A stretch of DNA of 64,000 nucleotides from Macrostomum lignano. Lineage: Eukaryota. Of this stretch, positions 1-64,000 are shown one piece after another (position 1 is the stretch's first letter; the number at the start of each line of letters is the position of its first letter). Made by a program: the position numbers and the translations under genes. The notes beneath the pieces are model-generated. The model saw only the letters and a program-made list of their open reading frames with translations. It was not told the origin of the DNA and made no database searches. The stretch spans positions 18,872 to 82,871 of the forward strand of contig NIVC01000470.1 in assembly GCA_002269645.1 (NCBI GenBank), written 5' to 3'.

Positions 1-614
1 AAAAATGTGATGTCTATATATATATATATATGTGATAGATTAGAGAAAAAATGGCTGGACCGATTTTGTTCGAACTAGCACTGTTCGATCAGAAATTTTC
101 CCGTGACGGTACATGCATCGTGGCTAAGAAATTGCTCGATGCTAAAGGCATTAAATATTCGAAAAACATGCTTTTTTGCAAAGGTCAAGCAAACTTTTTG
201 ACTTGAAATGCATTGTAAGAATGCTAGAGAAAAAACTGACTGGTTGAATTCTGACTCTGAAATAGATTGCATCATAACTGAATTGTAACTCTGACTTGAA
301 TTGAAAATGCAGTGTGGAAGCGTAGCACCAGACTTGATTTAAATTGCGTAACCATAATTGTTAACTGATACTGACTGACTGAGAAACTGATTATGTCATA
401 ACTGCTTCGTGTGATTTACTCTATGCTTGGATTTTAAAGTTTTGAATTATTTAAGTGCAAAATTTCATGTTATCAAAACGATGAGAGCTAGCCTAGAGGT
501 GAACAAACTGAACTGCCAAATGCAGCGACGATGGTTCGAATTTTCATAGAGTATAATTTTTTTAATTAAAGCTTTTCAACGTCAGGAAAACTAAAAGACT
601 TTTTAAAAAGAATT

Positions 615-1530
615 GCGTCATGTAAAATCATAGAAGCGTCATTAAAAAATCATAGAAGCGTCATGTAAAAAATCGTAGAAGCGTCATGTAAAAAATCTTA
701 GAAGCGTCATGTAAACAATCATAGAAGCGTCATGTAAACAATCATAGAAGCGTCATGTAAACAATCATAGAAGCGTCATGTAAACAATCATGGAAGCGTC
801 ATGTAAACAATCATAGAAGCGTCATTTAAAAAATCATAGAAGCGTCATATAAAAATCGTAGAAGCGTCATGTAAACAATCATAGAAGCGTCATTTAAAAA
901 ATCATAGAAGCGTCATTAAAAAATCATAGAAGCGTCATGTAAAAAATCGTAGAAGCGTCATGTAAAAAATCTTAGAAGCGTCATGTAAACAATCATAGAA
1001 GCGTCATGTAAACAATCATAGAAGCGTCATTTAAAAAATCATAGAAGCGTCATATAAAAATCGTAGAAGCGTCATGTAAACAATCATAGAAGCGTCATGT
1101 AAACAATCATAGAAGCGTCATGTAAAAAATCATAGAAGCGTCATGTAAACAATCATAGACGCGTCAGGTAAACAATCATAGAAGCGTCATGTATTGAATC
1201 ATAGAAGCGTCATGTAAACAATCATAGAAGCGTCATGTAAACAATCATAGAAGCGCCATGTAAAAAATCATAGAAGCGTCATATAAAAACATAGAAGCGT
1301 CATTTAAAAAATCATAGAAGCGTCATGTAAAAAATCATAGAAGCGTCATGTAAACAATCATAGAAGCGACATGTAAACAATCATAGAAGCGTCGTGTAAA
1401 AATCATAGAAGCGTCATGTAAAAAATCATAGAAGCGTCATGTAAACAATCATAGAAGCGTCATGTAAATAATCATAGAAGCGTCATGTAAAAATCATAGA
1501 AGCGTCAAGAAAAAATCATAGAAGCCTCAT
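615..1530. repeat. ~22-23 bp satellite (ATCATAGAAGCGTCATGTAAACA)n
   Basis: Tandem monomers read directly; a second array of the same monomer lies at ~9160-10080. Confidence 0.95.
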
Positions 1531-2393
1531 TTAAAAACTAATGAAAGTGTCATTTAAAAAATTAAGAAGCGTCACGGTAGAATAAAAGAAACGTCATGTC
1601 AGACATGAAGGGTTCATGTAAAAATTAAATGCAATTATAGTGCTGTGCTGGCGAGAAAAACTGAGACGTAAAGGCTCTCAGAGAATAACTGAGATTACGG
1701 GGTGGGGGGGGTTTCTGAGATGTCAAAGCAAAAGTCAGAAGCTACTTCAAAGTTCATGTCACGGGGGGGCGCTGATAGAAGAAAAGTCATGTAAAAAATA
1801 AAAGTAGCACTATGTATACATAAAAGAAAAGTCATGTCGAAGTTAAAAGATTCATTTGGGAATTGCTACGATGTCAAAGCTTGGTGGAAATCGTTATAGT
1901 GCTGTGATTCTTAAAGAAGGAATCACTAAAATGTCAAGGCTTAGGGGAGAAGAATTGCTGAGATTTCAAGGCTTTAGGTTGGGTTAAAGTTAGGTTTTGG
2001 TCAGGTGTGGGTTGAGGGTTATATTTTATCGGGTTTCAAGGTTAACAGGGGATTTTTTAGATTTCAATGTTTATGGGGGCCATTGCTGACATGTCAAGGC
2101 TTACGGGGGGAATAGCTGACATGTCAAGGCTCACGGGGGTATAAATAAGATTTCAAGGCTAAAGTCAGAAGCTACATGTAGTTTATTGAAAACTTTTTAT
2201 TACATTATTTGATGCCTCCTCAGGGGAGGGAACGCTGATAAAAAAGCGTAATGTAAAAAATAAAAGAAGCTTCATGTCGAATTTAAGAGATTCATTTGGG
2301 AATCCCTACGATGTCGAGGCTTGCAGGGAATCGCTATAATGCTGTAGTAGTGCTATAATGACTCTTAGAAAGAATTACTGAAATTTCAATGCT

Positions 2394-2455
2394 TTAGGGT
2401 TAGGTTAGGGTTAGGGTTAGGGTTAGGGTTAGGGTTAGGCTAGGGTTAGGGTTAG
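2394..2455 (+). repeat. Interstitial telomeric repeat (TTAGGG)~10
   Basis: Direct reading, with a few variant units. A homologous shorter tract (5 units) lies at 11026-11059. Confidence 0.95.
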
Positions 2456-3264
2456 AAGGTTGACAGATATTTTTAGATTTCCAATGCTTATTTGGGCCAT
2501 TGCTGAGATGTCAAGGGGGGGGAGTTGATATGTTAAAGCTTGTGGGGGGGGGGGATTACTGACATGTCAAGGCTTACAAGGTTTGACAGGAGATTTTTTA
2601 AGATTTGAAGGATACATGTAGCTTATTAAAAAAACGTGTATTGCATTTCTTTGGCTCCCCAACGGGGGGCGTAGATTGCTTTCCTATATACTAAAAATGA
2701 GTTGTCTGTGGGTATGCGATAGATTTCAGAAAAATTGGCTCAACCGATTTTCTTCAAACTTGCACCATTCGATCAGAAATTTTCCTGGGACGGTACATGC
2801 ATCTTGGCTAAGAAATTGCTCAATGTTAAAGGGATTAAATATTCGAAAAACATGCTTTTTTGCAAAGGTCAAGCAAAATTTTCGACTTGAAATGCATTGT
2901 AAGAATGCTAGAAAAAAACCTGACTGACTGAATTTCAATTCTGATAAAGATTGCATCACAACAAGTAGAAAACAGTGCCGAAGAAATGCACACACGACTT
3001 GATTTAAATTGCGTAACCAATATTGCTAACTTGAATTGAAACTGATACTGGCTGACTGAGAAATTGATTATGTCATAACTTTTTACTCTAATTGACTTGC
3101 TGTAAGAATTGAATTATAAGGGCCACAATTGATGTACTCCAATTGAAAAGAGATAGCCCAGATGCGAACAGACTGGAATGCTAATGTAGCGACCTGGGTT
3201 CGAATCTTAGTAGTGCAAAATAGTTTTTTTATTAAAACACCTTAAAAACACAAAACTTCTAAAC

Positions 3265-5700
3265 ATAAAAGAAGCGCAATGTCAAACATAGAAGAGCCAC
3301 CATGTCGAACATAAAAGAGCTAACATATCGAATATTAAAGAGCCACCATGTCAAACCTAAACGAGCCACCATGTCTAATATTTAAGAGGCACCATTTAAA
3401 ACATATAAGTGACTTTATGTCAAACATAAAAGAGCCACCATTTCGAACATTAAACAGCCACCATTTCGAAATTAAAGAGCCACCATGTCGAAAATAAAAG
3501 AGCCACTATTTCGAACATTAAAGAGCCACCATTTCCAACATTAAAGAGCCACCATGTCGACCATAAAAAAGCCACTATTTCGAACATCAAAGAGCCACTA
3601 TGTCAAACATTTAGGAGCCACTTTTTCGAACATTAAAGAGCCACCTTATCGAACATAAAAGAGCCACTATTTTAAACATTAAAGAGCCACCATTTCGAAC
3701 ATAAAAGAGCCACCATGTCTATCATTAAAGAGCCACCATGTCAAACATTCAAAAGCCACATTGTCAAACATTAAAGAGCCACTATGTCAAACATTTAGGA
3801 GCCACTTTGTCGAACATTAAAGAGCCACCATGTCAAACATAAAAGAGCCAACATGTCAGACTTTAAAAAAGCCACCGTATTAAATATAAAAGAGTTACCA
3901 TGTAGAACAAAAAAGAGCCACCATTTCGAACAAAAACGAGCCACCATGTCAAACATTCAAAAGCCACATTGTCAAACATTAAAGAGCCACTATGTCAAAC
4001 ATTTAGGAGCCACTTTGTCGAACATTAAAGAGCCACCATGTCGAACATTAAAGAGCTACCACGTCAAACCTAAACGAGCCACCATGTCTAATATTTAAGA
4101 GGCACCATGTAAAACATATAAGTGACTTTATGTCAAACATAAAAGAGCCACCATTTCTAACATTAAACAGCCACCATTTCGAACATTAAAGAGCCACCAT
4201 GTCGAAAATAAAAGAGTCACTATTTCGAACATCAAAGAGCCACTATGTCAAACATTTAGGAGCCACTTTTTCGAACATTAAAGAGCCACCATGTCAAACA
4301 TAAAAGAGCCAACATGTCAAACATAAAAGAGCCAACATGTCAAACATAAAGAGCCACCATGTCAAACATTTAAGAGCCACCATGTCAAACATATATGTGA
4401 CTTTGTGTTAAACATTAAAGAGCCACCATTTCGAACATTAAAGAGCCACCATGTCAAACATGAAAGAGCTATAACATGAAGAATATTAAAGAGCCACCAT
4501 GTCGAACATAAAAGAGCTGCCATGTAAAATAACAAAGCGCTACCAAGTTAAACATAAAAGAGCCACCATGTAAAACATTAAAGAGCCACCATGTGAAACA
4601 TTAAAGAGCCACCATGTTAAACATTTAAGAGCCTTCGTGTCAAACCTAGAAGAGCCACCATGTCGAACATAACAGAGCTACCATGTCAAACATTAAAGAG
4701 CCACCATGTCAAACATTCAAAAGCCACATTGTCAAACATTGAAGAGCCACTATGTCAAACATTTAGGAGCCACTTTGTCGAACATTAAAGAGCCAACATG
4801 TCAGACATTAAAAAAGCCACCGTATCAAATAAAAAGAGTTAACATGTAGAACAAAAAAGAGCCACCATTTCGAACATAAAAGAGCCAACATGTCAAACAT
4901 AAAGAGCCACCATGTCAAACATTTAAGAGCCACCATGTCAAACATATATGTGACTTTATGTCAAACATTAAAGAGCCACCATTTCGGACATAACAGAGCT
5001 ACCATGTCAAACATTAAAGAGCCACCATGTCGAACATAAAAGAGCAACCATGTAAAACATTAAAGAGCCACCATGTCAAACATTAAAGAGCCACCATGTC
5101 GAAAATAAAAGAGCCACTATTTCGAACATTAAAGAGCCACCATTTCGAACATTAAAGAGCCACCATGTCGACCATAAAAGAGCCACTATTTCGAACATTA
5201 AATATCCACCATGTCAAACATAAAAGAGCCAACATGTCAAACATAAAAGAGCCAACATGTCAAACATAAAGAGCCACCATGTCGAAAATGAAAGAGCCAC
5301 TATTTCGAACATTAAAGAGCCACCATTTCGAACATTAAAGAGCCACCATGTCGACCATAAAAGAGCCACTATTTCGAACATTAAAGATCCACCATGTCAA
5401 ACATAAAAGAGCCAACATGTCAAACATAAAAGAGCCACCATTTCGAACATTAAAGAGCCACCATTTCGAACATTAAAGAGTCACTGTGTCAAACATAAAA
5501 GAGCCACTGTTTCAAACATAAAAGAGCCACCAGGTTAAACATTAAAGAGCCACCATGTAAAACATAAAAGAGCCACCATGTCTGACATTAAAAAGCCATC
5601 GTTTCAAACATAAAACAGTTGCCATGTAGAACTTAAAACAGCCACCATGTCAAACATAAAATTTACACAATTTCAAACATAAAAGTAAGCGAATTTTAAA
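3265..5700. repeat. ~22 bp satellite (AAAGAGCCACCATGTCAAACAT)n
   Basis: About 100 diverged monomers with higher-order duplications. Confidence 0.95.
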
Positions 5701-5754
5701 GGAGCCACTATAATGCTAAGGAAATTATCGCACTAGCTACTTATTGTCTGGTGG

Positions 5755-6170
5755 ATGCTTGCTATTTGGGGATGCTATCTATGTAGGGGATGCTTGCTAT
5801 CTGGCGGATGCTTGCTATCTGGGGGATGCTTGCTATCTGGGGGATGCTTGCTATCTGGGGGTTGCTTGTAATCTGGAAGATGCTTGCTATCTGGCGGATG
5901 CTTGCTATCTGGGGGATGCTTGCTATCTGGGGGATGCTTGCTATCTGGGGGATGCTTGCTATCTGGGGGTTGCTTGTAATCTGGAAGATGCTTGCTATCT
6001 GGCGGATGCTTGCTATCTGGAAGATGCTTGCTATCTGGCGGATGCTTGCTATCTGGGGGATGCTTGCTATCTGGGGGATGCTTGCTATCTGGGGGATGCT
6101 TGCTATCTGGGGGTTGCTTGTAATCTGGAAGATGCTTGCTATCTGGGGGATGCTTGCTGTCTTGGGATGA
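5755..6170. repeat. 18 bp minisatellite (GATGCTTGCTATCTGGGG)n
   Basis: Tandem array; degenerate second copy at ~8800-9010. It is the source of the four overlapping spurious ORFs at 5744-6319. Confidence 0.95.
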
Positions 6171-6848
6171 TTTCTTTTTGCATTGCACTTCCTTTGAGTA
6201 TTTTGTCTGTTTTTTTTGTGAAGGCCTTTTTTGGCTATCTTTTTGTTACTTGTAGAGAACAGAGGTTCTATACAGATGTCCCCCAACGGGGGGCGAAGAT
6301 TGCTAGTCTAATATACTAAAAATGAAATGCTTGGTTGCTTGCTTGTAATTGATTTTCTCCCGAACGGCTCAACCGATTTTCTTCAAACTTGCACCATTCG
6401 ATCAGAAATTTTCCCGGGACGGTACATGCATATTGGCTAAGAAATTGCTCAATGTTAAAGGGATTAAATATTCGAAAAACATGATTTTTTGCAAAGGTCA
6501 AGCAGCTCTTTCGACCTGAAATGCATTGTAAGAATGCTAGAGAAAAATCTGACTGGTTGAATTCTGATTCTGAAATAGATTGCATCACAATACACTTTAT
6601 TTATCGTCTGTGTACTGGCTGAATTTGACACTCAATTGAATTGCGTCACAGCTTTGAGGGTGAAAGTATAGTGCAGTACTGAATTTATATTACGTAACCA
6701 TATTGTTAACTTTCATAGACACTGGTACTGACTTGCCTAAGAAATTGATTATGTCATAACTGCTTCGCGTGACTTTTTACTCTACCTGACTTGGTGTGAG
6801 TGTTGAATTAATTATATAAGTGGTACAAATTCACTGATAACTTCGATG

Positions 6849-6912
6849 AGAGCTAGCCTAGAGCTGAGCAGACCAGACTGCTAATGCAGCGACCTGGGTT
6901 CGAATCTAAGTA
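6849..6912 (+). mobile_element. Degenerate tRNA-derived SINE head inside the Helitron units (also 484-541, ~3150-3212, 9047-9104)
   Basis: A-box-like TAGCCTAGAG and B-box GGTTCGAATC. Aligns by eye with the SINE head at 59821-59890 (tagcct..gagcag..cagcgacc..gg(t/c)tcga(a/t)tc). No intact cloverleaf. Confidence 0.55.
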
Positions 6913-6977
6913 GTTTAAAAGTAGTAGTGTAAAATTTTTTATTAAAAGCTTTTATTAAAGGACTAAATAAAAACACT

Positions 6978-8760
6978 TAGATTACTGCACTCGATAAGCT
7001 AAGGATTATTGCTCTTGGCAAACCAAGGAATACTGCACTCGATAAGCCAAGGATTATTGCTCTTGGCAAACCAAGGATTACTGCACTCGATAAGCCATGG
7101 ATTATTGCTATTAATAAACCAAGGATTACTGCACTCGATAAGCCAAGGATTATTGCTATTAATAAACCATGAATTACTGCACTCGATAAGCCAAGGATTA
7201 TTGCTATTAATAAACCAAGGATTACTGCACTCATAAGCCATGGATTATTGCTATTAATAAACCAAGGATTACTGCACTCGATAAGCCAAGGATTATTGCT
7301 ATTAATAAACCAAGGATTACTGCACTCGATAAACCAAGGATTATTGCTATTAATAAACCAAGGATTACTGCACTCGATAAGCCAAGGACTATTGCTATTA
7401 ATAAACCAAGGATTACTGCACTCAATAAACCAAGGACTATTGCTCTTGGCAAACCAAGGATTACTGCACTCGATAAGCCAAGGACTATTGCTCTTGGCAA
7501 ACCAAGGATTACTGCACTCGATAAGCCATGGATTATTGCTATTAATAAACCAAGGATTACTGCACTCGATAAGCCAAGGATTATTGCTATTAATAAACTA
7601 AGGATTACTGCACTCGATAAACCAAGGATTATTGCTATTAATAAACCAAGGATTATGCACTTGGCAAACCAAGGATTACTGCAATCGATAAGCCAAGGAT
7701 TATTGCTATTAATAAACCAAGCATTACTGCACTCAATAAACCAAGGACTATTGCTATTAATAAACCAAGGATTACTGCACTCAAAAAACCAAGGACTATT
7801 GCTCTTGGCAAACCAAGGATTACTGCACTCGATAAGCCAAGGATTATTGCTATTAATAAACCAAGGATTACTGCACTCGATAAGCCAAGGATTATTGCTA
7901 TTAATAAACCAAGGATTACTGCACTCAATAAACCAAGGACTATTGCTATTAATAAACCAAGGATTACTGCACTCAATAAACCAAGGACTATTGCTCTTGG
8001 CAAACCAAGGATTACTGCACTCGATAAGCCAAGGACTATTGCTCTTGGCAAACCAAGGATTACTGCACTCGATAAGCCATGGATTATTGCTATTAATAAA
8101 CCAAGGATTACTGCACTCGATAAGCCAAGGATTATTGCTATTAATAAACCAAGGATTACTGCACTCGATAAACCAAGGATTATGCACTTGGCAAACCAAG
8201 GATTACTGCACTCGATAAGCCAAGGATTATTGCTATTAATAAACCAAGGATTACTGCACTCAATAAACCAAGGACTATTGCTATTAATAAACCAAGGATT
8301 ACTGCACTCAATAAACCAAGGACTATTGCTCTTGGCAAACCAAGGATTACTGCACTCGATAAGCCAAGGACTATTGCTCTTGGCAAACCAAGGATTACTG
8401 CACTCGATAAGCCATGGATTATTGCTATTAATAAACCAAGGATTACTGCACTCGATAAGCCAAGGATTATTGCTATTAATAAACCAAGGATTACTGCACT
8501 CGATAAGCCAAGGATTATTGCTATTAATAAACCAAGGATTACTGCACTCGATAAGGCATGGATTATTGCTATTAATAAACCAAGGATTACTGCACTCGAT
8601 AAGCCAAGGATTATTGCTATAAATAAACCATGAATTACTGCACTCGATAAGCCAAGGATTATTGCTATTAATAAACCAAGGATTACTGCACTCGATAAGC
8701 CATGGATTATTGCTATTAATAAACCAAGGATTACTGCACTCGATAGCCAAGGATTACTGC
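6978..8760. repeat. Dimeric ~24+24 bp satellite (CCAAGGATTACTGCACTCGATAAG / CCAAGGATTATTGCTATTAATAAA)
   Basis: Alternating two-monomer tandem array. Confidence 0.95.
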
Positions 8761-9159
8761 GCTTGATAAGCTTGGCTACATGTATAGGATTATTTCTATC
8801 CAGGGATGCTTGCTATTTAGGGATTCTTGCTATGTGCAGGATGCTTGCTATCTGGAAGGATGCTTCTACATTATTTGGGGTATGCTTGCTATCTGCAAGA
8901 TGCTTGCTATCTGCAAGATGCTTGCTATCTGCAGATGCTTGCTATCTGGGTGGATGCTTGCTAGGAGTATTAGGGGATGCTTGCTACTGGGGGATGCTTG
9001 CTGTCTTGGGAATATTTTCTATTTAGGGGTAATGACTAAAATTCATGAGAGCTAGCCTAGAGGTAAACAGACTAAACTGCTAAATGCAGGGACGATGGTT
9101 CGAATTTTTAGAGAGTAGAGTTTTTTTAATTAAAGCCTTTTAACGCCAAGACAAAAAAA

Positions 9160-10080
9160 ATTATGGAAGCGTCATGTAAACAATCATACAAGCGTCATGT
9201 AAACAATCATAGAAGCGTCATGTAAAAATAATAGAAGCGTCATGTAAAAATCATAGAAGCGTCATGTAAAAATCATAGAAGCGTAATGTAAACAATCATA
9301 GAAGCGTCATGTTAAAATCATAAAAGCGTCATGTAAACAATCATACAAGCGTCATGTAAACAATCATAGAAGCGTCATGTAAAAAAATCATAGAAGCGTC
9401 ATGTTAAAATCATAAAAGCGTCATAAAAAATCATAGAAGCGTCATGCAAGCAATCATAGAAGCGTAATGTAAACAATCATAGAAGCGTCATGTTAAAATC
9501 ATACAAGCGTCATGTAAACAATCATACAAGCGTCATGTAAACAATCATAGAAGCGTCATGTAAAAAAATCATAGAAGCGTCATGTTAAAATCATAGAAGC
9601 GTCATGTAAACAATCATAGAAGCGTCATGTAAACAATCATAGAAGCGTCATGTAAAAATCATAGAAGCGTCATGTAAAAATCATAGAAGCGTCATGTAAA
9701 CAATCATAAAAGCGTCATGTAAACAATCATAGAAGCGTCATGTATACAATCATAGAAGCGTCATGTTAAAATCATAGAAGCGTCATGTAAACAATCATAG
9801 AAGCGTCATGTAAAAATCATAGAAGCGTCATGTAAAAATCATAGAAGCGTCATGTAAAAATCATAGAAGCGTCATGTAAAAATCATAGAAGCGTCATGTA
9901 AAAAATCATAGAAGCGTCATGTAAAAATCATAAAAGCGTCATGTAAAAAATCATAGAAGCGTCATGTAAACAATCATACAAGCGTCATGTAAACAATCAT
10001 AGAAGCGTCATGTAAAAATCATACAAGCGTCATGTAAACAAGCATAGAAGCGTCATGAAAAAATTATAGAAGCCTCATAT
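9160..10080. repeat. Second array of the ATCATAGAAGCGTCATGTAAA satellite
   Basis: Same monomer and same flanks as 615-1530. Confidence 0.95.
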
Positions 10081-11025
10081 AAAAACTAATGAAAGTGTGT
10101 CATTTAAAAAATTAAGAAGCATCATGGAAGAATAAAAGAAGCGTAACGTAAAAATCAAAAGAAGCGTCATGTCAGACATGAAAGAAATGTCATATAAAAA
10201 TTAAATGAAGCTATAGTACAGTGCTGTGCTGGGGAGAATTACTGAGACGTCAAGGCTCACAGAGAATAACTGAGATTACAGGGGGGTTTCTGAGATGTTA
10301 AAGCAAAAGTCAGAAGCTACTTCAAAGTACATGTACTTTACTTAAGTTTTTTATTGCATTCTTTGTTGGCTTGCCACGGTGGGGGGGGCGCTGATAGAAG
10401 AAGAGTCATGTAAAAATAAAAGGAGCACTATGTATACATAAAATAAAAGTCATGTCAAAGTTAAAAGATTCATTTGGGAATTGCTACGATGTCAAAGCTT
10501 GGAGGGAATCGTTATAGTGCTGTGATTCTTAAAGAAGGAATCACTTAAATGCCAAGGCTTAGGGAAGAAGAATTGCTGTGATTTCAAGGCTTTAGGTTGG
10601 GTGAAAGTTAGGTTTACGTCAGGTTTGGGTTGAGGGTTAGATTTTAGCGCGTTTCAAGGTTAACAGGGGATTTTTTAGATTTCAAGGTTTATGGGGGGCA
10701 TCGCTGACATGTCAAGGCTTACGAGGGGAATCTATCTATCTATCTATAGCTGAGATGTCAAGGCTCACGGGGGAATAAATGAGATGTCAAGGCTAATGTC
10801 AGAAGCTACATGTAGTTTATTGGAAAAAAGTTATTACATTATTTGTTGGCTCCTCACGGGAGGGATCGCTGATAGAAAAAGCGTAATGTAAAAAAAAAAG
10901 AAGCTTCATGTCAAAGTTAGAGGTTTCATTTGGGAATCCCTACGATGTCGAGGCTTGCAGGGAATCGCTATAATGCTGTAGTAGTGCTATAGACTCTTAG
11001 AGAGAATTACTGAAATTTCAATGCT

Positions 11026-11059
11026 TTAGGGTTAGGGTTAGGGTTAGGGTTAGGGTTAG
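11026..11059 (+). repeat. Interstitial (TTAGGG)5
   Basis: Direct reading; same left flank (ttactgaaatttcaatgct) as the 2394 tract. Confidence 0.9.
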
Positions 11060-13284
11060 AAAATAGACAGATTTTTTAAGATTTCAGGCTTGTGGGAGCA
11101 TTGCTGAGATGTCAAGGGGGGAGTTGATATGTTAAGGCTTGTGGGGGGGGATTGCTGACATGTCAAGGCTTACAAGGGTACTGGTAGCGTACTGAAGCAT
11201 ACTGGTAGAAGTAGCTCTGAAAGAAGGCAAGTATGGTTGAATTTCAATGTCTGTTATAAAATTCTGCACAAACATGTTTTATTGGTACATAAGCCTGGAA
11301 TTAAAATGAGAATTCGATTCCTAGCCCCCCTCCCTAAGAATTTTTTTTCATTTAAAAGGATTCGTCCCTTGCTTATTGGCCACCCCGAAGGCCATTTTTT
11401 ATCAAAAATGATAAAAATAATTTTTATCAAACACGTTGACATATACAGGGCTCTAAACTAAAAACTGTAAAAAGTTGATAGTTTTGTTTTACCTAAAATG
11501 CGTTATTAACGATCTCCAAAAATTCCTATTTTAAGCTTAAGCTTAAGAAAAACACTTAAAGTACTCCTGCTAAAAGGTATATTATATTAGACGAATATTA
11601 ATTATTTCTGCTCCCCGAAGGGGGGCAAAACTTTAGCTAGTGGAATTCTAAGAAACAAGTAGAAATTGAAAAGAGAGAAATAAAAAACCGTGTTACAACT
11701 ACTTGGTGGCAATTAGTGGGATAGTTGGAGGACAGAAATAAGCCCTACGACAACTTTGGTGGCAGCTCGTAGGATATTCAATAAACACTAGCATCAATAT
11801 AGTTATGAGTTTAGAAAGACAGAGCCGAAAGGCCTGTCACAGTACATTAAACATTTATAATTATATACAATATTATATTATTTATCAATATCATACACAT
11901 CAAAAAGAAAAGGTACAATGATTCTAAATCTGAATTTGAACTTATATGCACAAAACAGACTTTTTAATGGTTTGAATAGTAGGCCTACCCTAATACAAGT
12001 ACACTTCTGACCATTCGTTTTTGAATAGGTCGTTGTGACTGTTTTTGATTGACTTTGAACACAAAATATAGTTCGTTTCTAGGAATTTATTTTTCAAACT
12101 TTACCAAAATTAGGGTGCCTGTTTGTTTTTTAAAAACCCGCAACTTTTTATAGCCATAACGCCGCATCAAATTTTGTGTGGTCCATTAAATTACAAACTT
12201 TAATTTTATAAATGTTGTTTTAAAGCTGTTTAATACTCTCAAACAGTGAAGGGAAAAGATTAGCTCTTTCCTACCGGACTCTACTATTTCTACTGTGTGG
12301 CGGCCAGACTGGTGAGCGGGACCCGCCTGTACACAGGCCCCTGCACGCCTGGCTGCTGGGGAGTTTTGCCCAGCCAGCCAGTTCGATCTGACTCACACCT
12401 CCCGTTAAAGTATAAATGACTATGCTTAAACAAATATACGCAAGAGCTTTTTGCTCGCTTGCCACTTTTAAAGCTACCACTCGCAAGCCGCTTTAACCGG
12501 ATATTTTAAACGAGAGCTAAAATCTTTCATTCCTTTGACTGCGTGTGTATAGAAATGAAAACCTACATTCCCACAAGAAGAATAGGCATTTAATATGCAG
12601 TTAAAAACGAAAAGTTTTGATCTGGTAATTTTTCCTAAGACTTACTATAAGCATTGAGGGGAGGGGCAATGCAGAAAAAATCTGCCGCGTGGCAAAATGC
12701 GCTACAGGACAAAACATAGCGGGCAAACCAGCTCCTTCGGCGGGCAAATCGCTCGCTGGCAATTCACTCGCGGGCAAAATGCACTTCGGGCAAATCTCAG
12801 CGGGAGTATAGCTCGGCGGGCAATTCGTCTACTGGCAATTCTCATGGACCCTTGGTTCTTGCCGGTTCTGGCAGGTGGCTATAGCCGATTTGCTGCATGG
12901 AACGTGACACCCTTTGCTCTCTCTCTCTCGCCCATTGTTTTCGACCCGCGGCCGATTGGCCAGTCAGTCCCTCCCATCGATCCTTTAAATTCTCTCTCCT
13001 CCGCACCGCGCTGATTGGCTGCATGGCCACTCATCCTCAACTCTCTCCCTCCTTTCTCTTTTTGGTGTTAAATTTTGCCGTCTGGCTAACCTCCTCCCCT
13101 AACCTTGGCTCGTTCGGCGACACCTCGTCGTGTGATACTGGTATTTGCTCTGAAACTGTGTGCTGTTTCTGTGCCGTTTCACTGCGAAGACTCGATCGAT
13201 TCATTGCGAAGATTTTATTCGGAAAATCAACAATCGAACGGCAAAATAGCTATAGCCCAGTAAATCTAGTATAGGCTCTACAGC

Positions 13285-13495
13285 TCGATCTGTGCGTCCT
13301 CTGTGAGGCCTCTGGACCCAGGCTCTACTCTGTGCGTCTTCTGTAAGGCCTCTGGACCCAGGCTCTACTCTGTGCGTCTTCTGTAAGGCCTCTGGACCCA
13401 GGCTCTACTATACCCTGTGCGTCCTGTGACGCCACTGGACCCCGGCTCTACTCTGTGCGTCCTGTGACGCCACTGGACCTAGGCTCTACTCTATG
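13285..13495. repeat. ~38 bp minisatellite (CTGTGCGTCTTCTGTAAGGCCTCTGGACCCAGGCTCTA)n
   Basis: About 5 tandem copies. Confidence 0.9.
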
Positions 13496-14574
13496 AGCGA
13501 AATTATTGTCAGTGTGTACCAACGTCTTACATGTTTTTTATATACATACATGTATCCCCAGAGCGTCCCAACGCCTGATACTGTACGAGTCGTACATACA
13601 AATTTTGTTTCGTAGTTATTCATTTTGGGAACCCGAACTGACCCTTGTCTTTACAGTACAATCAAAAGCAATGGATAAAATATTTTTAACGAAACGATTA
13701 CATCTATTTACCACAGACTACTTACAGTAGAAGGACGAGAAGGTACAATTAGTTTCGTAGAAATATTTTTACAATCGAATTTTCCAGAGAAATATAACTC
13801 CTAGTGATCATTGCCATGGTTGCGGTTGATCTGGGCATGTCTGAGAAATTGCTTGTTTCGGCCAAATTGCATAAATAGTAATTAAATCTGTTTAATAACT
13901 TTTGCTGTAACATTCTGTTTAGCTGAAATTGGACTAATGTCGACTAGCTTGCTATCTGCAAAAATAATCTACAAAAATATTGTGGCCTTAATTTTTGTTC
14001 CTGTCGAAATGACTTGCTTGTGAAGTTGGCATTGAGTAGCGAGCGACAACTGTGCAACAGTTATAAATGCGTGGCCGAACAGATTCTTCATCCAAGAAAA
14101 ATCCGACCTCATCATCGCAGAATCTTGTCGTTATTAGATTTATTTGCGGCTGTGCCTGTGCAACGTTTTGTTATTCGGTTCGGTCACTAGGAAAAATTTC
14201 ATCATTCTAATCGTGTTGGCTAATCTGTGCTTCAAGTTTTCTGTCTTGGATCATGTTCAGTCGGATTCTTTCCGTTGTCTGTCCCCCGGTCACTGTCGCG
14301 TTGGTTCCAAGCATATCGCATGCCAGATTATATTGAAAATTAGAATATGGTCTTGTGGAGGATCGAGTGGCTCTCCTGAACCTACACGTGCAGTGACCGC
14401 ATGGCAAACGGACGATGCGAGCCGGCTGATCGAGAAGAGCCAGAGAAGTCAGTTCGACTGCAGATTTCTAAAATAAATTTCTACCTCGTAAAGAAATTTT
14501 ATGTTGAGAATATTTTGTTTCTTGCGTTGAAAATTTTGATAAAATTTAACATACTTTGTAGATGTGAATGTAGT

Positions 14575-15005
14575 TTTAGTCACGGAGAATACTGTTTTAG
14601 TCACGGTGAACACTGTTCTAGTCACGGTGAATAGCGCTATAGTCACGGTGAATACTATTCTATTCACGGTAAATACTATTCTAGTCACGGTAAATACTGT
14701 TCTAGTCACTTTGAATACTGTTCTAGTCACTTTGAATACTGTTCTAGTCACTTTGAATACTGTTCTAGTCACTTTGAATACTGTTCTAGTCACGGTGAAT
14801 ACTGTTCTAGTCACGGTAAATACTGTTCTAGTCACGGTGAATAGCGCTATAGTCACGGTGAATACTATTCTAGTCACAGTAAATACTGTTCTAGTCACGT
14901 TGAATGCTGTTCTAGTCACCGTGAACACCACTCTATCAACGGTGAATACTGTTCTAGTCACGGTGAACACTGTTCTAGTCACGGTGAACACCACTCTATC
15001 ACGGT
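14575..15005. repeat. 21 bp minisatellite (CTAGTCACGGTGAATACTGTT)n
   Basis: About 20 copies; explains the VTVNTVL-repeat ORFs. Confidence 0.95.
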
Positions 15006-15844
15006 GAAGCTGTTAACCGCTGCAGTTTACCCGTATCCGAAAACCATACGGTTGATAATTTGCAAGTATTTCGCCAGAAGAACGGCCCATAAAATGAATG
15101 TCATTCGAGTTCAATAATAAATTCTCAACTTGCTGTTAGGTTATTCAATAAAACTGCCGCAAGAAACTGGGGCAGGCAGGCGCTGGCAGTGCCACCCTAT
15201 CGCATGCCTCATTCAACGTACTTTGGACACCAACTGCACTCACCGAACCAGCTGCAGGAGTTCCATGCAGAGACTGCGAGATTTCTTGCAAAGCTGCTTT
15301 CTGCTTTGCCCCTGTAGCAACTGGGCTAGCGAAATGGCGCAGTCAACTTCAAGGAATTTCTGGTCGTGTAATTGGGTATTCCGAACTCCCATCTCTCTCT
15401 CTCTCACCTCTCTTTCATGCAGTTGTTAGAATTGGCAATTGCAACCACTCACTCCGGATCCCATTTTCCCAGTTCCCGCCTACCTGGATCAGCTGTCAGC
15501 AACAAATTATCTTTCGCACTTAATGGGGAGATGGCAGCTATGAGGCTTTTTTTCAGGGAAAATAATTCTTTAAGTCTTGGCGGGACTTCTTATACTAGAA
15601 GAAGTTTTTAGTTACAACAATTTGCTAACAAAGATCTGCAGTTTCTGCTTTGCGTCAAGGTCCAGTTGTGTATACGTTGCTAGTCTTTGTTTTGATCGGA
15701 AAAGATCAAAAGATTTTTTCAATAGGATAAAGAAGCAATCTGAGGAGCCAGTCATAGTTTGTTTTGCGCAGATTTTTAATTAGCCTTTCTGAAACTTGGT
15801 TAGGATTGGCATGCACTTACTAAGATAGATGGGTAGAGCTAGGT

Positions 15845-15985
15845 GGGTAGAATGGGAGACAGCGCACCCATAGACATTGGGACAGATTGGGTAGTGCAGT
15901 GGGTAGAATGGGAGACAGCGCACCCATAGACATTGGGACAGATTGGGGTAGAATGGGAGACAGCGCACCCATAGACATTGGGATA
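15845..15985. repeat. Three copies of GTAGAATGGGAGACAGCGCACCCATAGACATTGGGA
   Basis: Direct reading; periods of 45-57 bp. Confidence 0.85.
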
Positions 15986-16688
15986 GAAGAATAAGAACTA
16001 TGCTTGGAATTCAAAGTGTCAATCAAGCAGGGCGGTCAATGGCCAGTAAAGGAAAATTAGGGCGAGTCCCAGACACGCAACAAGCTTAGCACTCTCTCAC
16101 GCCTATTTTAACTCTTCAAAAAGCCCCGACCTCTCAGAGTTTTCGACAGTTTCCCATAGCCGCTTTGGGTTCCTTGATGATTTGGTGGTTACAGCCGGCG
16201 CAGGGTTGCCCCACCAGGGCTGACTAACCACCCAAATTCCCTGTGACAAGGCCAAGCCAGTTGTCGCTACAGGCCCCGGCCAGGGCGACAGGCGAGACAC
16301 ACGATGAGGCCCCTCGGGCTGGGGCTGGGATACATTTGACAGGAGACAAGGCGACACGGGACCCCCCTTAACCCCTGAGCGGTGCTAAGTACCCGTGTCA
16401 ACACTGCCAAGTCCCACTGGGAACCATCGAGCATTCCTTCATCATTAACTGGAGCTTCTGGCCTGCGACCTCTCCGTCACCCCCAGTATCTTCGTCCCGC
16501 TGCGCCTCCCCCTTGTCTCTTAGCCCGACCGCCCTCCGCAGTTCCGCTTGTTCGGCGTGTCGCCCAACTTCCAAGCCCTGATCCCCAAAGCAGAGAGTCT
16601 GTCGTGCTTTTTAACGCATCAACAACAGGCTCTGAAACGCCTGGTTGATGCCTAGCATAACAAGGTTGATGGCTGGCGTGCCCTGATG

Positions 16689-17881
<1,193 letters not shown>

Positions 17882-18349
17882 ACATGCAAAAGTACACGCA
17901 ACACTCCGGCAATTGAAATCCGCAGTTCATCCCATGGTCAGCCTCCCTTGCCTGACCGAGTTTTTCGAGGCAAATTTTGACACGCTGACCGGCCTGTCAG
18001 CGCAGTTTACAAACTTCATCGGCCGTCAGCCCGGCTGTCTCAGACTCAGCCAGTGCATTCAGGCCCGCCAGATCCGCTATCAGCAGTCGGTTACTTTGCT
18101 GCACCGGCATGGCGCTGGGAAATCGCTGCTTTCAATCTCATTCAGCTGCCGCGTTTCAAGTGAATGAAAAGTTTATAGAGGCCGCGATCCTCAGCCAGTG
18201 CTTGTCTATAAGATTATAGACTCCTTTCAGAAAGATTCGTTATTGTGATGCCTTGACAACAAGAAATTGAATTTTTTGTTTTAATGACATAAGGAGTTGA
18301 AAAGAGGGAAAATAAATGTATTTGAATACAGGATTAGAATTAAAATGTA

Positions 18350-18965
18350 ATTTAATCGAGGAGAATTACAATCTAGTTTAATCGAGGAGAATTAGAATCT
18401 AGTTTAATCGAGGAGAATTACAATCTAGTTTAATCGAGGAGAATTAGACTCTAGTTTAATCAAGGAGAATAACAATCTAGTTTAATCGAGGAGAATTAGA
18501 ATCTAGTTTAATCGAGGAGAATTACAATCTAGTTTAATCGGGGAGAATTACAATCTAGTTTAATCAAGGAGAATTACAATCTAGTTTAATCGAGGAGAAC
18601 AACAATCTAGTTTAATCAAGGAGAATTAGAATCTAGTTTAATCGAGGAGAACAACAATCTAGTTTAATCAAGGAGAATTACAATCTAGTTTAATCGAGGA
18701 GAACAACAATCTAGTTTAATCAAGGAGAATTACAATCTAGTTTAATCGAGGAGAATTACAATCTAGTTTAATCAAGGAGAATTACAATCTAGTTTTATCG
18801 AGGGGAATAACAATCTAGTTTAATCGAGGAGAATAACAATCTAGTTCAATCGAGGAGAATAACAATCTAGTTTAATCGAGGAGAATTACAATCTAGTTTA
18901 ATCGAGGAGAATTACAATCTAGTTTAATCGAGGAGAATTAGAATCTAGTTTAATCGAGGAGAATT
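18350..18965. repeat. 26 bp minisatellite (TCTAGTTTAATCGAGGAGAATTACAA)n
   Basis: About 23 tandem copies. Confidence 0.95.
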
Positions 18966-19569
18966 ATAGTTTAATAGAGGGGAATGAATTACAATCTAGT
19001 TAATCAACGGGATCATCATTTGTGTTTAGTCAAGGGGATTACAGTCCAGGGGGAATTACTGAATAAATTAATGAGAAACAGCTGGAATTCCGGTATCTGG
19101 CCACAAAAAATACTTTAAGCCAACAGTACCCACCCTCGGGCGAAATGAGTTAGCAATTGTTACTGCGGATATAACCTGCATTAACCCCACCCGAACACCT
19201 GTGACAGTTCGTCAAGACTCTGCGCCGTCCTCCCAGATCCCCATTGGGAAATAACGAATGCAAAGTGGATCACGGGGCCACAGCAAAGTTGCAAAGCAAA
19301 ACAGAAGAGCTTAAGGCTTGGCTAAAAAAGGTCACGTATTATGGTGGGACGGAAAAAGCAAAACTATCCAGGTCTTTGTCATAGGCATAATTTGATTCGA
19401 TCTATGATGTAGCGGCCACCGCCTGACCCTCCTCTGCCAGCCCCGGGAACAGCTGCCATCCTTGAACTAATTAGATTTCACTGGTCAGGCCATGATACTG
19501 CTGATTCAGCCTGCGCTTCTGCTTCTCATAATTTCACTCCGCTTCTCTCAGTTTCTCAGCCTCATCATT

Positions 19570-20070
19570 CTACTCTAGCTTATACTGTAGTCTCAGATCC
19601 TCTCTCTACTTCTCTAGCTTATACTGTAGTCTCATATCCTCTCTCTACTTCTCTAGCTTATACTGTAGTCTCATATCCTCTCTCTACTTCTCTAGCTTAT
19701 ACTGTAGTCTCATATCCTCTCTCTACTTCTCTTCTTAGTAGTCTCATATCCTCTCTCTACTTCTCTAGCTTATACTGTAGTCTCATATCCTCTCTCTACT
19801 TCTCTTCTTAGTAGTCTCATATCCTCTCTCTACTTCTCTAGCTTATACTGTAGTCTCATATCCTCTCTCTACTTCTCTAAGGTTATACCGAAGTCTCATA
19901 TCCTCTCTCTACTTCTCTTCTTAGTAGTCTCATCCTCTCTCTACTTCTCTAAGGTTATACCGAAGTCTCATCCTCTCTCTACTTCTCTTCTTAGTAGTCT
20001 CATCCTCTCTCTACTTCTCTCTTAAGCAGTCTCATATCCTCTCTCTACTTCTTCCTCTAGTATAGTCTCA
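19570..20070. repeat. ~39 bp pyrimidine-rich minisatellite (CTCTAGCTTATACTGTAGTCTCATATCCTCTCTCTACTT)n
   Basis: About 13 copies with variants. Confidence 0.9.
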
Positions 20071-20719
20071 TAACTTCTCTCCTTCTTTCTCTCTTTCCCT
20101 CTCTGATCTCTCTCTCTCTCTATCTCTTAGGCTCGAATCCTCACTCTACCTCTCTCAGTGTCTAGAGGCTGCATTCAGAACACGAGAGCCCCATTCAAGA
20201 GACACAGCAAGCATGCAACGAACAAGTCAGAAATATATTGCAAATTACATGCAAAGATTTTTTAATGCAAAACAATCCGTTGCATCGCGCGCTTGCAGCT
20301 TATCCGCAATTCCGTGGGTTCAGGGCAAGGAGGATTATTGACAGAGCTGACCCACCTCTGACGCCGCGGTGTCACTTGCGAAGGATTCCCTCACACCTGG
20401 TCACCCGCATGACAATCAGCGGTCATCCCCAGCCACCCCCCGCCCTCCGCCGCGGCTGTTGCGGTCGCGAAGGCCCGCCTCTCCGCATTTCCGCCTCTCG
20501 GCTGGTTGTTCGTTCAATTTTCCTTAAAACAACAGGCAAATTGGTCCGCTTCCCCGGCAACTCCAGCACCGAGGGTGGGGGCCGGGTCAGTGGCAGCTGC
20601 AAGGACAACAAGAAACCGGAATTGGAGGAGTATTCGCTGCTGGAAAGCAACTCAATCTGTTAATAATGAGTCGATGAGGCGAGGTTCGGCTTTTTTAAAC
20701 TCGACTGTATGACTGGGAG

Positions 20720-20723
<4 letters not shown>

Positions 20724-20797
<74 letters not shown>

Positions 20798-22045
20798 AGA
20801 GAGGGAGAGGAGAGATCAGAGAGGGAGAGGAGAGATCAGAGAGGGAGAGGAGAGATCAGAGAGGGAGAGGAGAGATCAGAGAGGGAGAGAAGAGATCAGA
20901 GAGGGAGAGGAGAGATCAGAGAGGGAGAGGAGAGATCAGAGAGGGAGAGGAGAGATCAGAGAGGGAGATCAGAGATCAGAGAGGGAGAGGAGAGATCAGA
21001 GAGGGAGAGGAGAGATCAGAGAGGGAGAGGAGAGATCAGAGAGGGAGAGGAGAGATTAGAGAGGGAGAGGAGAGATCAGAGAGGGAGAGGAGAGATCAGA
21101 GAGGGAGAGGAGAGATCAGAGAGGGAGAGGAGAGATCAGAGAAGGAGAGGAGAGATCAGAGAGGGAGAGGAGAGATCAGAGAGGGAGAGGAGAGATCAGA
21201 GAGGGAGAGGAGAGATCAGAGAGGGAGAGGAGAGATCAGAGAGGGAGAGGAGAGATCAGAGAGGGAGATCAGAGATCAGAGAGGGAGAGGAGAGATCAGA
21301 GAGGGAGAGGAGAGATCAGAGAGGGAGAGGAGAGATCAGAGAGGGAGAGGAGAGATCAGAGAGGGAGAGGAGAGATCAGAGAGGGAGATCAGAGATCAGA
21401 GAGGGAGATCAGAGATCAGAGAGGGAGACGAGAGATCAGAGAGGGAGAGGAGAGATCAGAGAGGGAGAGGAGAGATCAGAGAAGGAGAGGAGAGATTAGA
21501 GAGGGAGAGGAGAGATCAGAGAGGGAGAGGAGAGATCAGAGAGGGAGAGGAGAGATCAGAGAGGGAGAGGAGAGATCAGAGAGGGAGAGGAGAGATCAGA
21601 GAGGGAGAGGAGAGATCAGAGAGGGAGAGGAGAGATTAGAGAGGGAGAGGAGAGATCAGAGAGGGAGAGGAGAGATCAGAGAGGGAGAGAAGAGATCAGA
21701 GAGGGAGATCAGAGATCAGAGAGGGAGAGGAGAGATCAGAGAGGGAGAGGAGAGATCAGAGAGGGAGAGGAGAGATCAGAAAGGGAGAGGAGAGATCAGA
21801 GAGGGAGATCAGAGATCAGAGAGGGAGAGGAGAGATCAGAGAGGGAGATCAGAGATCAGAGAGGGAGAGGAGAGATTAGAGAGGGAGAGGAGAGATCAGA
21901 GAGGGAGAGGAGAGATCAGAGAGGGAGATCAGAGATCAGAAAGGGAGAGGAGAGATCAGAAAGGGAGAGGAGAGATCAGAAAGGGAGAGGAGAGATCAGA
22001 GAGGGAGATCAGAGATCAGAGAGGGAGAGGAGAGATCAGAGAGGG
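20724..22045. repeat. (GA)n followed by 20 bp minisatellite (AGAGATCAGAGAGGGAGAGG)n
   Basis: About 60 tandem copies. Confidence 0.97.
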
Positions 22046-23760
22046 AGCGCAGGATATAGGGGAGCAGTACAGGAGACGGCGGGGCAGTGCAAGCTGCAGA
22101 CCAGCAACTTGTGCATGCCCTTATGAATCGGGTTTCAAATTCATGGTGGGTTATGCAGGACGCATGGGATGTCATTAAGCTGTTCCCATTCAATCCAGAG
22201 CTGTCACTGCTGCGCCGCCTCTCATCATTCGATCAGCTGTCATCTCCCAATGCGGCCTGTTGCCCAGATTGGCGCGCGTGACTGCGGAGCGGGAAAAGTT
22301 CGATAACAAGCGCGCACGAACTGCATGCATTTGGGCCGTCTTAGCCGAATATTTTGTGCTTAGCTGGAGAAATCTGGGAAGAAAAATTTGCCTTTTGTCA
22401 CGCATCTGGGCCTGGGGGGCGGCAGATGAACGGGAGAATTCTCCTCAGTCAGTGTTGTTGTTCTTTGCTTCCTTGTAATAACCCTTATAGATGTACCCAA
22501 GAAGGATTAGGGCTGATGGGCCTCAACTTCTGTTGCGCCCGACCCGCTACTGACAGATGAAAAATTAGATTTTCCAAAACTCGAGAGTCTCTGATGACGG
22601 CAGCGGCGGCAGAATCGAATCGAATGTCTGTTCTTTAACGAATTTGCATGCCAGAATATCGAGTTGGACAGGTGTGCGTCCTCCAGCGATTGCGCTTGTC
22701 TATGGTAAAAAAGCACAGTCCCGCCTGGCATTGTCAGCCTCATCATCATAAAAACAGCAGCCGCCGCACCCACAGATTTATTAGGGGGGGCCTCCGCCTC
22801 TTTGTCGCGGCCTGCAGGTCCTCCTGCCCTGGACAGGCATGGGACAATGGCCTGTTATATCAATTGCCAGACATAATAAGCAGCGAGAAAAAAATTGGAC
22901 ACAGAATGGACCGCAGCGGGTTTCACGCTTTTGCCACTGCCTGGCTGACGGCCTGCGCGTGTCAACAGGCTGGTGGGGGGGGGAGTGGCACCAAAACCGC
23001 ATCATTTTTAGCATCTTTGTCCCATGAATGATGAAGATGTGACCGTCACAGACTCCCCCACGCCACTCCCCCCACCTCCCGCATACTCGGTAAATTGCCG
23101 CAATGTTTCCGCCAGCACAGACGCCGTGTATGCAGATTCTCTGCCTCATCAATCCTGATCTCTCATCTCTTTCTCGCTATCTCGCTCTCTCCTCACCATT
23201 CGAAACTCTCTTGGGACACTTCGTTGCTGACGTCGCTGTCGGGCTGAGCCGATGGTCTCCAGTGTCCGGCAATGCTTGCTATCCGATTATCTGCGTCCCC
23301 AACTGCTGCCGGCTCCGCCCCCTCAGGGACGCTACGAAGAGTTTTTTCCCGAATCCCACCCGCCTCCCAGCCCTGGCCGGGCCAATCAGCGCTCGGGCTG
23401 GCCAACTTCTATTGGGTGGTGCCAGAGATGATGGGGGCAGCCAAGGAGGCTGCAATGTGAGCGGCGGCGAAAATTCGGAGTCTGAGGGGGGTTGGGGAAG
23501 GAGGTGATGGGGGGTGGGCGGGTGCCATCCAGCCTCGGCCGCCCCCGCCGCAGCCACACGCTAACAGCTTCCCAGAGCCCGCCTCAGCCCGCGACATCCT
23601 CTTTAAAATAATCCCCAGCCCCTAACCCGGTTAGCGGTCTCCGAGCAGCTGCCACCCCGGAGCCTCATTGCGAATTCCGCGGCAACAACCACCGGAAAAA
23701 ATATATATCGATAATACGTCGGCTCAGTGTTTCTGGGATCCCAAGAGAAAGTGGTGCATC

Positions 23761-26700
23761 ATGCTGGCCAGGCCGAAAAAGTCATTCTTCATTCGGGACA
23801 TTCTTCTCGATGATTCGCCTCCGCCGCAGCAGCAGCAGCAGCAGCAACAGTTCTCTCATCAGCATCAGGTTGGCGGTGCGGCTTTTGCTGCTTTTGCTCA
23901 AGCAGCTGCGGCGGCGGCTGCGGCTGCTGCGGCTGCTGCGGCTGCCAAGCACCATCAGCAGCAACATCAACAACAGCAGCAACAACAACAACAGCAGCAG
24001 CAGCAGCAGCAATCGCCTCAGCAGCAACAACAGCAGCATTCACCCTTGGATCAGCTGATGCGCCTGACCAAGAGCACACTGCAGGGTCTGGACTACGATT
24101 TGAAGAACAACGGTAAGCAATTGATTCATTTTGTGCACTGGTAGTGTATTTCAGTCATGGACACCTGAAGTCAGGGGCAATTGATTTTCTTAGAAATGAA
24201 CTGGATTCGATTGGAATTTGTCTATGGCGAAACCCCATTAAGCGCTATGCGTTCTCCAGAACATACTAAATGCACCGGAGATACGATAGATATACACTCC
24301 TTACCGACCTCCTGCTAATTTCTAGAAAAATACAGTTTAGCGTCCTCTAAGTGTCCGCGGCTTTAAAACAGTTGCTTCTAGTTCAAAATTTAGCGCTTTG
24401 CAGCACTCCTCCTCAGATCCTTGATAGATCTCCTCAGATCCTTGATAGATCTCCTCAGCTCCTTGATAGATCTCCTCAGATCCTTGATAGATCTCCTCAG
24501 CTCCTTGATAGATCTCCTCAGCTCCTTGATAGGTCTCCTCAGCTCCTTGATAGATCTCCCCAGATCCTTGATAGATCTCCTCAGATCCTTGATAGATCTC
24601 CTCAGCTCCTTGATAGATCTCCTCAGATCTTTGATAGATCTCCCCAGATCCTTGATAGATCTCCTCAGCTCCTTGATAGATCTCCCCAGATCCTTGATAG
24701 GTCTCCTCAGATCTTTGATAGATCTCCTCAGATCCTTGATAGGTCTCCTCAGATCTTTGATAGATCTCCCCAGATCCTTGATAGGTCTCCTCAGCTCCTT
24801 GATAGATCTCCCCAGATCCTTGATAGGTCTCCTCAGATCTTTGATAGATCTCCCCAGATCCTTGATAGGTCTCCTCAGATCTTTGATAGATCTCCTCAGA
24901 TACTTGATAGCATGTCCTTAGAATTTCTCAGAAGCATCTGACCAAAGAATAATCTCAGCAGTACAGATGGTTAAAATTTCCAATATTGTCATAAAAGCAG
25001 AAACGCACACAGATTAGTGCCCACTGCCTCGCTCCCCAGCATAGGCAAGTACTGACACTTGTTTTTATTTGTTTATTCAATTCAAGCAAGTTGATTCAGC
25101 ACCCCACCCTCAGCCTGCCAATACACTGCTGCGGATATAATAAAGAGGAGGGAACACACGGCTGTTTGGGCTCGCACTTGGAGTTTATCCCCATGGTTCT
25201 GGACCGCTAATCCCCCATGCCCGTTCGGACAGCTTTTGACTGGCACTGTCTGTCACTTCTGCCCGGTTCAAGTGGGCCCCGCCATTTCTCCTGTTCTGTC
25301 AATCGTGACAAGCAAAAACGGCTGCAAGCTTGCCGGGTTGTCGCCGCCTGCGCTACGGTTGTTATCCCTTCTTGTTTGTCCTCAACTCGACGCTGCGGGG
25401 CCCTTGGCCGCATCGATATGGATGGGGGGGGATAGATGAGGATTCTGTCGGGGATTTCTGCTCCCAAGGATTTACCAGAGACAGAGGGCTTCTTCTACTG
25501 TTGAGGTTTTCCTCATTTTTAGCTGAGACCGTGAAGCCAGCGTGGGAGAGGGGGCCGGAGCGGGTGGGCAATTTCAAATGTCATTGGTAATGACGCTTGA
25601 CGTGAACGGCTGCGCTAGGCCTTGCGCGCGGGTCAGTATTTCTATAAATATTTTTCTAGGAATGGGGGACTTGTTATCTAATGCTTATCAACACAGGGTG
25701 CGCGACGGCCTCTTGGCGGCCGGGTAAACACGCTGCGGTGCAACTGCAATCCTTCATCCAAGCTGCGGATGGCGGGGGGGGGACTGACTGACTGAGGATT
25801 TCCCCTATCGGGCTGCGGAGCGGGAGACAAGTTTTGGGGACAGGAATGGACCGAAGCCACTTTCGCTCAATGACACCTTAAATCGCGGATGACACACAGA
25901 GGCCGACAAAGAGAATGGAGTAAGTAGTATAGGCAATATAGATATGGGATAGATATCCTTCAATTCGGAAGTCGCCAGCTTGACAAATTTACTCTAAGAT
26001 AAGAGCTCAGCCTTCCTAATTACCGTCCGGGAAGCCCTCAGATTTCTCCTGTTCCTGACGCCAGAGCTGCAAATTTATTCAGAAGGCCCATGGCAAAGCA
26101 GGCGACGCTCGTTTGTCTTCAGTTTGTCCGATGCAATGATAGGCGGAGAAATATGGGTGAAAGTTTAGATTAGTCCGGCGGCCAAACTGAGCTCCCAGCA
26201 TCAGATGCGGTCGGAGAGGAGCCACTTAATCAGTCATGTCATTTCCAAAGCAGCGGGGGCCCCCGGTCAGCAGCAAGGTGGACTGCGGTGGAGGCTTCGG
26301 GAACCGCTGTCAACGGCTGCTGCAGCCAAAGCCAAACTGTTGTGTTTGTGTGTTTGGACAGCGCGCTTGAGGGCTTGGAGATTTATATTACATTTGGCTG
26401 CAGTTTACAGGAGGCATCGAATTCTGTGAGACGGATTGCCTCTGGTCTGCTTTTTTTCGCTGCGTTTTTCTGCTTGGTTTGTCGCCGGCTTTCCTTTCTG
26501 CCGATGGGTTTGGCTCGAATGTTTTTCATGGAGACAGGAGTGGCGGGCCCACTTTTCCACTGAAATAATACGGCTCTTGTTGATTTTTTCTCTTGTGTTG
26601 TTGGACAGACAGTGCCAGGGGCTAAAATTCTGATTTCGATCTGATAAAATATGAGAATTTATAGCTCACTAAAAGAGATTTACATGACTGAGAGGCAAAA

Positions 26701-27911
26701 AGAAAGACACAAATAAGACACTACAGAGACACTACAGAGACACTAGAGAGACACTAGAGAGACACTAGAGAGACACTAGAGAGACACTAGAAAGACACTA
26801 GAGAGACACTACAGAGACACTAGAAAGACACTAGAGAGACACTACAGAGACACTAGAGAGACACTAGAGAGACACTAGAGAGACACTAGAGAGACACTAG
26901 AGAGACACTAGAAAGACACTAGAGAGACACTACAGAGACACTAGAAAGACACTAGAGAGACACTACAGAGACACTAGAGAGACACGAGAGAGACACTAGA
27001 GAGACACGAGAGACACTAGAGAGACATGAGAGAGACACTAGAGAGACACTAGAGAGACACTAGAGAGACACTAGAGAGACACGAGAGACACTAGAGAGAC
27101 ATGAGAGAGACACTAGAGAGACACTAGAGAGACACTAGAGAGACACGAGAGAGACACTAGAGAGACACTAGAGAGACACGAGAGAGACACGAGAGACACT
27201 AGAGAGACACTAGAGAGTCTACACGAGAGAGACACCACAGAGGCACGCTATAAACATAATAGAGACACGAATACGCACGCAGTCTTCTCATCCCCATCGC
27301 CCCCTTCTCCACGTGCAGACGCGGACGCCTCCCTGGTGACGCTGTGGTCGGAGAAGAACGGCTTCAGGCGCCGCAGAAAGACCCGCACGGCCTTCACCAG
27401 CAAGCAGCTGAGCGTGCTGGAGGAGCGCTTCCACGAGCAGAAGTACCTCACGCCCAACATGCGCGACGAGATCGCCCAGTCGTTGGGTCTCACCAACGCC
27501 CAGGTGATCACCTGGTTCCAGAATCGGCGGGCAAAGATGAAGCGCGAGAACGAGGAGCTGAAGAATGACATGCTGGCTACGAGGAGCTCGGCCGTCGCCA
27601 CTGATGCCGAAGCTGACCAAGACGACGATCTGGACGATTGCGTCTGCGACGAGGCGGCCGAACTCGCTGCCGAATCGGCGAACGTCGCCGACAACAACGC
27701 TGAGCTGGACGAGCCGATCAACCTGTCGGCTGACCTCGGCGGCTTCCGCGGCGGCGGAAAGCGCGGCTCGCCGACTTCCTCCTTGGACGAGTCGGAGCGC
27801 GGCGGCTCGCCATCGACTGAGGAGGTCGCAGGCGTCGCTGACGTCGCTTCTCCGCCGAAGCTGTTGAGCGCGAGCCATTTCAAGAAACGGAAGCTTTTGT
27901 CAACGGCCTGA
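23761..27911 (+). CDS. lbx: Ladybird/Lbx NK-class homeobox transcription factor, 2 exons (23761-24112, 27319-27911), 314 aa
   Basis: N-terminal eh1 motif SFFIRDIL, polyQ/polyA tracts, and Lbx-type motif SPLDQLMRLTKSTLQGLD. Phase-1 intron (G|GTAAGC ... GTGCAG|AC). Homeodomain RRRRKTRTAF...GLTNAQVITWFQNRRAKMKRE carries the Lbx signature TNAQVITWFQNRRAK. Spliced length of 945 nt is in frame. Confidence 0.92.
24405..24905. repeat. 21 bp minisatellite (CTCCTCAGATCCTTGATAGAT)n in Lbx intron
   Basis: About 24 copies; explains the PQILDRS ORF. Confidence 0.95.
26715..27240. repeat. 11 bp minisatellite (GAGAGACACTA)n just upstream of the Lbx exon 2 acceptor
   Basis: About 45 copies. Confidence 0.95.
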
Positions 27912-28577
27912 ATAACCCAACGATTGTAAATGGTCAGTGGATCGGGCGGCTGCACAATCCATGCAAAACCAAGCCAGTTCGGATTTGCCAGCTTTAAATA
28001 TCTGGCCTGACTGACTACCGTAGAAGAACTGACAAATTATAACAAGCTTTATCGCTTTGTACATAACTGTGTGGCTTATGATTCATTTTTATTATATTAA
28101 AAAACACACGGCTTTGTTTAATTCGACAATTTATTTGGCAAATGTTATTGTCTACTCGTTTCTAGGAAAATTGTTGTACACCAGAATTCTAAAATTCGTT
28201 TTAGCGTACGCCTGCATAGATTATTCCTATGTATTAGATAAAATTACTAATCGGCAATATGAACTGCTCATTGCTATTACAATTTCTCTTTATTGATTTT
28301 TGCCTCAGCCACCCCACCCTTACCCAGTTTGACTGTAAGAAGCTTTAAAGATAATCTCGATTGTATCAAACGTGCCGGGCTTTTTTTAGAAGTAACTTAA
28401 TAAAACAAATATTTGCTAAACAACTTTATTTGTAACTTCTGCGCTAGGATGGAGTGAGTTTCATCAAAAACCAATTTTGTGTGTGATAGGAGTGGAATTC
28501 TTTGTTTGGTACTATGTACATTTGGTACTACATAATTCTACATTTAGAAAATCTAAAAGATATTTGTGGATTGGCGC

Positions 28578-29345
28578 ATGGGATAGATGCAGCATGGGAT
28601 AGATGAGACTGGGATAGATGAGACTGGGATAGATGAGACTGGGATAGATGAGACTGGGATAGATGAGACTGGGATAGATGCGGCATGGGATAGATGCGGC
28701 ATGGGATAGATGCGGCATGGGATAGATGCAGCATGGGATAGATGAGACTGGGATAGATGCGGCATGGGATAGATGAGACTGGGATAGATGAGACTGGGAT
28801 AGATGAGATTGAGATAGATAAGACTGGGATAGATGAGACTGGGATAGACGCGACATGGGATAGATGCGACATGGGATAGATGCGACATGGGATAGATGCG
28901 ACATGGGATAGATGCGACATGGGATAGATGCGACATGGGATAGATGCGACATGGGATAGATGCGACATGGGATAGATGCGACATGGGATAGATGCGACAT
29001 GGGATAGATGCGACATGGGATAGATGCGACATGGGATAGATGCGACATGGGATAGATGCGACATGGGATAGATGCGACATGGGATAGATGCGACATGGGA
29101 TAGATGCGACATGGGATAGATGCGACATGGGATAGATGAGACATGGGATAGATGCAACATGGGATAGATGCAACATGGGATAGATGCGACATGGGATAGA
29201 TGCGACATGGGATAGATGCGACATGGGATAGATGCGACATGGGATAGATGCGACATGGGATAGATGCGACATGGGATAGATGCGACATGGGATAGATGCG
29301 ACATGGGATAGATGCGACATGGGATAGATGCGACATGGGATAAAT
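28578..29345. repeat. 16 bp minisatellite (GGGATAGATGCGACAT / GGGATAGATGAGACT)n
   Basis: About 48 copies. Confidence 0.95.
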
Positions 29346-32300
29346 GAGACAGCAGACAGCAGTACGCAAACCTTGGATACTGTCATACGCGGTGCCGTCT
29401 AGCCGCAGACTCGTAATTGTCAAACCTGATCGTTCAAAATTCTTTGCAACAACCAGCCAATTCAACGATTTACATTGTGTCCCCTGCAGCAGCAACTGCA
29501 AGGCTGTGACAAATGACCACTGACTGTCGTTGCCAGCGTCTGCGCCAAGGCGGCAGTTGGAAGCTCAGAAGAATTTCAATGGCCTCCGGAAGAGAGACAC
29601 ACCGACAAAAAAAGAAATTGTTTCGCCACTTTGTTTCGGACAGCGAAAGCAGCAGCTGCTGCTGGCACTGGACCAGAGTCGAGGCGGGTCTGGTTGCTAA
29701 GGTGTTCCATTCCTTCTGTCTTCCAGGCACTGACTGCACTGCTGGGCATGTAATTTACATGATATTCACCCCCCCAACACACGGAGGCTTGCCAGGCCAT
29801 TCGTTTCATTTCGAATTTCGAAGTCTTCCCCCGAACCCCCTCCCACCCCATTCCTCCGTCTGTCTGCGAAGATTTAGCGGAGACGGTACTGCTTCACTTT
29901 CATTTATAAAAAACTGATTTCTAACTTTTCACTTTAATACAAAGTGCTCGGCGGCTGGCGAAGTGCGGGAGTGGTTAACAAAAAACTGCCTGCGTGTCCC
30001 TCCCACCGCCTGGAATGCGACAGAGTCCGGCAGCTGCGCTAAGTCGGTCTTAAATCCCCGCATATGCAATCTATGCATATCGTACTACACACTTTTCAAA
30101 TCCCATGTTTGGCAGGCATGGGGGTTAGTTGAAGGGAAATTCTCCCACTGGGTAAATGACCAAACGGCTGCCATTTTAGAAAATAGGTAAGAGAGAGAGA
30201 GAGAGAGCTCAGAGTTAAAATTGATTGCTAACAGGTTATGCCAGCCTGTTTGTCCCTGTGGCTTTTTGGAACCATATAGCTAGCATGATAGAAAAGCCAA
30301 CGTGCAGAATTGGGGAGTTTTTAGCGGACGCATAACTTTTGCGGCTATAGGGAGGGTCTGACAGATCGCAGTACCCCGAATCTCCCCTACCCTCCGTCTG
30401 CCTGTCTCTCCGGGTAGTGACAGCTTAACAAGTTGGCCACCGATTCAAGGCATTCATACGTACGATAGTAACGGTAATAACCGCAGCCAATGCAGTGTAA
30501 TTCTTAGGGCAGGGTTTCAGCCAGAGACATTGGAGGCGGAGTTGGCGCAAGAATTGTCCGCCTTCCTGCCTCTCTCTCTATCTGACTCCGCCCCCCCCCC
30601 GCCAGTGGCAGTAATTACTAGCGATGACAAATTGCAACGGCTGCCACCAAGTGATACTCTATAATACGAGCTGCATAAAGCTCTTCTGACTTGATCTGGC
30701 ATAACCGCGGCCTGCCTGACTGCAGTTACTGCCAAGATTGGGAGACAGCTGAAATAGGGGAGCCATATATGCGCATGATGTAGATTATCCCATCGGGTTG
30801 GGCTGGAACTATGGAATTCTGTTGTCTCTGCGACCGGCGGGATCCCGCCCAGAGAAAAGCATTCCTTAAGTGTCCATGTATACAGTATACCCAAGAGAGG
30901 TATACTGTAGAGAGGTATTTTGCGCGAGCTGGCGCGCAAAACTTCGTGACTGCAGATTCAGCGACTACTTATCGGCACCTATTTGATTTGGACTTGGCTA
31001 CATTGGTCATCCCTGTTGCATACCGAAAGACTATGCGCGGTCATAAAACCTTCGCCACTTTACCAATTGTCTCCATCTGCGCAACTAATAGATGTACATG
31101 TTTGACTACTGCAAAAACCAATTCAAGTTCATTTCCACGCGATCTCTTTGTATACGGGGTATTCAGTTCCATAATTATTTCTACTTCGAAATTGTAGAAT
31201 TTCAATGCGGTTAAGCACTGATCTTTAAAGGCATAAACCACCCAAGCCCCCGTTTTCGGTGGCAAAACTACGCTCGTATAAGCTTCGAATTTTTTTTCCC
31301 AAAGATTTTGATTACAAGCGTATAGTACTTATTATCATATTCCAATAGTATGTTATGACTTACGAGCACAACTTACTCCACCTCTTAACAAGTAACAAAA
31401 GAAGTAACAACCGTCTTGTGCCTTTTGAAAATAAAAAATAGGTACTTGTAGTTAACAACTTCCCGGGTTTAAAAACTTTTATCTACTCGAAAAAAACAAA
31501 ATTAAATTAAAGCTGCCTAGTTTGCAGAAACAACAAAAGTTTTTTGATGCACAGAGGTTTTTTTTCGTTTTTGATATTTATTTTCATGTATATCTTTTAA
31601 TAACTGTTTGCCAACTCTATTTTATCTAACAACTAAAAAGTTTAATTGTTGTGTTAACTCAAATTTTAGTCAAATTTTCCGCAGTATATGCAGCTACAAA
31701 GATTGTTTTGGCGATCAGCTTTTTCCTGTTTATAAGTGAGTTACTCGTTCAAAAATATACAAAAATCTGTAGCAATTGTTTTACACGAACTTTTATTGAA
31801 ATCATACAGTAACTTGTGATCTTTTATTATAGGTATTTTAAAAAACGAAGTGTATCTTAGCTAGTTGTCAACTGGTCTTACAGTTTAACCAGGTCCAGAC
31901 TGCGCAAAGTATTTTTGAGAATAAAGTAAAACATTTTTTGTTTTACAAAAATTTATTCAGTATACTGGTTCGCAGCGAAAATCACAGCTAACAGATAATT
32001 CCTAATTGAAGCGCTTAAGGTTTGAGGAAAACTTATTCGAACTTCCTCAGCTTTATATTAATTAGTAATATACTTAAACTAATCCACTAATTTATATTTT
32101 TCTGTTAAAACTATTTAAATTACTGATCGAATGCCAACAAGATAGACAAAAATATTTTGTTTTCTATCTGCTTATACAAGTATAAAATAGGAAAATATAC
32201 TAGGCCTAAATACACTAGTGACTATTCTCAATAATGTCATTGCAGTAACCATAATTTACAGTTTATTTTATGTCTATAGTCGAAATTATATGATGTTATT

Positions 32301-32456
32301 GATGTACAGCTTGTGTCCATTTGAATTAAATACATATATTTAATTAAATGTAGCTGAGAGAAATAACTCAATTTTTTTTATTATAAGTTTTAAATTTAAA
32401 TGACTTTATTTTAAGTTTTTAACTTTAATCATTTATCTAATTTCAGAAAAATTAGC

Positions 32457-33547
32457 ATGGCAGAGAAAAAAGAAGGCAAAGAGCCGAAAAACGCGGTCCA
32501 CCAGAATGCCATCATGGTGGAGACAATCAAGAAGGAGAATTTTCATCAGAAGCTTTACACCAACTACGGCGTTAATCCTTTTCGCAGACGTGCGTCGGTT
32601 CATACGAATTTCATTGACAGTATCTTCGTAAATTTGTATTTAAAATTTTGAATTCATTGACTGCTTGTTAAAATTTTCAGTCCACACTTTGGCGCCAAAG
32701 CCCAACGCACCACCGGAGGATCTTTCTGGCATCACGGAGGAAGACAGTGAGTTTTACTAGCTTATTATTGTTAAGTTAGCAGTTGAGACAATTATTTTTG
32801 TAAATTTAAAAAAAAACCAATATCAAAACTTTTACAAAGGCCACTTTGTGGGCGTCATCGAGCGGGCCCACCTGGAGCCAACCAAGAAGTACACGGTGCC
32901 CCAGACAGAGTCCCAGGAAATTGGCTGGATTACTAAGCCTTTGGTGAGTGCAACGCCTGCGGAAATAGTGCGGCGCCTGAGTTGATAGTGTGGCGGCTGA
33001 GTTGATAGTGAGGCGCCTGAGTTGATAGTGAGGCGCCTGAGTTGACAGTGCGACGCCTGAGTTGATAGTGAGGCGCCTGAGTTGATAGTGAGGTGCCTGA
33101 GAGCTGATAGTGTGGCGGCTGAGTTGATAGTGCGGCGCCTGAGTTGATAGTGAGGTGCCTGAGAGCTGATAGTGTGGCGGCTGAGTTGATAGTGCGGCGC
33201 CTGATTTCACAGTGCGGCGCCTGAGTTAATAGTGAGGCACCTGAGCTCATAGTAATACGCTCGTAGTACTAATATTCTTACTAAAAAGTCTAGTAGTACT
33301 AATGTACTATTAATAGTAGCAATGGAAGATATCAAGTAGTGATTCAACCGCTTTACTGGTCAAAAGCTTAACTAACTCTCGATGCAACATTATGTAGAAT
33401 CTTCCATAAATGTAATTGCAGCTGGAGACCAACAAGGCCGACAGCCGGCTGTATTTTCCAAAGAACAGCTGCGAGATTACTAAATACATGGACGCCTATT
33501 GGCGTTTCAAGGGCACCGACGGAAAACCGGAAGCGAAGAAAGCATGA
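32457..33547 (+). CDS. FAM183A: FAM183/CFAP144-like ciliary microtubule inner protein, 4 exons (32457-32589, 32681-32746, 32840-32943, 33422-33547), 142 aa
   Basis: VHQNAIMVETIKKE...YGVNPF, HLEPTKKYTVPQTESQEIGWI and C-terminal SRLYFPKNSCEITKYM match the FAM183 family pattern as I recall it. GT-AG introns with phases 1,1,0 close in frame (429 nt). The exon 3 acceptor is a weaker AAG. Confidence 0.82.
32975..33250. repeat. 20 bp minisatellite (CTGAGTTGATAGTGAGGCGC)n in FAM183 intron 3
   Basis: About 13 copies. Confidence 0.9.
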
Positions 33548-35099
33548 TGGATAAATGAACTTGGTCTGACTGCATGACGTCATTAATGAAATGTGAAAAA
33601 TATGAGATTACTGATTCAAAAATCATGCATGTGATCCTGTTTCTCTTGCATGTACTAATTATTTTCACAAGCTTTCCTTCTCTGACTCTTCTGAATGTAT
33701 ACCACTGGTAATATCTCTGTAATAATTTTGAATTTCGAAAAAATCCGAGAACTTTTGCAGATGTGTTGTTTCCATTTCTTTTTTGTTTGCAAGAATTCAA
33801 ACATTTTGCAGCACTTAAATTTGATTTAGTTGCTGCATGCTATAAAATATATTGAGATCAATAAAAAACTTTGATAATTATAATGTCGCTAGAACAGGCT
33901 GTAACATTGCCTGCAACAGGCAGTCTTACGAATTTAACGCCTTCGTGTAATTTACACTGTAGATTATTTATATTACGTTTGGAATTTTATATCATCGATC
34001 CTTTGTATAAATTTCACCTCAACTTTTACCACGTGATCATACAGTCACTGTCCACACATTTGAACAAAAATTGATGAAAAATATCCAATTTGGGCACATC
34101 TTTAAGCGATAATTTAGTAACAAAAAACGCTAGCAGCATAACTGACATCGATTTCTCTAAAATTGTAAATTCTTAATGCACGATTCTAATGGATGTTCTA
34201 CTGTACTACTGTAGTAATCGGGCATACAACTGCCAGCAAAACATCAATTACTTTTTTAATATCTCCACAATCCTTTTTTGTTTATTTGTAGTGAGATCAG
34301 CACAAATCATCAAAACCAGGGACAGGGGCTAATTTGTTGCAGCTTAATATTTCCGTAGAATGCGAAAACACTACTTCGATTAGTTTTTGGAAAAGTTCAA
34401 GGCTCGAAACTTCTATTGTCAGAGAAAGTCTTGCTATCACTTCCAATAGCTCACAACATAAAACGAAATCAATGATGTGAGGTATCGCTCTTACTGTATT
34501 AAGTAGCGAGCAGAACCCTGTAAGTTATGTGATTGCAATAAAGAGCTGTGAAAGGGTTAGGGTTAGGATTTTTGATGGGTATTAATTTCGAGCTTGTGAA
34601 ATTTCGATGCTTGCGAATGACTTAATTTTTTTCCCAGTCACTTGTGTAGTTTCGATATTGGTACCCGATATGGTAAAGTTTCGAGCTAATAAATTACAAG
34701 CTTTTGAAATATCCAGCTAATAAAGTTGCAATTAGTCAATTGACTGTTCTTAAGAATTTCATTTTCAGAGCCTGTGAAACTAACCCACACAAATTTGAAC
34801 TTAAATTAGTTATACGCACAGTGCTTTATTTCGTAGAATTATCAGAAAATTTCAAATGATAAGCTTCCTAGAAAAACAGCACGGGTCAAAAAATGACCAG
34901 TGAGTCAATTAGTGTCAATAGTGAGCATTAATTATTTATTAAAAAGCCCAGATAAACCCTGCGTTGGTTTTTATACGCATATGTAGTGGCATTCGTAGGT
35001 ATATATACCGATGTATTCAAGATAAAGTAAAAAACTTTCATTGATGTATTTCTACTTCTAGTCAAATTGAAATCAATTTTTGCTGAGATTTATGGACTA

Positions 35100-38000
35100 T
35101 GAGAGAAATATTATAATCAATATTTAAATTAAAGGCGCATAGAGAAGTTAAATAGGTTTAATTATTGCGATTTCTGAGCTTGGGGTTCTAATTTGTCAGG
35201 AATTGTTATCAGGAAAATATCCTAGCCTAGGCCTATTACAGGCCTACCCCTATCTCTTCTAGCTAGACTAAAAACTTTTGTCAATTAGGCCCTATAGGCC
35301 TAGTTTCTTAATATTCTTAATTAGAAGTAGTACTAGTAGCTAAAGTAATTTCAAACTGGGCATTTTTGGGAAAATTTTGATGTTCATTATATTTTGGAGG
35401 CATATAATAGGTTTTAAAGTTGTACTTCTATTATTAGAAAGTAAATAAAATACTAGACCCCTTAACCTTGGTATTGTCCTAATCCATACATTGTTGACAG
35501 GTTACACCAAATTCATTGATATCTAATTTGTCAATAGACCTAAAATTTAAGAAATTAAAGGAAAGCAAATTTGTCAATAGTGATAACAAGCTAAGCAAAT
35601 TAGTCAATAATAGAGCCTAAGACAAACAAACTTATTTGGCTAAAGTTATTCCTTAAGCAATTTAAGGCAATAATATAAATTTCTTTAATTTAATGAGCAA
35701 AAAATTGCCAAAGACTTTAATATAGACCTAACTTCATGACTGCATATTTTAAATGCTATTGTACTCCAAATCTAACAAATTGAACAATCTTGTATGCTAT
35801 GCATAAAATACCATATTGAATATAGGCCTATTGACTATTCTAGTTGAGTATTTAGATATATATATATCAAGAGTCTATTGGCCATAGTCTAGAAGGTGGC
35901 CTTTATACAAAAAAATCAGTTTCTACAAAAATAGCTATTTTAAAGTTTAGTAAAAGTTTTAAATTCCTAAAAATATATAGGGCTATTTGTTAAAAAATGG
36001 CATATAAACAACTTTAGTCTTGGCGTAAAATTTTTTTTAATTTTTTTGTCTGTATAAAATAGAAAAAAAACATGAATGTTCATTTTGGCATATACCCCTC
36101 CTATGATCCAGACTATGGTCTATTGGGGCATAGCAGTTTGTATACTGCATTAGGTCTATATCTTTTATACTTTATTACATCTTTTGAGTGAAGCAAGTAA
36201 CTTTAATTTAAGTTTAATCCAAGTCTTGTTTATCTTTTTAATTAGGCCTATTTATTAACAAGGTTTTGTTTGAGTATGATTTTAGATTTCAAAAGCATAC
36301 AAAAATAGTTCTAAAGTATATTGGAATTCAGCAGGTTTAAAATCTGTGGCCCGTGGGTTTTTATAGTTTGTAAAATGTTAATATAAAAAAAAACAAATTG
36401 CTTTCATTATAATACATGTGTCTTCCTAATCTTAATAGCCTTTATCTTATAATTTTTAGTATATAATAAAATAAATATGGCAAAATCAAATATTGGGGCA
36501 AGTTTTTTGAAAGTTTATTTTTTCAATAGCAATAAAGCTATAAAATAAATTATTTTAAGTTTAAAAAGTTAGAAACATCTATTAAAGTACAAATTATTTA
36601 CATATAGCCTTATCTTTGATAAAATGATTTGTTAAAATGGTTAATTTAATTACAACTAAAATGACTATTAAAATGATAGAAAAGCTCTGATTATGTATTT
36701 ATTAACCTTAAGTATCTTATATCATTAAATTCTATTATGCAATAATATATTTAATATTCTTTTTAGGGGTTTATTTTTTATCTTTTTTGTTACTATTGAC
36801 AATGTGTATTTTGTAGAGTTTGTCTGCAATAAATACTGTATTTAATATAAGTTTATTATTAATCATACAAATTCCCACAAGAATAAAAAAATGCATTTTA
36901 CTCAGCTTCTAATGAAACAAATAGGAAATTCTTGTATACATGCCACAACAATACATATTTAAGTGTAATTTCATTGTTTGTTGCTAATAAGCCTATAGGA
37001 AGCATCTGATTTGGAAGCTGGATAACAGAAATTCCTATAAAGATTGGAAAATTGCATTTTACTAAGCTTCTACTGAAGCAATTTGGAAAAAAATTTTCCT
37101 GCATATATGCCACAAAAATTAATATTTAAGTGTGATTTTATTGTTTTTTGTCATTTAATAAGCCTATAGGAAGCATTTGATTTGAAAGCCAGGTAACATA
37201 GAAATTCCCATAAGGATCAGAAAATTGATCAGAAAGGTATTATTAAAGCAACATATATGCTCAACACCCATCCAAACCAGATGGGTGAAATGGCTGCCAG
37301 CCAAGGTAAGTTGCAAAATTGAAAACACAAAAAAATGAAATATTGGGAGAAGAAAAAAGGAAAGGAAGAGAAAAGGAAAAGAAAGGAGAGAGAAGAGAGA
37401 GGGAAAGAGAAGAGAAAAAGAGAAAAAGAAAAAAAAGAAAAAGGCAAGAAAAATCATATACAAAGTGAAAATTAAGTTGCAATTAGGAAATTTGCAATTG
37501 AGAAGAACTAAGTCCCAATTGGGAGGAACTAAGTTGCAAATCTGGACAAAACTAAGTTGCACTAGATGGGTAAAATTGAGGTTGGGAATGTATGTGAACA
37601 ATTTGGAAAATTCTTTTTTTTACATACATGTTGCAATAATACATATTTAAGTGTAATTTCAATGTTCTTTGTTACTGAATTAGCCTATAATAAGCATTTG
37701 ATTTAGATGCTAGATTCACATTTTGGTATACCATTTTTTACTCAAATTTTTTTTTAAGTCTAAATATGGGCCTATTACATGCACTAATACTATACAAGTT
37801 GATATTTAAATAAAAGAAAACAACTTAAAGATTATTTTGCAACAAGGAAAAAGTGGTATATTTACTTTTAGAGAGAAATGTTTGCTAGCAAACTTTGCAC
37901 TTTAAATTTGTATGCATTTTTGAGAGTTTATGTGGTTTTAGAAAACTATAGAAATCTTTGAAAATCCTTTATTTTTTTGAATAAAATAAAAATTAAAACA

Positions 38001-40085
38001 CAGAATACTTTCTGCTTTGTAAGTAATAAAAAAATTGCCTTCTTTGAGGTGTATTAGTCTTAAAATTAGCCATTTAGTAATGAAAAAAGTGAAACAAAAA
38101 TTTGTGAAGCAGTCAACTCAGACTTTTAAAATGCTATTTTGTGTTTTTTTTTTACTCATTAATTCAACAATGTGAAGTATGAAAACAATAGTTTTTATCC
38201 AGAACTGTTTTTTAAAGACCTATCTGTCTTTCAAAAAGCTTTTTAGATAGAAAATAGAAAATTTAGAAAATTTAAGTTTTTGACAATTGAAATCCTATGC
38301 ACTTTATAGGAATAATTAAGAAAATTAACAAAAACTTGTATGCATAGCAACCTTGAAAAACCTAACATATAGATATTTAAAAAATATATATTCTCTTTTT
38401 TTAGGTTATTTTTCTCCCTCTTCATTGCAATTAAATGTAAATGTACAAAAAATAATATAATTATTTAGACTTATTAATAATTATAAATTATTCTTTTATA
38501 AAAAAGTATCAGACTATGTATCAAAATATTGGAATTGAAAAAAGTATTTTGCAATAGGCAATAGGTATACAGTTTTATTTTATTAATAAATGTGTTGCAG
38601 AGCATTTATTATATTGTTATTAGATAACTTTTTAGGTATTATAAACTATGATACTGAGAAACAAACTAGGGTATGCAAATGCTAAGTGCTAAAAAGCATA
38701 AAAACTACTCTAGGTAGGGCAGGGGTAGGTTGAGGCAAGGCATATAGTATAAACACTAGACAGAGCAAGAATGTTAGATTAAATTTCAAATTTATAAAAC
38801 ATTAGGGCAAATTTTGAGTCTAAGTTTTTGAGAATCAAGGCATTAAGGCAAAACATTTATAGTCTTAAATATATTAAACCTATATTTTAAAAATTTATAA
38901 ATAATTTGTTTCTATATTTAAAAAAACCACATTAGTAATAGATGACAATATTCTTTAAGATATTTTTATAGTATATTTAATAATTATCAACAATGTTTTT
39001 GGAATAAATTTGAAATAGAAGTTTAAAGCTTAGAAATATTATTTGTATATTGCATAATATTTAATAACATAATTATAAGATTTGTGTATCAATTATCATC
39101 AAAAAATTTTATATTGTCATTTAATATTAATATTTTGGTTATTCCAATTTTGATTTGAAATCTTATAGCAGTAATTATAATAATTGTTGTACTTCTACCT
39201 TTGTTGCTTTTCCCTTTCAACCATAGATAATATTATATACTATGTAAAAAGCCCAGAGTATAAGACAAGAACTATGTCCCAGAGTGCTATAACAAAAAGC
39301 TCTTAATTGGTAACAACAAGGTACAGCCAATTTTGGAATATAAAAAAATTAATTTTCAAGATCAAACAGACATAAAGTAACCTAATTTTCATAGATCATC
39401 ATAGATATTTAAAAAATTATAAACATATGCTAAAACAATTGAATTGCTATATTATTATAGCTAAAATTCATTTAAATATAACTAGATAAAGAGCATAAAT
39501 CATGATTAGACAAATAACATACAGTTTTTTTAACTTATTACAAATTTTTGATATAAAGCTATCTTCATTTGATCTGAATCTAATAAAAATCTGAATCTAA
39601 TTTGATCTAATAAAAAATACAATAGTCACTGGCTAACAGCAAGGGTATACATTGATTTTGTCAGCTGCCTTTTTATTTGCTGGTAGATAAAACAACTGTT
39701 TCTAGTAGATAAATATAATGTAGGTCCCAGTTCTGCAGGCTGGCTAACTAAGTAAATATATATATATATATATATAATTAGTATACTTAAATAATATTTA
39801 TACAAATTGCATGCTATATCTTTGCAATACTTTTATATTTTATATTCTTTGTATATGCACAACAAAATAAATAATACATTAGTGTCCAATGCAAAACATA
39901 GCACTTAATAATCTGCTAAATTATGTATGGTCATACATGTATATGTACATTTATATATACATGTACTTTATTGTATACATTTTACTGTGGAACATTTGAG
40001 GATAAGTAAAAACTAATTGGGAAAAATCTGATTGAGAAACTTTCAAAAAATTTCTATCCAGAGTTTTATTAGCAATCAAATTGCA
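35100..40085. other. AT-rich, CpG-depleted non-coding block with a thrice-repeated ~100-165 bp segment (~36935, ~37105, ~37625)
   Basis: No CG dinucleotide seen by eye between ~36353 and 40087, and no credible ORF. Confidence 0.75.
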
Positions 40086-40091
40086 TTCGAA

Positions 40092-43000
40092 ATGGAGGAC
40101 GCCCTGCAATCAATGGAGGCCACTACAGAGATGGAGTCTTTGTTTAACTTGTATGGCTTCGAGGCTGCAGATTGCACAAATCTATTAGACGACAAAGACC
40201 TGCTTGACTGCACTGCTACAGTGGCTGACACTTCAGCTAATGCCAAGCCACTTGCTGAAATTGAAGCTGCCGCTGATGCCTCTGGGTCCACCAGAAGCAA
40301 GTCGGGCTCCGCTTCTGCCGCGGCCACTGGACCGTCTGACGGCCCGCTGGTGCGGCTGAGCGGCGGCACCGCAGCTGGCGTCGATGAGAACGCGGCAGCT
40401 GACTGGCGCCGCTGCACCGATCGGGTCACCGGGTGAGCGGCGCTGACAGTTGATGGGGAAGATTAATGGTAGATTGGGAAGATTGAGAGTAGATTGGGAA
40501 GATTGATGGTAAATTGGGAAGATTGGTGGTAGATTGAGAAGATTGATGGTAGATTGGGAAGATTGATGGTAGATTGGGAAGATTGGTGATAGATTGGGAA
40601 GATTGATGGTAGATTGGGAAGATTGAGAGTAGATTGGGAAGATTGGTGATAGATTGGGAAGATTGATGGTAGATTGGGAAGATTGAGAGTAGATTGGGAA
40701 GATTGATGGTAGATTGGGAAGATTGGTGGTAGATTGGGAAGATTGGTGATAGATTGAGAAGATTGATGGTAGATTGGGAAGATTGGTGGTAGATTGGGAA
40801 GATTGGTGATAGATTGGGAAGATTGATGGTAGATTAGAAAGATTGATGGTAGATTGGGAAGATTGGTGATAGATTGGGAAGATTGATGGTAGATTGGGAA
40901 GATTGATGGTAGATTGGGAAGATTGATGGTAGATTGGGAAGATTGATGGTAGATTGGGAAGATTGATGGTAGATTGGGAAGATTGATGGTAGATTGGGAA
41001 GATTGATGGTAGATTGGGAAGATTGGTGGTAGATTGGGAAGATTGGTGATAGATTGGGAAGATTGATGGTAGATTAGAAAGATTGATGGTAGATTGGGAA
41101 GACTGAGAGTAGATTGGGAAGATTGAGAGTAAATTGGGAAGATTGGTGGTAGATTAGGAAGATTGATGGTAGATTGGGAAGATTGATAGTAGATTGGGAC
41201 GGTTGATAGTAAATGGAAGTGGCAGATTGGGAGTTGGGAAGTGGCAGATTGGAAGTTGGGAAGTGGCAGATTGGGAGTTTGGAAGTGGCAGATTGGGAGT
41301 TGGAGAGTGGCAGATTGGGAGTTGGGGAAGTGGCAGATTGGGAGTTGGGGAAGTGACAGATTTGGAGTTAGAGGAGTGGTAAACTTAGGCACATTGCAAC
41401 GAAGTGTACATTCTGGATGCACATCGAACCGTGGCCGACTGTCCGCAGTTCTGACTCGTCTGCCGAAGTGGAAGTGTCGCTCAGGCCGGTGCACCGCCTG
41501 CCGCCAGACAGCCGTTACATGTTCCAGCGTTACGGCGACTGCCTGGCCGCTGTCGACGCCCAATTCGACATTCTTCGCCGACGGCTTCTAGCGCAGCTGT
41601 CGGCCCCAGCGGACGGCGGCGCCAGCCTACCAGTAACTGCGCCGGACGAAGTGTCGCACGAGCCCTGCGTACTGATTGGCCGGGTGGCGCCACCGCCTGG
41701 CGCTGCCGCCGCCGCCGCCGCCGCCACCAGCACCTCGGGCACATCGGCGACAGTGACGGCGACAGCTGGTCCGTCCGAGGTCGACGGCCGCCTGGCACCG
41801 CCGGCCCTGCTGCTGGAGTGTCCGGCCGCCTCCTCCGGCTCCTCCATTGTCAACGTCGACCTGTCCGGATGCGAGCAGAGCCGCTATTCGCTGTTCCCCG
41901 GACAGGTAGTTGCGGTCCGTGGTTCGAATCCCACCGGCCGTCTGTTCCTGGCCGAGGCCGTCCTGACGCCGACAGCGCCGCCACCTCGGCAGTTGTCGCC
42001 GCCGGGGCCGCCGTGTCTCGACCTCGCCGTGGCCAGCGGCCCGTTCGACGCAGCGTCGCTTTCGGCGCTGCTTCGCGTCTGCGCCGGCGGTCGGGAGCGA
42101 CCGCACGCTCTGCTACTGTCCGGGACGGGCTGGCGCCGGGCGCCGTTGTTTGGGCGCGTCGATCCGGCGCTGGAATCGGCGGCCAAATTCTGCCAACAGC
42201 GGGGAGTGCAGCTTGTGGTTCAGGTTGGCACTGCTTGTCCTGTTTGCAATGTTGCTTATTGTCATTGGCTATTGCCTATAACCCCGAGCTATTCACCTAA
42301 TGCCAATTAGTAGCTAATTGCCTGGCTATTTAACTACCAGTAGCAAATTACCTGGCTAAAACACTACCAGTAGTAATTGCCTGGCTATTACACTACCAGT
42401 AGCTTATTACCTGGCTATTACACTACCAGTAGCTAATTACCTGGCTATTACACTACCAGTAGCTAATTACCTGGCTATTACACTACCAGTAGCTTATTAC
42501 CTGGCTATTACACTACCAGTAGTTAATTACCTGGCTATTACACTACCAGTAGCTAATCTTAATTATATAACTAGCAGTTAACCTCATACTTAACCGTACC
42601 TAATTACCTGAAACGTACCCGTAGCTATAATTTACTGGTGGCTTTCCGTTGCCTAATTGGTAACAGTTTGATAAAATCCGTATACTATGTCTTTATATTA
42701 CGCTCGTACATGCGTATTTTACATCCCCATATTACATCCATACATTTCATCAGTACATTACATCCGTACATTACATCCGTACATTACATCCGTACATTAC
42801 ATCCGTACATTACATCCGTATATTACATCCGTACATTACATCCGTACATTACATCCGTACATTACATCCGTACATTACATCCGTACATTACATCCGTACA
42901 TTACATCCGTACATTACATCCGTATATTACATCCGTACATTACATCCGTACATTACATCCGTATATTACATCCGTATATTACATCCGTATATTGCATCCG

Positions 43001-43605
43001 TACATTACATCCGTATATTACATCCGTACATTACATCCGTATATTACATCCGTATATTGCATCCGACTCTCCTCTCCCCTCAGGCCCCGCCCGGGCCAGT
43101 CTATCCAACACCCGAGCTGCCCTGTCCCGGCCACGGCGCACTCTGCGTCCCCGACCCAGCCCAGCTGATTGTGCAACCGTGGGGCCACCGTCTGGCGTTC
43201 ACCGGAGTTGACAGCGTCGCCCACCTCGCCGCCGAGGAGGTCAGCGGCGGCGGCGGCGGCGGAGCAACCGAAGGCGGCAGCGGCGATCGCTTGGGCCGCC
43301 TAGCCGGCCACCTGCTGTCCCAGTGCTCAATGTATCCGCTGCTACCGTCGCACGACTCCCTGCCGTTGGACTATCCTCTGTGGGGCCGGCACTGCTTGCT
43401 TGGCGACGACACGCCACACCTGTTGATTGCCGCTTCTCAGGTGAAACCGTTTATTAAACTGTTGCCAACTGCAGCAGTTGAGCAAGGAAGCCAAACTCCT
43501 TGCTGCTGTTTCGTTAATCCTGGCCGCCTGTCCCGGGGCACCTACGGCCGGGTGCGACTGGGACCGGACGGTCAGCTGGTGGAGGCCGAGGTTCTGCGAC
43601 TGTGA
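40092..43605 (+). CDS. POLA2: DNA polymerase alpha-primase subunit B, 3 exons (40092-40432, 41449-42223, 43084-43605), 545 aa
   Basis: RYMFQR, VDLSGCEQSRYSLFPGQVVAVRGSNPTG, PVYP, HLLSQCSMYPLLP, PHLLIAASQVKPF and FVNPGRLSRG match hallmark POLA2 segments (YSLFPGQVV..G.N.TG; VNPGRL.KG). Intron phases 2 and 0 close in frame (1638 nt). The exon 1 assignment is less certain than exons 2-3. Confidence 0.9.
40453..41375. repeat. 20 bp (GATTGATGGTAGATTGGGAA)n then ~22 bp (GGGAAGTGGCAGATTGGGAGTT)n, filling POLA2 intron 1
   Basis: Direct reading; explains ORF 40463-41563. Confidence 0.95.
42335..43065. repeat. 30 bp (TACCTGGCTATTACACTACCAGTAGCTAAT)n at 42335-42555 and 13 bp (ACATTACATCCGT)n at 42715-43065, in POLA2 intron 2
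   Basis: Direct reading. Confidence 0.93.
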
Positions 43606-43835
43606 ACTGCTCACTAGGATGTGACCAGAGTAGTGCTAAGGCAGAGTGACTGCTCACTAAGATGTGACCAGAGTGACTGCTCACTGGGATGTGACCAGAG
43701 TGACTGCTCACTGGGATGTGACCAGAGTGACTGCTCGCTGGGATGTGACCAGAGTGACTGCTCACTGGGATGTGACCAGAGTGACTGCTCACTATGATGT
43801 GACCATAGTAGGGCTGATTCAGAGTGACTGCTCAC
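43606..43835. repeat. 27 bp minisatellite (GACTGCTCACTGGGATGTGACCAGAGT)n starting at the POLA2 stop codon
   Basis: About 7 copies. Confidence 0.9.
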
Positions 43836-44369
43836 TGAGGACACCGGAACAGCTTCCTTTATTAACTAGTGCATATACTTTATTAAAAAAAGAATCTTTT
43901 TATTGTAATTTTGTATCTAAGTGTTGCATTTGGTTTTGGGTTGAGTTGTCAAGCATTCTCCAGCTTTGTCTATTGTATTGTATTGTTTATAAATTTTAAT
44001 AATGCGGCATTTTTAATTACCTAAACTTTCTACTAACAGTAGTTAAACTTATTGCTCTAAGCTTTATAGTCTCTGTAATTAGTTTAAGTTGTCGATTTCC
44101 ACTGGCATTTCTATTTCAATTTATTCTGCGAGTACCCAAAATAAATGTATTGGCATTTCTCTTTGCGTGTTCTATGAATATCCTGTTTTTTATTTTCCCT
44201 GTCAAAGGTGCGAGTTATTCATAGTCAGCTTTGAATAGATAAGTTAACACCGCGTTTTCTTAATTATAGATTCTAGGCATAATTTTACATTGTCTTCTTC
44301 TCTCGCTTCTCTTCTACCGATTCTGTCCCAATTTTCTCGCCATTTTCTCTTATCTCCCTTCCCTTTCCT

Positions 44370-45430
44370 TTTGACTTTGTATCTCCCCTTTACCCCTCTC
44401 CCTTCCCCTCACCCTCTCTCCCTTCCCCTCACCCTCTCTCCCTTCCCCTCACCCCTCTCCCTTCCCCTCACCCCTCTCCCTTCCCCTCACCCCTCTCTCT
44501 TCCCCTAACCCCCTCTCCCCCTCGCCTCTTTCTCTCCCCCTTCCCCTCACCCCTCTCCCTTCCCCTCACCCTCTCTCCCTTCCCCTCACCCTCTCTCCCT
44601 TTTCCTCACCCTTCTCTCCCTTCTCCTCACCCTCTCTCCCTTCCCCTCACCCTCTCTCCCCCTCGCCTCTTTCTCTCCCCCTTCCCCTCACTCCCTCTCC
44701 CTTCCCCTCACCCTCTCTCACTTTTCCTCACCCTTCTCTCCCTTTTCGTCACCCTCCCTCTCCTCCTGACCCCTCTCTCCCTTCTCCTCACCCTCTATCC
44801 CTTCCCCTCACCCCTCTCCCTTGCCCTCACCCTCTCTGCCTTCCCCTCGCCTCTCTCTTCCTTCCCCTCACCCCTCTCCCTTGCTCTCACCCTCTCTGCC
44901 TTCCCCTCGCATCTCTCTTCCTTCCACTCACCCCTCTCTCATTTCCTCACCCTTCTCTCCCTTTTCCTCACCCTTCTCTCCCTTTTCCTCACCCTTCTCT
45001 CCCTTTTCCTCACCCTTCTCTCCCTTCCCCTCACCCTTCTCTCCCTTCCCCTCACCCTCTCTCCCTTCCCCTCACCCTCTCTATGTTCCTCTCACCCTCT
45101 CTCCGTTCCCCTCACCCTCTGTCCGTTCCCCTCACCCTCTGTCCGTTCCCCTCACCCTCTCTCCCTTCCCCTCACCCTCTGTCCGTTCCCCTCACCCTCT
45201 CTCCCTTCCCCTCACCCTCTCTCCGTTCCCCTCACCCTCTCTCCCTTCCCCTCACCCTCTCTCCGTTCCCCTCACCCTCTCTCCCTTCCCCTCACCCTCT
45301 CTCCGTTCCCCTCACCCTCTCTCCCTTCCCCTCACCCTCTCTCCCTCCCCCTCACCCTCTCTCCCTTCCCCTCACCCTCTCTCCGTTCCCCTCACCCTCT
45401 CTCCGTTCCCCTCACCCCTCTCTCCCCTCC
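44370..45430. repeat. ~21 bp polypyrimidine minisatellite (CTCTCTCCCTTCCCCTCACCC)n
   Basis: About 1 kb; the G-rich complementary strand could form G4 or H-DNA (inference). Confidence 0.93.
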
Positions 45431-45623
45431 GAATTCTGACCACCTGCTCTGCAATGATGCCTAATTTCGTTTTGATGCCAACTCAACTGGCATATCAGCA
45501 GTGTGTTTTAACTAAAAAAGAAACAACTAAGAAAGAAATTCATATAAAGCGTGCGCCTGAAAAAATCAAATTATAATAAACGATTTAATTAATTAAATCA
45601 GTTTGCAACAAGAGCGCCGCAGC

Positions 45624-48016
45624 ATGGAGCAGCAGCGTCACTTGCACGAGGAGAGGCGCTACATCACTAAACTGCTGCGCTGCTTCATACTTCGGGCTAT
45701 TCAAGTTGTACTGCAGAGCCGATCTGGCAGGCTGTTCCGCTACGCCTGCCGGGATCACAGCAGTGTTGAGCTGCTCGGACTGAGCTTCGAGGACGATCCA
45801 GAAATTGCCCTGTCGGCTAAGACTAAACTTGGCGGCCTGCCTGACCTGCGGCACGGCGATACCCACTCTGTGCAGGTGTTTCTCACCTGTCCAAATGCAC
45901 AAGCTCGAACTGATGAAGATGCTGACAATGACAGGCTGTATCTGGAGGTGTGGACATTTCGATTTGCCGAGGAGAGCGACCCATCTCTGCGTAGGGCTAA
46001 GGTTTGTGCTGCTAAATGGGATATTTTAGTGTCCTTAGCAACGATGCAAGCAAATAATGTTGTCTATGTAAGCAGCGTCCTTAGCAACGGGTGCTTGGGT
46101 TAAACGAGTGTTTCCAACGTAAGCAGCGTCCTTAGTAACGGGTGTTTGAGTTAAACGAGTGTTTCCAACGTAAGCAGCGTCCTTAGTAACGGGTGTTTGA
46201 GTTAAACGAGTGTTTCCAACGTAAGCAGCGTCCTTAGTAACGGGTGTTTGAGTTAAACGAGTGTTTCCAACGTAAGCAGCGTCCTTAGTAACGGGTGTTT
46301 GAGTTAAACGAGTGTTTCCAACGTAAGCAGCGTCCTTAGTAACGGGTGTTTGAGTTAAACGAGTGTTTCCAACGTAAGCAGCGTCCTTAGTAACGGGTGT
46401 TTGAGTTAAACGAGTGTTTCCAACGTAAGCAGCGTCCTTAGTAACGGGTGTTTGAGTTAAACGAGTGTTTCCAACGTAAGCAGCGTCCTTGGCAACGGTT
46501 CTAGAGTTGAATGAATGTTTTCCAGAGAGTAATCAGCGTCCTTGACAACGGTTAAACAAACGATCGTTGCCAAGGTTATCAGAATGTTTAATATTTGCGT
46601 TCGTTCCTAATGTAATCAGCGTCCATAGTAACAGTGCAAGCGTTGAGTGTTGCAAAGGTACTTAGCGTCCTTCTTTTCTGTAATAGCGCTCACATTAAGC
46701 GTCCCCTAGTGCCATTAAGGTGTTTGGCGTCCTTAGTTACAGTTCTACATAACTAACTAAGAGCAGGAAAACTCAACTACCATCAAAAGTGCAGTGTGCG
46801 TACTTTCCTTTAAAAACTCGCACAGGCATTCGACCGGCTAACCGTAGCTCTCAAAGCCCTCTGGTCCGTTGCCCGCGCTCTGCCAGCCTATCGCGTTGCC
46901 CGCCGCGGCACAACCGAGAGTCGGGTTCTCTGCTTCCGGCTGCTGCCGGGCGCAGCCGACCCGGCCGTCCTCGGGCCTGGCTACCAGAACCGGCGGTTGG
47001 CCTCTGTTCGAACTCTGGCCGGCACCCTGTCGCTTACCTGCTCGTTCCGTAGCCCCATCAAGCTGGGACCGGAGTCGCTGCGACTGCACGAAGGCCACTA
47101 CCAGCTGACTGAGGACTCCGTCAGCAACAATGTCGATCAGACTCCAGATTCAGTGGGAATTGATTCAAATTTTTTGCAGCAGCCAATGTCGCTGCCGCAG
47201 CCGGAAACGTCGCCGGTGGAAAATCCCAAGCCGACGCAGCCGCCGATGTCGGCCAGTGCGAGCCAGCAGAAGCAGAAGCAGCGACAGAGCGCCTTCTGCC
47301 CAGTTGGCCCGTTCGCCATGGTCGGCGCCAACGGCTTCGCTGCTCCGTTCGATCGTCTCTCCGACTGCAACGGCGGCGGCGTCGGCATCTTCGGCGATTT
47401 CGATGACGATTTGCCGTTCCAGTCGCTGATGTCGTCCTCTTCAACGGATGGCGCGGCGACAGCCTCGGCTTCGGCGACCGCCGCCCCTAACGACATCGAC
47501 TGCGGCTTGAACGGCGGCGAGGACGCCGACAGCCAGCAGTGCGAGATGTCGGCCGAGCTGTCCGACTCGCCAGACGAGGATGACGACGACGTCTTGCGCG
47601 TAGCCGACGGCAACAATTTTCAAGACGGCGACGGTGGCGCCTCGTTTGCGAGAGTGTCGCCATTGGACGAGTCCTCAGTTGAAGCTTCGGGCGACTTCGG
47701 CTCGGCAGCTGGAGGCGGGGGTCGCAACGGCTCGCTGGGGTCAGCCGAGGACATTGCAACAGGCGCTGCAGCGGCCAGCAGCATATCCGAGTTTCTGCCG
47801 TTTGCCAGCGACTGCTCAGCTGCGGATTTGCAGCGATTGCAGCAGCTCAAATCCGCTGTTAAGCTGGAGATGTTTGCCGCCCCGAATCCGCTGGCCGACC
47901 GCATCGGCGACATTCCCCGCCAGCTGAAGTTCTTTGAGCAGGACCTGGCTGAGTTTGACTGCATGCTCAACACTATGCTGGAGAGGAGCAGTGACTCCGA
48001 GCCTGAGCAGCTTTGA
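45624..48016 (+). CDS. ATG13: Autophagy-related protein 13, 2 exons (45624-46001, 46826-48016), 522 aa
   Basis: HORMA-domain segments FILRAIQVVLQSR, LEVWTF, AFDRLTVALKALWSVARALPAYR and GTLSLTCSFR parallel ATG13 ([51 protein letters not shown]). Disordered acidic C-terminus ends in DLAEFDCML. A phase-0 intron closes the frame (1569 nt). Confidence 0.88.
46068..46500. repeat. 51 bp minisatellite beginning GTAAGCAG in the ATG13 intron
   Basis: About 8.5 near-identical copies (46068, 46119, ...). Confidence 0.95.
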
Positions 48017-48024
48017 TCTTGCGG

Positions 48025-48785
48025 GAGGGCGATGACCGATCTAGGGAGGGCAAAAACCAATTTGATGAGTCAGGAGAGGGCAATGACCGATTCAATGAGT
48101 CAGGAGAGGGCAATGACCGATTCAATGAGTCAGGAGAGTGCAATGACCGATCTGAGGAGTCAGGAGAGGGCAATGACCGATCTGAGGAGTCAGGAGAGAG
48201 CAATGACCGATCTGAGGAGTCAGGAGAGGGCAATGACCGAATAAATGAGTCAGGAGAGGACAATGACCGATTAAATTAGTCAGGAGAGGGCAATGACCGA
48301 TCTGATGAGTCAGGAGAGGGCAATGACCGAATAAATGAGTCAGGAGAGGGCAATGACCGATCTGATGAGTCGGGAGAGGGCAATGACCGATTTGATGAGT
48401 CAGGAGAGGGCAATGACCGAATAAATGAGTCAGGAGAGGGCAATGACCGATCTGATGAGTCAGGAGAGGGCAATGACCGAATAAATGAGTCAGGAGAGGG
48501 CAATGACCGAATAAATGAATCAGGAGAGGGCAATGACCGATCTGATGAGTCGGGAGAGGGCAATGACCGATTTGATGAGTCAGGAGAGGGCAATGACCGA
48601 ATAAATGAGTCAGGAGAGGGCAATGACCGATCTGATGAGTCAGGAGAGGGCAATGACCGAATAAATGAGTCAGGAGAGGGCAATGACCGAATAAATGAGT
48701 CAGGAGAGGGCAATGACCGATCTGATGAGTCGGGAGAGGGCAATGACCGATTTGATGAGTCGGGAGAGGGCAATGACCGATCTAA
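48025..48785. repeat. 30 bp minisatellite (GAGTCAGGAGAGGGCAATGACCGATCTGAT)n immediately after the ATG13 stop
   Basis: About 24 copies. Confidence 0.95.
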
Positions 48786-49249
48786 TGACAGTTAGTTAGC
48801 AATGATACTTACAGAGTTAAAAAATTCCATTGTTTAAAACTGACGTTCACATTATTAGCTATAGTATGGGTAACATTTCTGATATTGCTACTTATTTTTC
48901 CTTAGTCTGTTAGTAGTGATAAAGTAAATTTGCTGTCATTTATTTTTTTACTGCATAAAAGTGAAAAAATTTTTTTCCTTACTTAGCGCCTGTATTGTGA
49001 AGTGCGATCCTGTGTGAGCTCGGCTTATTCATTCACCGTACTGTGTGTGCATTAGTCTTTCTTAAATATTGATCAGTTACCGAGTTACTGTCTGCTAATT
49101 GCGAAATTGTATGATTGGCACTGAGCATTGTAGATTCTGCATCTTGCGATGTCATGCTTTATGCTAATCCATCCTATGAAAGTTTTTTTTTACCTTTCTG
49201 TTTCTGTCTGATCTCTCGGTAATATATTTGCCTAATTTCTACACCCTCA

Positions 49250-49700
49250 CTCTAATCTCTCTAACCTCCATTTTCGCCTAACAACTTTCCCTGAATCTTT
49301 CTAATCCCCACTGCTCTCTAATCTCCCTAATCTCTACTTTACCGGCCTCTAATCTCCCTAATCTCTACTTTACCGGCCTCTAAGCTCCCCAATCTCTACT
49401 TTACCGGCCTCTAATCTCCCTAATCTCTACTTTACCGGCCTCTAATCTCCCTAATCTCTACTTTACCGGCCTCTAATCTCCCTAATCTCTACTTTATCGG
49501 CCTCTAATCTCCCTAATCTCTACTTTACCGGCCTCTAATCTCCCTAATCTCTACTTTATCGGCCTCTAATCTCCCTAATCTCTACTTTACCGGCCTCTAA
49601 TCTCCCTAATCTCTACTTTACACTCTAATCCCCTAACCTCTACTTTAACCTTTAATAGTATTACCCTAATCTCTACTTTATATCCTAATCTCTACCTATT
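49250..49700. repeat. 31 bp minisatellite (CTCTAATCTCCCTAATCTCTACTTTACCGGC)n
   Basis: About 10 clean copies plus degenerate flanks. Confidence 0.9.
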
Positions 49701-50424
49701 CCTCTAATCTTCCTAATCCCTACTCTTTCCCTTTAATCTGTCTAACCTCGCTATTTCCTCTCTAATCTGTCTCTAGCCTCTTTAATCTTCCCTTCTCGCT
49801 GCTCAGTTGGTGATGCACATGCACTAAATGCGTCCAGCTTACGCAGACGCACTGCACTTTCTAGTTGTGAAATTATGAATATGAAAATATTTGTACTTAA
49901 AATGCACTTCACCATTTAGTGCAGTCCCGTGCATAACACACACACACACACACATACACACACACACTAATGGATGTTGCCAGCCACAGTTTATAAATCG
50001 TCTTTCCCGACACGATAATCGAGTAACATCGGTCTCTCATAAATCCCTGTTCATTACATACTACTCACAGTCAGTAGTTTTGTTTCGTTATTACCCTTGT
50101 AAACAATAGAATAGTTTATATCAGATATAGCAGCCATCCGGTGGACTCTATTTTTGTTTCAAATATTGATTTCGACTCGCTTGTAAAATGCGTCATTTGT
50201 ACAGTTAATGTCACTTAAACTTGCTTTGCATATACTCATCTATTGCTGTTAAAAATTTACCCTACAGTACAAATCATTTTCAGCTAAGTAAATTTCCTTT
50301 CTAGGAAAATTCCTTTCTGTGATTTTGGCTTGCGGCGAAATTTCACCTAAAATCAATTTAAGACTTCTGTTGCTTTGCTGACTTTTAGCAAAATAGTATT
50401 TGCACGTAGGTGCTGTGTTCGGGT

Positions 50425-51520
50425 CTGGCCCAGCAACTTAGGATCGGGGAGGTTGGCTAAGCATCTGAGGATCTGGGAGGCTGGCCCAGCAACTGAGGAT
50501 CGGGGAGGTTGGCTAAGCATCTGAGGATCTGGGAGGCTGGCCCAGCAACTGAGGATCGGGGAGGCTGGCTAAGCATCTGAGGATCAGGTAGGCTGGCCCA
50601 GCAACTGAGGATCTGGGAGGCTGGCCCAGCAACTGAGGATCTGTGAGGCTGGCCCAGCAACTGAGGATCTGGGAGGCTGGTCCAGCAACTGAGGATCTGG
50701 GAGGCTGGCCCAGCAACTGAGGATCTGTGAGGCTGGCTCAGCAACTGAGGATCTGTGAGGCTGGCCCAGCAACTGAGGATCTGTGAGGCTGGCCCAGCAA
50801 CTGAGGATCTGTGAGGCTGGCCCAGCAACTGAGGATCTGTGAGGCTGGCCCAGCAACTGAGGATCTGGGAGGCTGGCCCAGCATCTGAGGATCTGGGAGG
50901 CTGGCCCAGCATCTGAGGATCTGGGAGGCTGGCCCAGCATCTGAGGATCTGGGAGGCTGGCCCAGCAGCTGAGGATCTGGGAGGCTGGCCCAGCATCTGA
51001 GGATCTGGGAGGCTGGCCCAGAGGATCTGGGAGGCTAGCCCAGAGGATCTGGGAGGCTAGCCCTGAGGATCTAAGAGGCTAGTCCTGAGGATCTAAGAGG
51101 CTAGTCCTGAGGATCTGGGAGGCTAGCCCTGAGGATCTGGGAGGCTAGCCCTGAGGATCTGGGAGGCTAGCCCTGAGGATCTGGGAGGCTAGCCCTGAGG
51201 ATCTGGGAGGCTAGCCCTGAGGATCTGGGAGGCTAGCCCTGAGGATCTGGGAGGCTAGCCCTGAGGATCTGGGAGGCTAGCCCAGAGGATCTGGGAGGCT
51301 AGCCCTGAGGATCTAAGAGGCTAGTCCTGAGGATCTAAGAGGCTAGTCCTGAGGATCTGGGAGGCTAGCCCTGAGGATCTGGGAGGCTAGCCCTGAGGAT
51401 CTGGGAGGCTAGCCCTGAGGATCTGGGAGGCTGGCCCTGAGGATCTGGGAGGCTGGCCCTGAGGATCTGGGAGGCTAGCCCTGAGGATCTGGGCAGGCTG
51501 ACACCAACAACTGAGGATCT
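50425..51520. repeat. 28 bp then 22 bp minisatellite (CTGAGGATCTGGGAGGCTGGCCCAGCAA / CCCTGAGGATCTGGGAGGCTAG)
   Basis: Direct reading; a short dispersed array of the 28-mer recurs at ~61455-61555. Confidence 0.95.
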
Positions 51521-51648
51521 GGTGACTGGCATTAAGATTAAATTAATCCAAGCAAAACTAGCCTAAGGAAGCTCTGATTACTCTTGCATTGTTTGTCTCT
51601 TGACTTGTCGCTACGCTGAACACCCGACATGCTTGCTGCAGCTCAGCC

Positions 51649-54600
51649 ATGTCGGCCGGAGACCGCGAGGAGCCGGCGATGTGGCCGCGGGAAGCCGCCT
51701 CCTGGATAGTGAGCCAGGCTGATCACGTGACCGTCCTGGAGGCGGGCATTCGCTCGCTGGCCGACACCCTGCAGCCGGTGTTCGAGCGGGGCGAGTACTC
51801 TCTGGCCAGCTGGCGGCGGCATCCTTTGAACCCGAAGTCAGCTGACGGGCGGGCAGTCAGCTGGGTGTTCCTGGCCGATACGCTTAATTTCTCCTTCTGG
51901 TCGGATGCCGAGGTTTGTTGGGGTTGTTGTTCGGTGACGAGGTTGTTGTGTCAGCAGCTTGATTTGTGTCAGGACCGTGACGTATCAGGGTCTAGCTATC
52001 GCGTCAGTGTCTGTCTGTTAATTGTGCCAGGATCTGTTTTGTCAGTGTCCGAGTCTGTTGTTTCAGTGTCAGGATCTGTTTTGTCAGTGTCAGGATCTGT
52101 TGTTTCAGTGTCAGGATCTGTTGTTTCAGTGTCAGGATCTGTTGTGTCAGTGTCAGGATCTGTTGTGTCAGCGTCAGGATCTGTTGTTTCAATGTCAGGA
52201 TCTGTTGTTTCAGTGTCAGGATCTGTTGTTTCAGTGTCAGGATCTGTTGTTTCAGTGTCAGGATCTGTTGTTTCAATGTCAGGATCTGTTGTTTCAGTGT
52301 CAGGATCTGTTGTTTCAGTGTCGGGATCTGTTGTTTCAGTGTCGGGATCTGTTGTTTCAGTGTCAGGATCTGTTGTTTCGGTGTCGGGATCTGTTGTTTC
52401 AGTGTCAGCATCTATTGTGTCAGTGTCTGGATCTATTGTGTCAGTGTCAGGATCTGTTGTTTCAGTGTCAGCATCTATTGTGTCAGTGTCTGGATCTATT
52501 GTGTCAGTGTCAGGATCTGTTGTTTCAGTGTCAGGATCTGTTGTTTCAGTGTCGGGATCTGTGTCAAGGCCAGGTCTATTGTGTCAGTGCCCGTCCACAA
52601 TACAATCGCTGCGCATCGCCAGGCTGACGCCAAGTTTTGCGTCACGTACGCGGGCGAGCGGCACACGGGCTACTGGTCCCTGTGCGCGGCCATCAACCGC
52701 ACTCTGGACGAAGGCTTCGACCTGCTGGACCCGAAACTCTGGCCCGGCCTGACTCTGGACAGATTGATTCATCTGCTTCGCGGCGACCGTTCTGAGATGC
52801 CGCTTATGCAGGAGAGGCTGGACTGTCTGCAAGAGACCGGTCGGATTCTGGTGGATCGGTACGGTGGGGACTTCAACAATGTGCTGCTGGCTGCGGCCGG
52901 CTCCGCCAGGAGGCTGCTGGAGCTGGTGGTCACCGAGTTCCCGTGCTACAGGGACGTCTCCGTGTATAAGGTGTGTCCTGTTACAGACAGCTGTGTTCCA
53001 GTGTCAGGCATAAGAGGTTGCAGTGTCAGGCATAAGAGGTTGCAGTGTCAGGCTTAGAGGTTGCAGTATCAGGCATAAGAGGTTGCAGTGTCAGGCTTAG
53101 AGGTTGCAGTGTCAGGCTTAGAGGTTGCAGTGTCAGGCATAAGAGGTTGCAGTGTCAGGCTTAGAGGTTGCAGTGTCAGGCATAGAGGTTGCAGTGTCAG
53201 GCATAAGAGGTTGCAGTGTCAGGCTTAGAGGTTGCAGTGTCAGGCATAAGAGGTTGCAGTGTCAGGCTTAGAGGTTGCAGTGTCAGGCTTAGAGGTTGCA
53301 GTGTCAGGCATAGAGGTTGCAGTGTCAGGCATAGAGGTTGCAGTGTCAGCCAGAGAGTTCAACTGTGATTGAGTCAATTTTGTTTCCTGCCAGACAGCGG
53401 GTTTTCCAGTTTCGCGCTTTCCTATTTAAGTACAGCCAGTCCTTTTCACGCGTGTTGCCATGCAGGGTTGCCGAGTAGGCCTGTACAAGCGAGCCCAGAT
53501 CCTTGTCGCCGACATCTGGGGTGCCCTGGAGGGCGCCGGCCCGGCCGATTTCAACGACATCGACTGTCTGACGGCGTTCGCCGACTACCGGATTCCGCAG
53601 GCGCTGGAGTACTTTGGGGTGCTGCAGTACGGGCCTTCGCTGAGGGAGGCTCTGAATGAGCGCCGCATGCTGCCCAATGGCCACCCTATGGAGGTGGGTT
53701 CGGCTGAGCATCTAGTTCTTCCCTGAATCATCTACTTCCTCCCTGAATCATCTACCTCCTCCCTGAATCATCTAGTTCTTCCCTGAATCATCTAGTTCTT
53801 CCCTGAATCACCTAGTTCCTCCCTGAATCATCCAGTTCATCCCTAAATCATCTAGTCCCTCCCTGAATCATTTATTACCTCGTGTATCATCTACTTCCTC
53901 CCTGACCCTGAATCTACTTCCTCCCTGAATCATCTAATTCTTCCCTGAATCATCTACTTCTTCCCTGAATCATCTACTTCTTCCCTGAATCATCTAATTC
54001 TTCCCTAAATCATCTAATTCTTCCCTGAATCATCTAGTTCCTCCATGAATCGTCTAGTTCCTCCCTGAATCATCTACTTCCTCCCTGAATCATCTAATTC
54101 TTCCCTGGATCATCTAATTCTTCCCTGAATCATCCAGTTCCTCCATGAATCATCTAGTTCCTCCATGAATCATTGAGTTCCTCCCTGAATCATCTACTTC
54201 CTCCCTGAATCATCCAGTTCCTCCCTGAATCATCTACTTCCTGAATCATCCAGTTCCTTCCTGAATCATCCAGTTCCTCCCTGAATCATCTACTTCCTCC
54301 CTGAATCATCTAGTTCTCCATGAAGCATCTAGTTCCTCCCTGAATCATCGAGTTCCTCCCTGAATCATCTACTTCCTCCCTGAATCATCCAGTTCCTCCC
54401 TGAATCATCTACTTCCTCCCTGAATTATCTAGTTCTCCATGAAGCATCTAGTTCCCCAGCTCACACAAATGTCGTTCTGTTGACTTAGTTCACTTTGTGT
54501 TTTAAATTCAATGTATCTTAATTGTCTTCTAGTAGTAGGCAGATATAGTAGATATCTGTGTACCCTGAAAAGGGCCGTTTTAGCTGGATCGCCAACACTT

Positions 54601-54823
54601 GCCCGATCCCATCGCGCGCCCGCAGGTGGAAATTCGCGGCGCCACAATCCACGCGGTGGAGCTGCTGGCCAGCGAGATGCGGCGCCGATTCTCGACCAGT
54701 GGAAACGGTCACCGGCTGATAAACTCGGTACTGCTCGACCACTACCTGTGGGACTACAGGCGGCAGTTCGCGGACAAGATCGACCACCTGCCGTTTCATC
54801 GGACCCGCTGCATCTACTACTGA
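51649..54823 (+). CDS. QNG1: Queuosine 5'-phosphate N-glycosylase/hydrolase (queuine salvage), 4 exons (51649-51912, 52623-52970, 53466-53693, 54626-54823), 345 aa
   Basis: HPLNP, WVFLADTLNFSFW, GYWSLCAAINR, FPCYRDVS, LYKRAQILVADIW, TAFADYRIPQ, EVEIRG, INSVLLDHYLWD and C-terminal PFHRTRCIYY match C9orf64/QNG1. All introns are phase 0 GT-AG; 1038 nt in frame. AATAAA at 54865 and 54886. Confidence 0.95.
52020..52590. repeat. 21 bp minisatellite (TCAGTGTCAGGATCTGTTGTT)n, QNG1 intron 1
   Basis: About 26 copies. Confidence 0.95.
53000..53350. repeat. 21-22 bp minisatellite (GTCAGGCTTAGAGGTTGCAGT)n, QNG1 intron 2
   Basis: About 16 copies. Confidence 0.95.
53720..54450. repeat. 20 bp minisatellite (TCCCTGAATCATCTACTTCC)n, QNG1 intron 3
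   Basis: About 35 copies. Confidence 0.95.
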
Positions 54824-55021
54824 CCGCTAGTATTAGTAGTAGGATTAGCTAGCAGTCTGTGCCAAATAAATCGATAAAATTGTGCAATAAACGAACCACT
54901 AGCTTAACTGTCTGTTTCTCTGAAATTGCAAATCGTTATGGTTTGTTTGAATGCCTTCAATCTGTGTATCCTAGCAGCCAATTGGATGGAGTTATTTCCT
55001 ATCCAGTTTACGTGTACACGG

Positions 55022-55226
55022 TAACACAGGAGGGTGTACAGCGGCCCTGAGTTTCTAATCGTCAGGCATGTGCACTCTGTGCCTTGGGGGTCGGGCCTCA
55101 TGGCTGTGAATCGCACGACATGCTCCAGACCAATTTCCGTGCACAGAGCCAAAGTTAGTGAGGCTGCGCACCGAATCGAGCCCAAGTACGTTTCTGCCGC
55201 ACTATCACTGAGCTCTTCTGCACGCG
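55022..55226 (-). mobile_element. tRNA-derived SINE copy (diverged)
   Basis: The reverse complement shares collinear blocks with 59821-60040: GGCTCGATTC, AAATTGG, TCGTGC, CCCCAAGGCACAG, TG(C/T)ACATGCCT, AGGGCCGCTGTACAC. Confidence 0.65.
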
Positions 55227-55243
55227 AATTTGTAAAATATATC

Positions 55244-56601
<1,358 letters not shown>

Positions 56602-57048
56602 GGGCAGGAATGGGGTCAGTATGGCATAGCAGGGCAGTTACAGTGTTGAGGTAGATAGGAAGTCTATTAAAAAAGAAAAGTCCAGTCCTGTACGCATTCC
56701 TCTTAAAAAGCAATTTCAAACACAAGAACAGGGGTGCTTCCCAGCAGCCATAGTCGGTCCTCAACTTGAGCACACTGGGGACTCAAATGGCCCAGACACA
56801 ATGGCAATTGCTGCATTATAAAGCAGTTCACCACAGCGTACACTGCGTTTGATTGCACAGCACTAAGCTGAAGCCATTCATCCAGACTACTGTACAGGGC
56901 GGAGTCAACAGCGCGCATTCACAAAAGAAACGGAACCCACATGCGGTATGGCCTAGTATTGCCTTTTATAAATCCTTTAGATTACGCAGTCAGTCACGGG
57001 ACCAGGTTAGCAATTCTTTCCTGACTGGCATTGCATGCAGAAAATCGC

Positions 57049-57534
57049 ATGGCAACTCCCGCCATCGCTGCCGAGGCCGAATCTCTACTGGCCGAGTGCC
57101 TGATGGCCACTGGTCACGTGACCCAGTGCGCCCTGGCCACCAGGCGGGAGCGTCTTGTTTTGGCCAGCCAGCCCGCGGACTCCAGTGGCTGGCCAAGCGC
57201 CAACGATATGCATTGTTTGGCCGGGGCGTTCATCCGGGCTGCTCGGCAGCGGCCGCTGTCTACTACTGCCGATAATGGTGGTAGTAGTAGCATGGGCCTG
57301 CCAAAGGCTGCAGTCTTGCGGCGCCCGCCTCTGCAGCTGGGCGGCCGCAGCTACTTGATTAGCCGGGCTGACGGCTTGTCGATCTATGCTTTGGCAGACG
57401 GCGGCGGCGGCCTGGTGGCGGTGCGGACTTCCGCGCATCTGCTGGTGGCCACCTACTCCGGTGCGATGTGCCCAGCCGTGTGCGTTGAGGCCTGCGAAAC
57501 ATTTGGCGACTATTTGCGGATGAAGGACAAGTGA
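57049..57534 (+). CDS. PFN4: Profilin-4-like protein, single coding exon, 161 aa
   Basis: LLAECLMATGHVTQCAL...SRADGLSIYA...LLVATYSGAMCPAVCVEACETFGDYLRMK closely parallels PFN4 (TLLGTKHVDSAAL...VRADEYSLYA...[29 protein letters not shown]). Acceptor TGCAG lies 8 nt upstream of the ATG. Confidence 0.85.
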   Translation: MATPAIAAEAESLLAECLMATGHVTQCALATRRERLVLASQPADSSGWPSANDMHCLAGAFIRAARQRPLSTTADNGGSSSMGLPKAAVLRRPPLQLGGRSYLISRADGLSIYALADGGGGLVAVRTSAHLLVATYSGAMCPAVCVEACETFGDYLRMKDK

Positions 57535-57574
57535 AGCTGCGTTTGTCCAATTAATTCAAGGTGGAGGTGGAACC

Positions 57575-58870
57575 TCTGATTAAGCACTCCCTAATCCTTC
57601 AGTTGGAAGCCTGTGATTAATCACTCCCTGATCCTTCAGTTAGAAGCTCCGATTAAGCACTCCCTGATCCTTCAGTTGGAACCTCCGATTAAGCACTCCC
57701 TGATCCTTCAGTTGGAACCTCCGATTAAGCACTCCCTGATCCTTCAGTTGGAACCTCCGATTAAGCACTCCCTGATCCTTCAGTTGGAACCTCCGATTAA
57801 GCACTCCCTGATCCTTCAGTTGGAACCTCCGATTAAGCACTCCCTGATCCTTCAGTTGGAACCTCCGATTAAGCACTCCCTGATCCTTCAGTTGGAACCT
57901 CCGATTAAGCACTCCCTGATCCTTCAGTTGGAACCTCCGATTAAGCACTCCCTGATCCTTCAGTTGGAACCTCCGATTAAGCACTCCCTGATCCTTCAGT
58001 TGGAACCTCCGATTAAGCACTCGAGTCGCAGGGAAATCAAGCAGCAGGCCCAGAGGCGCTGGGTCGGCTCCGTAGTCGAAGCTCTATCGGATGTGTTCTC
58101 CGCCATCTGGACCAACTTTATCGAGACGTCTGCCGAGTTTCAACAGGCTTCCCAGCTTCGGCCGGGCAGCGGCGGCAGCAGGCCGGGCACAGACGCACTC
58201 CCTAATCCTTCAGTTGGAAGCCTGTGATTAATCACTCCCTGATCCTTCAGTTAGAAGCTCCGATTAAGCACTCCCTGATCCTTCAGTTGGAACCTCCGAT
58301 TAAGCACTCCCTGATCCTTCAGTTGGAACCTCCGATTAAGCACTCCCTGATCCTTCAGTTGGAACCTCCGATTAAGCACTCCCTGATCCTTCAGTTGGAA
58401 CCTCCGATTAAGCACTCCCTGATCCTTCAGTTGGAACCTCCGATTAAGCACTCCCTGATCCTTCAGTTGGAACCTCCGATTAAGCACTCCCTGATCCTTC
58501 AGTTGGAACCTCCGATTAAGCACTCCCTGATCCTTCAGTTGGAACCTCCGATTAAGCACTCCCTGATCCTTCAGTTGGAACCTCCGATTAAGCACTCCCT
58601 GATCCTTCAGTTGGAACCTCCGATTAAGCACTCCCTGATCCTTCAGTTGGAACCTCCGATTAAGCACTCCCTGATCCTTCAGTTGGAACCTCCGATTAAG
58701 CACTCCCTGATCCTTCAGTTGGAACCTCCGATTAAGCACTCCCTGATCCTTCATTTGGAGTCTCAGTAATCACTCCCGATTCTTCAGTTGGAGTCTCAGA
58801 TTAAGCACTCCCTGATCAGGGAAGCCTCTATGGTCGCTGCGACCATAGAGGCTTCCCTGCCCTGATCCTT
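57575..58870. repeat. 36 bp minisatellite (GATTAAGCACTCCCTGATCCTTCAGTTGGAACCTCC)n, interrupted twice
   Basis: Near-identical copies, interrupted by a 175-bp exon copy (58022-58196) and a 43-bp palindrome (58817-58859). Confidence 0.95.
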
Positions 58871-59223
58871 CAGATGAAATTTGAGTAGTTAATGCATGTA
58901 CAAATCCCGGTTGCACAATCACAGTTACCTTAAAAAAACATTTTTTGTTGATATTTTCGAGATATTTAACGAGCTAGAGTTGATTGTTTATTCCGTTTTT
59001 ACTTGTAACAAAACAAACTACATTAATACTGCATGCATGAAAAACAATAAAGTTAAAAAATAACAAGAAAAACAAAGCCGAGGAGCGTGAAGCTTGTTAT
59101 TGTTCTTGGAATTCATGGAATGGTTCGCAGAAAAAAGTCTATGGTAAAAAGCGGTAGTATCGCTAGGGCATCGAGCCCAAGTGCAGTATATTGCACTGAA
59201 ATCCCAGCTAAATACGATCGTAC

Positions 59224-61192
59224 ATGAAAAGGACAAGAATGCCTCAACGACTGAAGCAGCAGTTTCGACGTCTGGACGCCCTCATCCGGGTCTACTCGCC
59301 GCCCAGACAAGCTCGCGTCGTATTCTGGGATCCGGCGGACTTGCCGGCCTCATCGCCATCTGTAGCCACCGACAGCGGTGAACAGCCGAGCACCAACGCC
59401 TGCAACAGTCGCTCTTCTCAGCAGCAGGTCCCCCAAGAAGACCGGGACGGTCTGACCGCAGCGCCGAGTCGCAGGGAAATCAAGCAGCAGGCCCAGAGGC
59501 GCTGGGTCGGCTCCGTAGTCGAAGCTCTATCGGATGTGTTCTCCGCCATCTGGACCAACTTTATCGAGACGTCTGCCGAGTTTCAACAGGCTTCCCAGCT
59601 TCGGCCGGGCAGCGGCGGCAGCAGGCCGGGCACAGACGCCAAGCTGGTGTCCAATGCGTTCTCGTCCGATCAGCTGATGAGCTCTCGGCCGAGCTTCCGG
59701 ATTCACTTCCGCCTGCTTCAGGAGTTCAGCAACTCGCATGCGCTTACGGTAGGTTTTGAATTTCTCATTTTCTACTTCTTTGTTTTTTAGCACGTTCACG
59801 CGGTGTTTTAATCACTGAGGGGCCGTAGCCTCGTGGTATAGAGCAGCGCTCTGATGTGCCAGCGACCCAGGCTCGATTCCAAGTGCAGTCACATTAATTT
59901 TAGGGCTAAATTGGAATCTCAGCTTGGCTCTGCTCGTGCAATTAACGGCCTTGAGGGGCCAACCCCCAAGGCACAGTGAAGTGTACATGCCTAACAATAA
60001 ATAAAGTTAGGGCCGCTGTACACTCCTGTGTGACTGGGTGCCTGTGTGTATGACTGCGTACGTATCCGCGCGCTTGTGTGCCTGCTCAGGGGAGTCGGCG
60101 GAATAGGCAATAATGCCTCTCGCCTAAAGTGCACTAAGGCGCCAAGGGTGCACACAGCCCCTGCCTCTAACCAAAATGTTTGAATTCTCATTTGGTTGCC
60201 TTTTCTTGCTCAAACCAATCGTGCAGGACTGGGAGAATAACGCGGCGGTGAACGCCTACATCGAGCAGCTAAAGTTCGATCCAATGATCACCGAGTGCTG
60301 CACTGGCTTGTTCAACCGGTTAGACGTGCCAACCCTGCAGACGGTTGACTCGTTCGTGCGCACTCTGCGCCAGGTCTGGTTCCAACCGCTGGAGACTAAT
60401 GCTGGGCAGCCGCGCTGCGGCTATCACCACGTGTGCATCGGGGAGTTTCACAGCCGGAGCAAGTCAATCGGGGCATGCACAACTGGTTCAAGTATCTGCT
60501 CGAAGAGGAGAAGCACAACACTAGGATTCTAAACTGGTGGTCCTACGAGAAAGACTTGCGTGAGTTTTCGTCTCATTACAAAGCTTAGCAAAATGATTGT
60601 TTTTTCAGAATTAAAAGCATGGATTGCTCCTTTGCAATCTGTGTAATCAAAGGTGTCAACCATATCTGCTACCCAAAGCTCTTGTCTACGACACAAATCA
60701 ACCAATGGACTGGCACCGACTGAGCCAATTGACTTGTTGCCTGTTTGGATTTATTGATAATATTGATAATAACTGCAGGAGTTCTTGGGCAACCTGACGC
60801 AACGCCTTCGGTTAATCCTGCCGTGGTTGGGCAGACGCTCTGGGCGTGGAATTTTCCAATTTATTAATAACCAAATCTATTTTTATGACACATGTGTGCT
60901 GTTGCAATAAACCTGTCAAACTGTTGCAGACCTGATCAGCATGAAGTTCAACATGAAACACCCGGATTTCGATGCCTGGTACACAAAAGAAAAGTCCAGC
61001 TTCCTGGTTGGTGTGCCAACCGATTTTGAGTTGCTGCTGTTCACTGTGGTTACCATGGTGAATCCTAACAGGGACACAAGCATTCAGATCAAGGACTACG
61101 AGCCCTTGGTGGTTGTGCCGAGGAGCTTGAAGAAGACGGGCAGTTTGGTGACGGCGTACTTTCGTGAGAGTCCCAAAAGGATCAGCGGTTAG
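59224..61192 (+). CDS. ENDOU: EndoU/XendoU-family uridylate-specific endoribonuclease, 3 exons (59224-59748, 60227-60559, 60930-61192), with a 1-nt frameshift at 60470-60473; 373 aa if restored
   Basis: LRQVWF...CGYHHVCIGE, then in the shifted frame GMHNWFKYLLEEE, then KEKSSFLVGVPTDFELLLF...LVTAY, matching EndoU motifs (MWF, GFEHVF.GE, G.HNW..YL.EK, K..GS.FIG.SPEFE, IATAY). Splice phases close only if one G is added. The start codon is uncertain. Confidence 0.8.
59817..60040 (+). mobile_element. tRNA-derived SINE in EndoU intron 1
   Basis: A-box TAGCCTCGTGGT, B-box-like GGCTCGATTCC, and a body shared with 55022-55226. Confidence 0.7.
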
Positions 61193-62351
61193 GAGCTGGA
61201 CTGGCTGGTAGCGCAGCTTCACTCCACTCTGTTTCCGTTTTGATTTTGATTTCATTTCTTCAAAATTTAATTTGCAAAATTCACTGCCCTCAAAAAGTTA
61301 ACTTGAAATTGAAGCCAAACTTAAATAGACAACTGACCTCAAAGTACGTCAAAAATTGGCATTTGCGTTTGCGTAACTGAATCAGCAGTTTTTGTTTGTT
61401 TTGCTTTGGGGAGCGGCAGAATTTAAACTGTAGGACTGTCAGGGGGTGACCCGGCAACTGGGGATCTGGGAGGCTGACCCAGCAACTGAGGATCTGGGAG
61501 GCTGGCCCAGCATCTGAGGGTCTGGGAGGCTGGCCCAGCAAGTGAGGATCTTGGAGGGCAGTGGCAGTCAGGCATATTAAAATGGATAGTCAGTATGCAC
61601 GACTGCTCTCGTCAGCGAAGCTACAACTAAAATGAGAAATGAAGTGCACACGAATTTCAAAAGGAAATTCACTTTTGCCGAAGCTTATTTCCTCCGCCTT
61701 CGGATTAGAGTAGTCCCTGAGTGGTCAATTCTACTTGTTTGTCCTAAAAGCAGTGAAGTTTATTCTTCGGTAAGTGGCAAACACTGCAGATGTGCGGTGT
61801 GCATTAGAATACACAAGCAGAAGCTCTGCTAGATAGCCTTAGCACAGTGAGGGCCATCAGTGGTTTGTTGACAAGTTTTATCTTGCATTTCTCTGCTACG
61901 GCGAAAGAGAAAAAAATAATCAAGGCAAAAGGCAATGATGTTGTGAGCGCTGAGCTCTCTCTGGCTCTCTCTCTCTCTCTCCGTGCAAGGGCCAAGCTGA
62001 GGTTTGAGCACAGGTAAACACGGGGCTTGAGAACTACGCACGTATGAGCCAGTTGAGCCATAAACTGCTGTGCAGGGTTGATGAAGAAAGCAGCTCGCCA
62101 GTCTCTCTCTCTCTTTCCTTCACCTCGCGCTTAAAGCAGAAGAAAAGAATCGTCCAGATACTAACGCACAGTGGTCCGCTGTCTCCTGGGCAACAGAGAA
62201 TGAGTGGCAGATGTGCGCTGTGCGCAGACCCGCTTTTTATAAGATGAACGCGGGCAAGGTGGCAACGGGAGAGACATAGCTGTTGACAAATCAAGCAATC
62301 TTTGAAATCTGACTTCTCAGCTGAGCACGCGAGCATCGATCAATCGCTACG

Positions 62352-62984
62352 ATGGCGCTGTTTCGTGGCCTGGAAGAGCCGGAGAACGTGGGCTACTACG
62401 CGGTGATCAGGTTCACGCAGGACATTGCCTACAATTACCACAATAGCGTCAAGCGCACAGCCTCCATCATTCAGCGCAGCCACGGTGGACACGAGTGCGC
62501 CTTCCTGCCGGACGTGCAGCGTATTGAAGGCGATGAGAGGCGACTGTACGGCTACGGAGTTTTGTACTTTCCTAACTTCGACGCGGCCAAGTACTGGTAC
62601 GAGTGCACTAATGAGGTTCGCCAGCAGGACTGGCTGTGGTCAGCCGATATTGTAATCGTGCCAGCTCGAGGCGCCTTCGACAAAGGCATGGCCGTCCTGG
62701 AGATCAACGACTGGTCAGCGTTCAGGGATCAGACGGCTTTCGAAGACGAGTACCTCAAGGGGCTCAACAACACGACCGAGGGCCGTTGGAACATTGTGGC
62801 CTGTCCGGACTACCTGCAGTACCGGATGCGCAGCAGCTGGAGTCCCAAGTACCTGGTTATCAACCAGTGGTCCGACGTGGAAACCTGGCGAAGTTACAGG
62901 CAAGCACACGGCGCCGCGATGCACAGCTTCGCCCAGACCGTGGCCACGGGCTCCGTGCAGGTTGGCGTCAATCTCAACGTGTGA
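62352..62984 (+). CDS. Intronless protein with two tandem DUF1330-like (dimeric alpha/beta barrel) domains, 210 aa
   Basis: GC3-rich coding bias. RIEGD...VLYFPNFDAAKYWY and SWSPKYLVINQWSDVETWRSY resemble the DUF1330 pattern EG.W...V...FP..EAA..WY. Upstream CTGAC...TTCTCAG acceptor at 62320. Confidence 0.7.
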   Translation: MALFRGLEEPENVGYYAVIRFTQDIAYNYHNSVKRTASIIQRSHGGHECAFLPDVQRIEGDERRLYGYGVLYFPNFDAAKYWYECTNEVRQQDWLWSADIVIVPARGAFDKGMAVLEINDWSAFRDQTAFEDEYLKGLNNTTEGRWNIVACPDYLQYRMRSSWSPKYLVINQWSDVETWRSYRQAHGAAMHSFAQTVATGSVQVGVNLNV

Positions 62985-63490
62985 GACTCGAATATAGCGA
63001 CTTTTTCGGACCAGATGTTGCGTTAATTAAGACTGTTTCCTAATTTGGATTTTCTTATTTTTCCTTCTTTATCAAAGAACTGTCCCTCACAGCAGTTAGC
63101 GCTAATAGTTAATAGAAATTTGTCTCTATAGTTCCGCTTTGATTCAATATTCCTGGCTATGGTAGATAAAATCAATGTACGAGCGTCCATGTGCTTCAAA
63201 GCAACCCAAATTAAACTGAAATATTCAACTGCAAGAAATTTTAATAATACCATGGTATATTGAAGGCGCAGGCTATTTTTAATTCATGAATAACTAAAAA
63301 AGTCATTATATGTACTCGTACTTGTAAATATATATGCGAAAAAATATACTATCGAGATTTTTGCTTTATTTTCACAGCGATGCAAAAATTTGAATGAAAA
63401 GTCAACTAATCAAGTTATTTAACTCTTTGTTTTAATTGAGTTATGCTTGATTTCATTCAGGAGAATCGACAACACGTACGCTCGTAGTAT

Positions 63491-63536
63491 AATATATATA
63501 CTAAAGCAGAGTTGTCTGTAGATATGCGATAGATTT
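63491..63536 (+). mobile_element. Fragment matching the 5' terminus of the Helitron-like family
   Basis: ATATATACTAAAGCAGAGTTGTCTGTAGATATGCGATAGATTT versus 2684-2726 CTATATACTAAAAATGAGTTGTCTGTGGGTATGCGATAGATTT. Confidence 0.55.
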
Positions 63537-64000
63537 ACATGTAAAAATATATAATACTAAACGTTTATAATAGTACCATGGACTACTTAACTGTCGTTTA
63601 TATAAATGGGACGTTTCATTTTTGATCCACAGACTTGCATTTCTTCACAGGTTAAATAATAGATATTTTATTCATTGTGAAGCAGCATTAACAACGTAAA
63701 TGGATTTACATGGTTGATGCTTAAAAATGTAGTACTATACTAAGCTTAACTGCGTAAGCTCATACTTTTTAAACAAAGTATTTTTTCAGAAACATAAAAA
63801 CCGATTAAAAAGCCTAAGAAACCCCAGTTTAAGCCAAATCATCGTGAACCGTGAACCTGCAGATCGTTTTAGTTGTTCAAGTAGCTAGCTTCATGCAAAG
63901 ATAGGAAAGACCGAGACTGTCGTTTTAAAAATAAATGCAATTTATGCTGCGGCTGAGTAAGCCAGTTAGGTTTATTCCGTTCAAAAAGAAGAGTCAGCTA

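Follow-up and report, generated by a model that had tools for sequence, protein, structure and literature searches.

We analyzed a 64,000-nt stretch of the Macrostomum lignano genome (assembly Mlig_3_7, contig NIVC01000470.1:18872-82871), which we call the window. The first-pass annotation proposed that six same-strand genes at this locus form an operon. The six genes are borne out by the CDS tables of GenBank (for this stretch and two paralogous copies) and by matches to Pfam and PDB; they lie head-to-tail on the + strand in the order POLA2, ATG13, QNG1, profilin, EndoU, and a DUF1330-like gene. The features of the locus, with the proposed acceptors, are as follows.

32444-33547, + strand: FAM183, with a 145-aa CDS (32448-33547), a CAG acceptor (32444-32446), and a match to Pfam FAM183
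33548-40072, no strand: upstream intergenic region, 6.5 kb, AT-rich (27% GC) and repeat-poor
40089-43605, + strand: POLA2, with exons 40089-40432, 41449-42223, and 43084-43605, and its ATG at 40092
43606-45622, + strand: spacer 1 (POLA2-ATG13), with arrays at 43642-43809 (27-mer) and 44392-45430 (20-mer) and 781 nt of non-repeat DNA; AATAAA (45575) and ATTAAA (45592) lie shortly before the CAG acceptor (45620-45622)
45624-48016, + strand: ATG13, a HORMA-domain autophagy protein annotated with 522 aa (GenBank CDS range)
48017-51641, + strand: spacer 2 (ATG13-QNG1), with arrays at 48046-48788, 49316-49739, and 50425-51499 and 1365 nt of non-repeat, single-copy DNA; ATTAAA at 51537, and a CAG acceptor (51639-51641) within CTGCAG, which matches the full motif
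51643-54823, + strand: QNG1 (queuosine salvage, C9orf64), with exons 51643-51912, 52623-52970, 53466-53693, and 54626-54823, and its ATG at 51649
54824-57040, + strand: spacer 3 (QNG1-profilin), with (TAGA)n at 55244-56601, 859 nt of non-repeat DNA, and a CAG acceptor (57038-57040)
57049-57534, + strand: profilin-family gene ("PFN4"), a single exon, 161 aa, with Pfam and PDB matches
57535-59207, + strand: spacer 4 (profilin-EndoU), with a 36-mer array at 57568-58817, 423 nt of non-repeat DNA, and a CAG acceptor (59205-59207)
59224-61192, + strand: EndoU / XendoU endoribonuclease, with exons 59224-59748, 60227-60559, and 60930-61192 (locus tags BOX15_Mlig033690 g1-g3)
61193-62320, + strand: spacer 5 (EndoU-DUF1330), with 111 nt of tandem repeat (61447-61557) and a CAG acceptor (62318-62320)
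62352-62984, + strand: DUF1330-like gene, a single exon, 210 aa

The exon sets of POLA2 and QNG1 are exact matches to GenBank proteins (PAA82433.1, BOX15_Mlig023857g1, and PAA82435.1, BOX15_Mlig025852g2, partial). POLA2 is DNA polymerase alpha subunit B, with both the OB domain (DPOA2_OB, PF22062, 43.7 bits) and the phosphoesterase-like domain (DNA_pol_E_B, PF04042, 38.9 bits) above the cut-offs. QNG1 is a Q_salvage gene: its domain is full-length (PF10343, profile positions 1-285 of 285, E = 1e-107), and it is about 48% identical to animal QNG1 proteins. ATG13 is identified by its N-terminal HORMA domain, which phmmer aligned to human structures (8do8, 5xuy, and 5c50; E = 2e-16 to 2e-15); the Pfam ATG13 model gave a weak match (17.7 bits, below the 25-bit cut-off). 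The probable first intron of ATG13 (46068-46825) contains a 51-mer array, and its coordinates are approximate because our 522-aa reconstruction differed from the deposited sequence.

The gene names in the first-pass annotation hold in general, with reservations for "PFN4" and "DUF1330." The gene at 57049-57534 belongs to the profilin family (Pfam Profilin, PF00235, 61.5 bits, E = 1e-16; PDB profilins, E = 5e-7), and PFN4 is a candidate name for its subfamily. It has no GenBank CDS in the window or in NIVC01003649.1, which are the two copies where the interval was inspected, and no record of the exact product was found. (GenBank's gene set was filtered against repeat overlap.) The paralogous copy keeps the full open reading frame, with one additional Gly. 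EndoU has the XendoU catalytic domain in the paralogous copies, where the protein has 373 aa (PF09412, 84.8 bits, E = 7e-24). The copy in the window is annotated with 276 aa, ending at 60532, because of a 1-nt difference in a homopolymer at 60470-60473 (G4 in the window vs. G5 in NIVC01000873.1). The last gene scores 20.7 bits against Pfam DUF1330, which is below the 23-bit gathering cut-off, and a 78%-identical paralog is named "DUF1330 domain-containing" in UniRef; the gene is best treated as DUF1330-like. No functional logic is apparent in this combination of six genes, as is usual for metazoan operons.

We searched all of the spacers, and no opposite-strand gene, Pfam-bearing ORF, tRNA, or Rfam match lies between the six genes. 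In the window and in two paralogous copies, the genes are adjacent and share a strand with no opposite-strand gene among them, as the genes of an operon should. The DUF1330-like gene is the final member of this run: about 1.2 kb downstream, both paralogous copies have a minus-strand (convergent) gene. At the other end, just 578 of the 6,525 nt upstream of POLA2 are tandem repeats. Such a long AT-rich and repeat-poor stretch is found only there, and it is likely the promoter region of POLA2, the first gene. Further upstream, a homeobox gene and FAM183 are also on the + strand and are clearly far apart. The idea that the gene order might be conserved in other flatworms failed for the one orthologue that we checked: in the cestode Spirometra, the neighbor of QNG1 is MAS20, and neither ATG13 nor profilin lies within 10 kb.

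From stop codon to acceptor, the five spacers are 2017, 3625, 2217, 1673, and 1128 nt long (in order from POLA2 to DUF1330), and TRF arrays occupy 61%, 62%, 61%, 75%, and 10% of them. The spacers had been described as largely tandem repeat, which is correct for four of the five (61-75%) but not for spacer 5. The short repeat in spacer 5 belongs to the same 28-mer family as 50425-51021, and in NIVC01003649.1, this spacer has about 890 bp of 28-mer array instead of 111 nt. A copy of EndoU exon 1, 175 bp long (58022-58196), splits the array in spacer 4, and the only AATAAA in that spacer is at 59046. Tandem arrays are not confined to the spacers: the same kind of array also fills the introns of POLA2 (both), ATG13, and QNG1 (all three).

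By the published rule for M. lignano, adjacent same-strand genes that receive the spliced leader (SL) count as an operon if the non-repeat spacer between them is under 1 kb; repeat-subtracted spacing in the species' operons has a mode near 100 bp in a bimodal distribution (PMC8629364). Our non-repeat lengths (stop to acceptor minus TRF arrays) include the 3' UTRs and are upper bounds, so the junctions with 781, 859, 423, and 1017 nt (spacers 1, 3, 4, and 5) would be under 1 kb by the published measure. The ATG13-QNG1 spacer has 1365 nt, or about 1336 nt after subtracting a plausible 3' UTR, which is above 1 kb with TRF masking alone. The single-copy DNA in each spacer (420-1365 nt) is 97-99.5% conserved between copies. 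Its GC content (34-47%) resembles that of the introns (36-51%) more than that of the upstream intergenic region (27%), which we counted in favor of an operon. We also counted in favor that three of the five acceptors have poly(A) hexamers 30-160 nt upstream.

M. lignano has one SL, of 35 nt; trans-splicing affects about 30% of its genes, and 15% are in operons of 2-9 genes (PMC8629364). As the first-pass annotation stated, it is established that SL trans-splicing resolves operons in Macrostomum (PMC8629364, PMC5730564). The first-pass annotation also proposed a YAG acceptor, usually with a CTRA motif, before each gene. A YAG is present at every proposed site (TAG at 40070-72; CAG at 45599-601, 45620-22, 51639-41, 57038-40, 59205-07, 62318-20, and, for FAM183, 32444-46). 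A YAG at 7-31 nt before the ATG is uninformative, because such a YAG precedes roughly 60-65% of all + strand ATGs in the window; 15-26% have a CTRA motif in addition. As splice signals, these motifs are no more frequent than chance, and finding a YAG before all six of the cluster's ATGs has roughly p = 0.06. Among the proposed acceptors, only those of QNG1 and FAM183 match the full published motif, [T/C]TNCAG, the FAM183 site in its TTNCAG form.

Annotated 5' ends are of partial help. The TBONE annotation pipeline cuts transcripts at peaks of SL reads (PMC5730564). As a calibration case, we used FAM183, which is outside the cluster: in two copies, its 5'-partial CDS opens at the first in-frame codon past the CAG. 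For QNG1, the 5'-partial CDS opens at 51643, with the closest in-frame stop codon 42 nt before it, so the annotated transcript must start at 51641-51643, directly behind CTGCAG. Starts exactly behind CAG are as expected if transcripts were cut at SL peaks, and these boundaries are indirect support for the SL being used at the acceptors of QNG1 and FAM183. For ATG13, two acceptors had been suggested. The CDS starts 1 nt past the CAG at 45620-22 in both copies inspected, which is compatible with the alternative (45622) and conflicts with the first choice (45601). The acceptor proposed for POLA2 (near 40071) does not fit the annotation, which puts the 5' end of this gene at 40087-89, away from that TAG and not directly behind any AG. 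For the profilin, EndoU, and DUF1330-like genes, the annotated boundaries are uninformative about SL use. The window does not contain the SL sequence, and the protein clusters that we examined contained no M. lignano transcript contigs for the cluster's genes.

POLA2, QNG1, EndoU, and DUF1330 have different locus-tag prefixes, which means that they belong to separate published RNA-seq transcriptional-unit clusters (StringTie/TACO). According to the authors, transcriptional units break at repeat-rich spacers (PMC8629364). An old automated model in UniProt (A0A1I8F9N7, 1007 aa) fuses POLA2, ATG13, and QNG1, and one study took chimeric gene models to hint at polycistronic RNA (PMC12582326). We discounted this model because it is ridden with frameshifts and because separate UniProt models exist for QNG1 and EndoU; the fusion is probably a prediction artefact.

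Overall, we estimate a probability of roughly 55% that at least one junction of the cluster is polycistronic. Most likely, the cluster divides into two units, POLA2-ATG13 and QNG1-profilin-EndoU-DUF1330, with the split at the ATG13-QNG1 spacer, where about 1.3 kb of unique DNA is kept. A conventional promoter in the AT-rich upstream DNA would drive POLA2, and Pol II would continue across one or more of the minisatellite-filled spacers. Each downstream message would be released when the gene before it is polyadenylated and the 35-nt SL is added at a CAG acceptor 1-31 nt before the ATG. Two units are more likely than a single six-cistron unit with one promoter upstream of POLA2 and with all five spacers transcribed and resolved by the SL, which we consider unlikely. 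A single unit would account for the unbroken co-orientation up to the convergent gene past DUF1330, for the AT-rich DNA being found only upstream of POLA2, and for the 5' end of POLA2, which is not of the SL type, as a first cistron's should be (about 18% of published operons also open with a non-SL gene; PMC8629364). There is also an ATTAAA 104 nt before the QNG1 acceptor, and published operons do reach nine genes. But the single-copy DNA in spacer 2 exceeds the published cut-off, four of the genes are in separate transcriptional units, the fused model that would join the first three genes is probably an artefact, and 93% of the published operons contain just 2-3 genes (the maximum is 9; PMC8629364). 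It is similarly doubtful that this is a six-cistron SL operon with kb-long minisatellite arrays inside its 3' UTRs or intercistronic RNA and with polyadenylation tens of nt before the next SL acceptor.

We give some credence to there being no operon at all. The six genes might be independent and co-oriented, each with its own promoter in unique spacer DNA, and some of them (QNG1 at least) might be SL-spliced to remove an outron. SL use at QNG1 alone does not prove an operon, because about 60% of the SL genes in M. lignano lie outside operons (PMC8629364). The 420-1365 nt of conserved single-copy DNA per spacer would be enough for proximal promoters (2 kb or less suffices in this species), and the separate transcriptional-unit prefixes and the chance-level YAGs also agree with independent genes. 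Furthermore, co-orientation extends beyond any operon, to the homeobox gene and FAM183, and an older DUF1330 paralog stands alone amid minus-strand genes, so that by context it is monocistronic; we counted this against an operon. On the other hand, given the published bimodal distribution, it would be unusual for independent neighbors to have less than 1 kb of non-repeat DNA at four consecutive junctions. The intron-like composition of the spacers, unlike that of the flanking intergenic DNA, and the poly(A) hexamers close before three acceptors also count against this reading.

If the six-cistron operon is real, a single promoter would link POLA2 (replication) with autophagy, queuosine salvage, profilin, and an RNase, and the operon would be among the longest in the species. 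Even then, it would be one more long example of a class that has been described genome-wide in M. lignano, and it was probably already counted there. The first-pass annotation's view that such an operon would be unusually long and not previously described was overstated: repeat-inflated SL operons with up to nine genes have been catalogued genome-wide in the same assembly (Ustyantsev & Berezikov 2021, PMC8629364). The locus could be used to test Pol II transcription and 3'-end and SL processing across kb-scale tandem arrays between cistrons. It also suggests caution in designing transgenes, as the DNA immediately 5' of QNG1, of EndoU, or of any other downstream gene may lack promoter function.

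The SL2-type operons of C. elegans (2-8 genes) likewise contain unrelated genes and produce a polycistronic pre-mRNA, with 3' end formation coupled to trans-splicing. The locus is not of this type: C. elegans uses a specialized leader (SL2), and its intercistronic regions span about 100 nt, while M. lignano has a single known SL and the spacers of this locus measure 1.1-3.6 kb with their repeats included. In the parasitic flatworms Schistosoma and Echinococcus (Calvelo et al. 2025, PMC12582326), the SL likewise ends in AUG, and operon candidates are likewise defined by strand, proximity, and evidence for a downstream SL acceptor. Unlike the M. lignano locus, those candidates are mostly gene pairs, and the cut-off was 300 bp or less. 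The closest comparison is to the SL operons of M. lignano itself (PMC8629364; Wudarski et al. 2017, PMC5730564). The locus differs from them in that SL status can be inferred for just one downstream gene and in that one spacer is above the 1 kb rule for non-repeat DNA, and six genes would be in the rare tail of operon sizes. The similarities are that conserved but unrelated genes share a strand, in the same species and assembly; that the spacers are kb-scale and mostly tandem repeat; that a CAG lies just before the ATG; and that there is a single 35-nt SL and a first gene without an SL site. It is plausible that the cluster is an ordinary operon candidate of the repeat-inflated type that has already been catalogued for M. 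lignano.

All six genes that the first-pass annotation proposed as one spliced leader (SL) trans-spliced operon are real, and all are on the + strand, according to GenBank models, Pfam, and structure-sequence matches:

POLA2: exons 40089-40432, 41449-42223 and 43084-43605, + strand; exact match to GenBank PAA82433.1
ATG13: CDS 45624-48016, + strand; matches human ATG13 HORMA structures (E = 2e-16)
QNG1: exons 51643-51912, 52623-52970, 53466-53693 and 54626-54823, + strand; exact match to PAA82435.1
Profilin-family ORF (161 aa): 57049-57534, + strand; Pfam E = 1e-16
EndoU: 59224-61192, + strand; paralogous copies encode 373 aa with XendoU, the window 276 aa
DUF1330-like ORF (210 aa): 62352-62984, + strand; Pfam DUF1330 score just under the cut-off

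POLA2 has OB and DNA_pol_E_B domains (Pfam), and QNG1 has Q_salvage (E = 1e-107). Our 522-aa reconstruction of ATG13 differs from the deposited protein, so the intron coordinates for ATG13 are approximate. The profilin ORF is intact and is conserved in a paralogous copy, and it has no deposited CDS in the two copies that we checked (the window and NIVC01003649.1). A tandem array begins 34 nt past its stop codon, and transcripts that overlap repeats were filtered out of the deposited M. lignano gene set, which plausibly explains the missing CDS. In exon 2 of EndoU, the window has four Gs (60470-60473) vs. five in NIVC01000873.1, and the protein is intact at 373 aa in the two other copies. The shorter run shifts the frame and leads to the 276-aa model (PAA82436.1); either the homopolymer may be misassembled, or a genuine change may have inactivated the window's copy.

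The window (NIVC01000470.1:18872-82871) ends where the contig does. DUF1330 is followed by a minus-strand gene in both paralogous copies. Two genes upstream of the cluster, FAM183 and a homeobox gene, share its + orientation at a considerable distance. The homeobox gene (about 23668-27911) has its homeodomain in the ORF at 27336-27911 and poly-Q/poly-A tracts at 23668-24144.

The whole cluster is present in two more near-identical copies, on NIVC01000873.1 (~99% identity) and NIVC01003649.1 (~95-97%), which fits the large-scale duplication known in the M. lignano line (PMC8629364). At 95-99% identity, the three copies are too recent to provide evidence from synteny. The database we searched had no further Macrostomum orthologues of QNG1, and the next matches were from molluscs (49% identity). 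Conserved gene order in other flatworms, which had been suggested as a check, found no support: the neighbors of QNG1 in the cestode Spirometra are unrelated. An older paralog of the DUF1330 gene lies alone amid minus-strand genes.

The first-pass annotation took a YAG acceptor shortly upstream of each ATG as its key signal. A YAG is found at every position it proposed, but this is the chance level: 60-65% of the ATGs on the window's + strand have a YAG 7-31 nt upstream, so the motif alone is nearly uninformative. The motif for trans-splice acceptors in M. lignano is [T/C]TNCAG (PMC8629364), and only the sites for QNG1 (CTGCAG) and FAM183 (TTTCAG) match it. With exons starting at 32447, 40073, 45623, 51642, 59208 and 62321 (and 57041), the ATG lies at 3n+1 nt in 6 of 7 genes and at 3n in none. 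If these acceptors are used, no ORF would be in frame with the AUG at the end of the SL. (This offset was noticed post hoc, with roughly p = 0.02.)

The GenBank models give partial information on transcript starts. The TBONE pipeline behind them split transcripts where SL-trimmed reads peaked, and TransDecoder called the ORFs afterwards (PMC5730564), so a 5'-partial CDS marks a transcript's start. The partial CDS of QNG1 runs from 51643, and the closest in-frame stop is 42 nt upstream, so the transcript starts at 51641-51643; the first base after the CAG is 51642. FAM183, whose acceptor had also been proposed, shows the same start behind a CAG in two copies. For ATG13, two acceptors had been offered. 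The CDS begins 1 nt past the CAG at 45620-45622, which is compatible with that one; the other, at 45601, is excluded because it would give a partial CDS from 45603, contrary to the annotated CDS. The partial CDS of POLA2 begins at 40089 in the window and past the ATG in both paralogous copies, and behind an AG in none. This 5' end is ragged and not of the SL type, as a first gene close to its promoter should have. The starts of EndoU and DUF1330 are uninformative because there are in-frame stops within the putative first exon.

From stop codon to acceptor, the five spacers are 2017, 3625, 2217, 1673 and 1128 nt. They had been described as largely filled by tandem repeats, which holds for the first four (61%, 62%, 61% and 75% by TRF) and not for the fifth (10%). 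Minisatellites of the same kind also occupy introns of POLA2, ATG13 and QNG1, while a 6.5 kb AT-rich region (27% GC) 5' of POLA2 has just 9% tandem arrays. The non-repeat spacer DNA is single-copy except for one element of ~95 nt, and searches of it yielded neither ORFs with a Pfam domain nor tRNA or Rfam genes. Across the 64-kb window, no SL RNA gene, tRNAs or Rfam families were found. The GC content of unique spacer DNA (34-47%) is like that of introns and unlike that of flanking intergenic DNA, and 3/5 acceptors have a canonical poly(A) hexamer 30-160 nt 5' of them; both are weak indications, short of significance.

The ~95 nt element is interspersed (78-85% identity), at 55024-55118 in the QNG1-profilin spacer, inverted in EndoU intron 1 (59934-60031), and on an unrelated contig (L007, 8737-8814). 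A 28-mer minisatellite family (CCCAGCAACTGAGGATCTGGGAGG...) occurs in two spacers (50425-51021 and 61447-61557); its array before DUF1330 is 111 bp in the window vs. ~890 bp in NIVC01003649.1 (L004, ~8330-9217). A segment of 175 bp from EndoU exon 1 (59464-59638) is repeated with 100% identity at 58022-58196, inside the 36-mer array of the profilin-EndoU spacer. In NIVC01003649.1 this array is shorter and lacks the duplicate; either local rearrangement or misassembly could account for it. Arrays of (TAGA)n above 1 kb lie at 16690-17879 and 55244-56601.

Is any junction polycistronic? In M. lignano, the locus-tag prefix identifies a transcriptional-unit cluster (PMC5730564). The prefixes differ among POLA2 (Mlig023857, Mlig031759, Mlig005835), QNG1 (Mlig025852), EndoU (Mlig033690, with g1-g3 for the three genomic copies) and DUF1330 (Mlig015604), so RNA-seq assembly left these genes unjoined. 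A shared prefix as the test of a single unit was thus negative, with gene-specific prefixes, though not decisive: transcriptional units break at repeat-rich operon spacers, according to the authors (PMC8629364), so separate units are a lack of support rather than a refutation. Exact-product look-ups for profilin transcript contigs gave no match. The sole Logan contig (L003, from SRR28338165) has a DUF1330 orthologue that is ~93% identical and apparently from another species. Its 5' end lacks the M. lignano SL, and the contig might derive from genomic DNA, which makes it uninformative about SL use. The cluster's genes were absent among the listed rows of the Grudniewska 2016 and 2018 supplementary tables with "TRANSSPLICED" flags, and the paper texts we searched had no mention of its locus tags. 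A query for chimeric multi-gene proteins gave just two matches, with low-complexity candidates dominant. An automated model from the older ML2 annotation (UniProt A0A1I8F9N7, 1007 aa, window ~40.1-53 kb; UniRef name queuosine glycosylase) joins POLA2, ATG13 and QNG1, all frameshifted, in a single protein. Separate UniProt models for QNG1 and EndoU exist beside this frameshift-ridden fusion.

That there is no operon at this locus is a less likely reading, but a serious one: the separate prefixes and the chance-level YAGs suit it, and SL use at QNG1 would be compatible with it. We put the probability that at least one junction is truly polycistronic at about 55%, which includes the case of all six genes in one unit. 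In M. lignano operons, repeats inflate the spacers, and repeat-subtracted spacing peaks near 100 bp; the published operon cut-off is 1 kb (PMC8629364). With repeats subtracted, the upper bounds for spacers 1, 3, 4 and 5 are 781, 859, 423 and 1017 nt, including 3' UTRs; without these, 4/5 junctions would pass the 1 kb rule. The ATG13-QNG1 junction, where ~1.3 kb is unique, exceeds it when TRF is the only mask. A single six-gene unit seems unlikely, and the most likely layout is two units, POLA2-ATG13 and QNG1-profilin-EndoU-DUF1330.

Overall, the first-pass observation was largely right, but the locus need not be exceptional. Ustyantsev & Berezikov (2021) analyzed the same assembly (Mlig_3_7) and reported one SL, of 35 nt; 30% of genes undergo SL trans-splicing and 15% lie in operons, of which 75% have two genes and 18% have three, with a maximum of nine (PMC8629364). 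As an operon, the cluster had been called unusually long, with a gene set not known to have been described, but its length, repeat-filled spacers and unrelated genes are all unsurprising in M. lignano. It is a plausible candidate member of the class of SL operons already described in this worm.
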